A stretch of 64,000 bases of DNA from an uncultured Alphaproteobacteria bacterium. GTDB taxonomy: Bacteria > Pseudomonadota > Alphaproteobacteria > ATCC43930 > CGMCC-115725. Of the stretch, positions 1-64,000 are shown piece after piece (positions within the stretch are counted from its first letter, which is position 1; each line of letters begins with the position of its first letter). A model generated the notes under the pieces. That model was not told where the DNA came from, did not search any database, and saw nothing but the letters and a program-made list of their open reading frames with translations. The position numbers and the translations under genes were made by a program. Location of the stretch: contig CAVSQC010000013.1 in assembly GCA_963729845.1 (NCBI GenBank), positions 23,261 to 87,260 on the forward strand. Reading direction: 5' to 3'.

Positions 1-31
1 CACCGGAGCCTCCGCCGATTGCCTAGCCAAT

Positions 32-841
32 TCACTCGGGTAGTGCAACGGTCGGATGGCGTCCCGCTTGCCGAGAGGTGAATAAGATGCAAATGACAAT
101 CACTATCGCGATGACGGTCGAGGCAACAAGGCGGCTCAAATTCAGCCCGCCATCCGACACCGGCTTCGTCAGGGAATCGCCGAGCGTCGCGCCGAGCGGC
201 CGCGTCAGAATAAAGGCCGCCCAAAACAGCAACGTCCGCGACAGCCTGGCCCAAAAATAGACCGCCGCCAGAACCGCCAAAGCGCCCGCGAACAGCACGG
301 CGCTGCCGTGAAAACCCAGTCCTAAATCGTCGGAGGTGAAGTCGCCCAAGGCGGTACCGAGCGTGTTCGAGAACAAGATCGTTACCCAATAGAAGGTTTC
401 GGCCTTCGGTGTGGCGATATTCGTAACCGACACCGTGCCGACGGAAAGCCACCACACGCCCAACGACGCGACCACCAGGCCGAACAAGACCAATGAACCG
501 CCGACATAGCCGATACCGAGGGAGCGGTCGGCAAAATCCGCCAAGGTGGTGCCGACGGTCGTGGTCGCGACAATGACGGCCCAGTACAAGAAGCGGTGAA
601 ACGACCGCGCGCCAATCTGGGCTGCTACGATCGCGACAAAGACGACGAATAGTATGCCGGTGCTGGCCAGATAGCCGAGATTGAATTGCATCGACAGGGT
701 ATCGCCGGCGGTTTCTCCCAACGTCGTCGCCAAAATCTTGATGATCCAAAAGAACACCGTGACTCGCGGGACTTTGCTGGGGCGCGTTTTTTCGATTAGG
801 TCCATCGCGCGGCATTCTAATCGGCCTTCGACCGCCTCCAA
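32..841 (-). CDS. Polytopic membrane protein of unknown function (COG4705-like)
   Basis: 269-aa ORF with many hydrophobic segments and three repeats of a TLG-xxx-GD motif (ATTLGETAGD, NTLGTALGDF, RPLGATLGDS). Alternative Met start at 805. Confidence 0.7.
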   Translation of the reverse strand: MEAVEGRLECRAMDLIEKTRPSKVPRVTVFFWIIKILATTLGETAGDTLSMQFNLGYLASTGILFVVFVAIVAAQIGARSFHRFLYWAVIVATTTVGTTLADFADRSLGIGYVGGSLVLFGLVVASLGVWWLSVGTVSVTNIATPKAETFYWVTILFSNTLGTALGDFTSDDLGLGFHGSAVLFAGALAVLAAVYFWARLSRTLLFWAAFILTRPLGATLGDSLTKPVSDGGLNLSRLVASTVIAIVIVICILFTSRQAGRHPTVALPE

Positions 842-892
842 TGGCGAAATGGCGCCGCGATGCTATGATCCAACCATGAACCGGAGAACGAT

Positions 893-1969
893 GTGAGTTA
901 CCCAGGCGCGATCGATTGCGACGTCCATCCGGCGCTCGCCAACACCGACGTGCTGCTGCCCCATCTCGACGAGTATTGGCGCGAGATGGTGCTGATCCGC
1001 ACCGTCCAGAATCTCGACCTCGCTTCTTATCCGCCGTCGGTTCCGCTGGCGGGCCGGCCCGATTGGCGGCCGCCGCAAGGCAAGCCCGGCAGCGACCTAG
1101 CGCTGTTGCAACGGCACGCGCTGGACGCGTTCGGCGCGCGCTTCGCGATCTGCAATCCGCTCTATGGCGGGCCTTATCTGCCCAACGACGATTTCGCCGC
1201 CGCGCTGGCGCGCGCCATCAACGATTGGATCGCGAAGGAATGGCTCGATCGCGATCCGCGCCTGCGCGCCTCGATCGTGATCGCGCCGGAAAATCCTGAA
1301 TTGGCCGTGGACGAAATCAACCGCGTGGCACCCGACAAGCGCTTCGTCCAGATCCTGGTGCTGGCGGCGGGCGAGCGGCCGTTGGGCAAGCGTACCTACT
1401 GGCCGATCTACCGCGCCGCCGAGAAGCACAGCCTCCCGATCGGCATTCACGCCGGCAGCTCGATGCGTCATCCGCCGACCACGCTTGGCTGGGGCTCGTA
1501 CTATCTCGAGGATTATGTCGCGCACGCGCAATCGTTTCAGCATCAAGTGCTGAGCCTGGTTGCCGAAGGCGTGTTCGTGGAATTTCCGGCGTTGCGAGCG
1601 GTGTTGATCGAAAGCGGCATCACCTGGCTGCCGGCGTTCCTGTGGCGCTTCGACAAGACCTGGCGCGGCATCCGCACCGAGACGCCCTGGGTCGACCGCC
1701 CGCCGACGCAGATCGTCCGCGACCACATCCGCCTCACCTTGCAGCCGGTCGACGAGCCGCCGGACCGAGCGCGGTTCGAGCGACTACTCGACCATATCGG
1801 TTCGGAGGACATGATCCTGTTCTCGACCGACTATCCGCATTGGCAATTCGAGGGCGGCGACGTGTTTCCCGCGGGCTTGTCCGAGCAACATCGCCGCAAG
1901 ATAATGATCGACAATCCGTTGCGGACCTATCCGCGCCTGGCCGAAGCGCGACACGAGGTTGCGAGATGA
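893..1969 (+). CDS. Amidohydrolase-2 family metal-dependent hydrolase/decarboxylase (ACMSD-like)
   Basis: GTG start preceded by GGAGAA. N-terminal IDCDVHP and C-terminal FSTDYPHW motifs are typical of the family. Uninterrupted 358 aa. Confidence 0.85.
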   Translation: MSYPGAIDCDVHPALANTDVLLPHLDEYWREMVLIRTVQNLDLASYPPSVPLAGRPDWRPPQGKPGSDLALLQRHALDAFGARFAICNPLYGGPYLPNDDFAAALARAINDWIAKEWLDRDPRLRASIVIAPENPELAVDEINRVAPDKRFVQILVLAAGERPLGKRTYWPIYRAAEKHSLPIGIHAGSSMRHPPTTLGWGSYYLEDYVAHAQSFQHQVLSLVAEGVFVEFPALRAVLIESGITWLPAFLWRFDKTWRGIRTETPWVDRPPTQIVRDHIRLTLQPVDEPPDRARFERLLDHIGSEDMILFSTDYPHWQFEGGDVFPAGLSEQHRRKIMIDNPLRTYPRLAEARHEVAR

Positions 1970-3060
1970 GCGATACCGTTGTGACAGTGGCCGCGCCGGG
2001 CGTGGTGGATTGCGACATCCATCCGACCGTGACGGCGATGAGCGACCTCAACCCGTATCTGACCGACCGATGGAAGCAGCATATGCGCGAGTATGGCGGC
2101 AGTCTCCGCCAGGCCTTCGCCAGCGCCGGCTCTTATCCGCGCTACAACCGCGACGGCGGCGCGCGGCTCGATGCGCGGCCGCCGTCCGGCGTGCCGGCGG
2201 GGGCCGACCTGCCGTTCATGCGCCAACAGCATCTCGACCCCAACCGCGTCGATTACGGCGTGTTGCAGCCGCTGCGCCCGATGGGGATCGGGATGCGCAA
2301 TCAGGCGTTCGGCGAATCGATCACCGCCGCCGTCAACGAATGGCAGATCGGCACCTGGATGGGATTGGACGGGCGGCTCAAAGGCTCGCTGATGTTGACG
2401 CGCGAAGACCCGGCATCGGCGCTGCGCGAGATCGACCGCCACGGCGGCGATCCCAATTTCGTCCAAGTCTCGGTGCTGCCGCACGGCATCGAGCCGCTGG
2501 GGCGGCAGCGCTATTGGCCGATCTACGAGGCGGCCGAGGCGCTCGGTAAGCCGATCGGCATCCATGTCGGCGGCATCAGCGGCATGGCGCCGACCAGCGC
2601 CGGCTGGTGCTCCTATTATGTCGAGGAGCATCACTCCAAATGCGAGGCGATGCAGGCGCTCGTGACCTCGATGGTGCTCGAAGGCGTGTTCGAGCGGTTT
2701 CCGAAATTGCGCATCGTGCTGGTCGAGGGCGGCTTCGTCTGGGTGCCGTCGCTGTGCTGGCGGCTCGACAAGCATTGGAAGACGCTGCGCTCCGAAGTGC
2801 CGCACTTGAAGCGCGCGCCGTCCGAATATGTCCGCGAGCATTTCTGGTTCACCACCCAGCCGATCGAAGAGCCGGAAGACCCGCGCCACATGCTCGACGC
2901 GATGGACTGGGTGGGCTGGGACAAGATCCTATTCTCGACCGACTATCCGCATTGGGATTTCGACGATCCGAAATTCGCCTTCGCGCGCCTGCGCCTGACG
3001 CCGGAACAGCACAAGATGCTGTTCCGCGACAACGCCAAGAACCTCTACGGGCTGCAGTAG
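1966..3060 (+). CDS. Amidohydrolase-2 family paralog
   Basis: ATGA start/stop overlap with the upstream gene. VDCDIHP ... FSTDYPHWDFD motifs. The ORF-track extension back to 1642 is an Arg/Pro-rich shadow. Confidence 0.85.
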   Translation: MSDTVVTVAAPGVVDCDIHPTVTAMSDLNPYLTDRWKQHMREYGGSLRQAFASAGSYPRYNRDGGARLDARPPSGVPAGADLPFMRQQHLDPNRVDYGVLQPLRPMGIGMRNQAFGESITAAVNEWQIGTWMGLDGRLKGSLMLTREDPASALREIDRHGGDPNFVQVSVLPHGIEPLGRQRYWPIYEAAEALGKPIGIHVGGISGMAPTSAGWCSYYVEEHHSKCEAMQALVTSMVLEGVFERFPKLRIVLVEGGFVWVPSLCWRLDKHWKTLRSEVPHLKRAPSEYVREHFWFTTQPIEEPEDPRHMLDAMDWVGWDKILFSTDYPHWDFDDPKFAFARLRLTPEQHKMLFRDNAKNLYGLQ

Positions 3061-3474
3061 GTGGCGCGCTACGTCGTCGCCACGGCTGGTGAGATATCGG
3101 CCGGAGGAAGCAAGGTCGCGACCGTCGCCGGCCGCGAGATCGGCATCTTCAACCTCAACGGCGAATATTTCGCGCTGCTGAACCGCTGCCCGCACGAAGG
3201 CGGGCCGCTGTGCCAGGGCCGGCGCACCGCGCTGTTCGAATCGAAGCGGCCTGGCACGTTCATCACCTCGCGTCCGGGCGAGATGCTGCGCTGCCCGTGG
3301 CATGGCTGGGAATTCGACATCCGCACCGGCCGCTCGTACATCGATCCGGAAAAATTGCGGGTGCGCGCCTATGAGGTCGTGGTCGAGCCGGGCCAGCGCC
3401 TGGTCGAAGGCCCCTATACCGCCGAGACTTATCCGGTCTCGCTCGACGAAAATTACATCGTGGTGGAGATCTGA
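3061..3474 (+). CDS. Rieske [2Fe-2S] domain protein (small ferredoxin-like)
   Basis: CPHEGGPL ... CPWHGWEF cluster-ligand motifs. GTG start directly after the upstream stop. Confidence 0.85.
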   Translation: MARYVVATAGEISAGGSKVATVAGREIGIFNLNGEYFALLNRCPHEGGPLCQGRRTALFESKRPGTFITSRPGEMLRCPWHGWEFDIRTGRSYIDPEKLRVRAYEVVVEPGQRLVEGPYTAETYPVSLDENYIVVEI

Positions 3475-3475
3475 A

Positions 3476-4289
3476 ATGGAACTGAACCTCAAGGGCAAGA
3501 CCGCGGCCATCACCGGCGCCAGCAAGGGCATCGGCTTCGGCATCGCGGAGGAGTTGGCGCGCGAGGGCGTCAATCTGCATCTCGCGGCGCGCAGCGGGGC
3601 CGAGCTGAAGCGCGCGGCCGACGATCTGAAGAAGCGGTTCGGCGTCGCGGTCGAGACCCATGCCGTCGATCTGTCGAAGCGCGATCGGCGCGACGATTTT
3701 GCGCGCGCCGTCGCCGGCGTCGACATCCTGGTGAATTGCGCCGGCGCCATTCCCGGCGGCACGCTCGACCAGGTCGACGAGGATCGCTGGCGCGAGGGGT
3801 GGGAGCTTGAAGCTGTTCGGCTATTTCGGCATCACGCGCGTCGTCTACAAGGCGATGTGCGACCGCCGCCGCGGCGTCATCATCAACATCGTCGGCGCCG
3901 GCGGCGTTCTGACCGGCGCCGGCTATATCTGCGGCGGACCCGGCAACGCCGCCGTCATCAACTTCACCAACAGCCTCGGCGGCGAAGCCATTCGCTATGG
4001 CGTGCGGGTCGTCGGCATCAATCCCGGTCCGGTCGACACGCCGCGCCTGCAGTGGCTGCAAAAGCAGGCGGAGGAAAAAGTCGCGCCGCAGGATCTGGAA
4101 ACATGGCGTCGCCAGCGGTTCCGCGGCATGGCCTATGGCCGGCCCGCGCGCGTCGACGAAATCTCGGGCATGGTGGCGTTCCTGGCGTCGGACCGCGCGT
4201 CCTACATCACCGGCACGATGATCAACATCGAGGGCGGCACCATCGCGCGCGGCGGCGCACCCGGCGACCCGATCGGCAGCAACGCCTAG
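3476..4289 (+). pseudogene. SDR-family oxidoreductase, frame broken near 3806
   Basis: TGASKGIG Rossmann motif in the frame starting at 3476. The protein continues (LKLFGYFGITR...INPGPVDTP) in the next frame from about 3807. One extra base in gagcttgaag. Confidence 0.8.
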
Positions 4290-5488
4290 CCGAGGATCCG
4301 CGCCGCCGTCTCTTTCCCGTTGGCGAACGCGGCCTCGACGGTGCCCATGTCGGCGCCGCGATAGAGCGCCTCGCCCGCATAATAGAGCACGCCGTCGAGC
4401 GGCTTCGACAATTCGTCCTGGGCGGCGTGGCTCTCCGGCGTGGCATAGGAATAGGCGCCCCGCGCGAACGGGTCCTGGCCCCAATGGATCGCGCGGGCGG
4501 CGGTCAGCAGCGGTCGCGCGTCGATCTCGAAAATCCGCGACACGGCGTCAAGCCCGGCCTCGATCAATTCCGGCTCGGACAATTTCGACTTCGCCGCGCG
4601 CGGCCCCGCGAACCAGCCGGTCAGCACCGGATGCGGCCGCGGATATTGCGTCCACCACGTCGGCACTAATTCGTCGGAGAGCATGAAGGACAGGCGGGAC
4701 AGGTCGCGGCCTAGCGCGTTCGCCCAGAATTTGGTCTTGAAGCCGAGCAGCAGCTTGATGACGTCGCCATAACCGATGGCGTCGGCGGCTTTGAGCTTCG
4801 GCGCGAAGCCGGGACCGAAATCGATGTCACGAAGCACCGGCAACGGCACCGTGTTGACGATGCGTTCGGCGCTGAAGGTAGCGCCGTTGGCGCAGCGCAC
4901 GGTGGGGCCATCGACGGCCTTAACCTCGGCGTTGAACTGGATCGCGCCGCCATGCGTGCGAATCTCGGCGGCGAGGAAATCCATCAGCGCGCCATAGCCT
5001 TCCTCGACGCGATGCGATTGCCGCAATCCGCCGCCGAGCCATTCGTCGCGCAGGGCGAACGTGCTTGCCCGCGTCGGGTCGGCGGCGTCGTAGCCCTCGG
5101 TCATGCGGATGATCGAGCGCCGCATCCCGCAAATTTCGCGTCGGCAAAATTCTCCTCGAGGAATTGCGCGATCGTCAGATCGTGGTTCAGCGCGGCGAGC
5201 TTTCTCGGGAAGCAGCTCAAATCCGGGCATGTCCTCTTCCACGTCGCTGAGCTTGCCGCCGCGTTTGTCCCAACGCTCGCCGTCGCGGCGGCCGCGCACC
5301 AGGGTCAGCCCGGCGTCGCGCACCAGCGCCTTGGTGACGGGCGCCTCGCCGTGGATGAACTCGGCGCCGCCCTCCGCGCGATAGCCGAACTCGCTCGCCG
5401 GCAATTCCCAAATACGGCCGCCGACGCGGTCGCGCGCTTCGAGGATGGTAACTCGATGGCCGGCGCGCGCGAGTTCGCGCCCGGCCAT
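4286..5488 (-). CDS. FAD-dependent amine oxidase family protein (start and an internal segment look damaged)
   Basis: The dinucleotide motif ITVIGAGAAG lies upstream of the first ATG (5488) with no canonical start after an in-frame TAG at 5537-5539. Segment ~5127-5202 reads better in another frame (KLAALNHDLTIAQFLEENFADAKFAG), indicating a compensated indel pair. Confidence 0.7.
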   Translation of the reverse strand: MAGRELARAGHRVTILEARDRVGGRIWELPASEFGYRAEGGAEFIHGEAPVTKALVRDAGLTLVRGRRDGERWDKRGGKLSDVEEDMPGFELLPEKARRAEPRSDDRAIPRGEFCRREICGMRRSIIRMTEGYDAADPTRASTFALRDEWLGGGLRQSHRVEEGYGALMDFLAAEIRTHGGAIQFNAEVKAVDGPTVRCANGATFSAERIVNTVPLPVLRDIDFGPGFAPKLKAADAIGYGDVIKLLLGFKTKFWANALGRDLSRLSFMLSDELVPTWWTQYPRPHPVLTGWFAGPRAAKSKLSEPELIEAGLDAVSRIFEIDARPLLTAARAIHWGQDPFARGAYSYATPESHAAQDELSKPLDGVLYYAGEALYRGADMGTVEAAFANGKETAARILG

Positions 5489-5567
5489 CAGCCCCGCCGC
5501 CCCCGCGCCAATGACGGTAATGAGATGGAGGGATCCCTAACGTTTGCACCGCGCAATTTGAACTATA

Positions 5568-5646
5568 TTCGTCATTCCTGCGAAAGCAGGAATCCAGGGC
5601 AAGCGACGTGCGTTGGCCCTGGGTCCCCGCTTTCGCGAGGACGACG
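5568..5646. repeat. REP family B (two hairpins: GTCATTCCTGCGAAAGCAGGAATCC ... GTCCCCGCTTTCGCGAGGAC)
   Basis: An inverted copy with the same architecture lies at 31361-31438. Confidence 0.8.
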
Positions 5647-5653
5647 AAAAGAT

Positions 5654-7241
5654 TTACCGCGCCGTGATCTTGTCGAAATTGAGCCGCATATCGTCGAACA
5701 TCTTGATCGCGGTGGCGCGGCCGGCGCCGAATCACGCCGCCGCCCGGATGCTGGAATGGCCCGACGAGATAGAGCCGCTCGACCCCGGGCACCGTGTAGT
5801 TGCCGAGCTCCGGCGTCGGGCGATGCGCGCCGGACTGGTAGGCGTTGGGCGCGATGCCGTGGATATCGCCTCGGCGGAAGCTCGACGAGGTGCGCTCCAT
5901 GTCGAGCGGCGTGTCGTCGTGATGCGCCAGGATGTTGGCCGGCGTCAGGTTCGCGATGAATCCGCTCATATGGTCGAGCATGGCGTCGGCGAATTCCTTT
6001 TTCTTCGCGTCCCAAGCGGCGCGGCCGCCTCGCGGATGCTCGTAAGGGCAATAATCCCAGGCGTGCATCGTCGCCTTGCCCGGAGGCGCGCGGCTCGGGT
6101 CGAGGTTCGACGGCGAGCCGAGGCCGACGAGACGCGCGCGCGGCATGCGGCCGTAGCGCAGATCGTCGAAATGCTCGCGCAGATGATCGAGGCTCGGCGG
6201 CAGCAACTCGATCATCATCGCCTTGCCGACATGATCGCCGGCCTTGAATTTCAGTGGCTCGTTCAGTGCGGCGTGGATGGTGAAGACGCAATTGGCGCCG
6301 ATCTCGGTCTTTGCCGCGTCGTTGCGCGATCGGCCGGATCGATGCCCAGCGACGAAAGCCGCCGATATCGTGCGGGTGGATCGCGCCGATCACGCCGTCT
6401 TTCGCCATGAATTCGCGCCCATCCTTGGCGTGCACGCCGGTTGCGCGGCCCGCCTAGACGATGACGCGGTCGCAATCGACGCCGGTGACGACTTGGCCGC
6501 CATGGTCCTCGATCAGTTTCGCCAGCGCCCGGGTCAGCGTGCCGCTGCCGCCGACCGGCACGCCGATGCCGTATTGCTCGAGGAAGGCGAGAAACACGAA
6601 CAGGCCGAGGCCGGTGCCTTTTTCCTCCGGCCCGACCAGGTGCTCGCTGACGATGCGGAGCAAGTGCAGCCGCACGCGGTCGTTCTCGAACCATTCGGTG
6701 ATGATGTCGTAGCCGCTTTTCTGCATGGTCTGGAACATGGCGCGGCCTTCGCGGCTCTGATCCATCATCGCGTACATGGCGCCGACCGGCGCCGGCGGCG
6801 AGTACATTCCGCCCGTCAGCAGCGGCAGATAGCGCCGCCGCCTAGCTCGGCGAAGCGCAGATAGGATTCTGCGTCCTTTTTCGAGAAGCGCTCGAGTTCG
6901 CGATAATTCTTCTGACGGTCGCGCCACAGCGGAATCGTCTCGCCGTCGGGAAACACCGAGATCGTCGGCATCTCGGGATAGGTGTACTTCATCCCGTACT
7001 TGGAAATCAGGCCGAGCTCGTCGTTTTTGATCAGCGGATTGGCCTGGATGAAGATATGCGCCATCGAGTGCTGGTCGTGGTGGAAGCCGGGCAGGGTCAG
7101 GTCGCGCGTCACCACGCCGCCGCCGAACCAGGGTTGGCGCTCCAGCACCGTGACCTTCTTCCCGGCCTTGGCGAGATAGGCCGCGGCGACCAGGCCGTTA
7201 TGCCCCGACCCGATGACGACGATGTCGCTGTTCTCGGCCAT
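5654..7241 (-). pseudogene. NAD(P)/FAD-dependent oxidoreductase, phytoene-desaturase (CrtI/COG1233)-like, multiply disrupted
   Basis: N-terminal [12 protein letters not shown] motif. The readable protein crosses frame breaks at ~6834, ~6345, ~6300 and ~5729. There is an in-frame TAG at 6454-6456 (RVIV*AGRATGV). It ends at TAA 5654-5656. Confidence 0.75.
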
Positions 7242-7335
7242 GCGCTGCTCCCCGTACCCGTTGTGTGCCGCCTTTTTATTCGACTTCGATTGGGCCTACA
7301 ATCAACCTCACTATATAACCGGTGTGGAAACCGCC

Positions 7336-8322
7336 ATGCCCGATACCGCCAAGTCCTCGACCAAGCCCGCCGCGCCGGAGTTCCGCGGCCGCGTCTACGA
7401 TTCGATCGTCGAGACCATCGGCGCGACGCCGCTGGTGCGCCTCGGGCGCATCGCCGCCGCGCACAACGTCAAGGCCGACATTCTCGGCAAGTGCGAGTTC
7501 TTCAATCCGCTGGCCTCGGTGAAGGACCGTATCGGCCTCGCCATGATCGAGGCGGCGGAAAAAGCAGGCCGCATCAAGCCGGGCCGTACCGTCCTGGTCG
7601 AGCCGACCTCGGGCAATACCGGCATCGCCCTGGCCTTCGTCGCGGCGGCGAAGGGCTACCGCCTGATCCTGACCATGCCGGACTCGATGTCGCTGGAACG
7701 GCGCAAGATGCTGCTGATCCTCGGGGCCGAACTGGAACTGATTCCCGCCGCGCGCGGGATGCGCGGCGCCATCGAGCGCGCAGAGGCGCTGGTCGCCTCG
7801 CTGCCCGACGCGCTGATGTTTCAACAATTCGAGAACCCGGCAAATCCCGAGATCCATCGCCGCACCACCGCCGAGGAAATCTGGCGCGACACCGCCGGCG
7901 CGGTCGATTATTTCGTCAGTCCGGTCGGCACCGGCGGCACCTTGACCGGCGTCGGCTCGGTGCTGAAGCAGAAGAGGCCGAGCGTGAAGGTGATCGCGGT
8001 CGAACCGGAGGACAGCGCGGTTCTGTCCGGCGGTCCGCCCGGCCCGCACAAAATCCAGGGCATCGGCGCCGGCTTCATCCCGGCAATTCTCGACACCAAG
8101 CTGATCGACGAGGTGCTGCGCATTTCCAACGACAGCGCCTTCAGCCATTCGCGCGAGCTGGCGCGCGTCGAGGGCATCCCGGTCGGCATCTCGTCCGGCT
8201 CGGCGGTGGCGGCGGCGCTGGAGCTGGGATCGCGGCCCGGCATGGCCGGCAAGACGATTGTCTTGGTGCTGCCGGATTCTGCCGAGCGCTATCTCTCGAC
8301 GCAATTGTTCGACGGGCTATGA
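7336..8322 (+). CDS. cysK: Cysteine synthase A (O-acetylserine sulfhydrylase)
   Basis: PLP-lysine motif [15 protein letters not shown] loop, GTGGT loop. ATG at 7336 is in frame within the longer ORF 7213-8322. Confidence 0.9.
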
Positions 8323-9086
8323 CCGAGCTCAGCGACGCCCAGTTCGAGCGTTACGCGCGTCACTTGATCCTCGACCAGGTCGGCGAGGAAGGGCAGGAGA
8401 AGCTCTTGGCCTCGCGCGTGCTGATTGTCGGCGCCGGCGGGCTCGGCTCGCCGCTGCTGCTCTATCTTGCGGCGGCGGGAGTCGGTACGCTCGGCATCGT
8501 CGACGACGACACGGTCGATCTCTCCAACCTCCAGCGCCAGATCGTGCATCCCAGCGGCGCGATCGGCGCGCGGAAGGTCGACAGCGCCCGCGCCACGGTG
8601 GCCGCGATCAACCCCGACGTGCGGGTCGAAACCCACGCGGCGCGGCTCGACGAGCGCAACGTCCGCGATCTCGTCGGCGCGTACGATCTGGTCGCCGACG
8701 GCAGCGATAATTTCGCCACGCGCTATCTCTTGAACGACACGTGCTACACGATGCGCCGCACGCTGGTCGGCGCGGCGCTGTCGCCGTTCGACGGTCAGCT
8801 CTCGACCTTCAAGGCCTATCTCGGACCGCCGCATCCCTGCTATCGCTGCCTGTTCCGCGAGGCGCCGCCGCCCGACACGGTGCCGCGTTGCGAGACCGCC
8901 GGCATTCTCGGCGCCGTCGCCGGCGTGATGGGCACGCTGCAAGCGACCGAGGTGCTGAAGGAACTGCTCGGCATCGGCGAGAGCCTCTCCGGCACGCTCC
9001 TGATGTACGACGCGCTGCGCGCCGGTTTCCACAGGATCAAAATTCCGCGCGACCCGGATTGTCCGACCTGTGGGCGTGGTCAGTGA
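8319..9086 (+). CDS. moeB: Molybdopterin-synthase adenylyltransferase / ThiF-MoeB family E1-like enzyme
   Basis: ATGA overlap with the cysK stop. [17 protein letters not shown] nucleotide loop, CYRC ... CPTC zinc motifs. Only the last 255 aa of ORF 7056-9086 are real. Confidence 0.85.
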
Positions 9087-10188
9087 TGGTGGTGCGCGTG
9101 ATGATCGTGATGCGCGTGCATCATCGGGTCGGCGGCGGGCTAGCCAGAACAGGACGACAGCGACGATGCCGAAAACGATGTTCAGCCAGAACGTATAGTT
9201 GAACGAGAACTGCACCATCGCGGCGTGCATGTCGGGGCGGCGCGCCGGCACCAGGCCGAGCGCGTTGAACGACGACATCCATGGCGAGCGCCGCCGCGAC
9301 CATCGTGGCGTAGAACACGCCGCCGATATACGCCGCCATCCTCCAGCCGAAATAGCGCCGATACACGTCGAGCAGCGGCAGCACGATCAGATCGGCGTAG
9401 AGAAACGCCAGCACGCCGCCGAAGCTGACGCCCGAACCCCACAGCACCGCCGCCATCGGCACGTTGCCGATCGAGCACACGAAGGACAGGATCGCGACCG
9501 CCGGCCCGAGCAGCGCGTTGGCGGGGATTTGCACCCAGGGGCTGGCGCCCTCGACGAACAGGGTTCGCCACACGCCGTCCGGCACAAACGCCGACAGGGC
9601 GCCGGCGATGACGAAGCCGAGCAGCAAATCCTTCCACAACATGCTCCAATCCATCGCGAAGGCTTGCGCCACCCGTATCCAGACGGAGCCGCCGGCTATG
9701 TCATGGTTGTGATCGTGGCCCCGATGCGGTTCGGGGTGATGGCGCGCGGCTTCGACAAGCGCGCGCGGATAGGTGACGCGCACTAGCACCGCCATGATCG
9801 AGATCAGCACTACCCCACCGATCCATTCGCCGGCCGTGAATTCCCAGCCCATCAGCACATAGAGCACGATGCCGAGTTCGATCACGAGATTGGTCGAGGC
9901 CAGCAGGAAGGCGAGGGCGGGTGTCAGCGCCGCGCCCTTCTTGAACAGCGTCCGCGTCACCGCGGCGGCGGCGTACGAGCAGCTCGAGCTCGCGGCGCCG
10001 GCGACGGTGGCAAGCGCAATCTCGCACACGCCGTTGCGGCCGAGCGCCGAGGCGATGCGCTCCTTCGAGACGAACACTTGCAGCACGGCGGAGATGGCGA
10101 AGCCCAGCACCAGGCTCCAGCCGACCTGCCAGAACATGCCCGCGGCCATCAGCAGCGCGTCGGCGACGCGCGGGACGAAATCAGCCAT
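9080..10188 (-). pseudogene. Permease (COG0701/ArsP-like) with His-rich C-terminal tail, frame broken twice
   Basis: MADFVPRV... multi-TM protein. Frame breaks at ~9280 and ~9110. The tail [12 protein letters not shown] ends at 9080. The ATG overlaps the upstream regulator stop (ATGGCTGA). Confidence 0.7.
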
Positions 10189-10648
10189 GATGCCTGGCGC
10201 GCGCGGCTTTGCCGCCGGCGATGCCGTCGAGGATCGGGCAACCGGGCTTCTCGTCGCCGGGGCAATAGTCGGTGAGGCGCTTGAGCGCCGCGCGCATGCG
10301 GCGTAAGGCGGCGATGCGCCGGTCGAGATCGCCGATGTGGGCGAGGGCGACCGCCTTGACCCTGGCGCTGGAACGCTCCGGCTCCAACCACAGGCGCAGC
10401 AGTTCGGCAATCTGGTCCATGGCGAAGCCGAGCTCGCGGGCGCGCGCGATGAAGCGCAGCGCGTCGATATCGGCGCTGTCATATGTGCGGTAATTGCCGG
10501 CCGAGCGCGCCGCCGGGCGGATCAGCCCGACGCTTTCGTAGTAGCGGATCATCTTGGCCGAGACGCCGGCACGCCGGACGGCATCGCCGATTTGCAGGGC
10601 CGCGAGGGCCGGGGCGTGTTTTATGCCCCCACCGATAAGCCTTCCCAT
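10181..10648 (-). CDS. cueR: MerR-family metal-responsive regulator, CueR/HmrR type
   Basis: GVSAKMIRYYESVGL HTH and C-terminal CPGDEKPGC (C-x7-C) metal site. The first ATG lies inside the operator, so the true start may be further downstream (around LQIGDAV). Confidence 0.75.
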   Translation of the reverse strand: MGRLIGGGIKHAPALAALQIGDAVRRAGVSAKMIRYYESVGLIRPAARSAGNYRTYDSADIDALRFIARARELGFAMDQIAELLRLWLEPERSSARVKAVALAHIGDLDRRIAALRRMRAALKRLTDYCPGDEKPGCPILDGIAGGKAARARHHG

Positions 10649-10662
10649 GATGGGAAGGTCAA
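10632..10662 (-). promoter_or_regulatory. CueR-type operator within a long-spacer promoter
   Basis: Minus strand reads TTGACCTTCCCATCATGGGAAGGCTTATCG. The dyad CCTTCC-N7-GGAAGG lies between a -35 TTGACC and a -10-like TTATCG with an 18-19 bp spacer, closely resembling E. coli PcopA. Confidence 0.65.
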
Positions 10663-10671
10663 GGACGATCG

Positions 10672-12777
10672 CTAATCCGCCACCACGAGCGCGTCGAGGG
10701 CGAGGACGCCCTTGCCTTCGGGGAAAACCAGCAGCGGGTTGATGTCGATCTCTCGCAGCGTCGGGGTTGCGCGCAGCAACGCGCCGACGCGCGCCGCGGC
10801 GCGCGCGAGGCCCGCGACATCGGCGGGGTCGGCGCCACGCGCGCCCGACAGTATTCTGGCGCCGCGCAGCTTGCCGATTTCGGCGGCGATTCCGTCTTCG
10901 TCGAGATCGGCCGGCATCAGCCGTACATCGTTCAGAATCTCGATCCATACCCCGCCCAGCCCGACCATCAGCACCGGGCCCCAGTGCGGATCGCGCCGCG
11001 CGCCCACCGCCATCTCGATGCCGCGTCCCGCCATGCGCTCGACCAGCACGCCGTCGAGCGTCAGACCAGGCTGCGCCATCGCGAGGTTTGCGTGGAGCCG
11101 CTTCCACCCCGTCGCCAGCGCCGCGTCGTCGCCGATATGCAGGATAAGGCCGCCGGCGTCGCTCTTATGGGTGAGGCGGGCGGCTTGCGCCTTCAGCGCC
11201 ACCGGATAACCGATGCGCGCCGCGACGCGTTGCGCCTCGGCGAGATTGGCGGCCAGCGCACCCGCCGGTGTCGTGAAGCCAGCGGCGCTGAGCCACGCCT
11301 TGCCCTGATATTCGGCGAGCGTGCCGCGCGCCGGCAGCGGCGGCGCGCTCGGCGTCTCGCGCACGCGCCGCTCGGCACCCGCCAGCGCGTCGCCATAGCG
11401 GTAGAAGCGCGCCATCGCCCGCACCGCCGCCTCGGGTGAGCGCTGGAATGGGATGTTGGCGGCACGGAGCATCGGCTCCAGTTCCGGCGGCAGGGTCGAG
11501 CCGGCGGCGAAGATGGCGTAGATCGTGGGTTTGCCGCTCGCCACGATCGGCGGAATCGTGTGGCGCGCATTCTCCACCGGAATCGGGCCGGAACCGCCAA
11601 CCATCGCCACCACCAGGCTGCCGATCGCGGGATCGTCGATCAGCGGCTTGACGCCGTTGCCGAGGAGATCGCGCTGGAACGCGGTCTGCGCCGTGACGTC
11701 GAGCGGATTGGACGGATGCGCGAACGCCGGCAGCACGTTGCGCAGCGCCGCCAGTGTCGCTGGCGACAGCGCCGGCACGGCAACGCCCAGCTCATCGCAC
11801 AAATCGAAGGCCATGCCGCGGAATGCGCCCGAATTGGTGACGATGCCGAGACCGCCTCGCGGCGGCGTCCTGAAATGACACAGCAGCGTCGTGACATCGA
11901 CCCATTCGTCGAAGGAATCGCACAGCAGCACCGCCTCGTGTTGAACCAGCGCGCGCATGATCGCGTGATCGCCCGCGAGCGCTCCGGTATGGCTCGCCGC
12001 CGCGTCGCACGCCTTGGCGCTGGCGCCGGGATGCATCAGCACGATCGGCTTCTTCGCCGCCCGCGCGCGCCGTGCCAGCTCGAGCAGACGCGGCGGCTTG
12101 CGGAATTGCTCCGCGACAATAGCGATGACCTTGCTGTCCTCATGCTCGATTGCGTCGGCGATAATTTCCTCAAGCCCGAGCGCCGCCTCGTTGCCGGTCG
12201 AGACAATGTAGGTCGAGGCGAAACCGCGCAGCCGCAACGCGGCGCCAAGCGCCACGCCCATGCCGCCGCTTTGCGAGGCGATGGCAACCATCGGCTTTGC
12301 CTCCGCCAACCCGCCGGTGAGGCGCGGCGCCAAGCCGAGGCCGATCGAAATGCCGTCGCGCGGATTCTGAATGCCGAGGCAATTCGGCCCCAACATGGCG
12401 ATGTCGTGCGCGAGCGCGATGCGCGACAGTTCGTCCTGTTCAGCGCGGCCGGCATCGCCCATTTCGGCGAAGCCCGACGCGAATACGATGGCCGCGCCGA
12501 CCTTGCGCCGCGCGCACGCCGCCAGCGCCTCGACGGTGCCGGAACGCGGCAGGCACAGAACCGCGAGGTCGATGTTCTCCGGCATTTCGTCGACCGTGCC
12601 ATAACAGGCGCGGCCCAGTACTTCGCCGCGGCCGCGGCTGACGAGATGAATGGTGCCGGTATAGTCGTAGTTGGCCAGCGAGCCGACAATATTGCCGCCG
12701 GTGGTGCCGGGCTTGTCGGAGACGCCGACGATCGCGATCGAGCGCGGCCGCAACAGCCGGTTGATGTCGATGGCCAT
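10672..12777 (-). CDS. Acetate--CoA ligase family protein (ADP-forming acyl-CoA synthetase, CoA-binding + ATP-grasp)
   Basis: Uninterrupted 701 aa. N-terminal PRSIAIVGVSDKPG CoA-binding fold and a C-terminal ATP-grasp region. Confidence 0.85.
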   Translation of the reverse strand: MAIDINRLLRPRSIAIVGVSDKPGTTGGNIVGSLANYDYTGTIHLVSRGRGEVLGRACYGTVDEMPENIDLAVLCLPRSGTVEALAACARRKVGAAIVFASGFAEMGDAGRAEQDELSRIALAHDIAMLGPNCLGIQNPRDGISIGLGLAPRLTGGLAEAKPMVAIASQSGGMGVALGAALRLRGFASTYIVSTGNEAALGLEEIIADAIEHEDSKVIAIVAEQFRKPPRLLELARRARAAKKPIVLMHPGASAKACDAAASHTGALAGDHAIMRALVQHEAVLLCDSFDEWVDVTTLLCHFRTPPRGGLGIVTNSGAFRGMAFDLCDELGVAVPALSPATLAALRNVLPAFAHPSNPLDVTAQTAFQRDLLGNGVKPLIDDPAIGSLVVAMVGGSGPIPVENARHTIPPIVASGKPTIYAIFAAGSTLPPELEPMLRAANIPFQRSPEAAVRAMARFYRYGDALAGAERRVRETPSAPPLPARGTLAEYQGKAWLSAAGFTTPAGALAANLAEAQRVAARIGYPVALKAQAARLTHKSDAGGLILHIGDDAALATGWKRLHANLAMAQPGLTLDGVLVERMAGRGIEMAVGARRDPHWGPVLMVGLGGVWIEILNDVRLMPADLDEDGIAAEIGKLRGARILSGARGADPADVAGLARAAARVGALLRATPTLREIDINPLLVFPEGKGVLALDALVVAD

Positions 12778-12780
12778 CCG

Positions 12781-13484
12781 TCAGCTCCGTCCGTAGACCG
12801 GGACGATGCCGCCGCTGGTGACGCGATTGTCGGGCGAGGCGAGATACAGGATGGTCGCGGCGACATCCCCCGGCTTGGCCCATTTCGAGGCATCGGCCTT
12901 CGGCATCGCGGCACGGTTCGCCGGCGTGTCGAGCGTGCCGGGCGCCACGGCGTTGACCAGGATATTCTCGCCGATCACCTCCGCCGCCAGCGCCTGCGTG
13001 AACGCCGCGACCGCCGCCTTGCTCGTGGCGTAGGCGGTCATGCCGGCGGCGTGATGCGGCTCGATCCCGGGCCGCGCCGTGACGTTGACGATGCGCCCGC
13101 CTTGCCCGATTTTGCGCATCGCGCCGACCGCCGCGCGGCTCGCCAGGAAACAGCTCACTCAAATTCATCTCGATCTGCGCCATCAACGCGTCGCGGCCGG
13201 TCTCGGCGATCGGCGCCATGGCGAACCCGCCGGCGATCTGGATGGACGCCCACAGCGCGCCGACGCCGGCATAGAGTTTCGCGACCGCCGCTTCGTCGCC
13301 CAACTGCGTTTCAACGAGGCGCACCTTGGGATGATCGCGATGGGCGAAGCGCTCCGCCTCGGCGGGGTGGATCCACGGCACGTGCAACGCTGGCGCCGCG
13401 CGCGAGCAGCGCGCCGACCACGGCGGTGCCGAGCGCGCCGGTGCCGCCCGTCACCACCACGTCGCGACTGGAAAAGTCCGTCAT
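12781..13484 (-). pseudogene. SDR-family oxidoreductase, two frame breaks
   Basis: MTDFSSRDVVVTGGTGALG start (ATG 13484). Continues in other frames from ~13385 and ~13160. YATSKAAV catalytic motif in the last segment. Confidence 0.75.
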
Positions 13485-13500
13485 TCGATCCTCCCGTTCA

Positions 13501-13590
13501 TCGTCATCGCCGGGCTTGATCCGGCGATCCAAAGTTGGCGACGGGCCCGTCGGTTGCTCTGGACCCCCGGATCAAGTCCGGGGGTGACGG
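13501..13590. repeat. REP family A (hairpins ATCGCCGG-N7-CCGGCGAT and ACCCCCGG-N7-CCGGGGGT)
   Basis: An inverted copy lies at 17586-17678. Confidence 0.8.
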
Positions 13591-13681
13591 TCTTTGGAGC
13601 ATTTATCATAGAACAATTTCAAGTCCTGACACGCCCTCGCCAAGCCTTGATCGGCGCGGCCGCGAATGCCAGCTTTTATCC

Positions 13682-14994
13682 ATGTCCGCACCTTCGGTGG
13701 GCGCCGGGCCTTCGGCCCGCGCCGTGGCACTCGATCTGTTGGCCGCCGTGCTGTGGCGGCATCAGGCGCTCGACGAGGCCTTGGCGTCGCATCAAGGCCT
13801 GGCGCGGCTCGACCCGCGCGACCGCGCCTTCGCCCGGCAACTCGTCGCTACCGTATTGCGTCGCCTCGGCCAGATCGACGCGCTGATCGCGTACGCGCTG
13901 ACGGCGCCGTTGCCGGAGCGCGCGCGGCCGGTGACGAATCTGTTGCGGCTCGGCGTGGCGCAGATCGCGTTTCTCGGCACGCCGTCGCACGCCGCCGTCT
14001 CGACCGCCGTCGATCTCGTTGAAGCGATCGGTCATCCGAAGATGAAGGGTCTCGTCAACGCCGTGCTGCGCCGCCTCGCGCGGGAAAGCGAAGGGCTGAT
14101 CGCGGCGCAGGACGCGGCGCGCCTCAACACGCCGGACTGGCTGTGGCAAGCTGGTGCGCCGCTTACGGCGAAACCGTGACCCGCGCCATCGCGGCGGCGC
14201 ATGTCAAGGAACCGCCGCTCGATCTGAGCGTGCGCGATCCGGCCGCGGCCGCGGATTGGGCTGCGCGGCTCGACGGCGTGATGCTGCCGACCGGCTCGAT
14301 CCGCTGCCGCGATGCGGGCCTGGTGACGGAGCTCCCCGGCTATGACGAGGGCGCGTGGTGGGTGCAGGACGCGGCGGCGGCGCTGCCGGCCCGCCTTCTC
14401 GGCGAGGTCGCGGGCAGGCCCGTGATCGATCTGTGCGCGGCGCCCGGCGGCAAGACGGCGCAGCTTGCGGCGATGGGCGCGCGGGTGGTCGCGGTGGATC
14501 GCTCGCCGTCGCGCATGGTGCGGCTCAAGGACAATCTCGCGCGCCTGTCGCTGGCGGCCGATTGCGTTATCGCCGACGCTGCGACCTGGCATCCGCCAGA
14601 GCCGGCGGCCCTGGTATTGCTGGACGCGCCGTGCACGGCGACCGGCACCATCCGCCGCCATCCCGATATTCCCCATCTCAAGAGCGGCGACGATGTCGCC
14701 CGTCTGACCCAATTGCAGGCGCGGCTGCTCGACGCCGCCATGGCGATGCTGGCGCCGGGGGGCACACTGATCTACGGCGTGTGCTCGCTCGAAGTGGAGG
14801 AGGGGCCGCGCCAGATGGCCCAGCTCTTGGCTCGCGGCACGCCGCTGCGCCGGCAACCGATCGGCGCGGACGAGATCGGCGGGCTTGAGCAATGCGTCAC
14901 CGCGGACGGCGACCTCCGCACCCTGCCATGCCACCTCGCGGATGAAGGCGGCCTCGACGGGTTCTATGCCGCGCGACTGGTGCGGCCCGCATGA
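13682..14994 (+). pseudogene. rsmB: 16S rRNA (cytosine-C5) methyltransferase RsmB/Sun family, frame break near 14150
   Basis: NusB-like N-terminal part in the frame of 13682. SAM-MTase part (DLCAAPGGKT, DAPCTATG, IYGVCS) in ORF 14143-14994. Confidence 0.8.
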
Positions 14995-14995
14995 T

Positions 14996-15615
14996 CTAAT
15001 CGAGTTTGCGCGCGACCAGATCGACCAGCGCCGACATGCCGACATGGCGCTTGCCTTCGCTCATCGTTTCCTCGTGTTCGCGCAAATGCAGGATGGCGTA
15101 GCCAGCGAACATCGCGCGCAGCATGTCGGCAGTGTAGAGATGATCGAGTTGGGGCGGGCCGCCGGTGCGATAGTCGAGCTGCTTCGGCGTATAGGCTTGC
15201 AGCACGATCAGCCCGCCCGGCTTAAGCGCCGTCTTGAGCCGCTCGAAGAACAAGCGCACGCTCCGCCGGCCCGAACTGAATGAAGATCACGACGATCAGC
15301 ATCGAAGCGCTCCCGTCCCCAGTCCCAGGTCAGCAAATCCGCGCACTCGGTCCTGACCGCGACGCCTTCGCGCGCCGCCAGCTTGCGCGATTTGGCGAGC
15401 GCTACCGGCGAAAAGTCGACGGCGAGGACATCGAGCCCCTGTTTCGCCAGCCACACGCCGTTCCGGCCTTCGCCGTCGGCCACCGCCAGCGCCGTCATGC
15501 CGGGACGAAGCAGCGCGGCTTGCGCGGCGAGGAAGGCGTTCGGCGCCTCGCCGAAAATATAGTCGTCGGTAGCATAGCGTTCGTTCCATTGGGTCAATCG
15601 CGGATCGTCGGACAT
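14996..15615 (-). pseudogene. Class I SAM-dependent methyltransferase, two frame breaks (~15290, ~15255)
   Basis: MSDDPRLTQWNERY...ALAVADGEGRNG then LIVVIFIQFGPAER then RLFFERLKTALKPGGLIVL, read in three different frames. Confidence 0.7.
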
Positions 15616-15710
15616 TTTGCTCCCTCGGCTCGCTCCCACGACAGTTGAGTAAGCGATCTCGATGACGGCGGCAACCTGTCGGCTGTTGCCGGCGATGATA
15701 TGCTCCACCG

Positions 15711-16382
15711 ATGGAGCGTTGGATCGAGCTGGCCCGCGCGACGACGGCCGAGGGCGACGAATTCGATTTTGCGCGGGCGCGACACCGAATTCGAGATCCG
15801 CTTCAACGGCTGGGAGCTGATGTCGAGCCGGACCTCGGTCTCCGAGGCGGCGCTGGCCCGCTTGGTCTTTGCCGAATGCACCGGAAGCCGGCGCGGCTTC
15901 TCGTCGGCGGCTTGGGCATGGGATACACGCTTCGCGCCGCGCTCGACGCCGTCGCTTCCAGCACGATGATCGTTGTCGCCGAGTTGGTGCCCGCGGTGAT
16001 CGATTGGGTTCGCGGCCCGCTCGCTGGTCTCGCTGCGCCGGCCGCTCGACGATCACGCGTGTCGAAATTCATATCGGCGTCGTCGCCGACATGCTGACCG
16101 GCAACCCCGGCAGCTTCGATGCCATCCTTCTCGACACCGACAACGGTCCCGAAGCGGTGATGCGGGAAGCCAACCGCTTCCTCTATACGCGCGAGGGGAT
16201 GCACGTTAGTGATGCGGGCGCTCGAGACAAGGCGGCGTCGCCGGTTATTGGTCCGCCGATCGTTCGCCGGCGTTCGAGGCGATCCTCGCCGAGGCCGGTG
16301 CCGTATGGCGGCGCGTCGATGTCGATGCGCGCGGCGGCGGCGCGGCCCCGAGCATTCGTTCTATCTGGTCCGAAAACGCTAG
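15711..16382 (+). pseudogene. Spermidine-synthase-like (polyamine aminopropyltransferase fold) protein, heavily disrupted
   Basis: Readable pieces MERWIELARATTAEGDEFDF / RDTEFEIRFNGWELMSS / LLVGGLGMGYTLRAAL / FDAILLDTDNGPEA lie in different frames. At least four breaks. Confidence 0.55.
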
Positions 16383-16383
16383 G

Positions 16384-16569
16384 CCTGACATTCGCCCCTC
16401 GACGGATCTCGGCGCGCATTTGGAGACGCTGGAAAACGCCGGCTATGTTACAATTGAAAAGTTGTTCGTCGGCAAGCGGCCGCAGACGCGAATCAAGGCG
16501 ACCCGGGCCGGTTGCCGCGCCTTCGCCGAACATGTCGCGTATCTGCGCGAAATCCTGGATCAAGGCTGA
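16384..16569 (+). pseudogene. Winged-helix transcriptional regulator (HTH_34-like); only the C-terminal half is readable
   Basis: DLGAHLETLENAGYVTIEKLFVGKRPQTRIKATRAGCRAFAEHVAYLREILDQG. The N-terminal half is not recoverable in the same frame. Confidence 0.4.
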
Positions 16570-16579
16570 GGAGGCTTCT

Positions 16580-17571
16580 ATGCGCAAGATTGCTTGGGCA
16601 TTGGCCGCAATTGTCGTCGTGGTCCTGGCGGCGGCGGCCGGCGTGCTCGCGTTCGACGCGCCGGCGAAACCGCCGACGCTGGCCTCGATCCAAGATCCAT
16701 TCGCTACGGTCGATTTCCGCGACCTGCCGCCGGTGCAAACCTACGCCGCGCGCGATGGCGTCAGCTCGGTTATCGCGCTTACGAGGGCGCCGGCGACCAG
16801 ATCGTGGTGATGATCCATGGCTCGTCCGACGACGGCAGCGGCATGCACGCGTTGGCCAAAGCGTTTCGCGATGCCGGCGCATCGGTGTATGTTCCGGTGT
16901 TGCGCGGCCATTACGGCTCGCCGCGCCAGGGCGACATCGACTATATCGGCCAGCTCGACGACGATCTCGTCGACATGGTGTCGATGCTGCGCGCGTCGCA
17001 TCCGAAGGCGAGCCTGTCGTTGATCGGTTTTTCCTCCGGCGGGGGCTTCGTGCTGCGCGTGATCGGCGGCGCTGATGAAAAACTGTTCGACCGCTTCATC
17101 CTGATTTCGCCCGCGTTGCCGCCGGGCGCGCCGACGCACCGGCCGAACTATGGCGACTGGGCCTCGGTGGCGGTGCCGCGCATCATCGCGCTGTCGCTCT
17201 TCAACCGCATCGGCATCGATTGGTTCAACGGCTTGCCGATCGTCGCCTTCGCAACCTCGCCCAAGGTCAAGTCGTTGACAAGCTGGTATTCGTTCCGCCT
17301 CGCGGTCAATTTCGCCGCGCCGATGCGCGACTACCAGGCGGCACTGCCGCATAGCAGCAAGCCCGTGGCGCTTTTGGTCGGCGGTTCGGATGAACTGTTC
17401 TATCCTGAAAGATTTGCGCCCACACTCCAGCCCGGCCGGCCCGATCTCAAGGTCACGATCGTGCCTGGCCTCGGACATATCGGGATGACGGTGACGCCCG
17501 AAGGTATCGCCGCGGTGGTGAAAGCGTGGCGGGAGATGACCGTGCCGAGTCACTCACCCGCGTCGAGTTAG
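16580..17571 (+). pseudogene. Alpha/beta hydrolase with N-terminal membrane anchor, frame break near 16765
   Basis: GAGGAGG then ATG 16580 (MRKIAWALAAIVVVVLAAAAG). Continues in ORF 16594-17571 (VVMIHGSSDDG, IGFSSGG nucleophile elbow). Confidence 0.75.
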
Positions 17572-17585
17572 AAACTCCCTTTTCG

Positions 17586-17678
17586 GTCACCCCCGGGCTT
17601 GACCCGGGGGTCTCAAGCAGGCGGTGGGAAAACCCCGTCGCTTGCTCTGGATCGCCGGGTCAAGCCCGGCGATGACGA
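17586..17678. repeat. REP family A, inverted copy
   Basis: Reverse-complement architecture of 13501-13590. Confidence 0.8.
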
Positions 17679-17714
17679 TGTAGGGTCTTTGAGTTGGCGC
17701 CAAAGCCGATCGGA

Positions 17715-19154
17715 TCAAAACAAGTCGAAATACTCGCGCTGTTCCCACTCGCTGACATCGAGCTGGAAACGCGTGAGCTCGGCTTCCTTGATCTGGCGGA
17801 AGCAATCGACGAACGCGGCCCCGAATCCCTCACGCAGCACCGCGTCGCCACGCAACGCCGCCAGCGCCTCGCCGAGATGTTTCGGCAGCATCGGCGCTTC
17901 GGTCTCGTAGGGCGTGTCGGCGGGCGGCGGCGGCGCGAGCTTGCGCGCGATGCCGTCGAGGCCGCACGCGATCTGCGAGCCGAGATAGAGATAGGGGTTT
18001 GCCGCGGGTTCGCCGGCGCGGTTCTCGATATGCGTCGCCGGGTCGCCGGGTGAGCCGACGACGCGCAGCATGGTGCCGCGATTGTCCTTGCCCCAGATCG
18101 CGCGGTCCGGCGCCAGCGAATAGGGCCGATAGCGCTTGTAGCCGTTGACGGTCGGCGTCGTGAACGCGGCGGCCGCCGCGGCGTGATCCAACAGGCCGGC
18201 GAGATAATGCTGTCCTACCGGGCTCAGCAATTCCGTCTTACCCACAAAGGCGTTCTTACCGCTCTTCTTGTCGCGCAGCGATTGGTGGAGATGCCAGCCG
18301 CTCGACATCACGTTGGGCAGGCGTGGCCGGCACATGAAGCTGGCGAGATAGCCGTGGCGGCGGCAAATCTGCTTCGTCGCGCTGCGGAACAGGGTCATGT
18401 TGTCGGCGGGCGCCATGCCGGTCGCGGCGGGAAAGGTGAGCTCGACCTGGCTCGGCCCGAATTCGACCTCGAGCGAGCGGAGCGGCAGGTCGAGCGCGGC
18501 GAGATCGCGGCGCAGAATCTCGAACACCGGATCGAGCTGGTCGTAGCGCGCCTCGGTCAAATACTGATAGCCCTGCGTCAGCAACGAGACGGCGGGCGGA
18601 TTGCCGGGCTGGCCCGGCTGTCCTGTGTCGCTCGGGCGCAGGCTCGGATCGTCGAGCTTGAAAATGTGGAGCTCGACTTCGAGCCCGGCGAGGAACTCGT
18701 AGCCCGCGTCGCCCAGCCGCTCGACCAGGCCGCGATAGAGTTGCCGCGTCGCCAGCGGCATCGGCCGCCCGTCCGGGAAATAAAGATCGCACAGCATCCA
18801 TCCGGTGTGCGGCGCCCACGGCAGCACGCGGAACGTCGCCGGATCGGGCACCATCACCAGGTCGGCGCCGCCCTCCATCTCCGCCATGCCGAAGCCGCCG
18901 CCGGCGCTGAACACCGGATAAACGGTGCGGTGCGACGTGTCCTTCATCAGCAGCGTAGTGGAAAAACTCCAGCCATTCTCGATGGCGCCCGGCATTTCGG
19001 CGGCGGCGATGGTCTTGCCGCGCAGCACGCCATGTTGATCCGCGATGGAAAGCCGCACCACCTCGACCTTGTCGACGGCGATGCGCTTCAACACCTCGTC
19101 GGCGAGCTTCGCCTGATCTTTGTTGCGAAGATTGTGCCTGGCAACGAAGCTCAT
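17715..19154 (-). CDS. Glutamine synthetase family protein (gamma-glutamyl-amine ligase-like)
   Basis: Uninterrupted 479 aa from MSFVARHN. GS beta-grasp and catalytic-domain signatures (EVEFGPSQVE, NGYKRY, NRGTMLRV). Confidence 0.85.
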   Translation of the reverse strand: MSFVARHNLRNKDQAKLADEVLKRIAVDKVEVVRLSIADQHGVLRGKTIAAAEMPGAIENGWSFSTTLLMKDTSHRTVYPVFSAGGGFGMAEMEGGADLVMVPDPATFRVLPWAPHTGWMLCDLYFPDGRPMPLATRQLYRGLVERLGDAGYEFLAGLEVELHIFKLDDPSLRPSDTGQPGQPGNPPAVSLLTQGYQYLTEARYDQLDPVFEILRRDLAALDLPLRSLEVEFGPSQVELTFPAATGMAPADNMTLFRSATKQICRRHGYLASFMCRPRLPNVMSSGWHLHQSLRDKKSGKNAFVGKTELLSPVGQHYLAGLLDHAAAAAAFTTPTVNGYKRYRPYSLAPDRAIWGKDNRGTMLRVVGSPGDPATHIENRAGEPAANPYLYLGSQIACGLDGIARKLAPPPPADTPYETEAPMLPKHLGEALAALRGDAVLREGFGAAFVDCFRQIKEAELTRFQLDVSEWEQREYFDLF

Positions 19155-19304
19155 TTGCAAAGCTCCGTGCGTCCCCCGACTGCTCGCTCGGCTTGCGCCT
19201 GGCATCGCGCTCGGGATGAGGTAAAGCCTTTCCTCATCCTGAGCACGAAGCCCGGACGAAGTTCGGGCGAGTAGTCGAAGGACGACCATTCCTATGCATC
19301 GCTG

Positions 19305-20604
19305 TCACGGCGTTTGCCACGGCGCGGCGCGGCGGCGCTTCAGATCGGCGGCGCGCCAATAGTCGGCCCATTCGTTCGCCGGCGCGACGCCGTCCACGGT
19401 GACCGGCAACGCCGCGCCGTCAGGCCGCGCGTAGATCGGCGTCTCGCCGACTTCCGCCTTGGCGATGGCGTCGAGCAGCACGCGGCGATAGGCCGAGATC
19501 GCCTTGTCGGTCTGGCCCAGATGCTCGCGCGTGCGGTCATGGATGCGGCCCTCGACTCTCCACCGCCCAATTGTCGTGGACGTTGATGTCCATGCCCATG
19601 CCGGTGAAAGTCTGGTTCTTCTGCTCGGCGGCGCTGTAGCCCCAATTGTTGGCGCGGTTGAGCCGCGGCTTGTAGTCCGGCAACTCGTAGAGTTCGAGCC
19701 GCTGGCGCCGCATCTCCGCCTTGTCGATCGGGTCGCGGAAGCTGGTGAAGACCGCATACCAATAGCAGCTCTCGTCATCGACCGGCACGTGCCATTGAGT
19801 GATGGTCATGGTCTCGCTGAGCGGGATCAGCACCGCGTGCGGAAAGATCAGATTGGTGACGCGGACATGCATGCGCGCCGCGTCGAGCGTGCGCAGCGCA
19901 ATGAGGCGCAGCCCGTATTCCGTGTTCTCGACATCGATGCGCGGCTTATCGTTTTCGCGCAGCACGCGGCTCATCGGCATGTCGCCGTCGATGGAGTTGG
20001 CGCGGAACTGCTTGCCGTAGCCGGTGCGCTGGTCTTCATCCTCAAAAAAGCGATGCAGGAACGAGGCGTGCGCCGGGTCGATGCCGACCTCGAGCGCCTG
20101 TAGCCAGTTGCAATCGATATGGCCCTTGAAGGCGAAACTGTATTCGTCGGGTGCGGCGAAACAATCGAGCCGGGGCAGGGCGGGCGCGTCGCCGGGTCCA
20201 AGATAGGCCCAGATCACGCCGTTCTGCTCGCGCACCGGGTACGAGGCTTGGCGCACCCGTTCGCACAAGCGGCTGCCGTCGGGTTCGGCCGGGGTTTCGA
20301 GACAGCGCCCGTCCGCGCCGAACAGCCAGCCATGGAAGGCGCAGCGCAGCCCGCCATCCTCGAGCCGGCCGAACGCCAGATCGGCGCCGCGATGCGGGCA
20401 GTCGCGGTCGAGCAGGCCGAGCCGTCCGGTCTCGTCGCGGAACAGCACCAGATGCTGGCCGAGCACACGCACCGCGTGCAGCGGCCGTTCCGGGGCCAAT
20501 TCCTCGCTGAGCGCAATCGGCTGCCAATAGCGCCGCTGCAACGTGCCGCAAGGCGTGCCCGAGCCGACCCGCACCACCCGCTCGTTCTGCTCGGCGCTCA
20601 TCAT
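19305..20604 (-). pseudogene. Rieske non-heme iron oxygenase alpha subunit, frame break near 19560
   Basis: CPHRGADL...CAFHGW Rieske motif. The C-terminal part (GRIHDRTREHLGQTDKAI) is in ORF 19305-19778. Confidence 0.8.
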
Positions 20605-20730
20605 GGCCGCTGCTCCCCGCGCGATATTGCCCGGAGAATGCCCAATACAAATTCCATTTGCCAGCCGCCCGCCGCCGCGCAACCATCATGAAAAAATCGG
20701 GAACAGCCGCTCAACGATGGCGGCGCAGCG

Positions 20731-22770
20731 ATGGAGGCGCGCATGGCTACACAAAACGGCCCTAGAGTGGTGGCCCTGGTCGGGCCCTATCTCTCCGGCA
20801 AGACGACGCTGCTCGAGGCGTTGCTCCATGCCAGCGGCACGACTAACCGGCGCGGCACCATCAAGGAAGGCAACACGGTCGGCGATCACTCGCCGGAGGC
20901 GCGCGCCCGCACCATGTCGACGGAGATCAACGTCGCCGCCGCCAAGTTCCTCGACGATCCCTGGACCATTCTCGATTGCCCCGGCTCGGTGGAGCTGAGC
21001 TTCGAGGCGCAGTGCGGGCTGCTCGCCGCCGATGTCGCGGTGGTGGTGTGCGAGCCGGTGGTGGACAAGGCGCTGACGCTGTCGCCGCTGCTCAAATTCC
21101 TCGACGACCGCAACATTCCGCACATGTTGTTCATCAACCGGCTCGATACCGCCGAGGCGCGGGTCAGCGAGGTGCTGGCGGCGTTGCAGGCGGTCTCGGC
21201 GCGCCCCTTGGTGCTGCGCCAGATTGCCATTCCCGGCAAGGAAGGCGCCATCGACGGCTATGTCGATCTGGTCAGCGAGCGCGCCTACAAATACAAGCCG
21301 GGCCAAGCCTCCGACCTGGTCAAGATTCCGGACGGCGTGCTGCCCGACCAGCAGGCGGGGCGCAGCGGCCTCGTCGAGAAGCTCGCCGATTTCGACGACA
21401 AGCTGCTGGAACAGTTGCTCGAGGACGTGCAGCCCTCGAAGGAAGAAATCTACAAGCACCTGACCCAGGATCTGCGCCGCGATCTGATCGTGCCGGTGTT
21501 TCTCGGCGCGGCCGCGACCGATTACGGCGTGCGGCGGCTGTGGAAGGCGCTGCGCCACGAGGCGCCGGGCGCCGCCGAGACCGCGGCGCGCCTTGGCGTC
21601 AAGCCGGGCGCCGACACCGTCGCGCAGGTGATCAAGACCTATCACGCGCCGCACACCGGCAAACTGTCGCTGGTGCGGGTGTGGAGCGGCCAGATCAAGG
21701 ACGGCGACACGCTGAACGGCGTGCGCGTCGGCGGCGTGCTGCGCCTGACCGGCGCCAGCACGGAGAAGCTGTCGAGCGCGGGCCTTGGCGAGGTCGTGGC
21801 GCTGGCGCGCATGGAAGGCATCGTCACCGGCACGGTGCTGGCGTCGGGCAAGGCGCCGAAACTGCCGTGGCCCGACATGCCGAAGCCGGTCTTCGGCCTC
21901 GCCATCGCCGCAGAAAAGCGCGCCGACGACGTCAAGCTGACCCCGGCCATCGCCAAGCTGATCGAGGAAGACCCGACCCTGTCGCTCGAGCACAATGCCG
22001 ACCTGCAGGAAATGGTGCTGTGGGGCCAGGGCGACATCCATCTGCAGATCGCGCTCGACCGGCTCAAGCACAAATACAATATCGTCGCCACCGGCCGGAA
22101 GCCGCAAATCCCCTATAAGGAGACGATCAAGCGCGGCGCCGCGCAGCACGCGCGGTTCAAGCGCCAGTCCGGCGGCCACGGCCAGTTCGCCGATGTCGAG
22201 ATCGAGGTGCGGCCGCTGCCGCGCGGCTCGGGCCACAGTTTCGTCGACGCCGTGGTCGGCGGCGCCATCCCGCGCAATTTCATCCCGTCGGTCGAGGAAG
22301 GCGTCGCGGACTATCTGAAGACCGGGCCGCTCGGCTTTCCGGTGGTCGACGTCACGGTCAAGCTCGTCACCGGCCAGTTCCACGCGGTCGATTCATCCGA
22401 CATGGCGTTCAAGACCGCGGGCCGCATGGCGATGCAGGAAGCGATGCCGAAATGCGATCCGGTGCTGCTGGAGCCGATCCACCTGGTCGAAGTGTCCGTG
22501 CCGAACGCCTTCACCGCGCGGGTGCAGCGGCTCATCTCCGGCCGGCGCGGCCAGATCCTGGGCTATGACGGCAAGCCGGGCTGGGAGGGCTGGGACGTGG
22601 TGTCGGCGCATCTGCCGCGCGCCGAGCTGCACGACCTCATCGTCGAGCTGCGCTCGCTGACCTTGGGCGTCGGCACCTATGCCGACAAGTTCGACCATCT
22701 CCAGGAGCTGACCGGCCGCCTCGCGGAGAAGGTGATCCAGGACCGCACCGCAGCGCACGCGGCGCAGTAG
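20731..22770 (+). CDS. Elongation factor G paralog (EF-G-like GTPase)
   Basis: Uninterrupted 679 aa. P-loop GPYLSGKTTL, DCPG, five-domain EF-G layout. Alternative start at 20743. Confidence 0.85.
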   Translation: MEARMATQNGPRVVALVGPYLSGKTTLLEALLHASGTTNRRGTIKEGNTVGDHSPEARARTMSTEINVAAAKFLDDPWTILDCPGSVELSFEAQCGLLAADVAVVVCEPVVDKALTLSPLLKFLDDRNIPHMLFINRLDTAEARVSEVLAALQAVSARPLVLRQIAIPGKEGAIDGYVDLVSERAYKYKPGQASDLVKIPDGVLPDQQAGRSGLVEKLADFDDKLLEQLLEDVQPSKEEIYKHLTQDLRRDLIVPVFLGAAATDYGVRRLWKALRHEAPGAAETAARLGVKPGADTVAQVIKTYHAPHTGKLSLVRVWSGQIKDGDTLNGVRVGGVLRLTGASTEKLSSAGLGEVVALARMEGIVTGTVLASGKAPKLPWPDMPKPVFGLAIAAEKRADDVKLTPAIAKLIEEDPTLSLEHNADLQEMVLWGQGDIHLQIALDRLKHKYNIVATGRKPQIPYKETIKRGAAQHARFKRQSGGHGQFADVEIEVRPLPRGSGHSFVDAVVGGAIPRNFIPSVEEGVADYLKTGPLGFPVVDVTVKLVTGQFHAVDSSDMAFKTAGRMAMQEAMPKCDPVLLEPIHLVEVSVPNAFTARVQRLISGRRGQILGYDGKPGWEGWDVVSAHLPRAELHDLIVELRSLTLGVGTYADKFDHLQELTGRLAEKVIQDRTAAHAAQ

Positions 22771-22774
22771 GATA

Positions 22775-23300
22775 ATGTTGCGGCGTTTGGCGCTCGGCGT
22801 CGCGTTGCTGCTTGCCGTCGCCGGCGCGGCGCCGGAGGCGGCGACCGCGGAGCAGTCCTACGAGCAGCTCGACCCGAACGCGTATCAGAGCTTCGTCGCC
22901 AACTGGGACGCCGGCCGATGGGCCGCTATGCGCGATCATCCGCACGCAAGCGGACTGGGATCGCGTGCTCAAGCCCGCGCCGACGATGGGCCGTACCAAG
23001 CCGTTCTCGCCGCCGCCGGAGTTCTGGAAATTCAAGGCGATCCTGCTGGTGGCGCATGTCATCGGCGCCGGCGATACGTCAGGCGTGTTCCAGGTCCAGC
23101 ATCTGGTGCGCGGCAAAGGCGGGATGCAGCTCGACTATCGCTTCACGCCGACGCCGCCCGCGTCGTCGAGCATCAAGTGGTATCTCGCGGTGGCGGTCCC
23201 AAAACCGCTGCCGAAGCTCGTCCGCTTCACGGAGAATCGCCGCCTCATCTGCACGCTGAACACGCGCGACATGATCCCGGTCACGCCGCCGCCGCAATGA
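22775..23300 (+). pseudogene. Exported protein of unknown function, frame break near 22932
   Basis: Signal peptide MLRRLALGVALLLAVAGA in the frame of 22775. Continues (IIRTQADWDRVLKPAP...) in ORF 22812-23300. Confidence 0.55.
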
Positions 23301-24754
23301 TCGGACGGCGAACAGCGGCCGCCGTCATGGCATTGTTGTTGCTCGCCGTGGCGGGCGGCGCGCGGGCGGAGGAGGGCAATAGTTCGCCCGACGGCAATTT
23401 TTTCGGCTTCTGGCGTGCGATCGGGGCGGAGCGCGCGCCTTGGGCGTTGGCGCGCGGGCTCAAGAACGGCGAGGCGCCGCTGATCGGGTGGACCGTCGAG
23501 TTCCGCGACGACGCGCTGCTCGGGCCGGCGCCGATCGCCTGCAAGCCGGCGCGCTACAGCGGCGGCCTGACCGCGATTAGCGATGTGTTCGACCGCCGGC
23601 TCGATCGCGAGAACTATGTCGAACAGGGCTCGGTGCTTGGCTTCATGGCCGGCGCCGAGACCGAGCACGTGCTGTGCGGCGACGGCACCCGCATCGACTA
23701 TTACCTGACACATGGCGGCGATGTGCTGATCGCGGTCGGCGACGTGATCTACCGGTTGCGCAAGCCGAAAGGCGATCCGAGCACCTTCAAGGCCGGCGAC
23801 ACGGCGCCCGGGTTCGACTGCGTCGCCGCCGACAACGCGGCCCGAAAAATCATCTGTCTCGATCTCAAACTGTCGGCGCTGGACCGCCAAATGGCGGAGG
23901 GTTACCGCCGGCTCGAAGCAGTCGAAACGCCGGCGAGCTTCGCCACCGTGCGCGACGCGCAGGCGGCATGGTTCGCGTCGATCGTGCGCCGGTGCGGCGC
24001 AGGCGGCGAGCTGCCGCCGCATTCCGACGATGTCGCGGTCATCCGCGATTGCCTTGCCGACCTTTATCCCGAACGGACCGATCTCTTCGGCGGCGCGGCG
24101 GTGGCGAAGGCAGGCGGCCTTGCGCTGGAGCCGCGCATGCGTTTCGTCATGCGCGACAAGCCGCTGTTCGCGGACACTGACTGCTATCCGTGGATGGCGG
24201 GCGGGGCCGCGGCGGACGTGTTCAACGCCAATGTCGCCGAGGTGCTGCGTCAGGACGATCAGCGCGTCGACGCGCGCGGCCTGTTCGTGCCGAAGAATTT
24301 TCCGTCCAACCTGGCGCTGACGGCGCGCCGCAGCTATTGGGTCGCGCGCTTCGACGCGCGCATCGTCAGCCTGCAAATGCGCACCGTCGATTACACCGGC
24401 GGTTCGCATGAGCAGGTCAACGAATTCTCGATCAATTGGGATATGGCGAAGCGCCGGCCGATCGGCTTTGCCGATCTGTTTCCGCTCGACAAGGACGGGC
24501 TGCAATTCGTCACGAGCTTCGCGATGAAGGATCTGGCGCGGCAGTTCGGCGGCGAGCCGCCGCCGCGCCAGGACGATGTCGCGCATGTCGTTACCGATCC
24601 GCGCGCCTGGCTTTTCACCGCCGACGCCGCGATCGTCCACTTTCCGGTCTACAGCATCGCCAACTATTCCCAAGGTGCGTTCGATGTTGCGATTCCGTTC
24701 GCGGCGCTGAAGGATTATCTAATGCCGGACGCGGCGGTGCTGGCACGGCGATAA
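23297..24754 (+). CDS. Exported protein with LprI-like (DUF1311) and DUF3298/RsiV-like regions
   Basis: ATGA overlap with the upstream stop. Signal peptide present. Cys-framed helical segment FDCVAADNAARKIICLDLKLSALDRQM. YTGGSHEQVNEFSINWD motif. Confidence 0.7.
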   Translation: MIGRRTAAAVMALLLLAVAGGARAEEGNSSPDGNFFGFWRAIGAERAPWALARGLKNGEAPLIGWTVEFRDDALLGPAPIACKPARYSGGLTAISDVFDRRLDRENYVEQGSVLGFMAGAETEHVLCGDGTRIDYYLTHGGDVLIAVGDVIYRLRKPKGDPSTFKAGDTAPGFDCVAADNAARKIICLDLKLSALDRQMAEGYRRLEAVETPASFATVRDAQAAWFASIVRRCGAGGELPPHSDDVAVIRDCLADLYPERTDLFGGAAVAKAGGLALEPRMRFVMRDKPLFADTDCYPWMAGGAAADVFNANVAEVLRQDDQRVDARGLFVPKNFPSNLALTARRSYWVARFDARIVSLQMRTVDYTGGSHEQVNEFSINWDMAKRRPIGFADLFPLDKDGLQFVTSFAMKDLARQFGGEPPPRQDDVAHVVTDPRAWLFTADAAIVHFPVYSIANYSQGAFDVAIPFAALKDYLMPDAAVLARR

Positions 24755-24768
24755 AGGGGAAGGCAATC

Positions 24769-24945
24769 ATGGCCAGCGCGCTGTTCAACGACAACAAGAT
24801 GAAGCTCGGCGTGTTCGGGCCGAATGTCAGCCACGGCTACGCGGCGACGTCGCGCGCGTGTTACCCGCCACCCGAAATGTTGCTCGTATGCTCGCGACAT
24901 TTCTTCCCTCCCCCTCAAGGGAGGGAAGGAATGCGCCGGCGATGA
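24769..24945 (+). pseudogene. N-terminal remnant of an LLM-class (luciferase-like) flavin monooxygenase
   Basis: Good SD (AAGGGGAAGG) and MASALFNDNKMKLGVFGPNVSHG, typical of LLM N-termini. After about 28 codons the ORF runs into a REP hairpin and ends. Confidence 0.45.
24903..24928. repeat. REP family C hairpin (CTTCCCTCC-CCCTCAAG-GGAGGGAAG)
   Basis: Related palindromes lie at 26636-26758, 30803-30826 and 49437-49463. Confidence 0.75.
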
Positions 24946-26553
24946 GTTTCGATTACATCGTCATCGGCGCCGGGTCGGCGGGTTGCGTCGTGGCGAGCCG
25001 CCTGAGCGAGGATCCGTCGGCGCGGGTACTACTGCTCGAGGCGGGCGGCAAGCCCGACAGTCTGTGGGTCTCGATGCCGTCGGGCGTCGGCAAGCTGATC
25101 GAGCCGAACAAATTCAACTGGGGCTACAACAGCGAGCCCGAGCCCTATCTCGGCAACCGCACCATCTACGTGCCGCGCGGCAAGGGCCTGGGCGGCTCGA
25201 GCCTGATCAACGGCATGGCCTATGTCCGCGGCCATCCGCAGGATTATGACGGCTGGCGCCAGATGGGCAATCGCGGCTGGGGCTGGGACGATGTCCTGCC
25301 CTATTTCAAGAAATCGCAGCATCGCGTCGCGGCCGGCGGGAACGCCGACCCCGCGTTTCACGGCGCCGGCGGCCGGCTTCACGTCACCGATCCGCTGCAT
25401 CATCCGGCGTCGCGCGACTTCATCGAGGCCGGCGTGCGGCTCGGCCTGCCGCGTAATCCCGACTACAACGCGGCCCAGCAGGAAGGCATCGGCTTTCTGC
25501 AATTCACCATCCGCGATGGCCGCCGTCACAGCACATCGGCCGCGTTTCTCGCCGACGCCGCGCGGCGGCCGAACCTCACGATCGCGACCGAGGCGCTGGT
25601 GCGGCGCATCGTCTTCGACGGCAAACGCGCCACCGGCGTCGAATATCGCGCGCGGCGGCGAGACGCGCATCGAGACGGCCGCGCGCGAGGTGATCCTTTG
25701 CGCGGGCGCGATCGATTCACCCAAGCTGCTGATGCTGTCGGGCATCGGCCCGGGCGCGGCGTTGCAGGAGCAGGGCATTGCCCCGGTCCACGATCTGCCC
25801 GGCGTCGGCCGCAACCTGCAGGACCATCTCTATGTCCACTACACCGCGGATTCGACACCGGACAGTTCGATCAACGCCGAACTGCATGGGCTGCGCCTGC
25901 TGTATCACGGCGCCTATTATTTGCTGACGCGGAGCGGCGTGTTGACGCTCGGCTCGTCGCAGGCCTGCGCCTGGGTGCGCATCCTGCCCGGCGCCGACCG
26001 GCCCGACCTACAGATTTTCTTCCGCCCGGTGAGCTGGGAGTTCAGCCCGTCCGGCACGCTGGAGATCGGGCGCACGCCGTCGGTCTCGGCCTCGTGCAGC
26101 CCGATCCGTCCGCATTCGCGCGGCTGGATCGGCTTGCGCTCGCCCGACCCGGCGGCGCCGGCGAAGATCGTGCCGAACTATCTCGAGGCGGTGCCCGACC
26201 GCATCGCGGCGGTGAAGGGTTTCGCCCTGATACGCCGCATCATGGCGACCGAGCCGATGAAGTCGCGCATCGTGCGCGAGCGGTTTCCCGGGCCCGATTG
26301 CGCCACCGAGGACGATATCCTCGCCCATGTCCGCAACACCGTGCAGTCGCAGCATCACTGGGCCGGCTCGTGCAAGATGGGTAACGATTCGATGGCGGTG
26401 GTGGACGACCAGTTACGCGTCCATGGCGTCGAAGGCGTGCGCGTGATCGACGCCTCGATCATGCCGACGGTTTCCGCCGGCAACACCAACGCGCCGACCA
26501 TCATGATCGGCGAAAAGGGCGCCGACCTGATCAAGGGCCGCGCCGCCGCCTGA
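24942..26553 (+). pseudogene. GMC-family oxidoreductase (choline dehydrogenase-like), frame break near 25651
   Basis: MSFDYIVIGAGSAGCVVASRL FAD motif. Continues (GGETRIETAAREVILCAGAIDSPKLL ... HWAGSCKMG) in ORF 25222-26553. Confidence 0.8.
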
Positions 26554-26635
26554 CAGTCGCCAGCATTGCTTGTATGATTCGCGCCTGCGGGGCCTAAATC
26601 GCGATGACATATTTCTGGCGAGGACTAGACTTTTC

Positions 26636-26758
26636 TCGTCCCTCCCCCCTTGAGGGGGAGCGAGGAAATGCCGAGCGTCGGCGAGGCATTTCGAGTGGGG
26701 GGTGCAAGCGCGCCATACCCCCCACCCGGTCTCAGCCTTCGGCTTCGATCTTCCCTCC
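26636..26758. repeat. Cluster of REP family C palindromes
   Basis: CCCTCCCCCCTTGAGGGGGAG and TTCCCTCCCC... units. The last unit is split by the IS insertion. Confidence 0.7.
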
Positions 26759-26766
26759 CCCTCAAG

Positions 26767-26792
26767 GGGAACTCTCACCTTGACATAACATG
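26767..26792 (+). repeat. Left terminal inverted repeat GGGAACTCTCACCTTGACATAACATG
   Basis: Exact reverse complement of 30777-30802. The boundary is ambiguous by 1-2 nt because of the G run. Confidence 0.85.
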
Positions 26793-26890
26793 ATCTACCC
26801 ATAGTGTGACCGGACATTGCGAACGTCTCGGCACTCTACGGCTGGATCGGGCAGAGGAAAAGGTGATGGTTCCCTCCTTGAGAGGGAAAC

Positions 26891-27070
26891 ATGGAAAAGG
26901 AAATCGAGATTACGCGTGAAATGAAAATCGCCGGAGCGGCCATTATTGATGCTTCTTACGGGGTGGTCGACCAGGAGTTTCTTGCTGCACAGGTTTATAG
27001 TGCCATGGTCCGTATAGCTCTTGCCAAATCTCTGGTGGCATTGCTGCGTCAGCTCTCTTCTCGGCAATAA
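26891..27070 (+). CDS. Small hypothetical protein (59 aa, below the ORF-track cutoff)
   Basis: ATG preceded by GAGAGGGAAAC. MEKEIEITREMKIAGAAIIDASYGVVDQEFLAAQVYSAMVRIALAKS looks like a folded helical protein. It overlaps the 3' end of the opposite-strand ORF by 128 nt. Confidence 0.4.
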   Translation: MEKEIEITREMKIAGAAIIDASYGVVDQEFLAAQVYSAMVRIALAKSLVALLRQLSSRQ

Positions 27071-27527
27071 CCGCGATACGAATAGCTATCGCGCGCAAAT
27101 CCCGCGCAGCCGCACGAATGTCGTTTACGTTAAAATGAGTGACCTCGTAGTGCGCCGCTGTTTTCGCGGTATGAAGATTTTTTATGCGAGGGCCGTCTGA
27201 TGTAATCTCAAGCGTTCTGTGATTTAGGCGGTCTCGTAGCTCGCCGATTAGATTGTATTGGGTAGCAAGGAGGTCAAATTCGGCTTGGTCCGACTTGCCG
27301 ATTTCCAACAAATATCTGGTGATGGATATAACGTCAGATACGCGCTGGCCGCCAAAGATAGCGCGCGCGCGTGTCATGTCGGTTCCAGATTGTAGTTTGC
27401 ACAGAGTATTGAAGAGATTTCCGACAGTGGCGTATCTCTCACTCAAATGGCCTAACGCATGATATAATTCAGCGTCAGGGTCATCCTTAATTGCTGGTGG
27501 TGCCAGCGGAGGATTTATCGACGACAT
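26943..27527 (-). CDS. Hypothetical all-helical protein with an Rx4H (HEPN-like) motif
   Basis: 194 aa from ATG 27527 (ORF extends to TTG 27539). ELRDRLNHR matches the HEPN Rx4-6H signature in a helix-rich context. Long ORF in AT-rich DNA. Confidence 0.6.
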   Translation of the reverse strand: MSSINPPLAPPAIKDDPDAELYHALGHLSERYATVGNLFNTLCKLQSGTDMTRARAIFGGQRVSDVISITRYLLEIGKSDQAEFDLLATQYNLIGELRDRLNHRTLEITSDGPRIKNLHTAKTAAHYEVTHFNVNDIRAAARDLRAIAIRIAVIAEKRADAAMPPEIWQELYGPWHYKPVQQETPGRPPRKKHQ

Positions 27528-27738
27528 GCGTGCGCCCAAGAAAGTACAGAAAACCGGAAGCGAAATCCGCTCCGATGCTTGGGAGCGATTCGTGATGGCT
27601 GTGGGCTACGCGGTCAAGACCCCAGCGATGCACCGCGAAAGCAAGAAAGAGCGGCCAGCGAGTAAGGGGCGCGTACGTAAGGGCAAGAGTTCGTGCTTAA
27701 AACAGCGCGCCTATTTGTTGTTTTTATCTCAGTACTAA
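27526..27738 (+). CDS. Small basic hypothetical protein (70 aa), doubtful
   Basis: Its ATG shares a CATG with the divergent ORF start. Its 3' end overlaps the GTG-start signal peptide of the protease, so only one of the two models can be fully right. Confidence 0.25.
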   Translation: MRAPKKVQKTGSEIRSDAWERFVMAVGYAVKTPAMHRESKKERPASKGRVRKGKSSCLKQRAYLLFLSQY

Positions 27739-28623
27739 TTGCCCACTCGGCCGTAAGCGCGGTTCTCCCGCCATTTATGTTGGATTGTGTCGTCGCGCTC
27801 GGTGGGATGGGCAATATCAATCCCCCCGATAAGCCGCCCAACATTCAATGGATAACGATTGGTACGGGATTCTTTTATGCCTACAAGACTGTCGATGATC
27901 CGGACCCGAAAAAACGGAAATATCAAGTCTACCTCGTCACGGCGGGGCATGTGATTTCGGAATTTTTAGAAACGAACAAGGGCGATTTATCCGTGAGGAT
28001 AAATTTGAAAGATCCATCTCAGCCCGCTCAAGACATTTAATATTCCCAGAAAACCGCCAACTGGCGAATCAACGTGGTTCTTCCATCCAAAATATCGCCA
28101 AGGTGTTGCTGATAATGATATTGCAGCAGTTTCAATTCGGTGGGATTCGATCAAGGATTTGGGTGTCGCCTATATTTTGAGCGATATACAGACTGCCGAC
28201 ATTGAGAAGCTAAAAGCCCTCAAAATTTCCGCCGGAGATGGAGCCTTTGTTCTTGGGTTTCCTTTGCAACTCGCGGGGGTACAACGCAGTTACGTTATCG
28301 TGCGAAACGGGATTGTCGCACGAGTAAGTGACATGCTTGACCATACCTCTGGGACATTTCTCATGGACTCCTTTGTATTCCCCGGGAACAGCGGAAGCCC
28401 TGCCATTCTCAGACCGGAAATAGTATCAATTGAAGGTACGTCAGCAAATAATGCGGCGTATCTCATGGGAATTGTCGAAGGCTATTTGGCCTATTCAGAC
28501 ATTGCGATAAGTATGCAGACGCATCACCAGCGTATCACCTTTGAGGAAAATTCCGGGCTGGCAGAAATAATCCCCATGGATCGCGTGAATGAGGCCATCA
28601 AGGCGAGCGGGACATTGCCCTAG
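27693..28623 (+). pseudogene. Trypsin-like (S1/Trypsin_2) serine protease, probably exported, frame break near 28030
   Basis: Sec-type signal MLKTARLFVVFISVLIAHSAVSA. Catalytic triad contexts are TAGHVI, NDIAAV (readable only in the frame of 28159) and GNSGSP. Alternative cytoplasmic start at ATG 27777. Confidence 0.75.
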
Positions 28624-28913
28624 CTTTTACTGTTTGAATTCAAAGCTTTGAAAATTTCTTGAGCCGATATCTCCACGATTTTACCGCTATCGAAAATTAC
28701 TCTCATTCCTGTCAACTGGGTTAGATCAAGCACAGCCCAGTCCGGCATTTGAGAGATACCGCATGGGACATATTTTTCCGCCCCGCTCGCATCGCGTCCA
28801 TCGGCACAATAGGGACCGGATGATCCGCTGTCGGCGGCTTTCGCCATCATCCCCGGGATCAATGCTAGCGATGTAACCGACAGGATAGCGGAGCGCCGAT
28901 TTAATTTGCTCAT
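28620..28913 (-). CDS. Small exported protein (97 aa), unknown function
   Basis: Signal peptide with an RR motif (MSKLNRRSAILSVTSLALIPGMMAKA). Two Cys in the mature part. Its stop overlaps the protease stop (CTAG). Confidence 0.55.
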   Translation of the reverse strand: MSKLNRRSAILSVTSLALIPGMMAKAADSGSSGPYCADGRDASGAEKYVPCGISQMPDWAVLDLTQLTGMRVIFDSGKIVEISAQEIFKALNSNSKS

Positions 28914-29046
28914 AACAAACCCCTCGCATAAATTGCTCTTTGCGACGGGAAGGCTCCTGTCATCTCAGGCGGATCGGAAGTCCGCCGTACATCGTTGCCA
29001 CATAGCCGCATCGTGTACGCCCCTAGGCTACACGAACGGAATTGCT

Positions 29047-29424
29047 ATGTCCCCACTTTTTCAGGTTTGTGGTCGCTGTCCTTGCCGGACGCCTTTTCTG
29101 GCGAGTCCCGAAAATATACGGGCCGCACGGGAATTGCACTTTGTGGACCCACTGGACGATGGAATTAAAGAGATTGTCATTACCCTGATCGCCCACGGAA
29201 TTGAGACCTCGGAATCATGCGAGGGCGGTCCTGGTCATGCCTTCCCGGAACCCACAGTAAGATTCGAGGGCGATCAGCCTGAGGGGCTTAGGGCAGTTTC
29301 GGTCGCTTTAGCGTACGGGTTTCCAGTCACTCGGCTACGTCGCGCATGGGCGATAAAGGATGGGCTACTGCATGGACCGTGGTGGGAGATGACATTTGCC
29401 CCGCACAAGCCCATGCAGCAATAA
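29047..29424 (+). CDS. Hypothetical protein (125 aa) with N-terminal CGRCPC motif
   Basis: In-frame ATG within ORF 28906-29424. I recognise no family. Confidence 0.45.
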   Translation: MSPLFQVCGRCPCRTPFLASPENIRAARELHFVDPLDDGIKEIVITLIAHGIETSESCEGGPGHAFPEPTVRFEGDQPEGLRAVSVALAYGFPVTRLRRAWAIKDGLLHGPWWEMTFAPHKPMQQ

Positions 29425-29779
29425 GATCAGTTGCCCTTACGAGTTTCTTCCTGACATACGGTACACAGGCGATAGCCGCCGGTTCCCGCGCGCCGCTCAT
29501 GCTGGGGGATGTCTCGCCCCCGGAGCGCATGCGCTATTGTTGTGATGGACCTGTTGATTAGCAGGCTTCTTGCTTTCGTTGATTGAGTAAAATGCAGGCA
29601 CTACTGGCATGGTCGTTTCCTCGATTCCTGGCTAGGCGGCGCTCGCTCTTAGCTCGAACATAAGTAGGACTCCGCAACTTGAGCGAGTCAAGCGAATGAT
29701 AAGGGCCTACTTTTCCATGAATAGAAAGGCTAGTTGCCCTTCAGCCTCTAACCTTTCCCACTCGCGCGGCGGCGCGGGC

Positions 29780-30736
29780 CTACGCCTGATTGCGGTTTTC
29801 TTGCTCGCCGCAAGTCCGCCGATAAGTGAGACGGCGACCGACGATCCCCGGTAATGATTTCTGGAAGCGCTCGAAATCCGACACCTTCAACCCTTCACGT
29901 TCGTTGTAGCGGTAATCGAACTCGCCGAGATAGCGCTTCAGGTGTTGAGCGCTGACGCTGTGATAGGTGCCGGTGATCCCGCGTTTCAGGATCGAGAAAT
30001 AGCCTTCAATCGTGTTCGTGTGCGCGTCGCCGCGAACATACTCACCGATTGAGTGATTGACCTTCTGATGTTTCGGAAAATCGCGGTGCAGGTTGCGGTT
30101 CTCGCCCGCGTCATCCGTCATCAAGGCCGCGTCCATACTCAACTGTTCGTTCAAGATCGGGCGCAATGTGTCGGCGCTCACCGAAGGAACATGACGGGAG
30201 CGGACCTTGCCCTTGCGCTCGACCAGTGAATAGACAATCTCCTTGCCAGCGCCGCCGACCGCGCTGGTGCGCTTGTCGCGGTGCTTGTTCTTTTCCTTCC
30301 CACCAACATAGGTCGCGTCGCCCTCAACCGCCTTACCGCCGCCACCCATCTGCTCCAACACACGCGGCGGCAGGCTTTCACGGATACGGTGCATTAGGAA
30401 CCAAGACGACTTTTTGCTGATCCCGAGCAAGCGGCCAATTTCGAGCGAGCTAATGCCCTTCTTGCCAGCCATCAGCAATTGCGTTGCGGCGAGCCATTTG
30501 TGTAGCGGGATTTTGCTGCGCTCGTACAGGGTGCCGACTGTGACGGTGAACGGCTCGCGGCAAGCATTGCACTGGTAGAGGCCGGGACGATGGCTTTCGC
30601 CTTTTAGCAAGGTGGAATTGTCCACCACGCCACAATGCGGGCAGAACCGACCATGCGCCCAGATTTGCGCTTCCAGCCATTCGCGGGCCGCTTCCTCGTT
30701 GTGGAAGATCGGGTTTGACAAAAGTGCTTCGGACAT
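29780..30736 (-). CDS. IS1595-family transposase (zinc ribbon + ISXO2-like DDE domain)
   Basis: Uninterrupted 318 aa. N-terminal CPHCG...CNAC zinc ribbon, HKWLAATQLL, DATYVGGKEKNKH. The start is 41 nt inside the right IR. Confidence 0.9.
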   Translation of the reverse strand: MSEALLSNPIFHNEEAAREWLEAQIWAHGRFCPHCGVVDNSTLLKGESHRPGLYQCNACREPFTVTVGTLYERSKIPLHKWLAATQLLMAGKKGISSLEIGRLLGISKKSSWFLMHRIRESLPPRVLEQMGGGGKAVEGDATYVGGKEKNKHRDKRTSAVGGAGKEIVYSLVERKGKVRSRHVPSVSADTLRPILNEQLSMDAALMTDDAGENRNLHRDFPKHQKVNHSIGEYVRGDAHTNTIEGYFSILKRGITGTYHSVSAQHLKRYLGEFDYRYNEREGLKVSDFERFQKSLPGIVGRRLTYRRTCGEQENRNQA

Positions 30737-30776
30737 GCTCGGCTCCCTTGAATGAGGCCGATTACATCATGTTGTG

Positions 30777-30802
30777 CATGTTATGTCAAGGTGAGAGTTC
30801 CC
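30777..30802 (-). repeat. Right terminal inverted repeat
   Basis: Exact reverse complement of 26767-26792. Confidence 0.85.
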
Positions 30803-30836
30803 CCCTCAAGGGGGGAAGGGGAATCTAGGAGATGCC

Positions 30837-32670
30837 GTGACCGCAGCGCGCCGCCTGGCCGCAATTCTCGCCGTCGATGTCGCGGGCTATTCGCGGCTCA
30901 TGGGCGAGGACGAGGCCGGCACGGCCAAGGCCGTGCGCGAGCATCGCGAGGCGGCGCGGCCGGTGGTGCAGGGGCTTGGCGGCCGCATCGTCAAGACCAT
31001 GGGCGACGGCGTGCTGTTGGAATTTCCCTCGGTGGTCGCCGCCGTCGAATGCGCCATCGCCCTGCAGAAACTCATGGTCGGCCGTAATGCCGACGTGCCC
31101 GAGGGCAAGCGCATCGTCTATCGCATCGGCGTCCATCTCGGCGACGTGCTGATCGACGGCGACGATATTTTGGGCGACGGCGTCAACATCGCGGCGCGCC
31201 TCGAAGCCATCGCCGCGCCGGGCGGCATCTGTCTCTCCGGCATGGCGTATGAGTCCGTGCGCGGCAAGGTCGAGGCGGACTTCACCGATCTCGGCGAGCG
31301 CGAGTTGAAGAACATCGCCCGGCCCGTGCGGGTTTATGCGAGCGCGCCTCAAGACACTTCCGTCGTCCCCGCGAAAGCGGGGACCCAGGGCGACCGTGCG
31401 TCGCTAACCCTGATTCCCGCTTACGCGGGAATGACGAAAGTGGGGCGATGGCGCAAAAGGAAAATTCGCCGCCCCGTCTCTCCATCGTCGTGCTGCCGTT
31501 TGCCAATATTGGCGGCGACCCGGAGCAGGAATATTTCGTCGACGGCGTCACCGAGATCGCTCACTACCGACCTGTCACGCATCTCGGGAAGTTTCGTGAT
31601 CGCGCGCAACACGGCATTCACGTTCAAGAGCAAGCCGGTCGACGTGAAACAGATCGGGCGCGAGTTGAACGTGCGCTACCTCCTCGAAGGCTCGGTGCAG
31701 CGCGGCGGCAACCGCATGCGTGTCAACGTGCAGCTCATCGAAGCCGAGACCGGCATTCATCTTTGGGCCGAGCGCTTCGATAAGCCGGTGGCCGATCTCT
31801 TCGACATGCAAGACGAGATCGTTGCGTATCTTGCTAACCAGTTGAACACGCAACTCGTCGTTGCCGAGGCCCGTCGCGCGGAGCGGGCGCCGCTTCCCGA
31901 TTCGATGGACCTCTATTTCCAAGGCACTGCCTGCTTTCACAAGGGGTATAACCCCGAAAACCTCGCACAAGCACGCCGCTATTTCGAACGCGCCCTGGCG
32001 CTCGATCCCAACAATATCGAGGCGTTGGCGGGCGAGGCGCTGGTTGATGTTGTTATTGGCGGCGGTGTGATGAGCGAAGATCGCGTTCTCCGTATCGCCG
32101 CCGCTGAAGCTGCCGCAAACAAGGTGCTGTCAGTGGCACCGAACCACGCCCCCGCTCATTACATTTTGGGCTTTGTCCATATTGTTACCAACCGCGCGGC
32201 GCAGGGCATGGCCGAGTGCGAGCATGCGCTGGCATTAGACCGATAACCTAGCCGCAGCCCATGCGATGATAGGCCTCGCGAAATCCGTCCTTGGACGCGC
32301 GGAGGAAACGGAGGGCCATGTCCGCGAAGCGCTCCGGCTTAGCCCACGAGAAATTACCGCCAATTCGTGGATGCACCTCGCCGGCGGCGCCAAACTGGTT
32401 CTCGGCAGGGACCAAGAAGCGGTTGCCTGGCTGCGCCGGTCCATTGAGGCCAACCGAACTTACCCTCTCGCGCATTTCTATCTCGCCGCTGCCTTGGTTC
32501 ATCTCGACCGATTGGAGGAGGCGCGGGCCTCCGTGCAGACAGGACTGGTGCTGGATCCGACCTTCACCATCCGCCGCTACCGCGCAGGCGCATCGAGCGA
32601 CAATCCGACCTATCTGGCGCAGCGCGAACACATCTATGACGGCATGCGCAAGGCCGGGGTCCCGGAGGGT
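30837..32670 (+). pseudogene. Class III adenylate/guanylate cyclase domain + TolB-like + TPR protein, disrupted by a REP and frame breaks
   Basis: RRLAAILAVDVAGYSRLM ... GDGVNIAARLE cyclase domain. REP-B inside the linker. PRLSIVVLPFANIGGDPEQEYFVDGVTE is out of frame (own ATG at 31448). Breaks at 31556 and 32244. No stop after ...GVPEG. Confidence 0.75.
31361..31438. repeat. REP family B copy inside the cyclase reading frame
   Basis: Inverted copy of 5568-5646, translated as VVPAKAGTQGDRASLTLIPAYAGMTK. Confidence 0.8.
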
Positions 32671-32688
32671 GAGCCCGAAAAGCCCGCG

Positions 32689-33890
32689 CCGCCGCGCCTC
32701 TCCATCGTCGTGCTGCCCTTCGCCAATCTCGGCGGCGACCCGGAGCAGGAATATTTCGTCGACGGCGTCACCGAGATCGCTCACTACCGACCTGTCACGC
32801 ATCTCGGGCAAGTTTCGTGATCGCGCGCAACACGGCGTTTACCTACAAGGGCAAGCCTGTCGACGTGAAGCAGATCGGCCGCGACCTCAATATCCGCTAC
32901 GTCCTCGAAGGCTCGGTGCAGCGCGGCGGCAACCGCATGCGGGTCAATGTCCAGCTCATCGACGCCGAGACCGGCAACCACCTTTGGGCCGAGCGTTTCG
33001 ACAAGCCGGTCGCCGACCTCTTCGACATGCAGGACGAAATCGTCGCCCGCCTGGCGAATCAACTGAACGCCGAACTGATCGAAGCGGAAGCGCGGCGCGC
33101 CGAAAAAAAGCCAAATCCCAATTCAATGGATTTCTATTTCCAGGGGCGGGCTTGGTTGAACAAAGGCATCGCACCCGCCAATCTGACGCCAGCCGGTAAT
33201 TTCCTCGAACGGGCACTGGCACTCGACCCCGACAATGTGGAAGCGTTGGTCGCAACGGCATACCTTCGCGCGCTTCGCGCAGCAGCACGGCTGGCGGACG
33301 ACGTGACAACGTCGCTATCGGTCGCTGAAGAAAATTTGAACCGCGCTCTTATTATCGCACCGGACTATGCCCAGGCGCATCACGCCCTCGGCACGGTGTA
33401 CAACTCCACCAAACGCGCCGCGCTGGGCTTGTCCGAATGCGAACACGCGTTGACCCTCGACCGCAATTTAGCCATCGCTTATGGCGGCATGGGCCGCTCC
33501 AAATTATTGCTCGGTCGAGCCGAGGAAACGGAAAATCATGTGTTGGAAGCGCTCCGTCTCAGCCCGCGCGACAGTCTGGCCTTTGCCTGGATGAATGTCG
33601 CCGGTTATGCGAAATTGCTTCTCGGGCGCGATGAAGAGGCCATTGTGTGGCTGCGCCGCAGCATCGACAGAAATCGCAATCTGAACAATTCGCACTATTG
33701 GCTCGCCGTTGCGTTGACTCGGCTTGGACGGACCGAGGAAGCAAAGGCCGCCGCGCAGATCGCGCGCCAACTTAATCCCGACTTCGTCAAACGCTTGCGG
33801 TCGGATGTTTGGAGCGACGACCCGGTCTACCTCGCTCAATTTGAGCGGGTCATGGACGGTCTCCGCGCGGCGGGGTTGCCGGAAGGATAG
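32689..33890 (+). pseudogene. Tandem duplicate of the TolB-like + TPR module (no cyclase domain, no own start), two frame breaks
   Basis: PPRLSIVVLPFANLGGDPEQEYFVDGVTE / SLTTDLSRISG / FVIARNTAFTYKGKPVDVKQIGRDL... Breaks at 32776 and 32809. Ends at ...AAGLPEG TAG. Confidence 0.7.
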
Positions 33891-34025
33891 TCGCCGGACC
33901 GCCTTGACGAACGTATAATCCTTATTATATACGTCTAAAACGTATATCTAGATGCGATCCCGCACGAAATAATCGCAACGTGACACAACCTTTTGTAGAA
34001 TTAGCTGCAAATTCCCTGCAGATGC

Positions 34026-34053
34026 AGCAAAAGCCGGCACCGCGCCGCCGGCT
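34026..34053 (-). terminator. Rho-independent terminator of the PAS-domain gene
   Basis: Minus strand reads AGCCGGC-GGCGCGGT-GCCGGCT followed by TTTTGC. The stem overlaps the stop codon. Confidence 0.6.
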
Positions 34054-34570
34054 AGCGGGCGAGGACGGGCAGCGTGTCGAGGGCGATGCGCTCGGTGCGG
34101 GGTGGCTGCGCCTTCCACACCGGGTCGGAGGAATGCGGCACCAGGATGCTGATGAGGAAATCGCAGCGGTGGCCGTCGGTCGCCAGCGGCATCACCAGCG
34201 CCTCGACGTTGAGGTTGCGGTGGCCGATGATGTGGTTGAAGTGCCGCTCCAGCGCCGGTCGGCCGGTGTTCGCGACCTGGCCGAGATGGTCGTGCGCCAT
34301 GTCGATCCAGGCCTTGCTGGCGCCTTCGTCGACATATTTGCCGGTCAGGTCGTAGCCGACCCAGCGTGCCGTCTCGGTGCCGTGGATGCGATAGCGGAAC
34401 CGCATAGGGTCGCGATAGACGTCGAGCAGCGACAGCATCCCGAGCACGCCGCGGAACAACAGCGGGTCGAAATCGGCGCGCCTAGGACAAGGCGCGTCGC
34501 GGCGTAGGCGCAGCCAAGCATCATAGGCGCCGGCCAGCGAGGGCGAGAGCAGGTCCATTCGGTGAAGCAT
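34052..34570 (-). CDS. PAS domain-containing protein (PAS_5/DUF1457-like)
   Basis: 172 aa. PCPRRADFDP ... DPMRFRYRIHGTE ... motifs are typical of this alphaproteobacterial family. Confidence 0.75.
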   Translation of the reverse strand: MLHRMDLLSPSLAGAYDAWLRLRRDAPCPRRADFDPLLFRGVLGMLSLLDVYRDPMRFRYRIHGTETARWVGYDLTGKYVDEGASKAWIDMAHDHLGQVANTGRPALERHFNHIIGHRNLNVEALVMPLATDGHRCDFLISILVPHSSDPVWKAQPPRTERIALDTLPVLAR

Positions 34571-34754
34571 AAGATTTCTTTGGTAAAAATTTGGTCAAAC
34601 ACGCTCGGATCGGCCATGGGGGGACACAATGAACGCCCATAGCGTTATTGGCGCGTATCGCCGTTCACGGGGCCCGTCACGCCGCGTCGCGGGCGGTCGC
34701 GGGACTTTGATTGGTGCGTGTACGATATTGTGACTATGTCTGGCGTGTGGCGGC

Positions 34755-34830
34755 GTAGGGCGGAATAGCGTCAGCGTATTCCGCCACTGGACGCCGTCGC
34801 GGCGGATCACGCTTCGCTGGTCCGCCCTAC
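34755..34830. repeat. REP family D (GTAGGGCGGA ... TCCGCCCTAC with two internal hairpins)
   Basis: GGCGGAATA-N8-TATTCCGCC and GGCGGATCA-N7-CTGGTCCGCC, bracketed by an inverted GTAGGGCGGA. Confidence 0.65.
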
Positions 34831-34849
34831 ATAGAGGAGTTCGTCGGTC

Positions 34850-35827
34850 ATGTTGGTCAAATCGAAGCGCGGATGGGAAATCCCCGAGAGCCAGGCGACG
34901 CCGGAAAGCGTCTATGCCAATCGCCGGACGCTGCTGAAGGCGATGGGCTTGGGCGCGGTGGCGCTGGCGGCCGATTTGCCGTTCCGCCGGGCCTTTGCCG
35001 GCGCGCCGGCGGACGACCCGTCGGCCAAGCTCTACCCCTTCAAGCGCAACGACACGTTCAAGCTCGACCGGCCGATCACCGACGCGAAGTATTCGACCGA
35101 CTACAATAATTTCTACGAATTCAGCACCGACAAGGAACTGGTCGACCTGGCGCAGAAGCTGCCGGTCCGGCCGTGGACCGTCGCCGTCGACGGCATGGTG
35201 GAAAAGCCGTTCCAGATCGGCATCGACGATCTACTGGCGAAAATGGCGCCGCATCTCGAGGAGCGGCTTTATCGCCACCGCTGCGTCGAGGCCTGGTCGA
35301 TGGCGGTGCCGTGGAGCGGCTTCGGCCTCAAGGAATTCGTGGCGATGTGCAAGCCGCTGTCCTCGGCGACCTATCTCAAGATGATCACCTTCATGAATCC
35401 CGACGTGGCGCCGGGGCAGGGTGCGTTGTTTTATCCGTGGCCCTACACCGAAGGCTTGACCATGGACGAGGCGACCAACGAGCTCGCGTTCCTGGTCACC
35501 GGCATGTACGGCAAGCCGGTGCCGAAGCAGGACGGCGCGCCGCTGCGGCTCGCGGTGCCGTGGAAATATGGTTTCAAGTCGGTCAAGTCGATCGTGAAAT
35601 TCACCTTCACCGACAAACAGCCGCGCACCTTCTGGGAGGATCTCCAGGAGAGCGAGTACGGGTTCTGGGCCAACGTCAATCCGCAAGTGCCGCATCCGCG
35701 CTGGAGCCAGGCCACCGAGCGCGTGATCGGTACCGACGATCGGGTGCCGACCCAGATGTGGAACGGCTACGGCGACTATGTCGCGCACCTCTACGACAAA
35801 CTGAAAGGCGAGCGCCTTTTCGCATAA
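34850..35827 (+). CDS. msrP: Protein-methionine-sulfoxide reductase catalytic subunit MsrP (YedY)
   Basis: SD AGAGGAG. Tat-type signal RRTLLKAMGLGAVALA. Molybdopterin oxidoreductase core. Uninterrupted 325 aa. Confidence 0.85.
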   Translation: MLVKSKRGWEIPESQATPESVYANRRTLLKAMGLGAVALAADLPFRRAFAGAPADDPSAKLYPFKRNDTFKLDRPITDAKYSTDYNNFYEFSTDKELVDLAQKLPVRPWTVAVDGMVEKPFQIGIDDLLAKMAPHLEERLYRHRCVEAWSMAVPWSGFGLKEFVAMCKPLSSATYLKMITFMNPDVAPGQGALFYPWPYTEGLTMDEATNELAFLVTGMYGKPVPKQDGAPLRLAVPWKYGFKSVKSIVKFTFTDKQPRTFWEDLQESEYGFWANVNPQVPHPRWSQATERVIGTDDRVPTQMWNGYGDYVAHLYDKLKGERLFA

Positions 35828-35957
35828 AGTATCATTATTTCAGTAGTTTAAGAAATAATGGCGATTGTGTGGTGCCATATCGCGTTATAACCTGCTGGTA
35901 ATGAATGTCTTTCTGCTATATTCTGGAGCGCAAATCCGGATTTGGCGGAGAGACTTC

Positions 35958-36200
35958 ATGATGTCGCGAATGATTCTTGTGGCGGTGCTGGGCGCGAGTC
36001 TTCTGGTCGCGGCCTGCGGCGCCAATCCCGGTGATCGGGCGGTGACCGGCGCCGGCATCGGCGCCGCGAGCGGCGCGCTCATCGGCGCGTTTTTCGGCGC
36101 CCCGCTGATCGGTGCCGCCGCCGGAGCAGCCGCCGGCGGCGCGGTGGGCGCCGCCACCACGCCGTCGCAGGTGGATCTGGGCAAGCCGGTTTGGGAGTAG
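35958..36200 (+). CDS. Glycine-zipper lipoprotein
   Basis: Lipobox LLVAAC followed by GAGIGAASGALIGAFFGAPLIGAAAGAAAGGAVGA. Confidence 0.7.
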   Translation: MMSRMILVAVLGASLLVAACGANPGDRAVTGAGIGAASGALIGAFFGAPLIGAAAGAAAGGAVGAATTPSQVDLGKPVWE

Positions 36201-36256
36201 GCACCGCGCCGCCATTGTGTTAGCAGGGGATATGTCGGTATGGGCGGAGGCGTGAG

Positions 36257-36583
36257 GTGTTGGTTGCTCGCTTCCCGGTGTTGGGAGCGTTTGCTTCGGT
36301 CATGATCTTGTTCGGCCCGGCTACCGCCGATGCCCGCAGCGGCATGATCGGCTTCGGTTTCGGGCCCTGGTGGGGGCCGTACGATGCCTACGCGCCGCCG
36401 GCCTACGCCTATCCGCCGCCGGTCTATTCCGTGCCGCCGCCACCGCCGCGGCGCGGCGCCGCCGCAGCGAAGCTGGGACCGTGCCGCGAATTCGAATCGA
36501 CGGTGATCGTCGACGGCCAACAGCGAATCGCTCGGGGCTTGGCCTGCCCGCAACCGGACGGCAGCTGGCGGATCGTCCGATAA
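36257..36583 (+). CDS. Exported Pro-rich protein of unknown function
   Basis: Signal peptide, then YAPPAYAYPPPVYSVPPPPP, then a Cys-framed C-terminal segment (CREF...ACPQPDGSWRIV). Confidence 0.55.
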   Translation: MLVARFPVLGAFASVMILFGPATADARSGMIGFGFGPWWGPYDAYAPPAYAYPPPVYSVPPPPPRRGAAAAKLGPCREFESTVIVDGQQRIARGLACPQPDGSWRIVR

Positions 36584-36670
36584 AAAGATTCTTCGCGAGC
36601 AAGTGCGAGCGCGCGCCGTTAGGCGCGGAAGCCAAGCGAGCGGACGCGTGCGCCGGCGACTGAGGCCAAA

Positions 36671-37570
36671 TTAGCTGTTTCTGCCTTCGGCGACCTTGCG
36701 GACTAGGAATTCGCGGAACACCGCGATGCGCTTCGAGGAGCGGAGTTCCTCGGGGTAGACGAAATAGGCTTCGCCTTCCGGACCTTGCAACTCCGGCAGA
36801 ATCCGGGTCAGGCCTTCGGCGTCGGCGGCCATGAAATCGGGCACCGCGCCGATCCCGACGCCGCTTTGGACCGCCCGCAGAATGGCATGGGCATTGTTGA
36901 TGGAGAGAATCGGCCGACGCTCCTGGCCGGGCTTCAGTCCAGCCTCCATCAGCCAGTTGATGTTGCGCACCGGCGGCCGTCCGTCCTCGCCATAGACGAT
37001 GATGCGGTGACGGTTGAGGTCGTCGACCTTTTTCGGATTGCCGTGCTTCTTCAAGTACTCGGGAGAAGCATAGATGTGATAGCGCACCGACATCAGATGA
37101 CGCTGCACCAAATCCGGCTGGCGCGGCGGCGTCATGCGGATCGCGACGTCGGCCTCCCGCATCGACAGGTCGAGCTCGCTGTCGTCGACCAGCACCGTGA
37201 GCTGGATTTCCGGATAGAGGTCGAGGAATTCGCGAATCCGCGGGGTCAGCCACGCGGAGCCGAACGACACGGTGGTGGTGACCTTGAGCGGACCCCGCGG
37301 CCGGTCCTTGCTCTCGGTCAGCATCGATTCCGTCATCGCCAGCTTGCCGAACACTTCGCGGGCCGTCCGGTAGAGCAGATCGCCCTGCTCGGTCAGGATC
37401 AGGCCTCGGGCATGGCGGTGGAACAACGGCACCGACAGGCTCTCCTCGAGGGCGCTGATCTGCCGGCTCACGGCGGACTGGCTCAAATTCAGCGCCTCGC
37501 CGGCGTGGGTGAAGCTGCCCGCCTCGGCGACGGCGTGAAATACCCTGAGCTTGTCCCAGTCCATCGCCAC
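36671..37570 (-). CDS. LysR-family transcriptional regulator
   Basis: N-terminal HTH (FHAVAEAGSFTHAGEALNLSQSAVSRQISALE) plus a substrate-binding domain. 299 aa. Confidence 0.9.
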   Translation of the reverse strand: MAMDWDKLRVFHAVAEAGSFTHAGEALNLSQSAVSRQISALEESLSVPLFHRHARGLILTEQGDLLYRTAREVFGKLAMTESMLTESKDRPRGPLKVTTTVSFGSAWLTPRIREFLDLYPEIQLTVLVDDSELDLSMREADVAIRMTPPRQPDLVQRHLMSVRYHIYASPEYLKKHGNPKKVDDLNRHRIIVYGEDGRPPVRNINWLMEAGLKPGQERRPILSINNAHAILRAVQSGVGIGAVPDFMAADAEGLTRILPELQGPEGEAYFVYPEELRSSKRIAVFREFLVRKVAEGRNS

Positions 37571-37576
37571 GGCGAG

Positions 37577-38551
37577 TTATTCCGCCGCCTTGAGGGTCGC
37601 GGCGGCTTCTTCTTCGGCGAGGAACCGCTCGGCCTCGAGCGCCGCCATGCAGCCCATGCCCGCCGCCGTCACTGCTTGGCGGAACAGCTTGTCCTTGACG
37701 TCGCCGGCCGCGAACACGCCGGGAATCGCCGTCGCCGTCGAATCCGGCGCGGTGACGATATAGCCGTCGCGGTCGAGCTCGAGCTGGCCCTTGAACAAGG
37801 CGGTCGATGGGTCGTGGCCGATCGCGACGAAAAATCCGTCGCAGGCGATCTCGCTCAACGACCCGTTCAGCACGTTGCGGACACGAATGCCGGTGACTTT
37901 CGGCGGCTCCGGCTCGCCGAGGACTTCCTCGACCACGCTGTTCCAGACGGCGCGGATTTTCGGATTGGCGAAGATGCGGGCCTGCATCGTCTTGTCGGCT
38001 CGCAACTGGTCGCGGCGATGGATCAGCGTAACCCGGGTGGCATGATGGGTGAGATAGAGCGCTTCCTCCGCCGCGGTGTTGCCGCCGCCCACCACCACCA
38101 CTTCCTTGCCGCGGAAGAAGAATCCGTCGCAGGTGGCGCAGGCCGAGACCCCGAAGCCGCGATACACCGCCTCGCCCGGCACGCCGAGCCAGCGCGCCTC
38201 GGCGCCGGTGCAGATCGCCACCGCGTCGCCCTCGTAGAAATCGCCGGAATCGCCGCGGGCCACAAACGGCCGGCGCTTGAGGTCGATCGCGACGATGGTG
38301 TCGTTGATCAGCGTCGCGCCGACATGGGCCGATTGCTCGCGCATCGCCTCCATCAGCTCGGGGCCCATGATGCCCTTGCCGAAGCCGGGATAATTCTCGA
38401 CCTCGGTGGTGATGGTGAGTTGGCCGCCCGGCGTCAGGCCGGAGACCAGGATCGGCGCCAGATTGGCGCGCGCCGCATAGATCGCGGCAGTGTAGCCCGC
38501 CGGGCCGGAGCCGACGATCAACAGTTTGGTGCGATGAGTTTGCGTGGACAT
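37577..38551 (-). CDS. trxB: Thioredoxin-disulfide reductase
   Basis: GSGPAGYTAA, redox-active CATCDG, GGGNTAAEEA NADPH motif. 324 aa. Confidence 0.92.
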   Translation of the reverse strand: MSTQTHRTKLLIVGSGPAGYTAAIYAARANLAPILVSGLTPGGQLTITTEVENYPGFGKGIMGPELMEAMREQSAHVGATLINDTIVAIDLKRRPFVARGDSGDFYEGDAVAICTGAEARWLGVPGEAVYRGFGVSACATCDGFFFRGKEVVVVGGGNTAAEEALYLTHHATRVTLIHRRDQLRADKTMQARIFANPKIRAVWNSVVEEVLGEPEPPKVTGIRVRNVLNGSLSEIACDGFFVAIGHDPSTALFKGQLELDRDGYIVTAPDSTATAIPGVFAAGDVKDKLFRQAVTAAGMGCMAALEAERFLAEEEAAATLKAAE

Positions 38552-38560
38552 GGTGCGCCG

Positions 38561-40468
38561 TCAAAAGCCGAACATGTGGTCGAGGCTGAATTCCCCCTGC
38601 GACCCGAGCAAGCCATGATAGCCGAAAAGCCGGCAGGTCAAATCTCGAATCAAGACGAAACCGCCCTTTGCCCGATCGCGGTCGGCGGCGCCGAACATGT
38701 CGCCGTAGCGCCAGAACAGCGAGCCGGAGCAGGGAATCGCGACGCGCTTCGTGGCGATGTCGCGGCCAAATCGGTCATGAAGGATCAGATCGGTGGCGCT
38801 CTGCGGCAGCCATGGCGTCGAGGCCGGGTAGATCAAATGGCAGATCGTGTCGTAGGGGGGATCGCCGAGCCGCAAATAAAGCCGCGTCGACAGGCCCGGC
38901 GCGCGTCCCGAATAGGATTGCGGCTCGTCCTTGTAGGTCAGCGCGGTGTTGAACATGTGGGCGCCGAAACTAGTATCGGCCTGGTGGCCGCTGACGCGGT
39001 GCTCGTAGCGGAACAGCGCATGCAGCCAACCGTCGCCGCTGCCGCCGCCGGCAAAGTCGTAAATCAATTCGGCATGGCCGAATCCGCCGGGCAACGCGAC
39101 TCCGTCGAGCGTGCCGTCGAGATCGACCGCGATCGATTCGTCGCGCCGGAGCCGGCCCAGCGGCACGCGCGTCGTTTCGGCGCCCGATGCGTCGTAGACC
39201 AGCAGCGCGAGCGGCAATTCCGTTTGCGACCGCGCCATCGGTGTCGGCTGGATCACGGTGCGCCAAGTGTCGCGGGGCAGGATCGGCGCGGGCAGCAGGT
39301 AGCCCTTGCCCATCAGATTGCCGAGCTCGGCCAATTTCGGATCAGGCCGTAGATCGGTGCGCTCGACATTGACATGGGCGATGCGCCGCTTGCGGCCGCG
39401 CTCGATTTCGTAGCGCGGCCTGACAAAATATTTTCCGGCGTTGATTTCGAATTGCTGCGGCCAGCGCGCTTCCGGCCATAGCGCGCCGATATCGACCGCG
39501 ACGCTGGCGAACGGCGCGATCTCCTTGTCGAACCGGCGGGTTTCGGCGTGCCCCATCAAATTGATGGCGACCGCGCCGGCCGGAATCGGGCAGGACAGGC
39601 TGTTCTGCACCCATAGCGTGACCCGCTCGCCCACGTCCGGCGCCGGCAGTCCGGCATAGAAATCGGCGGGCCAGGAATTGGCGTCGTGGGTGCAGGACAG
39701 GCTCGCCTTCGCGCCATCGCCGTACGTGTCGAGGGCGTATTTCACGACGTCGTGCCCGGCGATGCCGACGGCATGAACGAACAATTGGCCGGTAAATTCG
39801 GGCAGACCGAATTTGGCGCGGATGGCGTGGCTGTCGAGCATCACCGCGCCGTCCGGCGGCACGTCCTCGCGCCATTGCGCCAGCTCGTTGCCGTCGCGGT
39901 CGTAAAGGGCCAGCCACAACGACACGGCGCGCGCGCCATACCCGGTCCAGTAATTGCCCGTCGACAGCCGGGTGTGGAAACCCGCCTCGTCGCGGAAGAA
40001 GACGAAATTGGTGGCGAAATTGATGCCGTCGAGATAGCGCGCCGAATTTGACAGCAACTCGTCGGGCAACCGGATCGCGTCGAGGCTCAGCACATCCGCG
40101 TTCGCCGGCAGGAGTGGCGCGAGTTTTTCCACGATGCGGCCGGCATCGAACGCGGCGACGAACACGGTTCGTGCGTTCGCGGCGCGCAGCTCGGTTACCG
40201 GAAGCGCCGCGCGCCCGAGAATCGCTTGCCCGATCAGGGTGACATCTTGGACATAGACCGAAATATCGAGGTCCTTCAGGCCGTGGATTTCGCCGAGCCC
40301 ACCGGCCACGCCGTCAGGATCGAAAATCGCCACCGCGTGGCCGCGCAATCGCGGCAGCAATCCCGCCATGGCCTTGGCCGCCAACGGATGGGTGACCGCC
40401 TTGAAAAACGCATTGCCCCCGCGGACATTGCTGAAAGTTTCGATGCTAAGCGCCATGAATCCCATCAA
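38561..40468 (-). CDS. Large conserved-looking hypothetical protein (635 aa)
   Basis: Uninterrupted, with non-shadow amino-acid composition. Sits 9 nt upstream of trxB and 23 nt downstream of lrp. I recognise no domain. Confidence 0.6.
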   Translation of the reverse strand: MMGFMALSIETFSNVRGGNAFFKAVTHPLAAKAMAGLLPRLRGHAVAIFDPDGVAGGLGEIHGLKDLDISVYVQDVTLIGQAILGRAALPVTELRAANARTVFVAAFDAGRIVEKLAPLLPANADVLSLDAIRLPDELLSNSARYLDGINFATNFVFFRDEAGFHTRLSTGNYWTGYGARAVSLWLALYDRDGNELAQWREDVPPDGAVMLDSHAIRAKFGLPEFTGQLFVHAVGIAGHDVVKYALDTYGDGAKASLSCTHDANSWPADFYAGLPAPDVGERVTLWVQNSLSCPIPAGAVAINLMGHAETRRFDKEIAPFASVAVDIGALWPEARWPQQFEINAGKYFVRPRYEIERGRKRRIAHVNVERTDLRPDPKLAELGNLMGKGYLLPAPILPRDTWRTVIQPTPMARSQTELPLALLVYDASGAETTRVPLGRLRRDESIAVDLDGTLDGVALPGGFGHAELIYDFAGGGSGDGWLHALFRYEHRVSGHQADTSFGAHMFNTALTYKDEPQSYSGRAPGLSTRLYLRLGDPPYDTICHLIYPASTPWLPQSATDLILHDRFGRDIATKRVAIPCSGSLFWRYGDMFGAADRDRAKGGFVLIRDLTCRLFGYHGLLGSQGEFSLDHMFGF

Positions 40469-40491
40469 TTAGCAATCGGGGGGACCGAATG

Positions 40492-40989
40492 CTAGGCTGG
40501 CGCTTCCTGTTCGGTTTCGACCGCGATCGGCACGCCCGGCAGATATTTTGCCGCGCGGATCGCCAGGGCCGAACGGACATGGGCGACATTCGGCGCCGCG
40601 GTCAACCGCGTCGTCAGGAAGCGCTGATAAGAATCCCAGTCGGTCGCGACGATCTTGAGGAGGAAGTCGGTTTCGCCCGCCAGCATGTGGGTCTCCCGCA
40701 CCTCGTCCCAGCCCAGCGTGAGCTGCTCGAAAGCGCGCAGATCCGGCTCGGCCTGGCTTTGCAGGCCCACCAGCGCGAACACCGTGACCCCGAAACCCAG
40801 CTCCTCCGGATCGAGGTCGGCGTGATAGCCGCGGATAACCTTCGCTTCCTCCAACGCCCGCACCCGGCGCAAGCAAGGCGGCGCCGAAATGCCGGCGCGC
40901 TTCGCCAACTCGACGTTGGTGGTGCGGCCATCCTCTTGCAGGTCGCGCAGAATTTGGCGGTCGATCCGGTCGAGCTTTACGCGGCGCAT
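40492..40989 (-). CDS. lrp: Lrp/AsnC-family transcriptional regulator
   Basis: MRRVKLDRIDRQILRDLQEDGRTTNVELAKRAGISAPPCLRRV HTH plus a RAM domain. ATG at 40989. Confidence 0.88.
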   Translation of the reverse strand: MRRVKLDRIDRQILRDLQEDGRTTNVELAKRAGISAPPCLRRVRALEEAKVIRGYHADLDPEELGFGVTVFALVGLQSQAEPDLRAFEQLTLGWDEVRETHMLAGETDFLLKIVATDWDSYQRFLTTRLTAAPNVAHVRSALAIRAAKYLPGVPIAVETEQEAPA

Positions 40990-41154
40990 GATTGGTCCCT
41001 TTGGTCGACAAACCGCCGTCGGCGACGACGTTACCGGGCGATTCGTGGCGGCGGTTGTTCGCCTTCCCCCGAACGCAATTATATTGCAAAGGTTAGGCCG
41101 CGCGACACATCTTGCGGAGCCGACCGGCGCCCCGCGAACCACGAACGACAGGAC

Positions 41155-42126
41155 ATGTCAAACCCGCCGATTGTCTGGGCGCTTCACGACGGCAAGCCCG
41201 GCATGGCCAGCCAGGCGATGGGCCTGGCGGAAGCGTTGAATGTTCCGGTCGTCGAAAAGCGTCTCGCGGTGCGGGCGCCGTGGCGCCATCTGCCGCCGCA
41301 ATTATGGCTGCGCCCATTTGCCGCGCTTAGCGACGATGGCGACCGGCTCGCGCCGCCCTGGCCCGATATTCTCGTCGGCTGCGGCCGAAGCTCGGTCGCG
41401 CCGGCGTTGGCGGCGAAGCGCGCAAGCGGCGGCGGCATTTTCTGGGTTCAGATCCAGAACCCGCATTTCGCCCGGGACGAGATCGACCTGATGGTCGTGC
41501 CCGCGCACGATCGTGCCGACGGCGCCAACGTCTTCCATACGGTCGGCGCCGTGCATCGCGTCACGCCGGAAAGATTGGCGTTGGCGCGGACGCGCTTCGC
41601 CTTTTTGCTCGGCGATTTGCGGCGTCCCTTGGTGGCGGTGCTGCTGGGTGGCAGCAACCGCGCCTATCGCTTCACGCGATCGCACGCCGAAGATTTCGTC
41701 GCGCAGCTCGTCGCGCTGACGGATCAGGGTTTCGGCCTGGCGATCACGCCGTCGCGGCGCACCGATCCGGCATTGGTCGCGCTGCTCCGCGCGCGGCTCG
41801 CCGCCGGCAAATGCTTCATATGGGACGGGACCGGCGACAATCCGTATTTCGGCCTGTTGGGTTCCGCCGACGCGATCATCGCCACCGCGGATTCCGTATC
41901 GATGGTGAGCGAAGCGGCGGCGACCGGAAAGCCGGTCCATATCGTCGATCTCGATGGCGGCTCCGCCAAGTTCGACCGTTTCCACGAAGCGATGCGCAAG
42001 GCGGGGGTGACGCGGCCCTTCACCGGCGCGATCGAGCAATGGCGTTACGATCCGCCCGACGATACCGCGCGCGCCGCCGCCGAGATCAAGCGCCGCTTCG
42101 CGCAGCGCGCGGCAAAGGCGGCATGA
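41155..42126 (+). CDS. ELM1/DUF1022-family protein (putative glycosyltransferase-like)
   Basis: VWALHDGKPGMASQAMGLAEAL, LLGGSNRAYRFT and ITPSRRT motifs. Confidence 0.75.
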   Translation: MSNPPIVWALHDGKPGMASQAMGLAEALNVPVVEKRLAVRAPWRHLPPQLWLRPFAALSDDGDRLAPPWPDILVGCGRSSVAPALAAKRASGGGIFWVQIQNPHFARDEIDLMVVPAHDRADGANVFHTVGAVHRVTPERLALARTRFAFLLGDLRRPLVAVLLGGSNRAYRFTRSHAEDFVAQLVALTDQGFGLAITPSRRTDPALVALLRARLAAGKCFIWDGTGDNPYFGLLGSADAIIATADSVSMVSEAAATGKPVHIVDLDGGSAKFDRFHEAMRKAGVTRPFTGAIEQWRYDPPDDTARAAAEIKRRFAQRAAKAA

Positions 42127-42127
42127 G

Positions 42128-43422
42128 GTGACGGAGCGTCGCGGCCTCGCCGTTTTATGGCGCAATCGTCGCGATCGCGGCAGTGCTTTTCACCCTCATG
42201 CCGCGGCTCGATCTCGGGGTGGCGGGCTGGTTCTATCGCGGGCGATTTTTCCTCGCCGACGATGGGGTGCTGCACGTCCTCTTTCATCTCGTCTATTGGG
42301 TGACCGACGCGCTGGCGGTGTTGTTGCCCTTGGCGTTGGCGATCATCTTGATTCGCAAGCGGCCGGTCTTCGGCCTCGATTGGCTGGCCGCGACCTTCTT
42401 GATCGTGTCGCTCGCGATCGGTCCCGGGCTGGTGGTCAACACCGCGCTCAAGGATCATTGGGGCAGGGCGCGGCCGAGCCAGATCGTCGAATTCGGCGGC
42501 GTCAAGCAGTTCACGCCGGCGCTCGAGCCGAGCGACCAGTGCGACCGCAACTGCTCTTTTCCCGCCGGCCATCCGGCCATCGGCTTTTATTTTGTTTCGT
42601 TCGCTTTGCTGATCCCGGCGATGCGGCGGCGGCGGATCGTGTTCGGGGCCGCGATCGTAGCCGGCGCTCTCCTGGGCCTGATGCGGATGGCGCAGGGCGC
42701 GCATTTTTTGTCGGATGTCGTGTTTTCCGGATTGATCGTGGTCGGGGTCGCTTGGCTGTGCCACGATCTGATCGTGCGGCGCGGCGGCATCGCGGCGCTG
42801 TCGGGCGCGTGGCGGCTTGTCGCCATCGGCGTGGTCTGCTTCCTCGTCGGCGCCGCCTCGTATTTTTTCTACGACCGGCCCGTGGCGGCGTTCGCGCACG
42901 GGCTCGATTTGCGCATTCATCCCGCCGCCGCCTTCATCACCCGATTCGGCTACTCCGACGGTTATCTGATCCTCAGCGCGCGTCGCCTTTGTGGTGTTCT
43001 ATTTCATTTTGCGGCGCTGGCGCGATCAGGCATGGCGCGCGGCCTTCATGTTCATCAATGTCGCGCTGTCGGGTCTCGCGGTCGACGTGGTGAAATGGAT
43101 TGTCGGGCGCGCGCGGCCGTCCTTGTTCTTCCATGACGGGATTTACGGCTTCACCTGGTTCGCGGCGCGCGCCGATCATTGGTCCTTTCCCTCCGGTCAC
43201 GGCCAGACCGCGAGCGCGCTCGCCCTGTCGCTGACCACGTTCTGGCCGCGGTTCTGGCCGGTGTGGTGGCTGGCGGCGGTGCTGGTGATGGCGAGCCGGC
43301 TGGTGCTGGGCGCGCATTACCTGAGCGATCTGCTCGGCGGGTTCTATATCGCGTTGGCGGTATGGTGGGGCGTGCGCGCCTGGTTCGCGCGACAGGGCCT
43401 GCCGCTCAGGGAAAACCCTTGA
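42128..43422 (+). pseudogene. Tandem double PAP2-family phosphatase, frame break near 42980 (and possibly at the TTTT run at 42153-42156)
   Basis: First PAP2 has KDHWGRARP ... PAGH ... AQGAHFLSD. Second has GRARP ... PSGH ... VLGAHYLSD, in ORF 42991-43422. Confidence 0.75.
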
Positions 43423-44941
43423 AGCCTTTCAGATAATAGACCGCGTAGTGGCGCTGTTCCGCCGGCGACGCGACCGCGCCGTGCCGGCCGATGAAAATGG
43501 TGATGGTCTCGGGCGGCCCGACTTGGTTGAAACGGGCGAGAATGGGCGCGACGTTCCCCGGATTTTGGCTCACCAACAGGAAATCGGCGCCGAGATCGAG
43601 GGCCGGACGCTGCGTCAGCTCGAACTGATCGTGGATGGCGCCGGTGGGATTCCATTCGAGCGCGTTGAGCGGATGCGGCTCGACATAGAACATCAGCGCC
43701 GCCAAGAGCTCGCGGTCGTCGGCCATGAGGATCGCGCCCCGGTGCCGCGCCAGCTCCGACGACACGGCGCGGCCGAGGGTTCGCCAGCCCTGGAGCCGAT
43801 GCAGCGGGTCGTATTTGACCGGCAGCGTCACGCCGGCGAGCGCCGCGATATTGCGCAGGCCGATCCCGACCAGCAGCGCCGCGGCGAGATGCAACGCCAG
43901 CGACACGATGACGACGATGCGTCTTCCCTCGGCCAGCAGCCACGCCACGACGAGGATGGTCGCGGCGATGTAGGACGGCGCCGCCCAGTTGGCTTGGGCG
44001 CGCGACAACAGGCTCAAGCCGAGCATCAAGGCCAGCGGCGGCAAGGTGAAACAGAGCAGCAAGGCGGCGCGGCGGTCCTTTATCGTTCGGCCCGCCAGAA
44101 CGATCATGGCGATCAGCGCGGCGAACAACAGCGGTCCGAACACGCCGAACTGCGCGCCGAAAAATTCCAACAGATGCTCGGGGTAGAGCAGCGCGCCGCC
44201 GAGCGCGGCGTTGGCCTCGGTGTGGCGATAGCTCACGAAGCCGTTGCCGAAATTCCATAACAAGTTCGGCGCGTAGAAAATCAGGCCGAGCGCGGTCGCG
44301 CCCAGCAGCATCGGCAGATGCCGGCGTTCGTCGCGAAACAGGCCGACGAAAATGAAGGCGCATAAAAGCCAATAGGCCATCGCGTATTTCGACAAGAGGC
44401 CCAGGCCGATCGCGATGCCGACCACGAGCCACCAGCGCCGGTCGTCGCTGGCGCGGGCCCGCAGAAACGCGAACAGCGCCACCGCCCAGCACAGCAGCAT
44501 CGGCGCGTCGGTCGACATGATCGTCGCCGACACCGTGACGCCGGGCAGGGCCGCGTAGGTCACCGCGGACCAGAATCCGGTCCGCGGATCGTAGAGCAGC
44601 CGCGCGCATCCGTAGACCGTCATGGCGGTGCCGAAGTGCAGCAGCGGCGACAACAGCCGCACCGCCGGTCCGTTGTCGCCGAAGATGCCGGTCGCGGCGG
44701 CAATCAGCCACGCCACCATCGGCGGCTTCGAGTAGTAGCCCCAATCGAGATGCTGCGCCCACACCCAGTACTGCGCCTCGTCCGGGTAGAGATCGGTGCG
44801 GTCCAGCGCCAGCCATGCGAGGCGCGCCACCGTCAGCACGAACACCGACCACAGCGCCCAGCGGAACATGCGCTCGTCTTCGGTTTCGGGCGGAATGGCG
44901 CGGACGGGACGGGCGGCGGGGCGGTCGGGACGGCGGGCCAT
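43406..44941 (-). CDS. ArnT-like glycosyltransferase family 39 (undecaprenyl-phosphate-sugar dependent)
   Basis: About 12 TM segments. DEAQYWVWAQHLDWGYYSKPP motif. Start uncertain (44986, 44941 or 44869). Confidence 0.8.
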   Translation of the reverse strand: MARRPDRPAARPVRAIPPETEDERMFRWALWSVFVLTVARLAWLALDRTDLYPDEAQYWVWAQHLDWGYYSKPPMVAWLIAAATGIFGDNGPAVRLLSPLLHFGTAMTVYGCARLLYDPRTGFWSAVTYAALPGVTVSATIMSTDAPMLLCWAVALFAFLRARASDDRRWWLVVGIAIGLGLLSKYAMAYWLLCAFIFVGLFRDERRHLPMLLGATALGLIFYAPNLLWNFGNGFVSYRHTEANAALGGALLYPEHLLEFFGAQFGVFGPLLFAALIAMIVLAGRTIKDRRAALLLCFTLPPLALMLGLSLLSRAQANWAAPSYIAATILVVAWLLAEGRRIVVIVSLALHLAAALLVGIGLRNIAALAGVTLPVKYDPLHRLQGWRTLGRAVSSELARHRGAILMADDRELLAALMFYVEPHPLNALEWNPTGAIHDQFELTQRPALDLGADFLLVSQNPGNVAPILARFNQVGPPETITIFIGRHGAVASPAEQRHYAVYYLKGFKGFP

Positions 44942-45054
44942 GGCGGGCGGCGAGCCTAAAGCATGTCGGCGGGAATGTTCGCGCAAAAAAAGGGCGCCGG
45001 AAGGCGCCCCCCAAGTCGCGGCGTTCTATCGTGCCGCTTATTCCGGGAATGACC

Positions 45055-45435
45055 TTACTTCGCCACGGCGAGCGCTTCCAGTTGCAATAGCACGCCGCCG
45101 CGTAAATTCTGCACCAGCGAATGCCGCGCCGGGCGGTGATGCTCGTCGGGATAGACTTCGAGCCAGTACTTGTTGATGGCGCTGCGATGCGCGTCGTCGA
45201 GCAGGAACACGGTCAGTTTGACCACGTCGCCCCAATCCATGCCGCCTTCCTTCAGGATGTTGCCCATGTTCTGGAAGGCGAATTTGGCCTGCGCGTCGGC
45301 GCCTTCCGCGACCTTGCCGGTCGACGGGTCGATGCCGCTGACGCCGCCGGTGGCGAGGATGTTGCCGACCCGCGCGCCGAGCGGGATCGGCGCGTTGTGG
45401 CTGACGCCTGGCAGGTGAATGCTTTTCTGACGCAT
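45055..45435 (-). CDS. RidA/YjgF-family protein
   Basis: GGGAGG SD 6 nt before ATG 45435. 126 aa with typical RidA length and C-terminal pattern. Confidence 0.8.
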   Translation of the reverse strand: MRQKSIHLPGVSHNAPIPLGARVGNILATGGVSGIDPSTGKVAEGADAQAKFAFQNMGNILKEGGMDWGDVVKLTVFLLDDAHRSAINKYWLEVYPDEHHRPARHSLVQNLRGGVLLQLEALAVAK

Positions 45436-45492
45436 GCGATGCCTCCCTGTTTGACCGATTGCCGCGGCAATCGACATTAAAGGAAAATTTAA

Positions 45493-46490
45493 TCAGCCCC
45501 AGCGCACGAAACCCAGGCCCGTGCCGGTCAGCGCCGGCGTGCGATAGCCCGGGATATAGTCCGCCCAGGTGATTTTCATGCCGGTGCCCGCGACCGCGCC
45601 GGCGACGACCAGCCAGTTGCGGATCTCCGACGTGCCGGCCTGCAGCCGCTTCGGCGTCAGCTTCGCGAGCCAGTCGAGATCGCCGCGCTTCAACGCGTCG
45701 ATGACGCCGTGGTCGAGCTTTTCGTCCACCACGAAATGCGACAGGCCGCCCGAGCCGAGGAAACCGACGCGGATGTTATCGGGATAGCTCTGGATGAGTT
45801 TCCCGATCTCCTTGCCGAGCTCGATGCAGCGCTCCGGCGTCGGCGGGTTCGGCTCGTAGTAGGTGTTGACGAAGATCGGCACGATCGGCAGCCGATGGCC
45901 CTTCAGGTAGCGCCGGTGGATGAAGGAATAGGCGTGGCCCTCGGATTGGCCCGGCGTCATCGCGCTGATCGCGGTGATGTCGAATTTCCGTCTCGGTCAG
46001 GCCTTGGATCAAATGCTTCGCCAGGCCGGCATGGACCGGATACTCGACGTCGGCGCCATCCTCTTTGCGGCGCTGTTGCGCGCGGTGATACCAGTCGTCG
46101 GGCGGACAGGTCGGTGCGCGCCTTGGTGTTGCGGATGGTCTCGCCGTAATAGATCGCGATCGCGGGATTGTGCTGCGGCGGGAACAGTTCGTGCTGGTCG
46201 TCGCCGACGATGATCAGCGCGTCGAGCTGCGCGCTTTGGATCTCGTCGCGCATGTGATCCATCGTCGCCTGGGTCTTGTGCCAGCGCTTCGAGATCGCGT
46301 CCGGCGCGATCAGCGGCGCCGCATGATCGGCGAACTTCGTCACCAGCTCGTCGTACGAGATCAGGTCGCCGTTGAAATCGTGATGCGTCATGCGCTTGTC
46401 GGAGGGCGGGAATTTGCCGACCCAGTCCTCCTCCTGGCACACCAGCATGACGCTGTGCGATGAACCGAAGGCCGCCGCGAATGTCGCCAT
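45493..46490 (-). pseudogene. Class III extradiol ring-cleavage dioxygenase (LigB family), two frame breaks (~46095, ~45975)
   Basis: Segments ...IIVGDDQHELF..., DDWYHRAQQRRKEDGADVEYPVHAGLAKHLIQG and GQSEGHAYSFIHRRY...GSGGLSH lie in three frames. Confidence 0.7.
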
Positions 46491-46513
46491 GCCCGCTCCC
46501 TCCTATCCGCCCC

Positions 46514-47636
46514 TCAATCGCCCCAGACGTCGCGCGCCGTGTCCACGATCAGCTTCAGTTTCGCGATCTCTTCCTCAACCGTGATCTTATTGCCTTCGAG
46601 CGTCGAGGAAAATCCGCATTGCGGGCTCAGCGCCAGTTGCTCCAGCGGCAGGAATTTGGCCGCCTCGTCGATGCGCCGCTTCAGCTCGTCCTTGGTCTCG
46701 AGCTTGCCCTTCTTGGTCGTGACCAGGCCCAGCACCACCACTTTGCCCTTGGGCACGAAGCGCAACGGCTCGAACCCGCCGGCGCGCGCTGAATCGTATT
46801 CGAGGAAATAGCCGGTGATGTCGATTTCGTTGAACAGCGTCTCGGCCACCGGCTCGTAGCCGCCCGGACGCGACCCAGGCGCTGGCGGCGTTGCCGCGGC
46901 AGAGATGCATGCACACCGTCATGTTCGCGGGCTTGCCGGCGATGGAATTGTTGATGAGCCGCGCATACGTGTGCGGCAGCTTCTCCGGGTCCTCGCCGAT
47001 CTGGCGCACCTGCTCGCGCAGGTTCGGATCGCACAGATAGGCGAAATTGGTCTCGTCGATCTGCAAATAGGTGCAGCCGTTGCGGCCGAGATCGGCGATC
47101 TCCTCGGAATAGACGCGGGCGAGGTCGGTGTAGAACTCCTCGATGTCCGGGTACGCCGTCTCGTCCACCGATTTGCGTCCGCCGCGGAAATGCATCAGCG
47201 ACGGCGAGGGAATCGTGATTTTCGGCACTCTTTTGGTGACGGATTTGAGATAATTGAAGGCGTCGATGAAGATCGGCCGCGGCCGCGACAATTTGCCGGC
47301 GACGAACAGGCCAGGCGGGATCATCTCGGTGGCGCCTTCCTCGGTGTGGAAGCGCATCTTCACCGTGGTCGGCACGATCTTGACGTTGGCGAAGCTGACC
47401 AGGAAATCGCGTTGCCAGCCGGAACGCGAATATTCGCCATCGGTCACCGATTTGAAGCCGATTTCCTCCTGCATCTTCACCACGTCGCGGATCGCAGCGT
47501 GCTCGATCTCGTGGAATTTCTCCTCAGAGATTTCCTTCTTGTCGCGCGCCTTGTAGGCGTCGACCAGGGCCTGCGGCTTTTTCAGACTGCCGACCTGGTC
47601 GGCGCGAAACGGCGGCGTATTGCGGGGAAGCGGCAT
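46514..47636 (-). pseudogene. Cobalamin-independent methionine synthase (MetE C-terminal domain) family protein, frame break near 46872
   Basis: FRADQVGSLKKP ... HLCRGN in one frame. GYEPVAETLFNEIDITGYFLEYD ... SPQCGF in ORF 46514-46849. Confidence 0.8.
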
Positions 47637-47716
47637 TGATCCTTCCTTTGGTCCCGCGAAATGTCATATCTTTTCCGGCGAAGCAACGGGAAAAAACACA
47701 GGGGAGAACCGCGCCG

Positions 47717-49453
47717 ATGAGAGACGCCGTCGCCCGTTTGATGAAGCCGCGCTCGGTCGCGATCGTCGGCGTGTCGCCGGAGCCGGGCCAGCCTGGCGGT
47801 AACATCGTCGGCAATCTCGACAAGGCCGGCTTCGCCGGCGCGCTGCATCTCGTCAGCCGCAACCGCACCGAGGTGTTCGGCCGGCCGTGCGTGCGCACCA
47901 TCGACGATCTGCCCGACGGCATCGACGTGGTGGTGCTGTGCATCCCCGAACGCGCGGTGGTCGAGGCGGTCGAGGCCTGCGCCAAGAAGCGCATGGGCAA
48001 TGTGATGATCTTCGCCGCCGGCTTCGCCGAGGTCGGCGGCGACGGGCTGGCGGCGCAGCAGCGCGTCGCCGCGGTCGCGCGCGCCGCCGGCATGGGCATC
48101 ATCGGGCCGAACTGCCTCGGCGTGACCAATTCGCTCGAAGGCGGACAGGCGCTGACCTTCGGTGCGTCGGAGGCACGCAAGGTGACGGGCGAGCGGCCGA
48201 CCCTCGCCATCGTCGCGCAAAGCGGCGCGCTCGCCGGCATCTTCCGCGTCGCGATCCAGAATCGCGGCCTGCCGGTGTCGTACAGCGTGTCTTCGGGCAA
48301 CGAGGCGGTGCTCACCGCCGAGGATTATCTCGATTACACGCTCGACGATCCGGCGGTCGGCGTGGTCGCGCTCTATGTCGAGCAATTGCGCGACCCGACG
48401 CGCTTCCTCGGGCTCGCGGCACGTGCCCGCCGCCTCAAGAAGCCGATCGTGATGCTGCATGCCGGCTCGAGCGCGATCGCGCGCGAGTCCGCGATCACCC
48501 ACACCTACTCCATCACCAAGAACTACCGTGCCATGCGCGCGTTGACGGCGCGGGCCGGGGTGGTGCTGGTCGACAAGATCGAGGAGCTGCTCGATACCGC
48601 TGAACTGTTCCTCTATTTCCCGACGCCGCCGACGATGGGGCCTGCGGTGATGGCGGATTCCGGCGCGTACAAAGGCCTGGCGCTCGATTACGCCGAGAAG
48701 ATCGGCATCGAACTGCCGAAATTCTCGCCGCATATCCACGAGGCGCTGGTGCCGGTGATGCCGGTCTACGCGCCGCCGGCCAATCCGCTCGACATGACCG
48801 CGCAGGCGATCAAGGAGCCGGAAATGTACGACAAGTCGCTGCCGCTGATGCTGTCCGACCCGCGCATCGGGAGTTTGGTGCTGGCGCCGATCATGGGCGC
48901 GACCGGTTTCGGCTTCGCCAAGGGCGAGCGCATCCTCAATGCCGTCAAAGGCGCGACCAAGCCCGTGATCATGAGCAATCTCGGCTTCGACAATCCGATG
49001 CCGCCGGAATTCATCGCCGCGTGCCGCTCGCGTGGCATTCCCTATTTCAATTCGCCCGATCGTGCGCTGCGCGCCGTCGCCTATCTCGCCCAGTACGCCC
49101 GCGCGCTGGCGCGGCCCGTAACGCCGCCCGCCGCCGGCGCCTTCACCGCGCCGCCCAAGCCCGCGCCCGACGCGCTCCAACTCCGGGTGAAGGCGGTCCG
49201 CGATCCGGAATGGGGTCCGATCCTCGAAATCGGTTTCGGCGGCACGCGGGGCGAGGCGCTGCCGGAGACCATCGTTCTGCCGCCCGATCTCGCACCCGCC
49301 GATATCGAAGCCGAACTGCGCACGCTTCCTGGTGCTACGTTGTTCGTTGGCCGCGATCTCGGCGCGGCAAGCGCGACGATTGCGCAAATCGGCGCCGCGC
49401 TGCGGGGTGGCGGAACGATCATGACAGAAGTCGCAATTCCCCTCCCCCCTTGA
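47717..49453 (+). CDS. Acetate--CoA ligase family paralog with a shortened C-terminal ATP-grasp region
   Basis: PRSVAIVGVSPEPG ... aligns by eye with 10672-12777 for about 480 aa. The C-terminal part is roughly 90 aa shorter and runs into a REP. Confidence 0.75.
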   Translation: MRDAVARLMKPRSVAIVGVSPEPGQPGGNIVGNLDKAGFAGALHLVSRNRTEVFGRPCVRTIDDLPDGIDVVVLCIPERAVVEAVEACAKKRMGNVMIFAAGFAEVGGDGLAAQQRVAAVARAAGMGIIGPNCLGVTNSLEGGQALTFGASEARKVTGERPTLAIVAQSGALAGIFRVAIQNRGLPVSYSVSSGNEAVLTAEDYLDYTLDDPAVGVVALYVEQLRDPTRFLGLAARARRLKKPIVMLHAGSSAIARESAITHTYSITKNYRAMRALTARAGVVLVDKIEELLDTAELFLYFPTPPTMGPAVMADSGAYKGLALDYAEKIGIELPKFSPHIHEALVPVMPVYAPPANPLDMTAQAIKEPEMYDKSLPLMLSDPRIGSLVLAPIMGATGFGFAKGERILNAVKGATKPVIMSNLGFDNPMPPEFIAACRSRGIPYFNSPDRALRAVAYLAQYARALARPVTPPAAGAFTAPPKPAPDALQLRVKAVRDPEWGPILEIGFGGTRGEALPETIVLPPDLAPADIEAELRTLPGATLFVGRDLGAASATIAQIGAALRGGGTIMTEVAIPLPP

Positions 49454-49463
49454 GGGGCTTCCC
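49437..49463. repeat. REP family C unit
   Basis: TTCCCCTCCCCCCTTGAGGGGCTTCCC. Confidence 0.65.
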
Positions 49464-49476
49464 ACCCATTGAATTT

Positions 49477-49536
49477 GAACCACCAAGGCACAAAGACACC
49501 AAGATTTCCGAGACCGTCTTGGTGTCTTGGTGGTTC
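49477..49536. repeat. Long imperfect hairpin (GAACCACCAAG..AGACACCAAGA / TCTTGGTGTCTTGGTGGTTC)
   Basis: 20-nt right arm pairs with the left arm, which carries a 7-nt bulge. Lies between convergent genes. Confidence 0.6.
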
Positions 49537-49559
49537 AACTTTTGAGTTTAGTCGTGGAT

Positions 49560-49578
49560 GGCCCGCCTAAAGCGGGCC
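49560..49578. terminator. Stem-loop GGCCCGC-CTAAA-GCGGGCC between convergent genes
   Basis: 7-bp GC stem. No clear U tract on either side. Confidence 0.35.
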
Positions 49579-49590
49579 AAGACGAACCAT

Positions 49591-50385
49591 CTATGAACTG
49601 AGACCATCCAACGTCCGCGCCAATAAATCGAGGTCGCGGGGTCGGGAGAGGCGGTGGTCGCCGTCTTTAACCAGAGTCACCTCGACGTCGCCGCCCGGCA
49701 GATGCGCGGCGAGATCGAGACTGGTTTGCCATGGCACGTCCGGGTCCTGCATGCCGTGGAGCAGCCGCACGGGACATGCAATGGGCAACGGCTTGTCCAT
49801 CACTAGATGCCGCCGGCCGTCCTCGATCAGTTTGCGCGTAAAGCGATACGGCGCATCGCCATATTGCGACGGCATATCGACATAACCGTCGCGCATGATC
49901 GTCGCCTGCGATCTCCGGGGAGAAGCCGTGCCACATCAGCGCCTCGGTGGCGTCGGGCGCGGCGGCGATGCCGACCAAGCGCGCGCGACGCGCGCCGGCC
50001 GATCCAATGCCGCCAACAGCATGATCCAACCGCCCAGGCTGGAGCCGACCACGATCTGCGGCCCATCGGTCAGCGCGTCGAGCACCGCGGCCGCGTCGGC
50101 GCGCCATCGTCCCACGGTTGCATCGTTGAAATCGCCGGACGAGGCGCCGTGGCCGAACGCGTCGAAGCGCAGAAAGGCGCGGCCGCGCGCCGCGGCATAG
50201 GCGTCGAGGAACGTCGCCTTGGTGCCGGTCATGTCCGACATGAAGCCGCCGAGGAACACGATGCCCGGCGCCGCGCCCTCGCGCCGGCGGTAGGCGATTG
50301 TCGCGCCATCCTCGCGTGTTAAGATTGAAGAAGGCCCAGATTCCTCGGGCATTGGTAGGTTCCGTGGCGGTTCAATCGACATCAT
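49591..50385 (-). pseudogene. Alpha/beta hydrolase, two frame breaks (~49990, ~49900)
   Basis: GIVFLGGFMSDMTG ... GSSLGGW nucleophile elbow, then LVGIAAAPDATEALMWHGFSPEI, then RDGYVDMPSQYG...LLHGMQDPDVP...DGDHRLS. Three frames. Confidence 0.75.
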
Positions 50386-50433
50386 CGGAGACTAGCATCG
50401 CGGCGCCGGCGCCTGACCGGCCGTCCGCCGGCC

Positions 50434-51553
50434 GTGCTGCAAGTCCTGCCGCGGCTCGACCAGGGCGGCGTCGAGCGCGGCACGGTCGAGGTCGCGGCGG
50501 CGCTGGTGCAGGCCGGCTGGCGCGCCGTGGTCGCGTCGGCGGGCGGGCGCATGGTCGGCGACATCCTGCGCGCCGGCGCCGAGCATGTCGAATTGCCGCT
50601 GGCGACGAAAAATCCGGCGGCGATCGTGCTCAACGCGGGGCGCCTCGCGCGGCTGATCGAGTCGCGGCACGATCGACATCGTCCACGCGCGCAGCCGCGC
50701 CCCAGCCTGGAGCGCGATGTTGGCCGCGCGCCGCACGCGGCGGCATTTCGTCACCACGTTTCACAACGCCTACGGCGCCGAGGGCTGGGGCAAGCGCCGC
50801 TACAATTCCGTGATGGCGCGGGGCGAGCGCGTGATCGCGATTTCGAGTTTCGTCGCCGCGCACGCCGCCGCGACCTACGGCGTCGGCAGCGACCGCCTGC
50901 GCATCGTCGATCGCGGCGTCGATCTCGAAAATTTCAATCCCGAGCGCGTCAACGCGTCGCGCATCGTGCGGTTGGCGGAGGCGTGGCGTCTGCCCGACGG
51001 CGTGCCGGTAATCGTTCTGCCCGGCCGGCTCACGAGCTGGAAAGGCCACGAGGTGCTGATCGAGGCGCTGTCGTGGCTCGGCCGCCGCGATGTCGTGTGC
51101 CTGTTCATCGGCGATGGCAGCGTGCGCTACCGGCAAGCGCTGGAGCGGCGCATCGCCGAATTGGGATTGGGCGGCCAGTTCAAGTTCGTCGATCACTGCG
51201 CCGACATGCCGGCAGCCTACATGCTCGCCGATGTCGTGGTCTCGGCGTCGACGCGCCCCGAAGGGTTCGGCCGCGTCATCGCCGAGGCGCTGGCGATGGG
51301 CCGGCCGGTGATCGCGACCGATCATGGCGGCGCCGGCGACATCGTCGTTCCCGGCGTCACCGGCTGGCTGGTGCCGCCGGACGACGCCAAGACGCTGGCG
51401 CGGGCGCTGCAATTGGCGTTGTCGCTGACCGCGGCGGAGCGCGCGGCCCTGGCCGAGCGCGCCATCGCCTCCGTCGCCGGCCGCTTCAGCAGCGGCGCGA
51501 TGACGGAACGGACCATCGCCGTCTACGAGGAAATTCTGTGGGGCAAGTCATGA
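50434..51553 (+). pseudogene. Glycosyltransferase family 4, frame break near 50668
   Basis: GTG start (M)LQVLPRLDQGGVERGT. Continues IDIVHARSRAPAWSA ... EGFGRVIAEALAMGRPVIATDHGG in ORF 50717-51553. Confidence 0.8.
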
Positions 51554-51935
51554 GCGGCGACGCCGCGGCGGGCAGTCGCCTTATCCTGATCCGGGACTTG
51601 ATCCTGCCGTGCGAGATCGGCGTCTTTCCCCACGAGCACGGGAAGAAGCAGCGGGTGCGCATCAACGCCACGCTCGCCGATTGCCGACGGCGGCCGGGCG
51701 ATCGAGGACAAATTGCCGGCGACGGTGTCCTATGGCGATATCATCGACCAGGTGAAGGCGATGGCGGATCGGCGGCCGTATCAATCTGGTGGAGACCCTG
51801 GCGGAGCGCGTCGCCGGCCTGTGTCTTGCCGACCATCGCGTGCGCTCGGTCCGCGTCCGGGTCGAGAAGCTCGACGTCTATCCCGACGGCACCATCGTGG
51901 GCGTCGAGATAGAGCGGTTTAATCATCGTGTCTAA
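51550..51935 (+). pseudogene. folB: Dihydroneopterin aldolase, two frame breaks (~51678, ~51770)
   Basis: ATGA overlap with the upstream stop. LILIRDLILPCEIGVFPHEHGKKQRVRINATLA / IADGGRAIEDKLPATVSYGDIIDQVKAMADR / GRINLVETLAERVAGL...GVEIERF. Confidence 0.75.
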
Positions 51936-52125
51936 ATTATGGAAATATCGGGCGTTTCGGAGGCGCGACCGAATTCGCGGTCCCACGGCTCGCGACTTGT
52001 TCACAAATGGGCGGGCCTGGGCATTTCGGGTAGGCTTCATGAAAATGCCGCAATATTATTGAGATGTTCGTCATTGACATTGCAAAAATATAGCTCTTTC
52101 AACGCGTTACATTCATGCCCATATT

Positions 52126-54132
52126 TTGTGCAAGTCATGGAAATGTAAGGCTTTCGCGGGCGCGGCGGCTTGCCGCAGGCGTTTGCCAACAGTTTTATCC
52201 ACAGATTTCGTGGATATCTCCGAGGACGCCGAATTGATCGACGAATCGTTACCCGAGCACAATGATGACGATACCGGCGACGGACCGGGCGCCCAGGGCG
52301 TCGGGGTGATCCGCGCGGCGTTGGCGACGCTGCCGCCGTCGCCCGGGGTTTACCGGATGCTGAACGCGCGGGGCGACGCGCTCTATGTCGGCAAGGCGCG
52401 CAGCCTCAAGGCGCGCGTCGCCAACTACACGCATTTCATGGCACTGCCGCACCGGCTCCAGCGGATGGTCGCGGAGACGCGCAAGCTCGAAGTGGTGCTG
52501 ACCCACACCGAGGTCGACGCGCTGCTGCTTGAAAGCAATATGATCAAGCACTTGGAGCCGCGCTATAACATCGTGCTGCGCGACGACAAGTCGTTCCCGT
52601 ACATCCATCTCACCGGCGATACCGACTTTCCGCTCCTGACCAAGCACCGCGGCGGGCATGATGGCGCCGGCGATTTCTTCGGGCCGTTCGCGTCTGCGGG
52701 CTCGGTCAACCGCACCCTGATCGCACTGCAGCGCGCCTTTCTGCTACGCTCGTGCAGCGACAGCATTTTCGCGAGCCGCACGCGGCCGTGCCTGCTCTAT
52801 CAGATCAAACGGTGCAGCGCGCCGTGCGTCGGGCGCATCGACAAGGCGGGCTACGCCGCGCTGGTCGACGAGGCGCGCAATTTCCTCGCCGGCCGCAGCG
52901 CCGACGTGCAGCAGCGTTTCGCCGCCGAGATGCAGGAGCTGGCCGAGGCGCAACATTACGAGGCCGCGGCGTCGGTGCGCGACCGCATCCGCGCGCTGAC
53001 GCAGATCCAGGGCCATCAGGACATCAACATCCGCGAGCTGGGCGACGCCGACGTCATCGCCGCGCATCAGGCCGGCGGCCAGACCTGCATCCAGGTGTTT
53101 TTTTTCCGCGGCGGCCAGAATTGGGGCAACCGGCCGTACTATCCGGCGCACGCGCGCGACCTGGAGCTGGCCGAAATCCTCGGCGCGTTTCTCGGCCAGT
53201 TCTATGCGGACAAGGTGCCGCCGCGCCTCGTGCTGTTGAGCGAGGCGCCGGCCGACGACGGCGCTGATCGGCGAGGCGTTGGCGGCGCGCGCCGGCCGCT
53301 CGGGTCGAGTTGCAAGTGCCGCAGCGCGGCGACAAGCGGCAGCTGGTGGAGCAGGCGCTGGTCAACGCGCGCGAGGCGCTGGGCCGCCGCCTGGCCGAAA
53401 GCTCGGCGCAGCAGAAACTGCTCGCGGGCGTCGCCGCAGACCTTCGGCCTCGAGGCGCCGCCGAAGCGCATCGAGGTCTACGACAATTCGCATATCCAGG
53501 GCAGCAACGCGGTCGGCGGCATGATCGTCGCCGGGCCCGAGGGCTTCGTGAAGAACGCCTACCGCAAGTTCAACATCCGCGATCTCGAGAATCCCGGCGA
53601 CGATTACGCCATGATGCGCGAGGTGCTGACGCGCCGCTTTTCCCGCGCGCTCAAGGAGGATCCGGCGCGCGAGACCGGCGCCTGGCCCGACCTGCTGCTG
53701 ATCGACGGCGGCGCGGGGCAGGTGACGGCGGCGAACGCGGTGCTGGCCGATCTCGGCATCAACGATCTTTGCGTCATCGGCATCGCCAAGGGGCCGGACC
53801 GCGACGCCGGGCGCGAGCGTTTTTTCCGCGCCGGGCACGAGCCGATGAGCCTCGAGCCGCGCGACCCGGTACTTTATTTCCTGCAGCGCCTGCGCGACGA
53901 GGCGCACCGTTTCGCCATCGGCTCGCACCGCGCGCGCCGAACCAAGGCGATCGGCGTCTCGCCGCTCGACGAGATCGCCGGCATCGGCGCGCGGCGCAAG
54001 AAGGCGCTGCTGCATCATTTCGGCTCGGCGCGCAGCGTCGCCCGCGCCGGCCTGGTCGACCTCGAGCGGGTCGAGGGCATCAGCAAGAACGTGGCGAAGA
54101 AGATTTATGACCATTTCCATTCGGGCGGCTGA
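52126..54132 (+). CDS. uvrC: Excinuclease ABC subunit C (open ORF with an internal out-of-frame stretch ~53255-53440)
   Basis: GIY-YIG (PGVYRM...[13 protein letters not shown]), UVR, RNase-H-like (RIEVYDNSH) and HhH domains. The segment [14 protein letters not shown] / [26 protein letters not shown] is readable only in the two other frames. Start uncertain (TTG 52126, GTG 52210). Confidence 0.85.
52195..52217. promoter_or_regulatory. Inverted pair of DnaA-box-like 9-mers
   Basis: TTATCCACA (52195-52203, exact E. coli-type consensus) and, on the opposite strand, ATATCCACG (52209-52217, 7/9), separated by 5 nt. Confidence 0.4.
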
Positions 54133-54231
54133 TTGGTCGTCATGGTTGACCCGGCCATCTGGGCGAGCGACGGGTGAATAATTCCATTTGACCTAGCGTC
54201 GTTCTAAGATCGCCGTCGAGGATTTGACCGA

Positions 54232-54823
54232 ATGCCGATGAACCTGCCGAATCTGCTGACGCTGTCGCGCATCGTGGCGATTCCGCTGGTGATTCTGACC
54301 TTCTTCCTGCCGGCGCCGTTCGGCCCGTGGGCGGGCTGCGTGCTGTTCGCGGCGGCGGGCGTGACCGATTGGCTGGACGGCCAGCTCGCCCGGCGCTGGC
54401 ACCAGCAATCGGCCTGGGGCCGCGTGCTCGACCCGATCGCCGACAAGCTCCTGGTCGCGACCATCCTGTTCATGCTAGCGGCGCTCGAGCGCATCTCGCC
54501 GGTGACGATCTTTCCGGCGCTGGTGATCCTGGCGCGCGAGATCCTGGTGTCGGGCCTGCGCGAGCATCTCGCGATGCTGAACGTGCCGGTGCCGGTGTCG
54601 CGGCTCGCCAAATGGAAGACCGCGTTGCAGATGGTTGCGATCGGCGTGCTGCTCGGTCGGCGACGCCGGCCCGAGCGGCCTCCATGTGCGCACCGTCGGC
54701 GAGCTGCTGCTGTGGCTCGCCGCGGCGCTGACGCTGATCACCGGCTACGACTATTGGCGTGCCGGCATGTCGCATATCGGCGACGAGGACGCCAAGGCGA
54801 TGAAGCCCGAGGGCGCGCCCTGA
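54232..54823 (+). pseudogene. pgsA: CDP-diacylglycerol--glycerol-3-phosphate 3-phosphatidyltransferase, frame break near 54655
   Basis: NLLTLSRI ... TDWLDGQLARR ... DPIADK CDP-alcohol motif. The C-terminus (VGDAGPSGLHVRTVGELLLWLAAALTLITGYDYW) is in ORF 54635-54823. Confidence 0.85.
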
Positions 54824-54832
54824 TTCACGCCT

Positions 54833-55360
54833 ATGCCCCATAGCGGTCCCGTCTTCGGCCTTGCCGGCTGGAGCGGCAGCGGCAAGACCACGCTGATCGA
54901 GAAACTGTTGCCGGTGCTGGCGGGGCGGGGCTTGCGCGTCTCGACCTTGAAGCACGCGCACCAGGATTTCGATTTCGACAAGCCGGGCAAGGATTCCTGG
55001 CGCCACCGCCACGCCGGCGCCGCGCGAGGTGATGGTGTCGTCGCCAAAGCGCTGGGCGCTGGTCCACGAAGTGCGCGGCGAGATCGAGCCCGAGCCTGCG
55101 GCGATCTGCTGGCGCGCATGGGCGCGGCCGATCTGGTGATCGTCGAGGGGTTCAAGCGCGAGCCGTTCCCGAAACTCGAAGTGTATCGCGCGGCGCTGGG
55201 TAAGCCGCTGATCGCGCCGGACGATCGCGATATCGTCGCCATCGCCTCGGACGCGCCGGTGCCTGGCCTCGCGTTGCCGCGCTTCGACCTGAACGACGCG
55301 GCGGGGATCGCGGAATTCGTGATGCGTTTTTGCCGCCTGGGCGAGAGCCGCGCGGTCTGA
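54833..55360 (+). CDS. mobB: Molybdopterin-guanine dinucleotide biosynthesis adapter protein MobB (open ORF with a compensated out-of-frame segment ~55025-55095)
   Basis: GWSGSGKTTL P-loop and DLVIVEGFK. The middle part is readable as REVMVSSPKRWALVHEVRGEIEPEP only in another frame. Confidence 0.8.
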   Translation: MPHSGPVFGLAGWSGSGKTTLIEKLLPVLAGRGLRVSTLKHAHQDFDFDKPGKDSWRHRHAGAARGDGVVAKALGAGPRSARRDRARACGDLLARMGAADLVIVEGFKREPFPKLEVYRAALGKPLIAPDDRDIVAIASDAPVPGLALPRFDLNDAAGIAEFVMRFCRLGESRAV

Positions 55361-55479
55361 TCCGTTGCAACAATCCAACGGCAAGTTGCCAACACCGTAT
55401 TGTAGTGCCATCATCCGGCATCACGCGATTTGTCTCATTTTATTAGCTCGTCGGCAGAAACGATCATGTCCGGGGGCAT

Positions 55480-56040
55480 ATGATGAGCGTTCGCTGGTCA
55501 CCTCAGTTGCGCGTCGCCTGTGCCGCATGGATGGCGGCGCTGCTCGTCGCGGCGGCATTGGTAACGGCGTTGCCGTTCCCGGCCACGGCACAATCCGATG
55601 GTCCAACAAGCGACAGCCCGACGTCGCCGTCCGGCGATTCCCATCCGCCGCAAACCTCGACCGACAACAAGTCCAAGAATTCGACCTCCACTCACGATCG
55701 CGATCATCGCCGCGATGTTCGCCCCCGTGTCCACGGGCTAGGCGTGCTGCCGCTTCTCCCCGAACTTCTCGGCAACCCGCAGCCGAATCAGCCGGGGGGC
55801 AACGGTAACGGCGGCAAGGGGTCGGGCGGCACGGCGGTCAATACGCCGCCGCAAAACACGCCGTCTGACGGCACGAACCCGCCTTGCGATAATTGCAAGA
55901 AAGGCTCAACCGAGACGACTGAAAAGCCACCGCCGAATGGTCCGCCGCCGAACGGGCCGCCGACCGGGGGCGCGGCGCCTAACCCGCAACCGGTCACTCC
56001 GTCCGACCAACCAGGGGGAACACCGCGCAAACGCCGGTAG
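55480..56040 (+). CDS. Exported low-complexity Pro/Gly/Asn/Thr-rich protein
   Basis: Signal peptide ...ALPFPATAQ then PPNG-type repeats. May be the N-terminal part of the next ORF, whose frame is open from 55983 and which has no SD before GTG 56124. Confidence 0.5.
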   Translation: MMSVRWSPQLRVACAAWMAALLVAAALVTALPFPATAQSDGPTSDSPTSPSGDSHPPQTSTDNKSKNSTSTHDRDHRRDVRPRVHGLGVLPLLPELLGNPQPNQPGGNGNGGKGSGGTAVNTPPQNTPSDGTNPPCDNCKKGSTETTEKPPPNGPPPNGPPTGGAAPNPQPVTPSDQPGGTPRKRR

Positions 56041-56123
56041 ATTGTCCGCAGCGGGACAAGGGCTGCGCCGCGCTGGTCATCGATTTCTCTCGGTGGATTT
56101 GGCACGAGCCGGACCTTGAAAAT

Positions 56124-56852
56124 GTGAGCAACGAACTGAAAAAGAAGTCCTGCCCGAACCTGGTCTATGTGGCACCAAAACTGAAACCGGTTCCCTATCC
56201 CTATGAAGTCGAAGTGTCCGTGCCGTCGCCGATGGGTGGGGTCTTCATCACGAAGATGGAAACGGTCAATCCCGATCCGAAAGACGTCGCGGAGGCCGAG
56301 AAAGCCAACGAGAAGCCTTGGCAAGACATGTTGGATGCCATCGCCAAGCATCGCGAGGCGGTCAGCGCCGGTGTTGAGCTGGCGGTCGAGATGTTGAACG
56401 GGCACGGCTCCCGGTCGCGAATGTGCGGTGCTGTCGGCGCCCAGACCGGCAACGATCTCTGGCGGGACGATTTTCACACCGGCAACTACAAAGCCGCGTT
56501 TCATAACGTGTGCCGCTGGTTCGCGGCCGATTTCACCTGCTACTCAGGACTGACGCCGGCGGCCTTCGACCATCTCAACAATTCCGCCGTCGCCGCATGC
56601 CATGCGGCGAAGCCGCCGGACGTCTGCACGAAACACGCAGGGTTCGAGTCCGACATTGCGGTGGCATCCTCGAAGGCCACGGAAGAATGCACGCGCACGG
56701 ACAAACTATGGCTGCGCGGCGACATTTTGCCGGCGATCGAAGCATTTCGGTGGACAGCGGCGAACGGCGAAGTGAGCTCGTTCCCCGCCTACTATCGCGA
56801 CCACGGCTACGGCTCCAAAATATGCCTTGGCGCGGACCGGAAGGGGTATTGA
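56124..56852 (+). CDS. Cys-rich hypothetical protein (242 aa)
   Basis: Ordinary amino-acid composition with at least 8 Cys. No signal peptide of its own. No family recognised. Confidence 0.55.
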   Translation: MSNELKKKSCPNLVYVAPKLKPVPYPYEVEVSVPSPMGGVFITKMETVNPDPKDVAEAEKANEKPWQDMLDAIAKHREAVSAGVELAVEMLNGHGSRSRMCGAVGAQTGNDLWRDDFHTGNYKAAFHNVCRWFAADFTCYSGLTPAAFDHLNNSAVAACHAAKPPDVCTKHAGFESDIAVASSKATEECTRTDKLWLRGDILPAIEAFRWTAANGEVSSFPAYYRDHGYGSKICLGADRKGY

Positions 56853-56853
56853 C

Positions 56854-57537
56854 GTGGGGGCCGTCGAATATCCTCTCTCTCCGCGGCAAGTTTTAGCGGC
56901 CATCGCTGCACTCGGGGTCTTTGTTTGCGCCTGGAGCGCGAGCGCGGCGGAATCGAAATTCCGGCCGCCGGACGCGGAGGCAAAGATCGCCGCCTTGCGC
57001 GCGGCCGGGCAAAATCTCGTGCCACTGTTCGTCTTGGGCGACATCGACGAGGACGGGGTTGTGGATCAGAAGGACCTCGCCCTTCTCAAGGACATGGTCA
57101 AATCGGGTCGATTGTGGCCCAGCCGAAAGGTCTCCTGTCCCGCCGCCGCGGATCTCAAACGCAATGGCAGCGTCGATCAACGCGACGTCGCGCGGCTGGC
57201 GGAATGGGTCAAGTACGGAAAGATGCCCACCCCGGCGTTGTCGTTTCAATCCTATCTGCCGTGCAATTTCCGCCATTTCTTCATCGCCGCGAATCAGTCC
57301 GTCGAGCCGAATGGCGACGCCGACATCCGCTTCTTGGACCGAACGTTGAACACCGGCAATTCCACGGTGACGGTCAAGTCCGGCCCCGCCAGCGTCACCG
57401 CCGCGGCGGACGGCCGCGGCTTTCGCGTCAAGGCGCATGCCCAGGCAAGGCGTGGCGCCCGGGTGCTCCTTAAGATCGCGCTGCCGAAGGCGCGGACTTA
57501 CTATTTCACCATGATGATCGGCGACCTGCCGCGATAG
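56854..57537 (+). CDS. Exported protein with two dockerin/EF-hand-like repeats
   Basis: GTG 56854 lies 1 nt after the upstream TGA, with GGAAGGGG SD. Signal peptide ...VCAWSASA. Repeats GDIDEDGVVDQKDLALLKDMV and ADLKRNGSVDQRDVARLAEWV. Confidence 0.65.
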   Translation: MGAVEYPLSPRQVLAAIAALGVFVCAWSASAAESKFRPPDAEAKIAALRAAGQNLVPLFVLGDIDEDGVVDQKDLALLKDMVKSGRLWPSRKVSCPAAADLKRNGSVDQRDVARLAEWVKYGKMPTPALSFQSYLPCNFRHFFIAANQSVEPNGDADIRFLDRTLNTGNSTVTVKSGPASVTAAADGRGFRVKAHAQARRGARVLLKIALPKARTYYFTMMIGDLPR

Positions 57538-57600
57538 GGCGGTTCGCGATCGCCCCGCCGCCGCTTGCGCCACCGGTCCGAACGGCCTAGCTCTAGCGCC

Positions 57601-57852
57601 ATGAAACTTCTCTACTTCGCCCATCTCCGCGCCAAGATCGGCACCGCCGAGGAGCAAATCGACCTGCCCGCCGACGTCGGCGACGTGACCGCGCTGATCG
57701 AATGGCTGAAGGGCAGGGGGCCGCGCTTCGCCGACGCGCTCGGCAATCCGAAGGCGCTGCGCGTCGCCGTCAACCAGACCTATGTCGGCTGGCATCACCC
57801 GGTGAAGCCCGGCGACGAGGTCGCGATCTTCCCGCCGGTGACGGGCGGGTGA
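57601..57852 (+). CDS. moaD: Molybdopterin synthase sulfur carrier subunit
   Basis: 83 aa, ubiquitin-like, ends in ...FPPVTGG. Confidence 0.88.
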   Translation: MKLLYFAHLRAKIGTAEEQIDLPADVGDVTALIEWLKGRGPRFADALGNPKALRVAVNQTYVGWHHPVKPGDEVAIFPPVTGG

Positions 57853-57856
57853 CGCG

Positions 57857-58309
57857 ATGATCCGCGTGCAGCGCGAGGATTTCGACGTCGGCGCCGAGCT
57901 CGAGGCGCTGACCCGCGGCAAGACCGGCATCGGCGGCGTCGCCTCGTTCATCGGGCTGATGCGCGACGTCGCGGGCGGCTCGCGCATCGACGCGATGACG
58001 CTCGAACATTATCCCGGCATGACCGAGCGCGAGCTCGAACGCATCGAAGCCGAGGCGCACCAACGCTGGCCGCTGATCGCGTCATTGGTGATCCATCGCC
58101 ACGGCCGGCTCGAGCCCGGCGATCGCATCGTCCTGGTCGCGACCGCATCAGCGCACCGCGCGGCGGCGTTCGCGAGTTGCGAATTCCTGATGGACTATCT
58201 CAAGACCAAGGCGCCGTTCTGGAAACAGGAGGAGACGCAAGACGGCCCGCGCTGGGTCGCCGCCGAGGCCAGCGACGACGAAGCGGCGTCCCGCTGGAGC
58301 AAGGGGTAG
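57857..58309 (+). CDS. moaE: Molybdopterin synthase catalytic subunit
   Basis: 150 aa, 4 nt after moaD. GGVASFIGLMRD ... LEHYPGM ... APFWKQE motifs. Confidence 0.9.
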   Translation: MIRVQREDFDVGAELEALTRGKTGIGGVASFIGLMRDVAGGSRIDAMTLEHYPGMTERELERIEAEAHQRWPLIASLVIHRHGRLEPGDRIVLVATASAHRAAAFASCEFLMDYLKTKAPFWKQEETQDGPRWVAAEASDDEAASRWSKG

Positions 58310-58561
58310 GCGCGCAATTCCTCCACGAAGGATTTGAGCCGCGCGACAGATAAGCGCCCCAGCGAACTTTGTCCTTGACAAACGACGCTAGTTATACATA
58401 TGCGCGTCTGCTTAGTCGAATCGGACCAGGTTTACGGTGATTGCGTTCATCGCTTCCCGCGACGGACGGCGGGCCGAAACCGCGGTCCTGGCTGTTTTTT
58501 CGCTGCATATATCAGCGGGAACAGCCAGGCGCGGCGGGGGCGATAGGCGGCGCGCTACCCG

Positions 58562-59434
58562 CTACTTGGCGAGGCCGAGGAGCTTCGCGGCGTTGTCCTT
58601 GAGGATCAGCGGCCGCACCTCGGGCCGGATGTCGATGGTCTCGAAATCCTTGAGCCAGCGGTCCGGCGTGATCACCGGGAAGTCCGAGCCGAACAGCACC
58701 TTGTTCTTGATCAGCGTGTTGGCGTAGCGGATCAGCGATTGCGAGAAATATTTGGGCGACCAGCCCGACAGGTCGATATAGACGTTGGGCTTGTGCTGGC
58801 ACACGGACAGCGCCTGCTCCTGCCACGGGAAGGACGGGTGCGCCATGATGATCGACATGTCGGGGAACTCGATCGCGACCTCGTCGAGATAGATCGGGTT
58901 CGAATATTCGAGCTTGATGCCGCCGCCGGCGCGCATGCCGGAGCCGACGCCGGTCTGGCCGGTGTGGAACAGCGCGATCAGCTTGTGCTCGGCGATCACC
59001 TCGTAAAGCCCATAGGCCATGCGGTCGTTGGGATAGAAGGCTTGGCTCGACGGGTGGAACTTGAAGCCCTTGACGCCGTAATTCTTGATCAGGTCGCGCG
59101 CCTCGCGCACGCCGAGCTTGCCCTTATGCGGATCGATGCTGGCGAACGGAATCAGGATGTCGTCGTTCTCGGCGACCTGGCGGGCGACCTCCTCGTTGGG
59201 ATAGCGCCGCCGGCCGGTCGCGGCCTCGGCGTCGACGGTGAAGATCACCGCGGCGGTCTTGCGCTCGCGGTAATACTGCGCGATCTCCTTGATCGGCTTG
59301 GGTTCGTAGGTGGTCTTGAAATATTTCGCCATGTAGGCGCGGCCCTCGGCGCCGTCCTCGTAGGAGGGGCTGCCGGGCGGGCCATCGGCATGGGTGTGGA
59401 CGTCGATGGCGACAATCTTGCTGAGATCGATCAT
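58562..59434 (-). CDS. Amidohydrolase-2 family protein
   Basis: Uninterrupted 290 aa. AIDVHTH metal motif, FHTG, FGSDFP. Confidence 0.85.
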   Translation of the reverse strand: MIDLSKIVAIDVHTHADGPPGSPSYEDGAEGRAYMAKYFKTTYEPKPIKEIAQYYRERKTAAVIFTVDAEAATGRRRYPNEEVARQVAENDDILIPFASIDPHKGKLGVREARDLIKNYGVKGFKFHPSSQAFYPNDRMAYGLYEVIAEHKLIALFHTGQTGVGSGMRAGGGIKLEYSNPIYLDEVAIEFPDMSIIMAHPSFPWQEQALSVCQHKPNVYIDLSGWSPKYFSQSLIRYANTLIKNKVLFGSDFPVITPDRWLKDFETIDIRPEVRPLILKDNAAKLLGLAK

Positions 59435-59522
59435 TGCTTAGTTCCCTTCGATGTGCGGCGAGATTGCACGGTGCCCGCCCGTCTTGCAAGATCGACAAAA
59501 CCGACAGGACGAGGAGACGCAC

Positions 59523-59990
59523 ATGATTCCGGCGCTCAAGACCGAATTCGCCTTCCAGATCCGGGTCGATTTCCGCGAACGCGTCTTGTTCGGCGAGACG
59601 CCGCGCGGCGGCCGCGGCTATGTGCCGCCGACCGGCGGCTGGGTCGATGGGCCCCGGCTCAAGGGCAAGGTGATCGGCTACAGCGGCGCGGATTGGGCGT
59701 GGACGCGACCCGACGGCGTGCTCGAACTCAACGCGCACTACATGCTCGAGGCCGACGACGGCACGCCGATCTACATCCGGAACGTCGGCTATCTCTTCAG
59801 GCACGATGCGAGCGGCAACGTGCTGCGCGGTCCCGGCGGCCCCGACGTGCCGCACTATTTCTACATCACCCCGACCTTCGACGTGGCGAAGGGCAAGCAC
59901 GAATGGCTGACGCGCACGATCATCGTCGGCCAGGGCGTGCGCCACACCGATCCCGATCACACCATGTTCACCTACTACACGGTGGGCTAA
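59523..59990 (+). CDS. DUF3237-family protein
   Basis: 155 aa from ATG 59523. Beta-barrel-like pattern (GxRxYVPxTGGxxxGPxLxGxV ... YFYITPTFD). Confidence 0.65.
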   Translation: MIPALKTEFAFQIRVDFRERVLFGETPRGGRGYVPPTGGWVDGPRLKGKVIGYSGADWAWTRPDGVLELNAHYMLEADDGTPIYIRNVGYLFRHDASGNVLRGPGGPDVPHYFYITPTFDVAKGKHEWLTRTIIVGQGVRHTDPDHTMFTYYTVG

Positions 59991-60751
59991 GGCGCGGCCT
60001 GCCAGTCCCGGACGAATTCGTCGAGCTCCTGCCGGTTCAGGTCCGACACCGCCCAGAACGTCATCGCGGCGTTCGACCACGACACGAGATTGTAGCCGTT
60101 GCGCGTCAGGTCGCGCGGCGGCGCCGCGCCGGCGCCGGGCGTCTGCCAGACATAGAGGTCGATGACATGCTTGGCGCGGCCATAGACCAGGGCGGCGACC
60201 GTGCGCCCATCGACGGTGTCGAGCCGGCCGCCCTTGAGCGGGAAGCCCAGTGCCGCCAGGTCCTTCACCGGGGGCGCGAAATCGACCCGGCCGTCGAACC
60301 AGGGCTTGACGGTGTGCTGATCGGTCGAGGCGACATCGTAGAGATGACTCGATTGCAGCGCGCGCAAATGGCCGTCGAGCACAGATCGCGCCACGCCGGA
60401 ATCGTCCTGCGGCACAACGACCAGCAGCACCGGCGCGGCGGCCAGGGCGGCGCCCACGCCGAACGAACCGATCCAGCCGCCCCACGCCCGGCGCGGCGCG
60501 GGCGCGCGTTGCGGTACGGCGCTTGCCGCGATCATCGTTTCCATGTGTTGGCGAACACGGTCGGGGGCGGTGTGACGGGTCGCCTCGGCGTGCACCGCCG
60601 CCTTCGTCGCCCGCAGTTGGTCCTGGAGCGCGCGGCACGCGGCGCAGCCCTCGAGATGCGCCGCGACCGCGGCGGCGTCCCGTGGCGGCAGTTCGCCGTC
60701 GCAATCGGCCTGCACCAGCAGGCGCAATTCCTGGTGACGATCGTCGTTCAT
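59987..60751 (-). CDS. Anti-sigma factor (zf-HC2 N-terminus, one TM, periplasmic domain)
   Basis: HLEGCAACRA zinc motif. TM segment GSFGVGAALAAAPVLLVVV. ATGA overlap with the sigma-factor stop. Confidence 0.8.
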   Translation of the reverse strand: MNDDRHQELRLLVQADCDGELPPRDAAAVAAHLEGCAACRALQDQLRATKAAVHAEATRHTAPDRVRQHMETMIAASAVPQRAPAPRRAWGGWIGSFGVGAALAAAPVLLVVVPQDDSGVARSVLDGHLRALQSSHLYDVASTDQHTVKPWFDGRVDFAPPVKDLAALGFPLKGGRLDTVDGRTVAALVYGRAKHVIDLYVWQTPGAGAAPPRDLTRNGYNLVSWSNAAMTFWAVSDLNRQELDEFVRDWQAAP

Positions 60752-61266
60752 GCTTCACCTGCCTTGGCCGCCCGTGTCAGCGCGCGGCGCGCGCGCCATA
60801 GCCGCGACATCACCGTCCCGATCGGCACGTCGGTGACATGGGCGATGTCGCGGTATGACATGTCCTCGAGGTCGCACAGCACCACTGTCTCGCGCAGCTC
60901 GACCGGCAGCGCCGCCAGCAGCGCGTCGAGCCGCGCGCGATCCTGTTTTCGCGCCAGCGCGGTTTCCGGATCGTCGCCCGGATCGCGCAGCACCGCCGGC
61001 GGCGCCTCCTCGTCCGCGTCGTCGATCGGCACGGCCGTCATGTCCCGCCGCGCGTTGAGCCGGTCGTACGCGACGTTGCGCACGATCCGCAACAGCCACG
61101 CCCGGCCGTCGCCGCCGGTGAACGACGCGAAATATTTGAGCGCGCGCAGCATCGCGTCCTGCACCACGTCTTCCGCCTCGGTGGCGTCGCGCGTCAGCCA
61201 CCGCGCCAGATTGTACGCGGCGTCGAGATGGGGCAGGGCGACGCGGTCGAACGGGGGCGTGGGCAT
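60748..61266 (-). CDS. ECF-type RNA polymerase sigma factor
   Basis: Region 2 (AEDVVQDAMLRALKYF, WLLRIVRNVAYD) and region 4 (SYRDIAHVTDVPIGTVMSRLWRAR). ATG at 61266. Confidence 0.88.
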   Translation of the reverse strand: MPTPPFDRVALPHLDAAYNLARWLTRDATEAEDVVQDAMLRALKYFASFTGGDGRAWLLRIVRNVAYDRLNARRDMTAVPIDDADEEAPPAVLRDPGDDPETALARKQDRARLDALLAALPVELRETVVLCDLEDMSYRDIAHVTDVPIGTVMSRLWRARRALTRAAKAGEA

Positions 61267-61340
61267 GGATCGGCCGGGCTCTCGCGGCGGTTCGGTCGCA
61301 AGTATAGCCCGGTCCGGCCGGGTATGGACGGCCCCCACGC

Positions 61341-61673
61341 TCACTTCACGACGATGGTTCCGGTCATCATCGGATGGATGGAGCAGAAATAGCGATAGGT
61401 GCCGGGTTGATCGAAGGTGATGGAAAATTTGTCATCGGTGTCGAGCGGCGGCGACTTGAACAGCCGGGCGCCGCCGGTGCCGACGACGGTGTGGGGAATG
61501 TCGTCGTGGTTGACCCACACCACTCTGGTCCCCGCGGCGACGGTGAGTTCCTTCGGCGCGAACGTGAAATTGTCGATGGTGACGATCCGGTCCGGCTTTG
61601 CCGTATCGGCGAGCACGATGAACGGCGACAGCGCCGCCATGACCAATAGGACCGCAAGGGCGATGCGCCGCAT
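61341..61673 (-). CDS. Exported cupredoxin (amicyanin/pseudoazurin-like)
   Basis: Signal peptide. Copper ligand contexts IPHTVV and FCSIHPMM. Confidence 0.8.
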   Translation of the reverse strand: MRRIALAVLLVMAALSPFIVLADTAKPDRIVTIDNFTFAPKELTVAAGTRVVWVNHDDIPHTVVGTGGARLFKSPPLDTDDKFSITFDQPGTYRYFCSIHPMMTGTIVVK

Positions 61674-61674
61674 G

Positions 61675-62607
61675 TCACGCTCCCAACGGCCGATCGACGA
61701 TGGCGAGCGGCGCGCGGCCCGGGACGAAGTGAACGGTCGAGATGCCGAGCAGTTGGCGCAGCCTGCCGGGATCGACCTTCATCGGCCCCGGGCTCGGCGC
61801 GGTGCCGGGCGCGGGCTGCGGAAACGCGGTCGAAAGCCCGGCATGGAATGCGACATTGCCTTCGACCTTCTGGAGCAATTGGTGGATATGGCCGTTGAGC
61901 ACCGTGACCGAGCCGAAGCGCTTCAGATAGGCGAGGGCCTGCGCGCCGTCAGCGGTGCCCCAGCCCCATTGCGGATAGACCTGCCACAGCGGGATGTGCG
62001 TCATCACCACGATGGGCTGGCTCGCCGGCCGGCCCTTGAGGTCGTCCTCGAGCCATTCCAGTTGCGCCGCGCCGAAACTGCCTTCGCCGCCGGGCTTGAG
62101 GTCCGCAACATTGACCAGCGCGATGAAGTGAACGCCGCCCCCGTCGAAACTGTACCAACCGTCCGGCTGCGCCCTGGGCGAGAAGCGAGCGAAGAACGGC
62201 CTGCCGTCATCGACCAGCATGTCGTGCTCGCCGGGAATGAAATGCGTCTCGATCCCGGTTTCCGTGACAAGCTGTTGCGCCGTGTCCCATTCGGCGTCGC
62301 GCGACAGATGGCTGACATCGCCGGTGTGCAGCATGAACGCGGGACGGGGTTTCATCGCGGCGACGCGGCCGAGCAATTCCCTGAAGGTCGCGGTCGCGTC
62401 GGGGTTGGGCGCCTTGTTGAAGCCGATATGGGAATCGCTGATCTGGACGAAGGTCAGATCGGTCCCGGTCATCTCCGCGGCGGCGGCGCTGCCGATCGGC
62501 GCCGAGCGCGGCACCCCGCCGCCGACGGTCCACAGCACCCCGGCGCCTGCCCACAGCCCGCATTCGAGCGCACGGCGGCGTGTCAATCCCTTGGTTTCGT
62601 CCGACAT
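61675..62607 (-). CDS. Tat-exported metallophosphoesterase
   Basis: TRRRALECGLWAGAG twin-arginine signal. Motifs ISDSH, HTGD, GEHD, NGHIH. Confidence 0.85.
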   Translation of the reverse strand: MSDETKGLTRRRALECGLWAGAGVLWTVGGGVPRSAPIGSAAAAEMTGTDLTFVQISDSHIGFNKAPNPDATATFRELLGRVAAMKPRPAFMLHTGDVSHLSRDAEWDTAQQLVTETGIETHFIPGEHDMLVDDGRPFFARFSPRAQPDGWYSFDGGGVHFIALVNVADLKPGGEGSFGAAQLEWLEDDLKGRPASQPIVVMTHIPLWQVYPQWGWGTADGAQALAYLKRFGSVTVLNGHIHQLLQKVEGNVAFHAGLSTAFPQPAPGTAPSPGPMKVDPGRLRQLLGISTVHFVPGRAPLAIVDRPLGA

Positions 62608-62609
62608 AT

Positions 62610-62647
62610 CGGTCTCCGATCCTGGTCCATGCCCAGGATCAAGACCG
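62610..62647 (-). promoter_or_regulatory. 5' leader hairpin that includes the Shine-Dalgarno of the metallophosphoesterase gene
   Basis: CGGTCT-CC-GATCCTGG-TCCATGC-CCAGGATC-A-AGACCG. The GGAG SD (complement of 62614-62617) lies in the outer stem. Confidence 0.4.
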
Positions 62648-62935
62648 GAGCGGCGGGCATTTTATTCGCGGTCCCGGATATTATTTCAGGCCGGCATAAC
62701 GGCGCGCGCCACGCTCGTCCGCTTTGCCGCGGCCGAGTGTCGCGGTCGGTTGGCGATAACGTTTCACGCGTGGGCAGCCTCCTGCATGCCACCATTCTTA
62801 CGGAACGGCGGAAGCCGCGAAACCGTTATGCTCTTAGCGGGGCTTGGCGGGGACAGTCCTTTCCCGTAATTATAGTGCCGCACAATTTTGCGTGGTCGAG
62901 CATTGCGGCCGCGTTCACAACGGAGGAGCTAAGGA

Positions 62936-63415
62936 ATGGTCAGGAAATTCGGTTTGGCGTTGTTTGCGGCAAGCGCCATCGCAGCCGGCAGTGTGGCGCT
63001 CGACACGCCCGCCCATGCGCAAGCCGGGGTAGCCGTAGGGGTGCTGACCTGCAATGTCAGCAGCGGCTTCGGCTTCATCTTCGGCTCGTCGCGCGAGCTG
63101 AATTGCACCTTCTCGAACGGCGAACACTATGTCGGCCAGATCAACAAATACGGTGTCGATATCGGGTTCACCAAAGCCGCCGTGATCGTGTGGACGGTGT
63201 TTGCGCCAACCGCCAATCTCGCTCCCGGCGCGCTGGGCGGGCATTACGGCGGCGCCACCGCCGGCGCCACGGCCGGTGTCGGGCTTGCTGCCAATGCGTT
63301 GATCGGCGGCAATGGCAATACCATTACCTTGCAACCGCTCAGCATCGAGGGCAACCAGGGCCTCAACGTCGCGGCCGGCATCGCAGAGGTGACCCTGCGC
63401 CCGGCGGGTATGTAA
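62936..63415 (+). CDS. DUF992-family exported protein
   Basis: GGAGGAG SD, signal peptide, GVLTCNVSSGFGFIFGSSRELNCTF motif. Confidence 0.75.
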   Translation: MVRKFGLALFAASAIAAGSVALDTPAHAQAGVAVGVLTCNVSSGFGFIFGSSRELNCTFSNGEHYVGQINKYGVDIGFTKAAVIVWTVFAPTANLAPGALGGHYGGATAGATAGVGLAANALIGGNGNTITLQPLSIEGNQGLNVAAGIAEVTLRPAGM

Positions 63416-63440
63416 GCACCGTTTCACGGTGACAATGGAT

Positions 63441-63461
63441 CGGGCCGGCCGCGCCGGCCCG
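63441..63461 (+). terminator. GC-rich stem-loop CGGGCCGGC-CGC-GCCGGCCCG after the DUF992 gene
   Basis: Perfect 9-bp stem 26 nt after the stop. No U tract. Confidence 0.35.
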
Positions 63462-63657
63462 TTGCAACGCCTCGCGCTTCGGCGCGGGGCGTTTGCATTT
63501 CTGCGGACCGCGCCGCACAGGCCCCTGAGTACAGGCGGAAGGCAGCGCGCGTCGTCTCTCCCCAATTCCGAAATCTGGCGCTAAACTCTGTGCCAAGATG
63601 GTGACGGTGCCGGGCCGCTCGGGCGGGACACGGCGCCGCGCGAGGGAGGTTGGCGTA

Positions 63658-64000
63658 GTGACCGAAGTCGGCGATCGGGACACGTTCCCCAAGCTGCTGG
63701 CGTTGAACGCGCGGCGCTTTGCCGGCCGCCCGGCGTTTCGCCACAAGGACCGCGGCATCTGGCACACCTGGAGTTGGGCGGAGGTCGAGCGCGAAGTTCG
63801 CGCTTACGCGCTGGGCTTGTCGCGGCTCGGGCTCCGGCGCGGCGACCGATTCGCCATCGTCGGCAACAACCGGCCCAAACTGTATTGGTCGTTCATGGCC
63901 GCGCAATGGCTGGGCGCCGTGCCGGTGCCGGTCTATGCCGACGCGATCGCCGACGAGATGGGCTATGTCCTCGGCCATGCCGAGGCGCGTCTCGCGGCGG
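63658..64000 (+). CDS. AMP-dependent synthetase/ligase (long-chain-fatty-acid--CoA ligase-like), 5' partial at the window end
   Basis: GAGGGAGG SD then GTG. TFPKLLALNARRFAGRPAFRHKDRGIWHTWSWAEV...VPVYAD. Not in the ORF track because it has no stop. The antisense ORF 63424-63978 is a shadow. Confidence 0.75.
   Translation, partial: MTEVGDRDTFPKLLALNARRFAGRPAFRHKDRGIWHTWSWAEVEREVRAYALGLSRLGLRRGDRFAIVGNNRPKLYWSFMAAQWLGAVPVPVYADAIADEMGYVLGHAEARLAA

Follow-up and report, generated by a model that had tools for sequence, protein, structure and literature searches.

Reading-frame breaks in an alphaproteobacterial metagenome contig: probable long-read consensus errors rather than gene decay

The window analyzed here, a stretch of 64,000 nucleotides from an uncultured alphaproteobacterium, is marked by a very high density of reading-frame breaks. 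This raises the question of whether the genes are decaying in the organism or were broken during assembly, two readings between which the initial annotation had not chosen. Codon-usage Viterbi segmentation places about 45 same-strand frame switches in the window, and the breaks were confirmed through alignment to a conspecific contig and through tblastn with the reference proteins. On the sequence comparisons set out below, the breaks very probably arose as consensus errors when noisy long reads were assembled into this metagenome contig. They are read as assembly errors because nearly all of these genes are intact in a conspecific genome that is 96–98.5 % identical.

Extent of the frame breaks

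The reference is the conspecific contig_75154 of ENA ERZ25039587, which is 96.3–98.5 % identical to the window and collinear with its positions 663–64000. As it represents a different strain, 0–9 % divergent per kb, it would strictly show only that the lesions are window-specific. Alignment over this interval yielded 92 indel events, of which 53 insertions and 16 deletions are one base long, 7 events involve two bases, and a few are longer and mostly intergenic. The one-base events (69/92) are divided between 49 genic and 20 intergenic positions. Indels of a length that is not a multiple of three occur in 27 of the 65 reference genes (42 %). For the well-supported genes within 3476–55360, there are 43 frame-breaking events in 22 genes with the MetE-like gene (+1 at 46866) counted, and 42 in 21 without it. 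Within genes, only 3 indels keep the frame vs about 45–50 that break it, a ratio of ~15:1. The affected features are as follows, with the change in the window relative to the conspecific:

3476..4289, + strand: SDR, 270 aa in the conspecific; +1 at 3809, tblastn pieces in frames 2 and 3
4286..5488, − strand: amine-oxidase-type flavoprotein, 400 aa; −1 after 5126 and +1 at 5210, a compensating pair that puts ~28 codons out of frame and leaves the ORF open
5654..7241, − strand: CrtI/CrtO-like oxidoreductase, 526 aa; +1 at 5733, +2 at 6329, +1 at 6348, 6355, 6832 and 6838; TAG at 6454–6456
9080..10188, − strand: ArsP-type permease, 368 aa; +1 at 9126 and 9272; zero substituted codons in the column-wise alignment, tblastn pieces 98–100 % identical
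12781..13484, − strand: SDR, 233 aa; +1 at 13160 (GATTC site) and 13385
13682..14994, + strand: rsmB, 16S rRNA m5C967 methyltransferase, 437 aa; −1 after 14147
14996..15615, − strand: TPMT-like methyltransferase, 205 aa; +1 at 15255 and 15300
15711..16382, + strand: variable stretch, orf162 + orf64 in the conspecific; 9 small indels, gene status doubtful
16580..17571, + strand: alpha/beta hydrolase (Hydrolase_4), 330 aa; −1 after 16760
19286..20604, − strand: Rieske/LigXa-type oxygenase, 433 aa; +1 at 19553, adjoining a GACTC site
22775..23300, + strand: orf174; +1 at 22909
24942..26553, + strand: GMC oxidoreductase, 536 aa; +1 at 25645 (GAATTC to GAATATC)
27526..29610, strand given as “.”: two small ORFs in a low-GC island; +1 at 27690 (GAG[T]TC) and +1 at 29517 (C4 to C5)
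30837..33890, + strand: guanylate-cyclase/TPR protein, 1016 aa; −1 after 31411, +1 at 31556, 32242, 32776 and 32809
42128..43422, + strand: PAP2 phosphatase, 430 aa; +1 at 42150 and 42980, both missing in three other assemblies
45493..46490, − strand: LigB-type extradiol dioxygenase, 331 aa; +1 at 45990 and 46107
46517..47636, − strand: MetE-like cobalamin-independent methionine synthase, 373 aa; +1 at 46866
49591..50316, − strand: alpha/beta hydrolase; +1 at 49908, 49977 and 49985 (net +3, the shifted part containing a stop); at 50026 the frame is intact in the window and broken in the conspecific
50405..51553, + strand: GT4 glycosyltransferase, 388 aa; +1 at 50666; 5′ end changed by an 879-to-89 bp replacement at 50317–50405
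51550..51935, + strand: folB, dihydroneopterin aldolase, 127 aa; +1 at 51680 and 51771
52210..54132, + strand: uvrC, 639 aa; +1 at 53262, 53296 and 53437 (net +3); ORF open, ~58 codons out of frame
54232..54823, + strand: pgsA, 196 aa; +1 at 54655
54833..55360, + strand: mobB; +1 at 55024 and +2 at 55094 (net +3), ~24 codons garbled
55483..56852, + strand: orf457; −1 after 56012; outside the range of the initial annotation

Each broken gene consists of 2–5 adjacent pieces in different frames that are 96–100 % identical to the reference protein. All gene classes previously named as broken were recovered; new to the set are orf174, a second amine-oxidase gene and, with 5 events, the guanylate-cyclase/TPR gene. 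The acs-like, EF-G-like, orf634/635 and GT39 genes, which had been described as clean, are clean against contig_75154; the best JGI homologue of GT39 is only 87 % identical. Scans of the window for tRNA genes and Rfam families returned nothing relevant.

The comparison with a sister genome, as had been suggested, favors an artefact. The broken genes are nearly all intact in contig_75154, in which mobB has a different frameshift of its own, located just after a GATTC site. The window lesions are absent from this contig, and only the extra G at 46866 is common to another assembly (L089). Shorter contigs of two further datasets (L082 and L089) match contig_75154 at the window insertion sites that they cover, with the exception of three messy sites in 45990–46866. 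Other long-read contigs of the clade have frameshifts that are their own and different, namely L001, L089 and contig_75154 itself (mobB and the MetE-like gene). The ORF sets of the more distant relatives L001–L008 are too noisy to be used alone in this 66 % GC genome; these relatives polarized five sites.

Spectrum and placement of the indels

Several of the breaks had been assigned to short homopolymers (5126–5128, 5201–5203, 42153–42156 and ~46095), an assignment that was not upheld, as the true sites lie 3–12 nt from the named runs. No homopolymer run is extended by 60 % of the one-base insertions, where random insertion would give 52 % and replication slippage, as used for comparison, would give run extensions in nearly 100 %. 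Only 7 of the 53 insertions make a run of three or more, which is no more than chance. The insertions are distributed over run lengths as expected at random, without homopolymer enrichment, and runs of four or more contain only a few events. Homopolymer slippage was thus rejected as the main cause, the insertions being mostly non-templated and outside runs. The textbook residue of Nanopore sequencing consists of homopolymer deletions. Because the insertion-dominated, non-homopolymer spectrum of the window is unlike this residue, the platform and the polisher can only be inferred.

There is an association of the indels with the motif GANTC. Such a site occurs at a distance of at most 2 nt from nine of the 76 small indels, vs 1.3 expected (p = 6e-6; 7-fold), and GAGTC and GATTC were among the top 5-mers near indels in an unbiased scan. 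GANTC is the CcrM methylation site of Alphaproteobacteria. Tests for an association of indels with Dam (GATC), Dcm (CCWGG), EcoRI-site and CGATCG sequences were negative. An identical A insertion (GAG[A]TC) is present at 31556 and 32776, both GAGTC sites, within ~100 nt of identical context common to both copies. The earlier remark on a frameshift common to two paralogs fits this insertion, whose two copies belong to internal repeats of a single gene that are 90 % identical to each other. Nanopore errors at GANTC/CcrM and other methylation motifs have been documented (PMC12392509, PMC6591954).

An excess of CTAG/CCTAG at indels was also noted, resting on 3–4 sites only.

The distribution of the events had been called very uneven. 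The unevenness is real, with a dispersion index of 1.93 per kb bin (p = 1.6e-5), but its extent is moderate and due mostly to tightly spaced complex events, as the index is 1.37 (p = 0.03) after merging events less than 40 nt apart. Clustering is weak as evidence for decay for this same reason. In the example put forward, at least 8 breaks over four adjacent genes (14996–17571), those in the TPMT (2) and Hydrolase_4 (1) genes are solid, but the other 9 fall in the doubtful orf162/orf64. This pair has no Pfam match, shows more nonsynonymous than synonymous changes, and the stretch is missing in L002. Since orf162 and orf64 are doubtful as genes, some of the indels there may be real differences.

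The indels were also set against the divergence of the two strains. The 20.5 kb with 0.15 % substitutions contain 14 small indels (0.68 per kb) vs 1.43 per kb, a ~2-fold higher density, in the 43.5 kb with 3.4 % substitutions. Overall, the indels do not follow divergence, as the nearly unsubstituted stretches have them too. Substitutions are found within 5 nt of 30 of the 76 small indels, where 18.5 would be expected.

Essential genes and selection

It had been proposed that normally indispensable genes (pgsA, folB and rsmB) are among those hit, and this holds with gene identities assigned by NCBIfam via the conspecific orthologues. The orthologues of pgsA and uvrC score above the NCBIfam equivalog cut-offs, and those of folB (71.5 bits, with the cut-off at 72.15) and rsmB are best matches over the full length that fall slightly short of the cut-offs.

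Broken and intact genes show the same purifying selection; relaxed selection in the broken genes was not found in the codon-position profile or in the nonsynonymous/synonymous codon ratios when compared with intact genes. Codon position 3 accounts for 64 % of substitutions in broken vs 66 % in intact genes, and the codon ratio is 0.59 vs 0.50, respectively. There is 1 nonsense change among ~1,300 substitutions between the window and the conspecific. The in-frame TAG at 6454–6456 was confirmed, although the reference codon is AAG and not GAG as had been supposed. As a lone stop among ~1,300 otherwise selected-looking substitutions, it is weak evidence for decay.

Origin of the breaks

The preferred explanation is that of a Stellaceae-like soil alphaproteobacterium whose genes would be intact. 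The errors would be mainly spurious one-base insertions, introduced at ~0.7 per kb everywhere, with additional errors at the methylated CcrM motif GANTC and others where co-occurring strains differ; at such sites the consensus would merge two haplotypes. The platform was most likely Nanopore, within a long-read-only pipeline that lacked short-read polishing, and we infer a low coverage of the contig. Related MFD MAGs were produced with Flye and one Medaka round, with no short-read polishing (PMC12313526), and frameshift errors have been reported in Nanopore soil assemblies (PMC13087279). Strain variation is probably the true source of certain differences from the conspecific: the in-frame indels, the intergenic repeat and run-length changes, and the 879-to-89 bp replacement. 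Some of the orf162/orf64 events and the TAG codon are possibly of the same kind.

Gene decay that is real and very recent would require dozens of frameshift mutations, for example under a host-restricted or relaxed lifestyle or in a frameshift-prone mutator. It would accommodate the 42 % of genes hit, the clustering, the gene with 6 indels and a nonsense codon, the methyltransferase gene removed by the replacement at 50317–50405, and the presence of an IS1595 transposase. It is nonetheless very unlikely, as indispensable genes were not spared (pgsA, folB, uvrC and rsmB are broken), selection is not relaxed in the broken genes, and the non-templated insertions are not products of slippage. Indels are as frequent where divergence is 0.1 %, the ~15:1 excess of frame-breaking over in-frame genic indels opposes it, and the lesions are absent from the conspecific, with only the extra G of 46866 in L089. 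The lesions are also not the mixture that decay leaves, with 1 nonsense change vs ~45 frameshifts and no gene interrupted by an IS. Mutation furthermore offers no rationale for the enrichment at GANTC or for the same insertion being present in both repeat copies. The decay reading is therefore not supported, and an artefact is strongly supported by the conspecific comparison, the indel spectrum and the selection profile. A real recent burst of non-templated single-base insertions in a free-living soil lineage or a subpopulation of it, reaching even pgsA, folB and uvrC, could be imagined as an insertion-prone mutator or DNA-damage process that prefers CcrM sites, and is highly improbable. Recoding, in which the breaks would be bypassed by programmed ribosomal frameshifting or by slippage in transcription, merits almost no credence. 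Nothing specific speaks for it beyond the compensating pairs and triplets that keep the ORF open in uvrC, mobB and the 400-aa oxidase, and with insertions dominant, three +1 events restore the frame by arithmetic alone. Position-specific counts around the sites gave no shared slippery motif, and the same proteins are encoded in one frame in the conspecific.

A different division of the artefact, in which it stems chiefly from the collapse of co-occurring strains and not from read noise or methylation, is possible, if doubtful. Neighboring haplotype differences would both be kept as an insertion, and the retention of bases from both haplotypes would explain why insertions dominate. The sites 46107 and 46866 read as a union of the reference and L089 alleles, and 45990 is messy, with all three assemblies differing. 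The excess of substitutions near indels and the ~2-fold higher indel density of divergent segments also point in this direction. Against this are the 14 indels in stretches nearly identical between strains and the several indels that are motif-linked or in runs; the collapse would also presuppose a strain mixture in the source sample. Consensus error from noisy long reads remains the preferred reading, and its value is practical and not biological. Annotation would wrongly present about 4 of every 10 genes of the stretch as pseudogenes, as split genes or as garbled proteins. ORF-based checks miss several of the defects, those of uvrC, mobB and the 400-aa oxidase, since the errors offset one another and leave an open ORF. 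Pseudogene counts, gene content, dN/dS and protein families derived from this MAG would mislead. The link to GANTC points to methylation-aware polishing as a means of eliminating some of the errors in long-read MAGs from Alphaproteobacteria.

Mycobacterium leprae and Sodalis glossinidius have the pseudogene-rich genomes of recently host-restricted bacteria. The window is similar to these in the large fraction of interrupted genes, but in these species selection is relaxed, nonsense changes occur together with deletions and IS insertions, lesions are common to relatives, and essential genes are spared, none of which is seen in the window. Another likeness is seen in the Nanopore errors at methylation motifs (Dcm CCWGG in Enterobacteriaceae; GANTC/CcrM in Brucella), which share with the window the motif enrichment and the same error in identical contexts (PMC6591954, PMC12392509). 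A difference is that only ~12 % of the window events are linked to the motif, which is putatively methylated. In long-read assemblies with frameshift errors, the usual residue, as in the sister contig L089, is homopolymer deletions, unlike the window insertions outside homopolymers. As in the window, single-base indels in such assemblies truncate or split conserved genes and are not reproduced elsewhere, and defects of this kind occur in sister contigs named in the same style, as contig_N or MFD... (PMC12313526, PMC13087279).

Frame breaks relative to a conspecific contig

The nearest named relatives of the window (66% GC; tRNA and Rfam scans of the 64 kb gave zero matches) are uncultured Alphaproteobacteria/Stellaceae MAGs. 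Among species-representative genomes, L001, a long-read MAG from Microflora Danica, is closest (~89% nucleotide identity); L002, a short-read Stellaceae MAG, stands at ~83%. Cluster look-ups of the window genes led to contig_75154 (ENA ERZ25039587, 799 kb), from another strain of the same species, which was tiled across the whole window in five overlapping loci with zero conflicts. It is collinear with positions 663-64000 at 96.3-98.5% identity, and each of the 65 genes predicted on it gives a clean translation.

Codon-usage Viterbi segmentation placed ~45 same-strand coding-frame changes in the window. Block-wise alignment to contig_75154 gave 92 indel events, of which 53 add a single base to the window, 16 remove one and seven are two bases long; the few longer ones are nearly all intergenic. 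Indels with a length not a multiple of three affect 27 of the 65 reference genes. The initial annotation had described about two dozen broken genes, and every gene it named was confirmed as broken by indel alignment and tblastn against the conspecific. Within 3476-55360 there are 42 such events across 21 well-supported genes, or 22 with the MetE-like gene. Apart from mobB, the conspecific genes are intact where the window is broken; in tblastn each of their proteins is spread over neighbouring stretches of the window that lie in different frames, with 96-100% identity on either side of the break. The conspecific pgsA and uvrC score above the NCBIfam equivalog cut-offs, with rsmB just under its own and folB likewise (71.5 bits; cut-off 72.15); all four match collinearly along the full profile length. 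In uvrC (52210-54132), mobB (54833-55360) and a 400-aa oxidase (4286-5488), the net indel length is 0 or +3, so that the ORF remains open through 24-58 out-of-frame codons, defects that would escape an ORF-length check.

The TAG codon reported at 6454-6456 is present, the reference codon being AAG, and the acs-like, EF-G-like, orf634 and GT39 genes are clean, as had been claimed:

43406-44941, GT39 gene

Some gene names require correction. The “acs” products (701 and 578 aa) are of the CoA_binding/ATP-grasp_5 type and resemble ADP-forming acyl-CoA synthetases, “EF-G” is an EF-G-family protein of 675 aa, and the neighbour of the Rieske oxygenase resembles glutamine synthetase (Gln-synt_C); these genes lie at 17715-19154, 20743-22770, 10672-12777 and 47717-49453.

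The very uneven spread first described is real (dispersion index 1.93, p = 1.6e-5) but modest. Counting events closer than 40 nt as one lowers the index to 1.37 (p = 0.03), and thus most of the clustering consists of compact complex events, for example 6329/6348/6355, 6832/6838, 16192-16223 and 49977/49985. The placement of several breaks in short homopolymers did not hold, as the true indel positions are 3-12 nt away and homopolymers are not enriched.

Strain divergence and structural differences

Divergence from the conspecific over 663-64000 forms a mosaic of 0-9% per kb, with low blocks (0-0.3%) at 7-10, 26-35 and 36-40 kb, high blocks (4-9%) at 5-7, 15-17, 48-51 and 58-59 kb, and substitutions mainly at codon position 3. 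Homologous recombination between strains would be expected to leave such a pattern. An 8.3-kb segment, 26550-34850, differs by ~0.1% from the conspecific with flanks at 2-4%, and is missing from L001 (89%) and L002 (83%). Its first part is low in GC (52-57% GC, 26.5-30 kb) and carries small ORFs; a guanylate-cyclase/TPR gene (1016 aa) and a PAS_5 gene come next. The whole has the look of an island that was acquired, or swept, recently. The low-GC segment contains:

29780-30736, IS1595-family transposase

A minority of the differences are probably real, in-frame indels among them. These probably include the A8/A7 run at 44984 and the 8-bp repeat unit at 49517; the intergenic tandem repeat CTTGGTG(C/T) at 49510-49530 is present twice in the window and three times in each of the two conspecific assemblies. 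The divergent intergenic spacers 19157-19310 and 58305-58404, which cannot be aligned with the conspecific, are probably real as well. The conspecific spacers carry G/C-rich palindromes (e.g., CCCTCCCCCCTTGAGGGGGAGGG), missing or replaced in the window, that may be REP-like elements. At 50317-50405, 89 bp replace 879 bp of the conspecific that carry a Methyltransf_23 gene (253 aa) and the 5' ends of the adjoining hydrolase and GT4 genes. These two genes retain alternative start codons in the window, and the structural difference between the strains is probably real. The variable orf162/orf64 stretch (15711..16382, + strand) has nine events, zero family matches and more nonsynonymous than synonymous changes, and some of its events are perhaps real. 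The TAG codon could be a genuine variant or an error. Position 50026 shows the opposite polarity, with the window reading GSSLGGWIMLLAAL through a hydrolase nucleophile elbow where both conspecific assemblies have a stop. Two independent assemblies of the conspecific strain (L081 4913-4916, L082 464-467) divide this alpha/beta hydrolase into 106 + 142 aa, in both cases with TGA directly after GSSLGG; this may represent a genuine frameshift in that strain.

Origin of the frame breaks

The ~1,300 substitutions fall at codon position 3 in 65% of cases (64% in broken genes, 66% in intact genes), the nonsynonymous/synonymous codon ratio is 0.59 in broken and 0.50 in intact genes, and only one substitution creates a stop. 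The substitutions are therefore genuine, selected strain differences, with broken genes under the same constraint as intact ones. Selection on real variation leaves more in-frame than frame-breaking indels; the opposite is seen here, with only three in-frame genic indels (-3, -3, -6) against ~45-50 frame-breaking ones. Near-identical sequence (20.5 kb, 30 substitutions) holds 14 small indels, or 0.68 per kb, and the 43.5 kb at 3.4% divergence holds 1.43 per kb. One indel per two substitutions in mostly coding DNA is far from a product of evolution. The ArsP permease has zero substituted codons in column-wise alignment and pieces 98-100% identical to the conspecific protein, and carries two frameshifts. 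On the sequence evidence, an assembly artefact is the best explanation and very probable, and genuine recent gene decay is highly improbable. There is no biological novelty here.

Real single-base insertions arise mostly by slippage, which copies a neighbouring base. Here the inserted base is unlike both neighbours in 60% of cases, in agreement with the 52% expected for a random base in a random place. On the + strand, the one-base insertions add C 24, A 13, G 14 and T 2 times; this asymmetry (C+A 37 versus G+T 16) has no evident biological cause and could stem from the consensus algorithm. GANTC is the N6-adenine methylation site of CcrM in Alphaproteobacteria. Of the 76 small indels, nine are no more than 2 nt from this motif, whereas 1.3 would be expected (p = 6e-6), and an unbiased scan of 5-mers ranks GAGTC and GATTC among its highest. 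The motif is described as a CcrM site in this class (PMC12392509), and systematic errors in Nanopore consensus sequences have been traced to methylated motifs (PMC6591954, PMC12392509). The guanylate-cyclase/TPR gene has the same A insertion, GAG[A]TC, at 31556 and 32776, in two copies of a repeat whose surrounding ~100 nt are identical; the frameshift once ascribed to two paralogs is very likely this one.

An insertion-rich, non-homopolymer profile is unusual for Nanopore, and collapse of co-occurring strains could plausibly contribute to it, as a sub-mechanism of the artefact rather than its rival. Substitutions lie within 5 nt of 30 of 76 indels versus 18.5 expected. At 46107 and 46866 the window resembles a union of the reference alleles and those of L089 (a contig of 6.6 kb belonging to a further ENA assembly in the same series); at 45990, a messy site, the three assemblies all differ.

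Comparison with sister assemblies

L089 lacks the window’s insertions at 42150 and 42980 and carries roughly twelve private indels, most of them deletions, which disrupt GT39 and LigB. L001 is frameshifted at sites where the window and L002 are intact. The MetE-like gene is broken in contig_75154 where L082 and the window agree. The mobB gene of contig_75154 also has a frameshift of its own, immediately after a GATTC site. Sporadic, non-reproducible frameshifts are thus a property of this assembly class. A related catalogue used Flye with one Medaka round and without short-read polishing (PMC12313526), and extra frameshift errors have been reported for Nanopore soil assemblies (PMC13087279). 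The frame-break density of the window is far beyond that of a finished bacterial genome.

What the first reader, a model, noticed from the sequence alone, without database searches (positions are those of the whole stretch)
26759..30810. AT-rich 4.0-kb IS1595-family transposon with perfect 26-bp IRs, an 8-bp target duplication and about 3 kb of passenger genes
GGGAACTCTCACCTTGACATAACATG (26767-26792) recurs as an exact reverse complement at 30777-30802. CCCTCAAG flanks both ends (26759-26766 and 30803-30810); the boundaries are ambiguous by 1-2 nt because of G/C runs. Base composition inside is clearly AT-richer than the GC-rich flanks. The only transposition gene is one intact 318-aa zinc-ribbon + DDE (ISXO2-like) transposase at the right end. 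The other ~3 kb encodes 5-6 unrelated ORFs. IS1595-family elements make 8-bp duplications. As I recall from the ISfinder family description, some subgroups first described in Nitrobacter carry passenger genes. The perfect IRs and intact duplication argue for a recent, possibly still mobile, acquisition.
Basis: partly seen in the sequence, partly recalled or inferred. Interest (0 to 1): 0.75.

Follow-up and report, generated by a model that had tools for sequence, protein, structure and literature searches.

The report
IS1595-family transposon carrying passenger genes
This is a real 4.0-kb jumping gene of a known type (an IS1595-family "transporter IS") inserted in the middle of a small DNA palindrome, and its relatives in soil bacteria turn out to share a three-gene core and often carry anti-phage defence genes.

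Summary
Perfect 26-bp inverted repeats (26767-26792 / 30777-30802) and an 8-bp duplication CCCTCAAG bound a 4036-bp segment of 53% GC in 64-69% GC DNA. Its 318-aa protein is an intact zinc-ribbon + DDE IS1595-family transposase.

I recovered 38 further complete relatives, 1.9-5.4 kb long, nearly all with an 8-bp duplication. This is a known kind, a "transporter IS".

- About 1.1 kb of the "passenger" DNA is lineage core. A ~57-aa basic protein is present in 39/39 elements. It sits head-to-head with a fast-evolving Rx4H (HEPN-like) protein in 21/39.
- The variable cargo holds a trypsin-like protease matching the defence candidate PDC-S45, which is frameshifted. Relatives carry restriction-modification systems, PD-Lambda-5, PDC-M24B and PDC-S59. 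At least 13/39 carry such cargo.
- Insertions prefer the centre of palindromes, with duplication consensus C-Y-N4-R-G. Here the target is a REP-like hairpin.

"Recent and still mobile" is not shown. Three other assemblies carry the same insertion, I found no empty site, and some cargo genes are frameshifted.

Verdict: ordinary in kind, moderately interesting as a lineage.

The parts
26749..26766 (.). Left half of the target palindrome. Its last 8 nt (26759-26766, CCCTCAAG) are the left copy of the target-site duplication.
   Evidence: (I4/I6). The reconstructed empty site TTCCCTCCCCCTCAAGGGGGGAAGGGG folds as a 9-bp GC stem with the duplication at its apex.
26767..26792 (+). Terminal inverted repeat at the end far from the transposase gene.
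   Evidence: The 19-nt core GGGAAYTNTCACCTTGACA is shared with 38 related elements.
26891..27070 (+). 59-aa ORF (MEKEIEIT...). It overlaps the 3' end of the Rx4H gene on the opposite strand. Function unknown.
   Evidence: It is conserved in L129 at 53% identity, E 4e-13. Because the two ORFs overlap, part of that conservation could come from the other strand.
26943..27527 (-). 194-198-aa Rx4H (HEPN-like) protein, the lineage-typical partner of the small ORF. Its ATG overlaps the small ORF's ATG within CATG at 27525-27528. An upstream TTG start at 27539 is also possible.
   Evidence: There are 282 representative clusters at E<1e-3. R102 and H107 are invariant. The AlphaFold2 model has pLDDT 91. 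The family profile hits partner genes in other elements. Only sub-threshold HEPN Pfam hits were found.
27526..27738 (+). Small basic protein, 70 aa here and 57 aa in L005. Motif: RSDAWERFVMAVGYAVKTPAMHR followed by a Lys/Arg tail. It is the second universally conserved gene of the lineage.
   Evidence: An HMM finds it in 39/39 complete elements, convergent with the transposase in 37. There is no Pfam or NCBIfam family for it. The extra T at 27690 lengthens the C-terminus in the window only.
27693..28623 (+). Trypsin-like serine protease with an N-terminal hydrophobic segment. It is interrupted by one frameshift near 28040.
   Evidence: The frame-corrected protein scores Trypsin_2 28.9 bits (cut-off 27.6) and Trypsin 24.3 bits (cut-off 20.6). 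It matches PADLOC PDC-S45 at 2.1e-16. The same frameshift is present in L005 and L008.
28620..28913 (-). 97-aa ORF with a signal-peptide-like N-terminus (MSKLNRRSAILSV...). Function unknown.
   Evidence: It was found only in copies of this same element.
29047..29424 (+). 125-aa conserved hypothetical protein. This is the short form of the 172-aa ORF that starts at 28906.
   Evidence: More than 500 homologues at 55-83% identity, no Pfam family. A homologue lies in element L052. The AlphaFold2 model has pLDDT 80 with no significant PDB match.
29427..29609 (-). Remnant of a 60-aa Cys-rich protein, convergent with the 125-aa gene. It is frameshifted in the window by an extra C at 29517 and intact in L005.
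   Evidence: There is a weak DksA/TraR-type zinc-finger hit, E 0.0026.
29780..30736 (-). Intact 318-aa IS1595-family transposase with a zinc ribbon and a DDE domain.
   Evidence: Across 14 homologues (38-100% identity), C32, C35, C56, C59, D140, E244 and K251 are invariant. D208 is conserved in 13 of 14.
30747..30789 (-). Promoter-like site for the transposase, partly inside the inverted repeat: TTGACA, 17 nt, TGTAAT. A GGGAG ribosome-binding site follows.
   Evidence: Read from the sequence. It was not reported by the consensus scan because the -10 hexamer has G at position 2. This is inference only.
30777..30802 (-). Terminal inverted repeat next to the transposase gene.
30803..30821 (.). 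Right copy of the duplication (30803-30810, CCCTCAAG) and the right half of the target palindrome.

Best explanation
The segment 26767-30802 is a transporter IS (tIS) of the IS1595 family.

Ends and insertion (shown). A single zinc-ribbon/DDE transposase is encoded at one end. It presumably recognises the two 26-bp terminal repeats. Insertion made the 8-bp staggered-cut duplication typical of the family.

Target (inferred from comparison). The element landed at the apex of a REP-like GC-rich palindrome between a GMC-oxidoreductase gene and an adenylate-cyclase/TPR gene. This lineage prefers such sites. Its duplications follow C-Y-N4-R-G and often lie at the centre of a hairpin.

Three layers of content.
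- The transposase.
- A module conserved across the lineage: a ~57-aa basic protein, convergent with the transposase, head-to-head with a fast-evolving Rx4H (HEPN-like) protein. I infer a regulatory or addiction-type role for this module. That is not shown.
- A variable slot between the transposase and the small ORF. Here it holds a frameshifted PDC-S45-like trypsin-type protease, a secreted-looking 97-aa ORF, and a conserved 125-aa + 60-aa gene pair.

Cargo in relatives and turnover. In relatives the same slot holds restriction-modification and other defence systems. So the lineage acts as a small self-mobile carrier of defence-type genes. The conserved ends could serve as homology arms for cargo exchange; that is inference.

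State of this copy. The transposase and both ends are intact, but current activity is not demonstrated.
For: - Boundaries: repeats and duplication are exact and unique in the window.
- Foreign composition.
- Family: transposase domains score above curated cut-offs. Cys4, D140, E244 and K251 are invariant, and D208 is conserved in 13 of 14.
- Relatives: 38 further complete elements are bounded by the same repeat core. Their 8-bp duplications differ from site to site.
- No bare IS: all 39 elements are 1.9-5.4 kb. A bare element over 1.0 kb would have been detected.
- Small ORF: present in 39/39. The 25 metagenome elements are an independent test of the HMM.
- Rx4H partner: present in 21/39. Twelve form one phmmer cluster, and the o198-family profile reaches others. 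R and H are invariant.
- Module conserved elsewhere: the same small ORF / Rx4H protein / 59-aa ORF trio occurs next to different cargo in L129.
- Cargo identities.
- Target preference: 7/14 and then 15/38 insertions lie at the centre of a perfect stem of at least 6 bp. Fisher combined p is 8e-8 on the first 14. Duplication position 1 is C in 30/39 and position 8 is G in 33/39.
- Independent case: L002, a different element from a different contig, sits in the same kind of palindrome with the same CCCTCAAG duplication.
- Concept: tIS are described for the IS1595 and IS66 families (bioRxiv 10.1101/2021.05.26.445724; PMC3129680 citing Siguier et al. 2009).
Against: - No empty site was found, and there is no second copy in the window. 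Movement of this particular copy is therefore inferred from anatomy only.
- The insertion is shared at the same site by L005, L006 and L007, so it is not demonstrably recent.
- The protease is frameshifted in three assemblies. The 60-aa gene and the small ORF's C-terminus carry indels found only in the window.
- The HEPN assignment rests on the invariant Rx4H motif and a helical model. No Pfam, PDB-profile or Foldseek match is significant.
- The role of the small ORF is unknown.
- PDC systems are PADLOC candidates, not validated defences.
- The sample of relatives was selected by a repeat pattern, so only this repeat type was sampled.
Confidence: 0.9

Rival explanations
1. It is a tIS by origin but is now a fixed, decaying resident. 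On this view it was inherited vertically, or spread between strains by homologous recombination of the whole locus, and is no longer transposing. It would be neither recent nor mobile.
For: - The same insertion, with the same duplication, is present in L005 (99.2% over 10 kb), L006, and the more diverged or poorer L007.
- There is only one copy in 64 kb.
- The protease frameshift is shared by three assemblies. The window adds two further indels.
- Low divergence extends roughly 1 kb to the left and 4.4 kb to the right of the element. That is what a recombination tract carrying the locus would look like.
Against: - The transposase ORF is full length with all conserved residues.
- Both 26-bp repeats are identical and the duplication is intact.
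- The element differs from L005 at only 5 of 4036 positions. The left flank differs at 122 of 4981 and the right flank at 29 of 4690.
- The window-only indels may be assembly errors. The neighbouring GMC-oxidoreductase gene is also split in the window but intact in L005.
Confidence: 0.4
2. The 4-kb element is a nested composite. On this view a ~2.3-kb three-gene element (transposase, small ORF, Rx4H gene) later received one or more separate mobile cassettes between the transposase and the small ORF. The inner genes would then not be cargo captured by the IS itself.
For: - The commonest size class in the lineage is 2.3-2.8 kb, with just these three genes.
- The 125-aa + 60-aa pair occurs widely outside this lineage, in other mobile-looking neighbourhoods.
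- GC differs within the element: 46-52% in the protease region against 57-60% over the transposase.
Against: - No internal repeats, duplications or second recombinase mark a nested element.
- In other elements cargo lies on either side of the small ORF.
- The outcome is still a single unit bounded by one pair of repeats and one duplication.
Confidence: 0.25
3. The repeats are a REP-type genomic repeat and the inner genes are native. On this view the transposase lies between two REP copies by coincidence.
For: The flanks do contain REP-like palindromes.
Against: - The 26-mer occurs only twice in the window.
- It always borders a homologous transposase in unrelated genomes, each time with its own 8-bp duplication.
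- The REP-like palindrome is the target, split by the insertion. It is not the repeat itself.
- Composition inside is foreign.
Confidence: 0.01

Closest known systems
IS1595-family transporter IS (tIS). These are IS with passenger genes, first defined by Siguier, Gagnevin & Chandler 2009. From memory, ISfinder lists an ISNwi1 subgroup with passenger-carrying derivatives of about 1.75-4.75 kb.
   Same: One zinc-ribbon + DDE transposase, terminal inverted repeats, an 8-bp duplication, and extra genes inside a single IS-like unit. The size of 4.0 kb fits. The repeat start in relatives, GGGAATTAT, fits my recollection of the subgroup's end consensus.
   Different: Subgroup membership is untested because I have no ISfinder sequences. 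This element's own repeat start is GGGAACTCT. None of the texts I could open describes the universal ~57-aa ORF, its Rx4H partner, the palindrome-centred targeting or the defence-type cargo.
IS1397 / ISKpn1 (IS3 family) and other REP-targeting IS
   Same: Insertion into the central part of REP-like palindromes in intergenic DNA.
   Different: A different transposase family with different chemistry. Here only about 40% of insertions are in clear palindromes, and the preference can also be described by sequence as C-Y-N4-R-G. The comparison rests on my own knowledge and not on a test.
Tn7-like transposons with defence cargo (Benler et al. 2021, PMC8649781)
   Same: A transposon lineage whose variable cargo is rich in restriction-modification and other defence systems.
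   Different: Tn7-like elements are large and use several transposition proteins and an attachment site. This lineage is 2-5 kb, has one transposase, and carries one or two cargo systems.
HEPN toxin/abortive-infection modules
   Same: An invariant R-(N/D/H/Q)-x3-H motif in a mostly helical ~200-aa protein. The gene evolves fast and lies on a mobile element beside a small partner gene.
   Different: There is no significant profile or fold match to any HEPN family. The partner is not an MNT-type antitoxin. No toxicity or RNase data exist.

Membership tests
IS1595 family (ISfinder/NCBIfam) | Transposase with the ISXO2-like DDE domain (PF12762 / NF033547) | tested here: met
   PF12762 at 2.2e-36, 125.6 bits against a cut-off of 27. 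NF033547 at 7.7e-50, 169.7 bits against a cut-off of 75.
IS1595 family (ISfinder/NCBIfam) | N-terminal transposase zinc ribbon (PF12760) | tested here: met
   PF12760 at 1.2e-10, 41.6 bits against a cut-off of 25.4. C32, C35, C56 and C59 are invariant in 14 homologues.
IS1595 family (ISfinder/NCBIfam) | Conserved D, D, E plus a downstream basic residue | tested here: met
   D140, E244 and K251 are invariant. D208 is conserved in 13 of 14. Their catalytic role is inferred, not tested.
IS1595 family (ISfinder/NCBIfam) | Terminal inverted repeats and an 8-bp target duplication | tested here: met
   26/26-bp repeats and the CCCTCAAG duplication. In the first set of 14 elements (the window's plus 13 relatives), 11 duplications are perfect, one has a single mismatch and two are shifted in register. 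Of 27 metagenome pairs, 23 have perfect 8-bp duplications.
ISNwi1 subgroup of IS1595 | Transposase clusters with ISNwi1, and the ends match the subgroup consensus | not testable with these tools
The repeat start in relatives, GGGAATTAT, agrees with the consensus I recall. That is a lead only.
Transporter IS (tIS) | IS-like unit (one transposase, one repeat pair, one duplication) that also carries genes unrelated to transposition | tested here: met
   Seven further ORFs lie within the 4036 bp. The definition is in bioRxiv 10.1101/2021.05.26.445724.
HEPN superfamily (for ORF 26943-27527) | Conserved Rx4-6H motif | tested here: met
   R102 and H107 are invariant in 81 homologues and in 18 partner proteins from other elements.
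HEPN superfamily (for ORF 26943-27527) | Significant profile or fold match to a recognised HEPN family | tested here: not met
   There are no Pfam hits above threshold. Sub-threshold HEPN hits occur in 2/81 and 3/18 members. The PDB profile search and Foldseek give nothing significant.
PADLOC candidate system PDC-S45 (for the protease) | Match to the PDC-S45 profile | tested here: met
   2.1e-16 and 57.7 bits over profile positions 37-249 of 293, for the frame-corrected protein.
PADLOC candidate system PDC-S45 (for the protease) | Intact gene | tested here: not met
   One frameshift near 28040 splits the gene into 115-aa and 154-aa ORFs. It is shared with L005 and L008.

The most novel reading that the evidence does not exclude
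This element may represent an uncharacterised IS1595 lineage with three properties.

- Its core is three genes, not one: the transposase, a ~57-aa basic protein, and a fast-evolving Rx4H (HEPN-like) protein arranged head-to-head with overlapping start codons.
- It targets the apex of REP-like palindromes.
- It serves as a minimal, self-mobile shuttle for restriction-modification and anti-phage systems in soil bacteria.

On this reading the small-ORF/Rx4H pair would act as an addiction or regulatory module. It would keep the element in place or control its transposition.
Probability: 0.35. Interest if true: 0.6.

Novelty: new member of a known kind. Interest (0 to 1): 0.4.

Why it matters
For this window the practical result is an annotation. 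It gives a bounded, foreign 4.0-kb mobile element inserted in a REP-like hairpin, with its genes named as far as evidence allows.

The wider point is that very small single-transposase elements can move defence-type genes. Across 39 elements the same two ends and the same small gene frame a slot. That slot holds type II and IIG restriction-modification systems, PD-Lambda-5, and several PADLOC candidate systems.

If the conserved small protein and its Rx4H partner prove to control or stabilise the element, that would add a new accessory function to a family thought to need only a transposase. The cargo slot would also be a compact place to look for new defence genes.

Tried and rejected
- **Source contig.** Exact look-ups of the window's transposase and of the adenylate-cyclase protein in the contig index found nothing. 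The source contig and organism therefore remain unnamed. An alphaproteobacterial origin is only inferred, from GC content and from the hosts of relatives.
- **Empty site.** A gapped pattern spanning the reconstructed junction found 0 hits in JGI metagenomes.
- **Function of the Rx4H protein.** Pfam, NCBIfam and PADLOC gave nothing. The PDB profile search gave nothing. Foldseek of a pLDDT-91 model against PDB and BFVD gave no hit at E<=0.001.
- **Function of the 125-aa protein.** There is no family, and Foldseek found nothing significant.
- **Small ORF.** It has only 13 word-index homologues, all unnamed.
- **Non-coding RNA.** Rfam found no family in the whole window.
- **Promoters.** The consensus promoter/terminator scan showed no enrichment.
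- **Literature.** The ISNwi1 descriptions and the 2014 IS review are not held in the library. No paper links HEPN or defence cargo with IS1595.
- **Plasmids.** The nearest transposases are at most 47% identical.
- **Viral contigs.** There is one repeat match in 2.9 million contigs, so the lineage is not phage-borne.
- **Rejected: the 26-mer is a REP variant**.
- **Rejected: the window's Rx4H protein and L001's 214-aa protein are unrelated.** BLASTP sees nothing, but profile links and the shared motif register connect the partner genes.

Full report
**Observation**

- GGGAACTCTCACCTTGACATAACATG at 26767-26792 is repeated as a perfect reverse complement at 30777-30802. The repeat finder extends it to 27 nt because of the adjoining G/C.
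- Allowing three mismatches, the 26-mer occurs at these two places only in the 64-kb window. Shuffled sequence gives none.
- CCCTCAAG lies directly outside both ends, at 26759-26766 and 30803-30810.
- GC falls from 64-69% in the flanks to 46-58% inside. The element as a whole is 53% GC.

**The transposase**

The ORF 29780-30736 on the minus strand encodes 318 aa.
- It matches PF12762 (ISXO2-like DDE, 2.2e-36) and PF12760 (IS1595 zinc ribbon, 1.2e-10).
- It matches NCBIfam NF033547, "IS1595 family transposase" (7.7e-50). All three scores are above the curated cut-offs.
- I aligned it with 13 homologues of 38-91% identity. The four zinc-ribbon cysteines (C32, C35, C56, C59), D140, E244 and K251 are invariant. 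D208 is conserved in all but one.
- A TTGACA-17 nt-TGTAAT promoter-like site begins inside the adjacent repeat and is followed by GGGAG and the ATG. I read this. The consensus scan did not report it, so it is inference.

**Relatives prove a mobile unit**

- A 91%-identical transposase (L001) lies in a 5.4-kb element with the same repeat core. That element carries a type IIG restriction-modification enzyme.
- An 81%-identical transposase (L002) lies in a 4.5-kb element with three unknown genes.
- I scanned one genome per species with the repeat core. I then scanned JGI metagenomes with the commonest 19-mer form.
- The two scans and the transposase look-ups yielded 38 further complete elements. 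With the window's element that makes 39.
- All 39 are 1.9-5.4 kb long. Nearly all have a perfect 8-bp duplication that differs from site to site.
- No bare element of about 1.1 kb was found, although anything over 1.0 kb would have been detected.
- This is the known category "transporter IS", which a TnCentral preprint says is restricted to the IS1595 and IS66 families. The concept goes back to Siguier et al. 2009 (cited).
ISfinder is not available and the relevant reviews are not held.

**Not all inner genes are passengers**

*The small ORF*
- All-against-all comparison of ORFs in the first 14 elements found one small ORF in every element. In the window it is 27526-27738(+).
- Its motif is RPDAWERFERAVDAAVKSGPKHR followed by a Lys/Arg-rich tail.
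- An HMM built from those 14 copies found it in all 25 independent metagenome elements. It is convergent with the transposase in 37 of 39.
- It has no Pfam or NCBIfam family and only 13 unnamed homologues in the word-index search.
- Between the window and L001, a 124-nt stretch within this ORF is 88% identical, against 83% for the transposase DNA. The surrounding cargo is unrelated.

*Its Rx4H partner*
- Head-to-head with the small ORF lies a ~200-aa gene. In the window this is 26943-27527(-). The two ATGs overlap in CATG at 25525-27528 of the window, i.e. 27525-27528.
- This gene belongs to a real family of 282 representative clusters at E<1e-3.
- R102 and H107 are invariant, forming an Rx4H motif.
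- The AlphaFold2 model is confident and mostly helical (pLDDT 91).
- In 21 of 39 elements the gene in this position carries R-(N/H/D/Q)-x3-H.
- Twelve of these 21 form one phmmer cluster. The window family's profile reaches five more proteins, in and outside that cluster.
- An alignment of 18 of them keeps only that R and that H invariant.
- The best outside homologue (L129) has the same trio next to different cargo: small ORF, Rx4H protein and a 59-aa MEKE... ORF.

*How far the HEPN label goes*
- The motif and the fast evolution suggest a HEPN-type protein.
- Only sub-threshold HEPN Pfam hits appear, in 2/81 and 3/18 members.
- PDB profile searches and Foldseek give nothing significant.
- I therefore call it HEPN-like and treat any toxin, addiction or regulatory role as inference.

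**The variable slot in the window (about 27.7-29.6 kb)**

- *Trypsin-like protease, 27693-28623.* It is interrupted by one frameshift near 28040.
  - When the two frames are joined it passes the Pfam thresholds for Trypsin_2 and Trypsin.
  - The joined protein matches the PADLOC candidate PDC-S45 at 2.1e-16.
  - The frameshift is shared with L005 and with the Logan assembly L008. It is therefore probably real.
- *97-aa ORF with a signal-like N-terminus, 28620-28913(-).* It is known only from copies of this element.
- *125-aa protein, 29047-29424.* It comes from a large unnamed family of more than 500 hits at 55-83% identity. Its model has no structural match.
- *60-aa Cys-rich ORF, convergent with the 125-aa gene.* It is intact in L005 but frameshifted in the window by an extra C at 29517. 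This gene pair also occurs outside the lineage.
- The neighbouring GMC-oxidoreductase gene is also split in the window but intact in L005. Window-only indels may therefore be assembly errors.

**Cargo in relatives**

The same slot, or the side beyond the small ORF, holds:
- a type IIG restriction-modification enzyme (1e-269);
- an EcoRI-type methylase with a type II restriction enzyme (1.4e-119);
- methylase-Mrr fusions;
- a D12 methylase with PD-Lambda-5_A (8.7e-174);
- PDC-M24B proteins in four to six elements (four above the reporting threshold, plus the weakly scoring L023 protein and its unscanned homologue in L078);
- PDC-S59;
- a methylase with a PRTase-like protein.

At least 13 of 39 elements carry such genes, and only the largest cargo proteins were scanned. 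PDC systems are candidates, not validated defences. The repeat is almost absent from viral contigs: one hit in 2.9 million.

**Target choice**

- Removing the element and one duplication copy restores TTCCCTCCCCCTCAAGGGGGGAAGGGG. This is a GC-rich hairpin with the duplication at its apex.
- Similar palindromes lie at 26640-26660 and 49438-49457.
- L002, a different element on another contig, sits in the same kind of palindrome with the same CCCTCAAG duplication.
- Across the first 14 elements, 7 insertions lie at the centre of a perfect stem of at least 6 bp. Background positions reach this in at most 1.6% of cases each. Fisher combined p is 8e-8.
- Across 38 elements the count is 15.
- Duplications follow C-Y-N4-R-G. 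Position 1 is C in 30/39 and position 8 is G in 33/39. CTAATTAG recurs.

**How recent, how mobile**

- The same insertion with the same duplication is present in L005 (99.2% identity over 10 kb) and in L006. It is also in L007, whose right half is much more diverged or poorly assembled.
- Against L005 the element differs at 5 of 4036 positions. The left flank differs at 122 of 4981 and the right flank at 29 of 4690.
- The low-divergence tract extends about 1 kb to the left and 4.4 kb to the right of the element. This fits a shared recent tract, possibly spread by homologous recombination, as well as it fits a recent insertion.
- No empty site was found in JGI metagenomes.
- The transposase and ends are intact, so the element may be active. 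That is not shown.

**Verdict**

The finding is real and correctly classified: a new member of a known kind, an IS1595-family transporter IS.

The added value is at lineage level: a three-gene core, palindrome-centred insertion and defence-type cargo. I could not find these described, and I cannot exclude that ISfinder curators already know them.

Noticed in passing
window 24858-26553: The GMC-family oxidoreductase gene left of the element is split into two overlapping ORFs (24858-26384 and 25222-26553). The orthologue in L005 is a single 536-aa gene. This is either a pseudogene or an assembly indel. It is a reason to distrust indels seen only in the window.
   Followed up: partly
window 30837-33100: The adenylate-cyclase/TPR gene right of the element is 469 aa in the window but 1016 aa in L005. 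Segments 31467-31825 and 32687-33046 resemble each other (about 89% to the paralogous L005 positions), which suggests internal repeats or a frameshift.
   Followed up: no
window 26640-26660, 49438-49457 (also 24911-24922 with one mismatch): Further copies of the REP-like palindrome CCCTCCCCC(C)TTGAGGGGG. This is the same motif that was split by the insertion. One copy lies only about 100 bp left of the element in inverted orientation, giving a BIME-like pair.
   Followed up: partly
L067 1-2184 (Bradyrhizobium sp. MAG): One element of the lineage is inserted immediately next to the terminal repeat of another copy. The arrangement is tandem or nested.
   Followed up: no
L007 2679-4429 vs window 30061-31825: L007 is 98% identical to the window over the left flank and cargo. 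From the middle of the transposase rightwards it is only about 80% identical, with many gaps. It is either a recombinant allele or a poorly polished or chimeric long-read contig.
   Followed up: partly
L130-L136 (JGI metagenome contigs): The conserved 125-135-aa protein and its convergent 55-60-aa Cys-rich partner form a widespread gene pair outside this IS lineage. It lies beside HipA_2, DUF3037, P63C and IS3-type genes, and in L135 near a Trypsin_2 protease.
   Followed up: partly
window 27525-27528: The start codons of the small ORF (+) and the Rx4H gene (-) overlap within the palindrome CATG. Each gene's promoter must therefore lie inside the other gene. The head-to-head overlap recurs in L001 and other elements.
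   Followed up: partly
L018, L139, L145, L157, L194, L231: Several independent insertions share the duplication CTAATTAG within a longer palindrome of the form GTC-CTAATTAG-GAC. This suggests a second preferred target motif besides the GC-rich REP-like hairpin.
   Followed up: no

What the first reader, a model, noticed from the sequence alone, without database searches (positions are those of the whole stretch)
26891..29424. Cargo of the transposon: HEPN-like protein, exported trypsin-like protease, small exported protein and two orphans, a candidate undescribed accessory system
The passenger block has four main parts. First, a 194-aa helix-rich protein with ELRDRLNHR, which fits the HEPN Rx4-6H RNase signature seen in AbiU2/AbiD-type abortive-infection proteins. 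Second, an S1/Trypsin_2 protease with triad contexts TAGHVI / NDIAAV / GNSGSP and a convincing Sec signal peptide. Third, a convergent 97-aa RR-signal protein whose stop overlaps the protease stop (CTAG); this could be a periplasmic inhibitor or partner. Fourth, a 125-aa protein with a CGRCPC motif. I cannot name any described defence, toxin-antitoxin or secretion module with this combination. Being carried on a mobile element makes a conflict-type function plausible (defence, toxin/immunity, or exported effector plus inhibitor), but that is inference. The protease frame is broken near 28030.
Basis: inference. Interest (0 to 1): 0.7.

Follow-up and report, generated by a model that had tools for sequence, protein, structure and literature searches.

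The report
Mosaic cargo of an IS1595 transposon
The flagged genes are a patchwork of unrelated passengers on a 4-kb IS1595-family transposon, not one four-part system; the HEPN-like gene and two small neighbours do form an uncharacterised trio that recurs in related transposons, and the protease is a broken gene.

Summary
A 4,036-bp IS1595-family element (26767-30802) has perfect 26-nt inverted repeats and an 8-bp target duplication.

The interpretation as one system does not hold.
- The protease belongs to a large family of stand-alone secreted S1 peptidases resembling the untested PADLOC candidate PDC-S45. An extra G at about 28033 breaks it here, and two other assemblies show the same break.
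- The 97-aa exported protein had no detectable relative in the limited searches run.
- The 125-aa CxxC protein has more than 100 relatives. They often lie next to other IS1595 transposases and never near the protease, ORF A, E or F.

The "HEPN-like" ORF A is a real family (282 representatives, invariant Rx4H). Its only recurrent Pfam hits are sub-threshold HEPN families, and a confident AlphaFold model matches no solved structure. A occurs with the small ORFs E (27526-27738) and F (26891-27070) in a fixed arrangement in many related transposons. Other cargo in those transposons is mostly methylases, nucleases and toxin-antitoxin parts.

Best reading: a transporter IS with two cargo slots. One holds an uncharacterised A/E/F module, probably an RNase-type addiction or defence module. 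The other holds decayed or orphan genes.

The parts
26759..26766 (.). Left copy of the 8-bp target-site duplication, CCCTCAAG
   Evidence: It is identical to 30803-30810. The target is a REP-like palindrome, CCCTCCCCCTCAAGGGG, also found at 24906 and 26646.
26767..26792 (+). Left terminal inverted repeat, GGGAACTCTCACCTTGACATAACATG
   Evidence: two exact copies in the window, none in 100 shuffles. Related elements end in GGG(G)AATTATCACCTTGACATAGTA.
26891..27070 (+). ORF F, 59 aa (MEKEIEITREMKIAGAA...). A conserved small ORF next to the IR, antisense to the 3' end of ORF A with a 128-nt overlap.
   Evidence: Homologues lie in the same position and orientation in 23 of the 80 transposase-selected loci, plus L086, L087 and L090. 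Variability is highest at codon position 3: 0.67 against 0.50/0.52.
26943..27539 (-). ORF A, 198 aa (194 aa from the ATG at 27527). HEPN-like protein with R102-x4-H107 and a C-terminal PWHYKP followed by a basic tail.
   Evidence: 282 family representatives at E<=1e-3, all about 190-220 aa. G30, R102, H107 and W179 are invariant; only HEPN Pfam families recur, all sub-threshold. AF2 pLDDT 94; no PDB match and one unnamed viral match; present in 26 of 62 IR-defined related elements.
27526..27738 (+). ORF E, 70 aa, a small basic protein (..SDAWERFVMAVGYAVKTPAMHRE.. then a K/R tail). It runs head-to-head with A, and the two start codons share a CATG. Its tail is extended here and overlaps the protease start.
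   Evidence: Homologues occur in 51 of 80 transposase-selected loci, almost always on the strand opposite the transposase. Variability is highest at codon position 3: 0.67 against 0.47. The copies of this element in other assemblies encode a 57-aa form.
27693..28623 (+). Secreted S1 (Trypsin_2) serine protease pseudogene. The signal peptide is MLKTARLFVVFISVLIAHSAVSA. The triad is H (TAGHV), D (DIAAV), S (GNSGSP). A 1-nt insertion (G) at about 28033 shifts the frame.
   Evidence: PADLOC PDC-S45 at 2e-16; the same frameshift in L091 and L092.
28620..28913 (-). ORF C, 97 aa. A predicted exported protein (N-R-R motif, AKA/AD cleavage site, two Cys) with a good Shine-Dalgarno sequence (GAGGGG). 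Its stop overlaps the protease stop.
   Evidence: The exact sequence is found only in copies of this same element. There is no relative in the 170 fetched loci or in plasmids, and no family hit.
29047..29424 (+). ORF D, 125 aa. A member of a widespread unnamed family: CxxCP-RTPF ... ETxESC(E/Q)GGxGH ... HGPWWEMTF. It lies tail-to-tail with the transposase.
   Evidence: 114 metagenomic relatives, up to 69% identical over the full length; an IS1595-family transposase lies nearby in 13 of 34 loci with long flanks, mostly in the same tail-to-tail arrangement; a homologue sits in the related element L024; conserved residues.
29780..30736 (-). IS1595-family transposase, 318 aa (Zn ribbon plus DDE domain)
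   Evidence: the best relative in GTDB genomes is 79% identical.
30777..30802 (-). Right terminal inverted repeat
30803..30810 (.). Right copy of the 8-bp target-site duplication, CCCTCAAG

Best explanation
The region is the passenger part of a 4,036-bp "transporter IS" of the IS1595 family, which inserted as one unit into a REP-like palindrome. Elements of this clade share one layout:

IR - transposase -> [slot 1] <- E [slot 2] IR

**Slot 2: the A/F pair.** Here slot 2 holds the clade's commonest passenger. ORF A runs head-to-head with E. ORF F runs antisense across A's 3' end. I infer that A is a metal-independent HEPN-type RNase that acts as a toxin or abortive-infection effector. I infer that E (small, basic) and/or F, or F's antisense transcript, hold A in check. 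On that view the trio stabilises the element or protects its host.

**Slot 1: unrelated acquisitions.**
- D, a small Cys/His protein that recurs beside IS1595 transposases.
- C, an orphan exported protein.
- A secreted S1 protease that a frameshift has already inactivated.

**Shown:** element boundaries and target duplication; the family-wide layout; lack of co-occurrence of the four parts; the frameshift; conservation of A, E, F and D.

**Inferred:** RNase activity of A, any toxin/antidote relationship, and any benefit to element or host.
For: **Unit transposition**
- Perfect IRs and an 8-bp duplication. An 8-bp duplication is typical of the IS1595 family (PMC8101967).

**Clade layout**
- 62 related elements with identifiable IRs all carry 0.9-5.2 kb beyond the transposase, median 1.7 kb.
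- E occurs in 51 of 80 transposase-selected loci, A-like ORFs in 29 and F in 23. Orientations are fixed: A on the transposase strand, E and F opposite, F overlapping A's 3' end beside the IR.
- Contigs found through A independently show the same E-A-F order (L086, L087) or A-F (L090, L174).

**A as HEPN-like**
- R102 and H107 are invariant, and E40, R108, N121 and D147 nearly so, across 119 sequences only 23-38% identical to ORF A.
- The three Pfam families hit by the most members are HEPN_Cthe2314 (7), HEPN_RiboL-PSP (6) and HEPN_LA2681 (5), plus HepT-like (1). The next family has 3.
- These hits align around the Rx4H region to the C-terminal part of the profiles.

**Conflict-type cargo in sister elements**
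- N6_N4 methylases, HNH, PIN, SocA_Panacea, Mrr_cat, GmrSD_N, DUF1828/mad2/PDC-M24B.

**Mosaic nature**
- Protease homologues are solitary.
- D relatives are linked to other IS1595 transposases and never to the protease, A, E or F.
- C has no detected relative in the loci and plasmids searched.

**Pseudogene**
- The extra G lies outside any homopolymer run and is reproduced in two other assemblies.
Against: - **No significant HEPN match.** All Pfam HEPN hits are below the gathering thresholds, and the window protein itself has none.
- **No structural support.** Foldseek of a pLDDT-94 model against the PDB finds nothing (best E 1.4). A PDB sequence profile finds nothing. hhalign against one bona fide HEPN protein finds nothing.
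- **Atypical motif position.** The motif sits at the C-terminal end of a long helix followed by a beta-hairpin. From memory, this may not be the canonical HEPN position.
- **Atypical gene order for a toxin-antitoxin pair.** Head-to-head A/E is unusual for type II modules.
- **A can occur without its partners.** It is found without E (L040, L047, L050, L090) and without E, F or an IS1595 transposase (L088).
- **E can occur without A.** About 25 loci show this, so E may serve the transposon rather than A.
- **No toxicity or defence data exist.**
- **Sampling bias.** Related loci were picked by similarity to this transposase, so the frequencies describe one clade only.
Confidence: 0.65

Rival explanations
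1. One reading: A, the protease, C and D form one undescribed multi-gene defence, toxin-immunity or secretion system carried by the transposon.
For: The genes are tightly packed inside one mobile unit. The protease and C share overlapping stops. The protease resembles the defence candidate PDC-S45. The closest related element, L006, also combines a serine protease (a different fold, SDH_protease) with a protein bearing an RNPIMH motif.
Against: There is no co-occurrence of any pair among A, the protease, C and D in about 170 loci retrieved through the protease, the transposase, A or D. The protease is frameshifted in all three assemblies. PDC-S45 is a single-gene candidate, and the homologues here are solitary.
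Confidence: 0.04
2. A, E and F are transposition accessory or regulatory factors of this IS clade. For example, they might handle DNA or RNA, choose targets or control copy number. On this view they are not a toxin or defence module.
For: E is the most widespread accessory gene and usually abuts the transposase 3' end. Orientation is fixed relative to the transposase and the IR. The sense and antisense overlaps (A/E starts, A/F 3' ends) resemble IS regulatory layouts. No element in the clade is cargo-free.
Against: A-like genes are present in only about 40% of elements. Unrelated modules (DUF1828 pair, methylases, DUF3800) replace them in the same slot. A also occurs in an integrase/GmrSD/restriction island with no IS1595 transposase. 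The IS1595 family is described as needing a single transposase gene (PMC8101967).
Confidence: 0.2
3. The protease and C are a still-functional exported enzyme-plus-partner pair. The frameshift would then be an assembly error or be bypassed during translation.
For: The catalytic triad and signal peptide are intact in both halves. C has a good ribosome-binding site and an export signal, and its stop overlaps the protease stop. The window's GMC oxidoreductase also looks frameshifted, so assembly indels are conceivable.
Against: The identical extra G is present in a Logan assembly of a separate run and in a 98%-identical strain. It lies outside any homopolymer run. No slippery-site context was seen. 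Neighbours of the closest protease homologues show no C-like partner.
Confidence: 0.06
4. ORF A is not a HEPN nuclease. Its Rx4H is a family-specific motif in a novel helical fold with another role, for example nucleic-acid or protein binding.
For: No PDB structural or sequence match despite a confident model. hhalign against one HEPN protein is negative. The beta-hairpin and the conserved PWxYKP tail are not HEPN features.
Against: Among 119 members, HEPN families are the only recurrent Pfam hits, 19 in all. The invariant R/H pair comes with conserved E40, N121 and D147, which suggests catalysis.
Confidence: 0.3

Closest known systems
Transporter IS (tIS) of the IS1595 family (Siguier, Gagnevin & Chandler 2009; ISNwi1-type ends, recalled from ISfinder)
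   Same: - Zn-ribbon plus DDE IS1595 transposase, terminal IRs starting GGG and an 8-bp target duplication.
- Passenger genes lie between the IRs (PMC11891212; PMC8101967).
   Different: - The conserved E/A/F passenger trio and the two-slot layout are not described in any paper I could read.
- The ISNwi1 subgroup assignment rests on my memory of the ISfinder end consensus, not on a test.
- The IRs of this copy differ at two positions from the clade consensus (AACTCTC against AATTATC).
HEPN-domain toxins and abortive-infection proteins (HEPN/MNT HepT, AbiD/F, AbiU2; Pfam HEPN_Cthe2314, HEPN_RiboL-PSP, HEPN_LA2681)
   Same: - About 200 aa, mostly helical, with an invariant R-[DN]-x3-H.
- Carried on mobile elements, with recurrent weak profile similarity.
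   Different: - No hit reaches a curated threshold, and there is no structural match.
- There is no MNT partner.
- The neighbours are a head-to-head small basic ORF and an antisense small ORF.
- It has an extra beta-hairpin and a conserved PWxYKP tail.
Toxin-antitoxin pairs built into Tn3-family transposons (PMC7157771)
   Same: Small conflict modules sit at a fixed place inside a transposon, next to the transposition genes, and are proposed to stabilise it.
   Different: - A different transposon family.
- Those modules are recognisable type II families in operon order.
- Here neither a toxin nor an antidote has been demonstrated.
PADLOC PDC-S45, an untested single-gene phage-defence candidate (bioRxiv 10.1101/2024.01.29.577857)
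   Same: - The repaired protease matches at 2e-16 over profile positions 37-249 of 293, and homologues match down to 2e-30.
- It is a stand-alone gene.
   Different: - The candidate has never been validated.
- This copy is frameshifted.
- The family carries a conserved Sec-type signal peptide, which fits a periplasmic or secreted enzyme better than an intracellular sensor.

Membership tests
IS1595 family insertion sequence / transporter IS | Transposase with an N-terminal Zn ribbon and a DDE_Tnp_IS1595 catalytic domain | tested here: met
   Pfam PF12762 at 2e-36 and PF12760 at 1e-10. NCBIfam NF033547 scores 169.7 bits against a cut-off of 75.
IS1595 family insertion sequence / transporter IS | Terminal inverted repeats flanked by an 8-bp target-site duplication | tested here: met
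   26-nt perfect IRs and CCCTCAAG on both sides. The family property is taken from PMC8101967.
IS1595 family insertion sequence / transporter IS | Passenger genes unrelated to transposition lie between the IRs (tIS definition) | tested here: met
   About 3 kb with six ORFs lies between the left IR and the transposase stop. The definition is taken from PMC11891212, citing Siguier 2009.
ISNwi1 subgroup of IS1595 | Ends of the type ggnnatTAT and phylogenetic placement with ISNwi1 | not testable with these tools
   The clade consensus GGG(G)AATTATCACC fits the end motif as I remember it from ISfinder. No ISfinder reference sequences were available.
HEPN superfamily (ORF A) | Conserved Rx4-6H motif | tested here: met
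   R102 and H107 are invariant in 119 sequences. The motif is R[DN]xL[VI]HR.
HEPN superfamily (ORF A) | Significant sequence-profile match to a HEPN family | tested here: not met
   The window protein has no Pfam hit at E<=1. Members hit HEPN_Cthe2314, RiboL-PSP, LA2681 and HepT only below threshold, with a best E of 0.0048. PADLOC, NCBIfam and PHROGs give no hit.
HEPN superfamily (ORF A) | Four-helix up-down bundle structurally similar to solved HEPN domains | tested here: inconclusive
   The AF2 model (pLDDT 94, pTM 0.86) has helices 23-51, 55-62, 67-81, 85-107 and 138-160 plus a beta-hairpin. Foldseek against the PDB gives a best E of 1.4 with no HEPN entry. BFVD gives one unnamed hit with TM 0.51/0.62. 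Coordinates could not be inspected, and Foldseek is weak on short helical bundles.
HEPN superfamily (ORF A) | Metal-independent RNase activity that depends on R and H | not testable with these tools
   Needs biochemistry.
Type II toxin-antitoxin module (A with E or F) | Co-directional two-gene operon, strict co-occurrence and a demonstrable antidote | tested here: not met
   A and E run head-to-head, and F is antisense. A occurs without E, and E without A, in many loci. Neutralisation cannot be tested here.
Peptidase family S1 (Trypsin_2) / PADLOC PDC-S45 (protease) | His-Asp-Ser triad in a chymotrypsin-fold domain and a profile match | tested here: met
   Homologues carry PF13365 and PF00089. 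The triad motifs are conserved. PDC-S45 matches at 2e-16. The window halves alone score below the Pfam cut-off.
Peptidase family S1 (Trypsin_2) / PADLOC PDC-S45 (protease) | Intact reading frame (a functional gene) | tested here: not met
   A +1 insertion at about 28033 is seen in three assemblies.

The most novel reading that the evidence does not exclude
The A/E/F trio could be a previously unrecognised module integral to the transposon. In this reading a HEPN-like RNase is controlled by a head-to-head small basic protein and an antisense-encoded small protein or RNA. A clade of alphaproteobacterial IS1595 elements would use it for their own retention, or to couple host killing or defence to the state of the element. 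This would parallel toxin-antitoxin modules in Tn3 transposons, or the retention role of TnpB in IS200/IS605. D would be a second, independent family associated with IS1595 accessory functions.
Probability: 0.2. Interest if true: 0.7.

Novelty: new variant of a known kind. Interest (0 to 1): 0.42.

Why it matters
If the A/E/F trio is an RNase-based addiction or defence module, then even IS-sized transposons of about 2.2-2.5 kb routinely carry conflict systems. It would also add a new HEPN-like family with at least 282 clusters at 50% identity.

The two-slot layout suggests these elements can shuttle small defence genes, such as methylases, HNH or PIN nucleases and mad2/PDC-M24B-like pairs, around alphaproteobacterial chromosomes.

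For genome annotation the practical result is negative. The apparent four-gene "system" should not be propagated, and the protease should be called a pseudogene.

Tried and rejected
- **Word-indexed search with A:** zero hits. Only the exhaustive HMMER search revealed the family. Repeating the indexed search with the family profile gave just 7 proteins.
- **Whole element against plasmids by megablast:** no match. A (both the window protein and the family consensus) and C found nothing by tblastn against plasmids. The A consensus was also negative against phages; C was not searched against phages. D gave one partial, unannotated Mesorhizobium plasmid hit.
- **PDB sequence profiles for A and D:** nothing.
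- **hhalign of the A profile against one HEPN_MAE_28990 protein:** nothing.
- **Single-sequence AF2 of D:** pLDDT 50, so it was not used for fold search.
- **Rfam and promoter/terminator scans of the element:** nothing above chance.
- **PHROGs on all small ORFs:** nothing.
- **C-like partner next to protease homologues:** the downstream ORFs in L005 and L002 are unrelated to C.
- **Frameshift as a homopolymer sequencing error:** considered and rejected. The inserted G is not in a homopolymer run, and other assemblies reproduce it.
Full report
**1. What is in the sequence**

The window averages 65% GC. Between about 26.8 and 30.8 kb it drops to 46-58%.

This low-GC stretch is bounded by perfect 26-nt inverted repeats at 26767-26792 and 30777-30802. 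Only two copies exist in the window, and none appeared in 100 shuffles. Each repeat is flanked by the same 8 bp, CCCTCAAG. The insertion target is a REP-like palindrome, CCCTCCCCCTCAAGGGG, that also occurs at 24906 and 26646.

The 318-aa ORF at 29780-30736(-) is an IS1595-family transposase. It matches Pfam DDE_Tnp_IS1595 at 2e-36 and Zn_ribbon_IS1595 at 1e-10. It scores 170 bits against NCBIfam transpos_IS1595, whose cut-off is 75. An 8-bp duplication is the family norm (PMC8101967). The 4,036-bp element therefore moved as one unit. It qualifies as a "transporter IS", meaning an IS that carries passenger genes (Siguier 2009, as cited in PMC11891212).

- A: 26943-27539(-)
- the protease in two frames: 27693-28040 and 28159-28623
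- C: 28620-28913(-), with its stop overlapping the protease stop in CTAG
- D: 29047-29424(+)

Two further small ORFs, F (26891-27070, +) and E (27526-27738, +), proved important.

**2. The protease**

I joined the two frames into a 309-aa sequence. It retrieves 1,228 homologues of 300-330 aa, the best 60% identical over 98% of its length. They are annotated S1 or Trypsin_2.

Homologues read ...SQTFNIPEKPP... where the window reads CAA-G-ACA-TTT, so the defect is a single inserted G at about 28033. The same base is present in a Logan contig from run ERR12036785 (L091, 99.9% identical over 2 kb). It is also present in an ENA contig of a 98%-identical strain that carries the element at the same chromosomal site (L092). 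The G is not in a homopolymer run. I therefore treat the gene as a genuine pseudogene.

Homologues keep an N-terminal hydrophobic segment ending in A-x-A, and the H/D/S triad. The family is therefore exported.

PDC systems are 145 untested "guilt-by-embedding" candidates (bioRxiv 10.1101/2024.01.29.577857).

In six contexts the homologue is a solitary gene among housekeeping or miscellaneous genes. Two of these look like defence islands: one with HNH, SNF2 and a methylase, and one with an nSTAND NTPase. None of the five contexts with DNA available encodes anything like A, C, D, E, F or the transposase.

**3. ORF A, the "HEPN-like" protein**

A has no Pfam, PADLOC, NCBIfam or PHROGs hit. The word-indexed protein search also found nothing.

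An exhaustive phmmer search of 1.84 billion cluster representatives did find the family. It gave 282 proteins at E<=1e-3 and 94 at E<=1e-10, all about 190-220 aa and aligned end to end, with at most 38% identity to A.

In a 119-sequence alignment:
- G30, R102, H107 and W179 are invariant.
- E40, R108, N121, D147 and Y181 are at least 90% conserved.
- The core motif is R-[DN]-x-L-[VI]-H-R.
- A PWxYKP motif followed by a basic, proline-rich tail closes the protein.

I scanned all 119 members against Pfam at E<=1. The three families hit by the most members are all HEPN: Cthe2314 (7 members), RiboL-PSP (6) and LA2681 (5). HepT-like adds one more. The next family has 3 members. The hits cover the region around the motif and align to the C-terminal part of the profiles. 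None reaches a gathering threshold.

AlphaFold2 with this alignment gives a confident model (pLDDT 94.1, pTM 0.86). It has helices at 23-51, 55-62, 67-81, 85-107 and 138-160, plus a beta-hairpin at 109-120.

Searches against known structures were negative:
- Foldseek finds no significant PDB match (best E 1.4).
- BFVD gives one unnamed viral protein (E 3e-3, TM 0.51/0.62).
- A PDB sequence profile finds nothing.
- hhalign against one HEPN_MAE_28990 protein finds nothing.

My verdict is that the motif criterion is met, remote sequence similarity points consistently to HEPN, and the fold is unconfirmed.

**4. A, E and F belong to the transposon clade**

I retrieved 80 genomic loci through the transposase, at 48-79% identity. 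In 62 related elements, counting L087, I could find IRs. Their consensus is GGG(G)AATTATCACCTTGACATAGTA. The elements are 1.9-6.2 kb long. Every one carries 0.9-5.2 kb beyond the transposase, with a median of 1.7 kb.

tblastn and jackhmmer on six-frame ORFs gave these counts among the 80 loci:
- E in 51, on the strand opposite the transposase except in 3 loci. It often directly abuts the transposase 3' end.
- A-like ORFs in 29, always on the transposase strand.
- F in 23, on the opposite strand beside the distal IR, overlapping A's 3' end by about 130-150 nt.

A profile search on called ORFs finds A-like genes in 26 of the 62 IR-defined elements.

Contigs reached independently through A-family proteins show the same order:
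- L087: transposase, two ORFs, E, A, F
- L086: E, A, F
- L090: transposase, small ORF, A, F
- L174: A plus an antisense ORF

One A homologue instead lies in an island with integrases, GmrSD, a HEPN_MAE_28990 protein and a restriction enzyme, with no IS1595 transposase.

E and F both vary most at codon position 3 (0.67 against about 0.5). This supports protein coding.

In the window, the A and E start codons share a CATG. Each gene's promoter must therefore lie inside the other gene or further upstream.

**5. What else these elements carry**

I scanned 142 cargo ORFs from the related elements. The Pfam hits were DUF1828 (6), N6_N4 methylase (5), HNH (4), SocA_Panacea (2), PIN (2), Mrr_cat (2), DUF3800 (2), GmrSD_N, Peptidase_M78 and SDH_protease. 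PADLOC labels the DUF1828 genes mad2/PDC-M24B and the methylases MTase_II.

The layout that fits all elements is:

IR - transposase -> [slot 1] <- E [slot 2] IR

Slot 2 holds A/F or an alternative such as the DUF1828 pair or DUF3800. The window has D, C and the protease in slot 1, and A/F in slot 2.

The closest relative, L006, has an SDH-type serine protease in slot 1. In slot 2 it has a 324-aa protein with RNPIMH near its C-terminus.

**6. D and C**

D has 114 relatives in soil and peat metagenome contigs, up to 69% identical over the whole 125 aa. The ATG at 29047 is therefore the real start.

Its invariant residues include ETxESC(E/Q)GGxGH and PWWEMTF, and the N-terminal CxxC is mostly conserved.

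An IS1595-family transposase, only 30-45% identical to the window's, lies in 23 of the 80 D loci. It lies in 13 of the 34 loci with at least 1.3 kb on both sides. It is usually tail-to-tail and downstream of D, as in the window. IS1595 transposase is also the top Pfam family among D's neighbours. A D homologue sits in slot 1 of the related element L024, beside a split methylase.

No D locus has the protease, A, E, F or C. D has no family or PDB match, and its single-sequence model is unusable.

C has a plausible Tat/Sec signal and a good Shine-Dalgarno sequence. Its exact sequence occurs only in copies of this element. No relative appeared in the fetched loci or in plasmids. C was not searched against the large protein databases, so its orphan status is provisional.

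**7. Mechanism**

Shown:
- a unit-transposing tIS
- a clade-wide E/A/F layout
- mosaic slot-1 cargo
- an inactivated protease

Inferred:
- A is an RNase of the HEPN kind acting as a toxin or abortive-infection effector.
- E (small, basic) and/or F, or F's antisense transcript, restrain A.
- The module stabilises the element or protects the host. This parallels the toxin-antitoxin pairs built into Tn3-family transposons (PMC7157771).

Weak points:
- There is no significant HEPN match.
- The gene order is atypical for toxin-antitoxin pairs.
- A and E each occur without the other.

A rival view is that E, and possibly A and F, serve transposition itself. I give that about 0.2.

**8. Verdict**

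The interpretation as one novel four-part system is not supported. The transposon-cargo and HEPN-like elements of it are partly supported.

The real residue of novelty is an uncharacterised HEPN-like family, with two small partner ORFs, tied to a clade of IS1595 transporter ISs. A second unnamed family, D, is also associated with IS1595 elements. Interest is moderate.

Noticed in passing
window 29047-29424; loci L094-L173, L024:8747-9055: ORF D defines a widespread, unnamed family of about 115-125 aa (CxxCP-RTPF, ETxESC(E/Q)GGxGH, HGPWWEMTF). It lies tail-to-tail with IS1595-family transposases of several diverged subgroups. A transposase is nearby in 13 of 34 loci with long flanks. D may be a second accessory gene linked to IS1595 elements.
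   Followed up: partly
L006:7411-8556 and L006:8813-9787; L064:4023-5015: The transposon with the closest transposase (79% identity) also pairs a serine protease with a protein bearing an RNPI[MA]H motif. Its protease has a different fold (ClpP-like SDH_protease), and the motif protein is 324 aa (phrog_32483). This may be a non-homologous parallel to the window's protease plus Rx4H protein, or it may be coincidence.
   Followed up: partly
L008, L011, L014, L017, L032, L069 (e.g. L008:8891-9670 and 9667-10185): Six related elements carry a two-gene cassette in the slot where the window has A/F. It consists of a DUF1828 protein of about 260 aa (PADLOC mad2/PDC-M24B) followed by an ORF of about 175 aa. 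This suggests interchangeable defence-type modules.
   Followed up: partly
window 24858-26553: The GMC-family oxidoreductase just upstream of the element is read in two overlapping frames, 24858-26384 and 25222-26553. This implies a frameshift near 25.6 kb. The related contig L092 also has the gene split. It could be a real pseudogene or an assembly indel.
   Followed up: no
window 24906-24922, 26640-26770, 30803-30825: REP-like GC-rich palindromes (CCCTCCCCCTCAAGGGG) are scattered in intergenic DNA. One pair forms a 21-nt inverted repeat with an 82-nt spacer (26646-26666 and 26749-26769). The transposon inserted into one arm of it.
   Followed up: partly
window 27690-27738: ORF E is 70 aa here, but 57 aa in the other assemblies of this same element and 56-58 aa in relatives. 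Its extended tail overlaps the protease start codon. This suggests the protease cassette was inserted right at the end of E.
   Followed up: no
window 30837-33890: Downstream of the element lie tandem paralogous genes. One has an adenylate/guanylate-cyclase-like N-terminus and TPR repeats. Repeated segments of the type ...LSIVVLPFANxGGDPEQEYFVDGVTEI... occur at about 31.45, 32.7 and 32.8 kb. In the related strain L092 this flank is only about 80% identical, while the element and the upstream flank are 98% identical.
   Followed up: no

What the first reader, a model, noticed from the sequence alone, without database searches (positions are those of the whole stretch)
31448..33890. Tandem duplication of a TolB-like + TPR module whose two copies share an identical 78-nt tract containing the same frameshift
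Copy 1 (about 31466-32670) follows a class III cyclase domain. Copy 2 (about 32689-33890) follows copy 1 directly, with no stop after ...GVPEG and no start of its own. The copies have diverged over most of their length. However, 31511-31588 and 32731-32808 are identical. Both contain GAG-A-TCG (extra a at 31556 and 32776), which breaks ...EQEYFVDGVTE | SLTTDLSRISG at the same point. Copy 2 has a further extra c at 32809, and copy 1 has an extra t that creates the TAA at 32244. A shared lesion inside an identical island within otherwise diverged paralogs suggests gene conversion after the frameshift arose. That argues this frameshift is biological and not random read error. A systematic basecalling error at a sequence motif is the alternative: without the a, the site would read GAGTC, a GANTC CcrM-type methylation site.
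Basis: partly seen in the sequence, partly recalled or inferred. Interest (0 to 1): 0.6.

Follow-up and report, generated by a model that had tools for sequence, protein, structure and literature searches.

The report
Frameshifts are assembly errors; gene intact
The "shared frameshift" in the two copies is a recurrent sequencing or assembly error at a GAGTC motif, and the underlying gene is an ordinary, intact signalling enzyme with a doubled sensor module, so the finding matters mainly as a quality warning for this assembly.

Summary
The sequence is as described: 31511-31588 and 32731-32808 are identical, and each carries an extra a that breaks ...GVTE|SLTTDLSRISG.

The lesions are not biological. 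Contigs built from short reads of six soil and sediment metagenomes match the locus with no substitutions. They lack the a at 31556, the a at 32776, the c at 32809 and one base at 32242. They also carry a G that the window lacks after 31411. With those five changes, 30837-33890 is a single open reading frame of 1016 codons.

The same comparison finds 31 single-base indels across the window (26 extra, 5 missing). These break ordinary genes such as the MobB, CDP-alcohol phosphatidyltransferase and GMC oxidoreductase genes.

Five of the 31 indels lie within 3 nt of one of the 21 GAGTC/GACTC sites (P about 1e-7). Four of the six GAGTCG sites are hit. An identical context gives an identical error.

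Gene conversion between the two copies is real. The true identical tract is 104 nt, and copy 1 there resembles copy 2 rather than its closest relative.

Cyclases with two or three such modules already exist in databases. Interest is low.

The parts
30837..33890 (+). One gene. It reads as a single 1016-codon ORF once the five single-base assembly indels are set aside. Architecture: class III cyclase domain, linker, then two (TolB_N-like + TPR) modules.
   Evidence: the read-through has no internal stop. Pfam Guanylate_cyc at residues 9-159, TolB_N in two stretches, and TPR families.
30837..31349 (+). Class III adenylate/guanylate cyclase catalytic domain.
   Evidence: PF00211 scores 33.9 bits against a cut-off of 21.9. 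PDB 3mr7 matches with E = 9e-47 over residues 3-169.
31358..31438 (+). REP-like double-hairpin repeat element embedded in frame in the interdomain linker. It encodes ...VVPAKAGTQGDRASLTLDSRLRGNDE...
   Evidence: DNA fold of -32.1 kcal/mol, z = -5.8; a second copy lies at about 5560-5645 on the minus strand, with compensatory changes in hairpin 2; the linker is about 30 aa longer than in P0008.
31411..31412 (+). Assembly error: one G is missing (the true sequence reads CCCTGGATTCC), directly before a GATTC site.
   Evidence: contigs from X3 and X4 have the G; the other copy of the repeat element also has GG here.
31466..32670 (+). Module 1 (TolB_N-like domain + TPR region), 401 codons.
   Evidence: its TPR part is 88% nt identical to the single-module gene P0008 (L005).
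31511..31615 (+). Copy-1 arm of the identical tract (104 true nt plus the spurious a at 31556). This is a gene-conversion tract.
31556..31556 (+). Spurious extra a inside GAGTCG.
   Evidence: X5 contig of 197 nt covering 31513-31710, with 0 substitutions, lacks this base and runs on into copy-1-specific sequence.
32242..32242 (+). Spurious extra g that creates the TAA at 32244-32246.
   Evidence: X1 contig covering 31890-32450 and X3 contig covering 32116-32267 (0 substitutions) both lack it.
32686..33890 (+). Module 2 (TolB_N-like domain + TPR region), 400 codons. It is fused to module 1 with no stop or start between them.
32731..32836 (+). Copy-2 arm of the identical tract (104 true nt plus the spurious a at 32776 and c at 32809).
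32776..32776 (+). Spurious extra a inside GAGTCG.
   Evidence: contigs from X1 (32737-32923), X4 (32732-32867) and X6 (from 32719) have 0 substitutions and lack this base. All three reach copy-2-specific sequence.
32809..32809 (+). Spurious extra c.
   Evidence: the same X1 and X4 contigs lack it.

Best explanation
The locus is one intact gene for a cytoplasmic class III nucleotidyl cyclase, followed by two tandem TolB_N-like + TPR modules. These modules presumably mediate regulatory protein-protein interactions.

All five frame disruptions are single-base consensus errors of the assembly, not mutations. The assembly carries such errors throughout the window, mostly as extra bases. A subset recurs at GAGTC/GACTC, and especially at GAGTCG. 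GAGTC is a GANTC site, the target of the CcrM adenine methylase of Alphaproteobacteria.

The 5' parts of the two modules have been homogenised by gene conversion, giving 104 identical nt. The same motif therefore sits in the same context in both copies, and the same error appears twice.

What is shown:
- The lesions are absent from independent short-read data.
- The error pattern extends across the whole window.
- The errors are enriched at the motif.
- The conversion signal is present.

What is inferred:
- The assembly comes from native-DNA long reads.
- Methylation of GANTC causes the motif-linked errors.
For: 1. Short-read metagenome contigs with zero substitutions lack 31556, 32242, 32776 and 32809, and contain a G after 31411. 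Those five changes give one 1016-codon ORF.
2. There are 31 single-base indel discrepancies window-wide, 26 extra and 5 missing. At 19 of 27 testable sites the GC3 phase shifts in exactly the direction expected of a frame-breaking artefact (P = 9e-5).
3. With the short-read versions, seven other genes give end-to-end Pfam matches across the sites. Examples are MobB 1-133/133, CDP-OH_P_transf 1-151/152 and GMC_oxred_N 1-217/218.
4. Five indels lie within 3 nt of the 21 GAGTC/GACTC sites (P = 1e-7), and 4 of the 6 GAGTCG sites are affected. GAATC/GATTC sites are not enriched.
5. Errors linked to methylation motifs, including GANTC in Brucella and agrobacteria, are documented for nanopore assemblies. 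They affect only some occurrences of a motif (PMC12392509, PMC12710330).
6. For conversion: codon identity at identical residues is 78% in the first 120 codons and 42% in the rest. There is a 104-nt exact run (P = 6e-5). In the tract, copy 1 is 100% identical to copy 2 but 74% identical to P0008, while in the TPR part it is 88% identical to P0008 and 59% identical to copy 2.
Against: - The reads behind this assembly were not available, and the platform is unknown.
- The metagenome contigs come from close relatives (about 99% identical elsewhere), not provably from the same strain.
- The insertion bias and the rate of about 0.5 per kb are heavier than in the published nanopore isolate studies, where errors are mostly substitutions.
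- Most of the 31 indels (25) are not at GANTC, so methylation explains only a subset.
- Methylation of GANTC in this organism was not measured.
Confidence: 0.88

Rival explanations
1. The lesions are real. The gene is a decaying pseudogene in this strain, and the a insertion arose once and was copied to the other module by gene conversion.
For: Gene conversion between the modules is real. An IS1595 transposase and a low-GC segment lie next door, a setting where pseudogenes are common. The local density of lesions (5 in 3 kb) is higher than the window average.
Against: Contigs that are otherwise 100% identical, from several independent metagenomes, lack every lesion. Across the stretches covering the lesions there are five indels and no substitutions. 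The same kind of +1 lesion breaks housekeeping-type genes across the whole window and recurs at single-copy GAGTCG sites at 27690 and 50666.
Confidence: 0.05
2. The duplicated error comes from cross-talk during polishing. Reads or consensus from one copy were placed on the other within the identical tract, so a random error in one copy was propagated to both.
For: The tract is identical over 104 nt, which is long enough to confuse short alignment windows.
Against: This does not explain why the same motif carries indels at three single-copy sites (19553, 27690, 50666). Long reads would be anchored by the diverged flanks.
Confidence: 0.04
3. The tandem arrangement itself is a misassembly, and the true locus holds a single cyclase-TolB-like-TPR gene.
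For: No short-read contig at 97% likeness or above spans 32647-32718. The junction sequence was not found in JGI metagenome contigs. The nearest relative, P0008, has one module and ends ...GVPEE.
Against: The two modules are only 65% identical in protein and 59% identical in DNA over the TPR part, so neither can be a collapsed or expanded copy of the other. Unique parts of both modules occur in the same metagenomes. Two- and three-module relatives with equally short junctions exist, namely P0009, P0039 and P0001.
Confidence: 0.03

Closest known systems
Systematic consensus errors at methylated motifs in long-read bacterial assemblies (nanopore; GATC, GANTC and R-M motifs)
   Same: Errors cluster at or within a few bases of a methylation motif. 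Only some occurrences of the motif are affected. GANTC is named for Brucella and agrobacteria (PMC12392509, PMC12710330). Here there are 5 indels at 21 GAGTC/GACTC sites.
   Different: The published cases are mostly substitutions, with few per genome. Here they are single-base insertions on top of a high background of non-motif indels (about 0.5 per kb). The platform and the methylation state of this genome are unknown.
Single-module cyclase-TolB-like-TPR proteins of soil Hyphomicrobiales/Xanthobacteraceae (about 590 aa; for example P0008, 76% identical)
   Same: They share the same cyclase domain, the same PRLSIVVLPFANIGGDPEQEYFVDGVTESLTTDLSRISG motif and the same TPR region. Thousands of members exist.
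   Different: The window gene carries a second module fused in frame and a REP-like insert in the linker. P0008 lies in a different gene neighbourhood.
Multi-module members of the same family (P0009 at 1052 aa, P0039 and P0111 at 1036 aa, P0001 at 1227 aa, P0003/P0004 at about 1430 aa)
   Same: A cyclase is followed by two or three TolB-like + TPR modules joined by short linkers, with no stop between them.
   Different: They are only 45-56% identical to the window protein, so none is a close orthologue.
Concerted evolution (intragenic gene conversion) between tandem repeats
   Same: There is a sharply bounded tract of identity inside otherwise diverged repeats. Similarity to an outside relative is mosaic.
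   Different: Nothing unusual. The direction of transfer could not be determined, because no close relative of module 2 was found (best 68%).
PDB 3mr7, adenylate/guanylate cyclase domain (structural genomics)
   Same: It aligns with residues 3-169 of the cyclase domain at E = 9e-47, including the ...D.AGYS......GDG... and ...VN.AARLE... motifs.
   Different: It is an isolated domain. No solved structure includes the TolB-like + TPR modules.

Membership tests
Class III nucleotidyl cyclase | Sequence match to the catalytic domain above the curated threshold | tested here: met
   PF00211 scores 33.9 bits against a cut-off of 21.9 over residues 9-159. PDB 3mr7 matches at E = 9e-47.
Class III nucleotidyl cyclase | Metal-binding Asp pair and the Asn/Arg of the transition-state motif | tested here: met
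   AVDVAGYS, KTMGDGV and GVNIAARLE are visible in the translation and align with the same residues of 3mr7. Assigning roles to these residues rests on general knowledge of the family. Enzyme activity was not tested.
TolB_N-like + TPR module | TolB_N/FlgO/LpoB-type domain followed by TPR repeats, present twice | tested here: met
   PF04052 scores 38.6 bits against a cut-off of 22.4, in two stretches. Several TPR families score above their cut-offs in both halves.
Gene conversion tract | A run of identity longer than expected from the surrounding divergence | tested here: met
   A 104-nt run within a 360-nt domain that holds 37 differences, P = 6.5e-5. At codon level the run is 34 codons, P = 6e-5.
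Gene conversion tract | Mosaic relationship to an outside relative | tested here: met
   Copy 1 against P0008 is 88% identical in the TPR part but 74% in the tract. Copy 1 against copy 2 is 59% in the TPR part and 100% in the tract. Only one outside gene was available.
Methylation-motif-linked long-read assembly error | Disagreement with independent short-read sequence of the same or a near-identical genome | tested here: met
   for the locus. for the rest of the window.
Methylation-motif-linked long-read assembly error | Recurrence at one sequence motif beyond chance | tested here: met
   5 of 31 indels lie within 3 nt of the 21 GAGTC/GACTC sites, P = 1e-7. 4 of 6 GAGTCG sites are affected, and the other two are covered by contigs and correct.
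Methylation-motif-linked long-read assembly error | The motif is methylated in this organism, and the assembly comes from native-DNA long reads | not testable with these tools
   No reads of the source genome could be found. An alphaproteobacterial origin is suggested only by the names of homologues (Hyphomicrobiales, Xanthobacteraceae) and by GANTC depletion (109 observed, 206 expected).
Pseudogene / biological frameshift | The lesion is present in independent sequence of the lineage | tested here: not met
   All five lesions are absent from otherwise identical contigs of several metagenomes.
Programmed ribosomal frameshift | The shift site is conserved in relatives, with the two-frame arrangement retained | tested here: not met
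   Relatives encode GVTESLTTDLSRI in one frame. Near-identical contigs lack the extra base.

The most novel reading that the evidence does not exclude
The extra bases are real in this particular strain. On this reading, the lineage suffers +1 insertions preferentially at methylated GAGTC sites, a methylation-linked mutational hotspot. This has inactivated many genes, and the cyclase lesion either arose twice or was copied by conversion.
Probability: 0.03. Interest if true: 0.6.

Novelty: not a real feature. Interest (0 to 1): 0.1.

Why it matters
- **Assembly quality.** The window, and presumably the whole assembly, carries roughly one false single-base indel per 2 kb. Some recur at GAGTC(G). 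Any apparent pseudogene or frameshift in this genome should be distrusted until it is checked against short reads.
- **A general trap.** Paralogous sequences homogenised by gene conversion present identical contexts to a basecaller. A systematic error is then duplicated and looks like a shared, inherited mutation.
- **The underlying biology is ordinary.** The real features are a two-module cyclase-TolB-like-TPR gene, internal conversion and a REP-like insert in a linker.

Tried and rejected
- **Public genomes.** A pattern scan of 185,579 species genomes for the tract, with or without the extra base, gave four chance hits in unrelated taxa. The source genome and close relatives are not in that collection.
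- **JGI metagenome contigs.** Two pattern scans, one for the module junction and one for the tract, found nothing.
- **Exact-protein look-up.** The intact neighbour MsrP-like ORF (34850-35827) is not on record, so the source record could not be named.
- **Long-read runs.** Searches for nanopore or PacBio runs holding the locus listed none, so the platform and per-read evidence could not be examined.
- **Junction coverage.** Short-read contigs at 97% likeness or above do not span 32647-32718, so the module junction is not independently confirmed.
- **General GANTC effect.** This was rejected in its broad form. The 91 GAATC/GATTC sites show no enrichment, with one nearby indel (P = 0.39). Only GAGTC/GACTC is affected.
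- **Longest-open-frame test.** Comparing the longest open frame before and after adjustment was uninformative at some sites, because this high-GC DNA has long spurious open frames. I replaced it with the GC3 phase test and Pfam continuity.
- **Close relative of module 2.** No relative closer than 68% was found, so the donor and recipient of the conversion remain undetermined.

Full report
**The observation**

Positions 31511-31588 and 32731-32808 are identical over 78 nt, and the identity does not extend on either side.

Three-frame translation shows the following path:
- The cyclase domain lies in frame 0 (30837 onward).
- 'PRLSIVVLPFANIGGDPEQEYFVDGVTE' lies in frame 2.
- After the a at 31556, 'SLTTDLSRISGSFVIARN...' runs in frame 0 to the TAA at 32244-32246.
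- Frame 1 continues through ...GVPEGEPEKPAPPRLSIVVLPF...GVTE.
- The a at 32776 shifts to frame 2.
- The c at 32809 shifts to frame 0, which runs to the stop at 33888-33890.

The cyclase (frame 0) and the start of module 1 (frame 2) are also out of register.

**Independent sequence of the locus**

No run holds the whole locus. Several soil, sediment and wetland metagenomes hold up to 38% of its 31-mers. Their assembled short contigs were laid on the window. The contigs that match with zero substitutions disagree with the window only by single-base indels, and these sit exactly at the frame breaks:

| Site | Difference in contigs | Contigs |
|---|---|---|
| 31556 | base absent | X5, 197 nt, 31513-31710, runs into copy-1-specific sequence |
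| 32776 and 32809 | bases absent | X1, 32737-32923; X4, 32732-32867 |
| 32776 | base absent | X6, starting at 32719 |
| 32242 | base absent | X1, 31890-32450; X3, 32116-32267 |
| after 31411 | an extra G present | X3 and X4 |

A second copy of the repeat element that contains 31411 also has the GG. Applying the five differences turns 30837-33890 into one uninterrupted ORF of 1016 codons.

**The rest of the window**

The same comparison over 1-30800 and 34001-64000 gives 26 further single-base indel discrepancies. The window total is 31, of which 26 are extra bases in the window and 5 are missing bases. The contigs cover only part of the window, so this is a lower bound.

At 19 of 27 testable sites, the position of highest GC in the codon shifts by exactly the amount expected if the window's indel breaks a reading frame (P = 9e-5 against a one-in-three chance).

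With the short-read versions, seven other genes give end-to-end Pfam matches that span the sites:
- MobB, 1-133 of 133, which had three indels within 75 nt
- CDP-alcohol phosphatidyltransferase, 1-151 of 152
- GMC oxidoreductase, N and C domains
- a Meth_synt_2 protein
- a LigB-type dioxygenase
- a Rieske/LigXa oxygenase
- a GT4 glycosyltransferase

Pervasive +1 insertions occur in ordinary genes, and substitutions are no more frequent around them than elsewhere. This is the signature of consensus error, not of decay.

**The motif**

After adjustment the window has 21 GAGTC/GACTC sites. Five indels lie within 3 nt of one of them: 19553, 27690, 31556, 32776 and 50666. The binomial P is 1e-7.

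Read on the GAGTC strand, four of the six GAGTCG sites are affected. The other two, at 8479 and 39098, are covered by contigs and are correct. The 91 GAATC/GATTC sites show no enrichment.

The error therefore depends on context, not merely on the motif. This is what the literature describes for methylation-linked nanopore errors, where only some occurrences of a motif are affected and greater depth does not cure them. GANTC is named for Brucella and agrobacteria (PMC12392509, PMC12710330).

Several points remain inference:
- Homologue names (Hyphomicrobiales, Xanthobacteraceae) and GANTC depletion (109 observed, 206 expected) suggest that the organism is an alphaproteobacterium.
- That it methylates GANTC follows only from that taxonomic placement.
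- No reads of the source genome could be found, so long-read origin is unconfirmed.
- Most indels (25 of 31) are not at GANTC and reflect a generally noisy consensus.

**Why the same error appears twice**

The two modules are 65% identical in protein and 68% in DNA overall, but the similarity is uneven.
- At positions with identical residues, the codons are identical in 78% of cases in the first 120 codons and in 42% of cases in the remaining 281.
- With the spurious bases ignored, the exact identity runs for 104 nt (31511-31615 and 32731-32836). A run that long has P = 6e-5 when differences are shuffled within the domain.

The gene of the closest relative, P0008 (one module, 76% identical protein; L005), gives a mosaic pattern:

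| Region | Copy 1 vs P0008 | Copy 1 vs copy 2 |
|---|---|---|
| TPR part | 88% | 59% |
| Identical tract | 74% (all three encode the same peptide) | 100% |

Gene conversion between the two modules is therefore real. It placed the same GAGTCG in the same 104-nt context in both copies, and a context-dependent error then struck both.

**What the gene is**

Pfam finds a Guanylate_cyc domain (residues 9-159), two TolB_N/FlgO-like domains and TPR repeats in both halves. The cyclase domain matches PDB 3mr7 at E = 9e-47, and the usual D...D and N..R motifs are present.

The family is very large in soil metagenomes:
- Both searches saturated at 8000 hits.
- Most hits are about 590 aa with one module.
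- Proteins with two or three modules exist, at 1036-1435 aa and 45-56% identity. They have equally short junctions, for example ...GMPEVAEDKLVSAPHLSIVVLPF... in P0009.

The architecture is therefore a known minority form. Module 2 is not a recent copy of module 1, because its TPR part is about equally distant from module 1 and from P0008. No relative of module 2 closer than 68% was found.

By analogy with other class III cyclases, the likely function is cAMP or cGMP synthesis regulated through the TolB-like and TPR modules. This rests on domain content only.

**Caveats**

- The metagenome contigs come from populations about 99% identical to the window elsewhere, not demonstrably from the same strain.
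- The module junction (32647-32718) is not spanned by any short-read contig at 97% likeness or above. It was also not found in JGI contigs.
- Misassembly is nonetheless unlikely. The modules are far too diverged to be collapsed or expanded copies. Unique parts of both occur in the same samples. Multi-module relatives exist.

**Verdict**

- The biological reading of the frameshift is refuted.
- Gene conversion is real but ordinary.
- Interest is low, apart from the quality warning for this assembly.

Noticed in passing
window 31358-31438 (+) and about 5560-5645 (-): An ~80-nt REP-like element with two GC-rich hairpins sits in frame inside the cyclase-to-module linker. It makes the linker about 30 aa longer than in P0008. 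A second copy elsewhere in the window has compensatory changes in hairpin 2 (CCCGC/GCGGG versus CCTGC/GCAGG).
   Followed up: partly
window 55024, 55091/55092, 55098 (MobB-like gene 54833-55357); also 54145, 54160, 54655: This is a cluster of single-base indel discrepancies. Three fall within 75 nt of one small gene, and the short-read versions restore a full-length MobB match. Together with the cyclase locus, this is the densest patch of errors in the window.
   Followed up: partly
window 26000-30800: This low-GC segment (52-57% against about 66% elsewhere) holds ORFs with no family match and an IS1595-family transposase (29780-30736, minus strand) directly upstream of the cyclase gene. It is probably a horizontally acquired or variable region.
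   Followed up: partly
whole window: GANTC is depleted, with 109 sites against about 206 expected from base composition. GAGTC/GACTC make up only 21 of them after adjustment.
   Followed up: no
window 31680-31860 and 32814-33025: Metagenome contig depth piles up to 60-190x on the TolB_N-like domain segments, against about 5x on unique flanks. The DNA of this domain is therefore shared at 90% or more by many paralogues or taxa in these soils.
   Followed up: no
L005 6001-7773 (P0008 locus): The closest relative, which has a single module, lies between a hydrolase gene and argD/argF-like genes, near polA. This neighbourhood is unlike the window's, so it is not a positional orthologue of the two-module gene.
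   Followed up: partly
window 34052-34570 (-) and 34850-35827 (+): The downstream neighbours are a PAS_5-domain protein and an MsrP-type molybdopterin oxidoreductase. Both are intact in the window.
   Followed up: no
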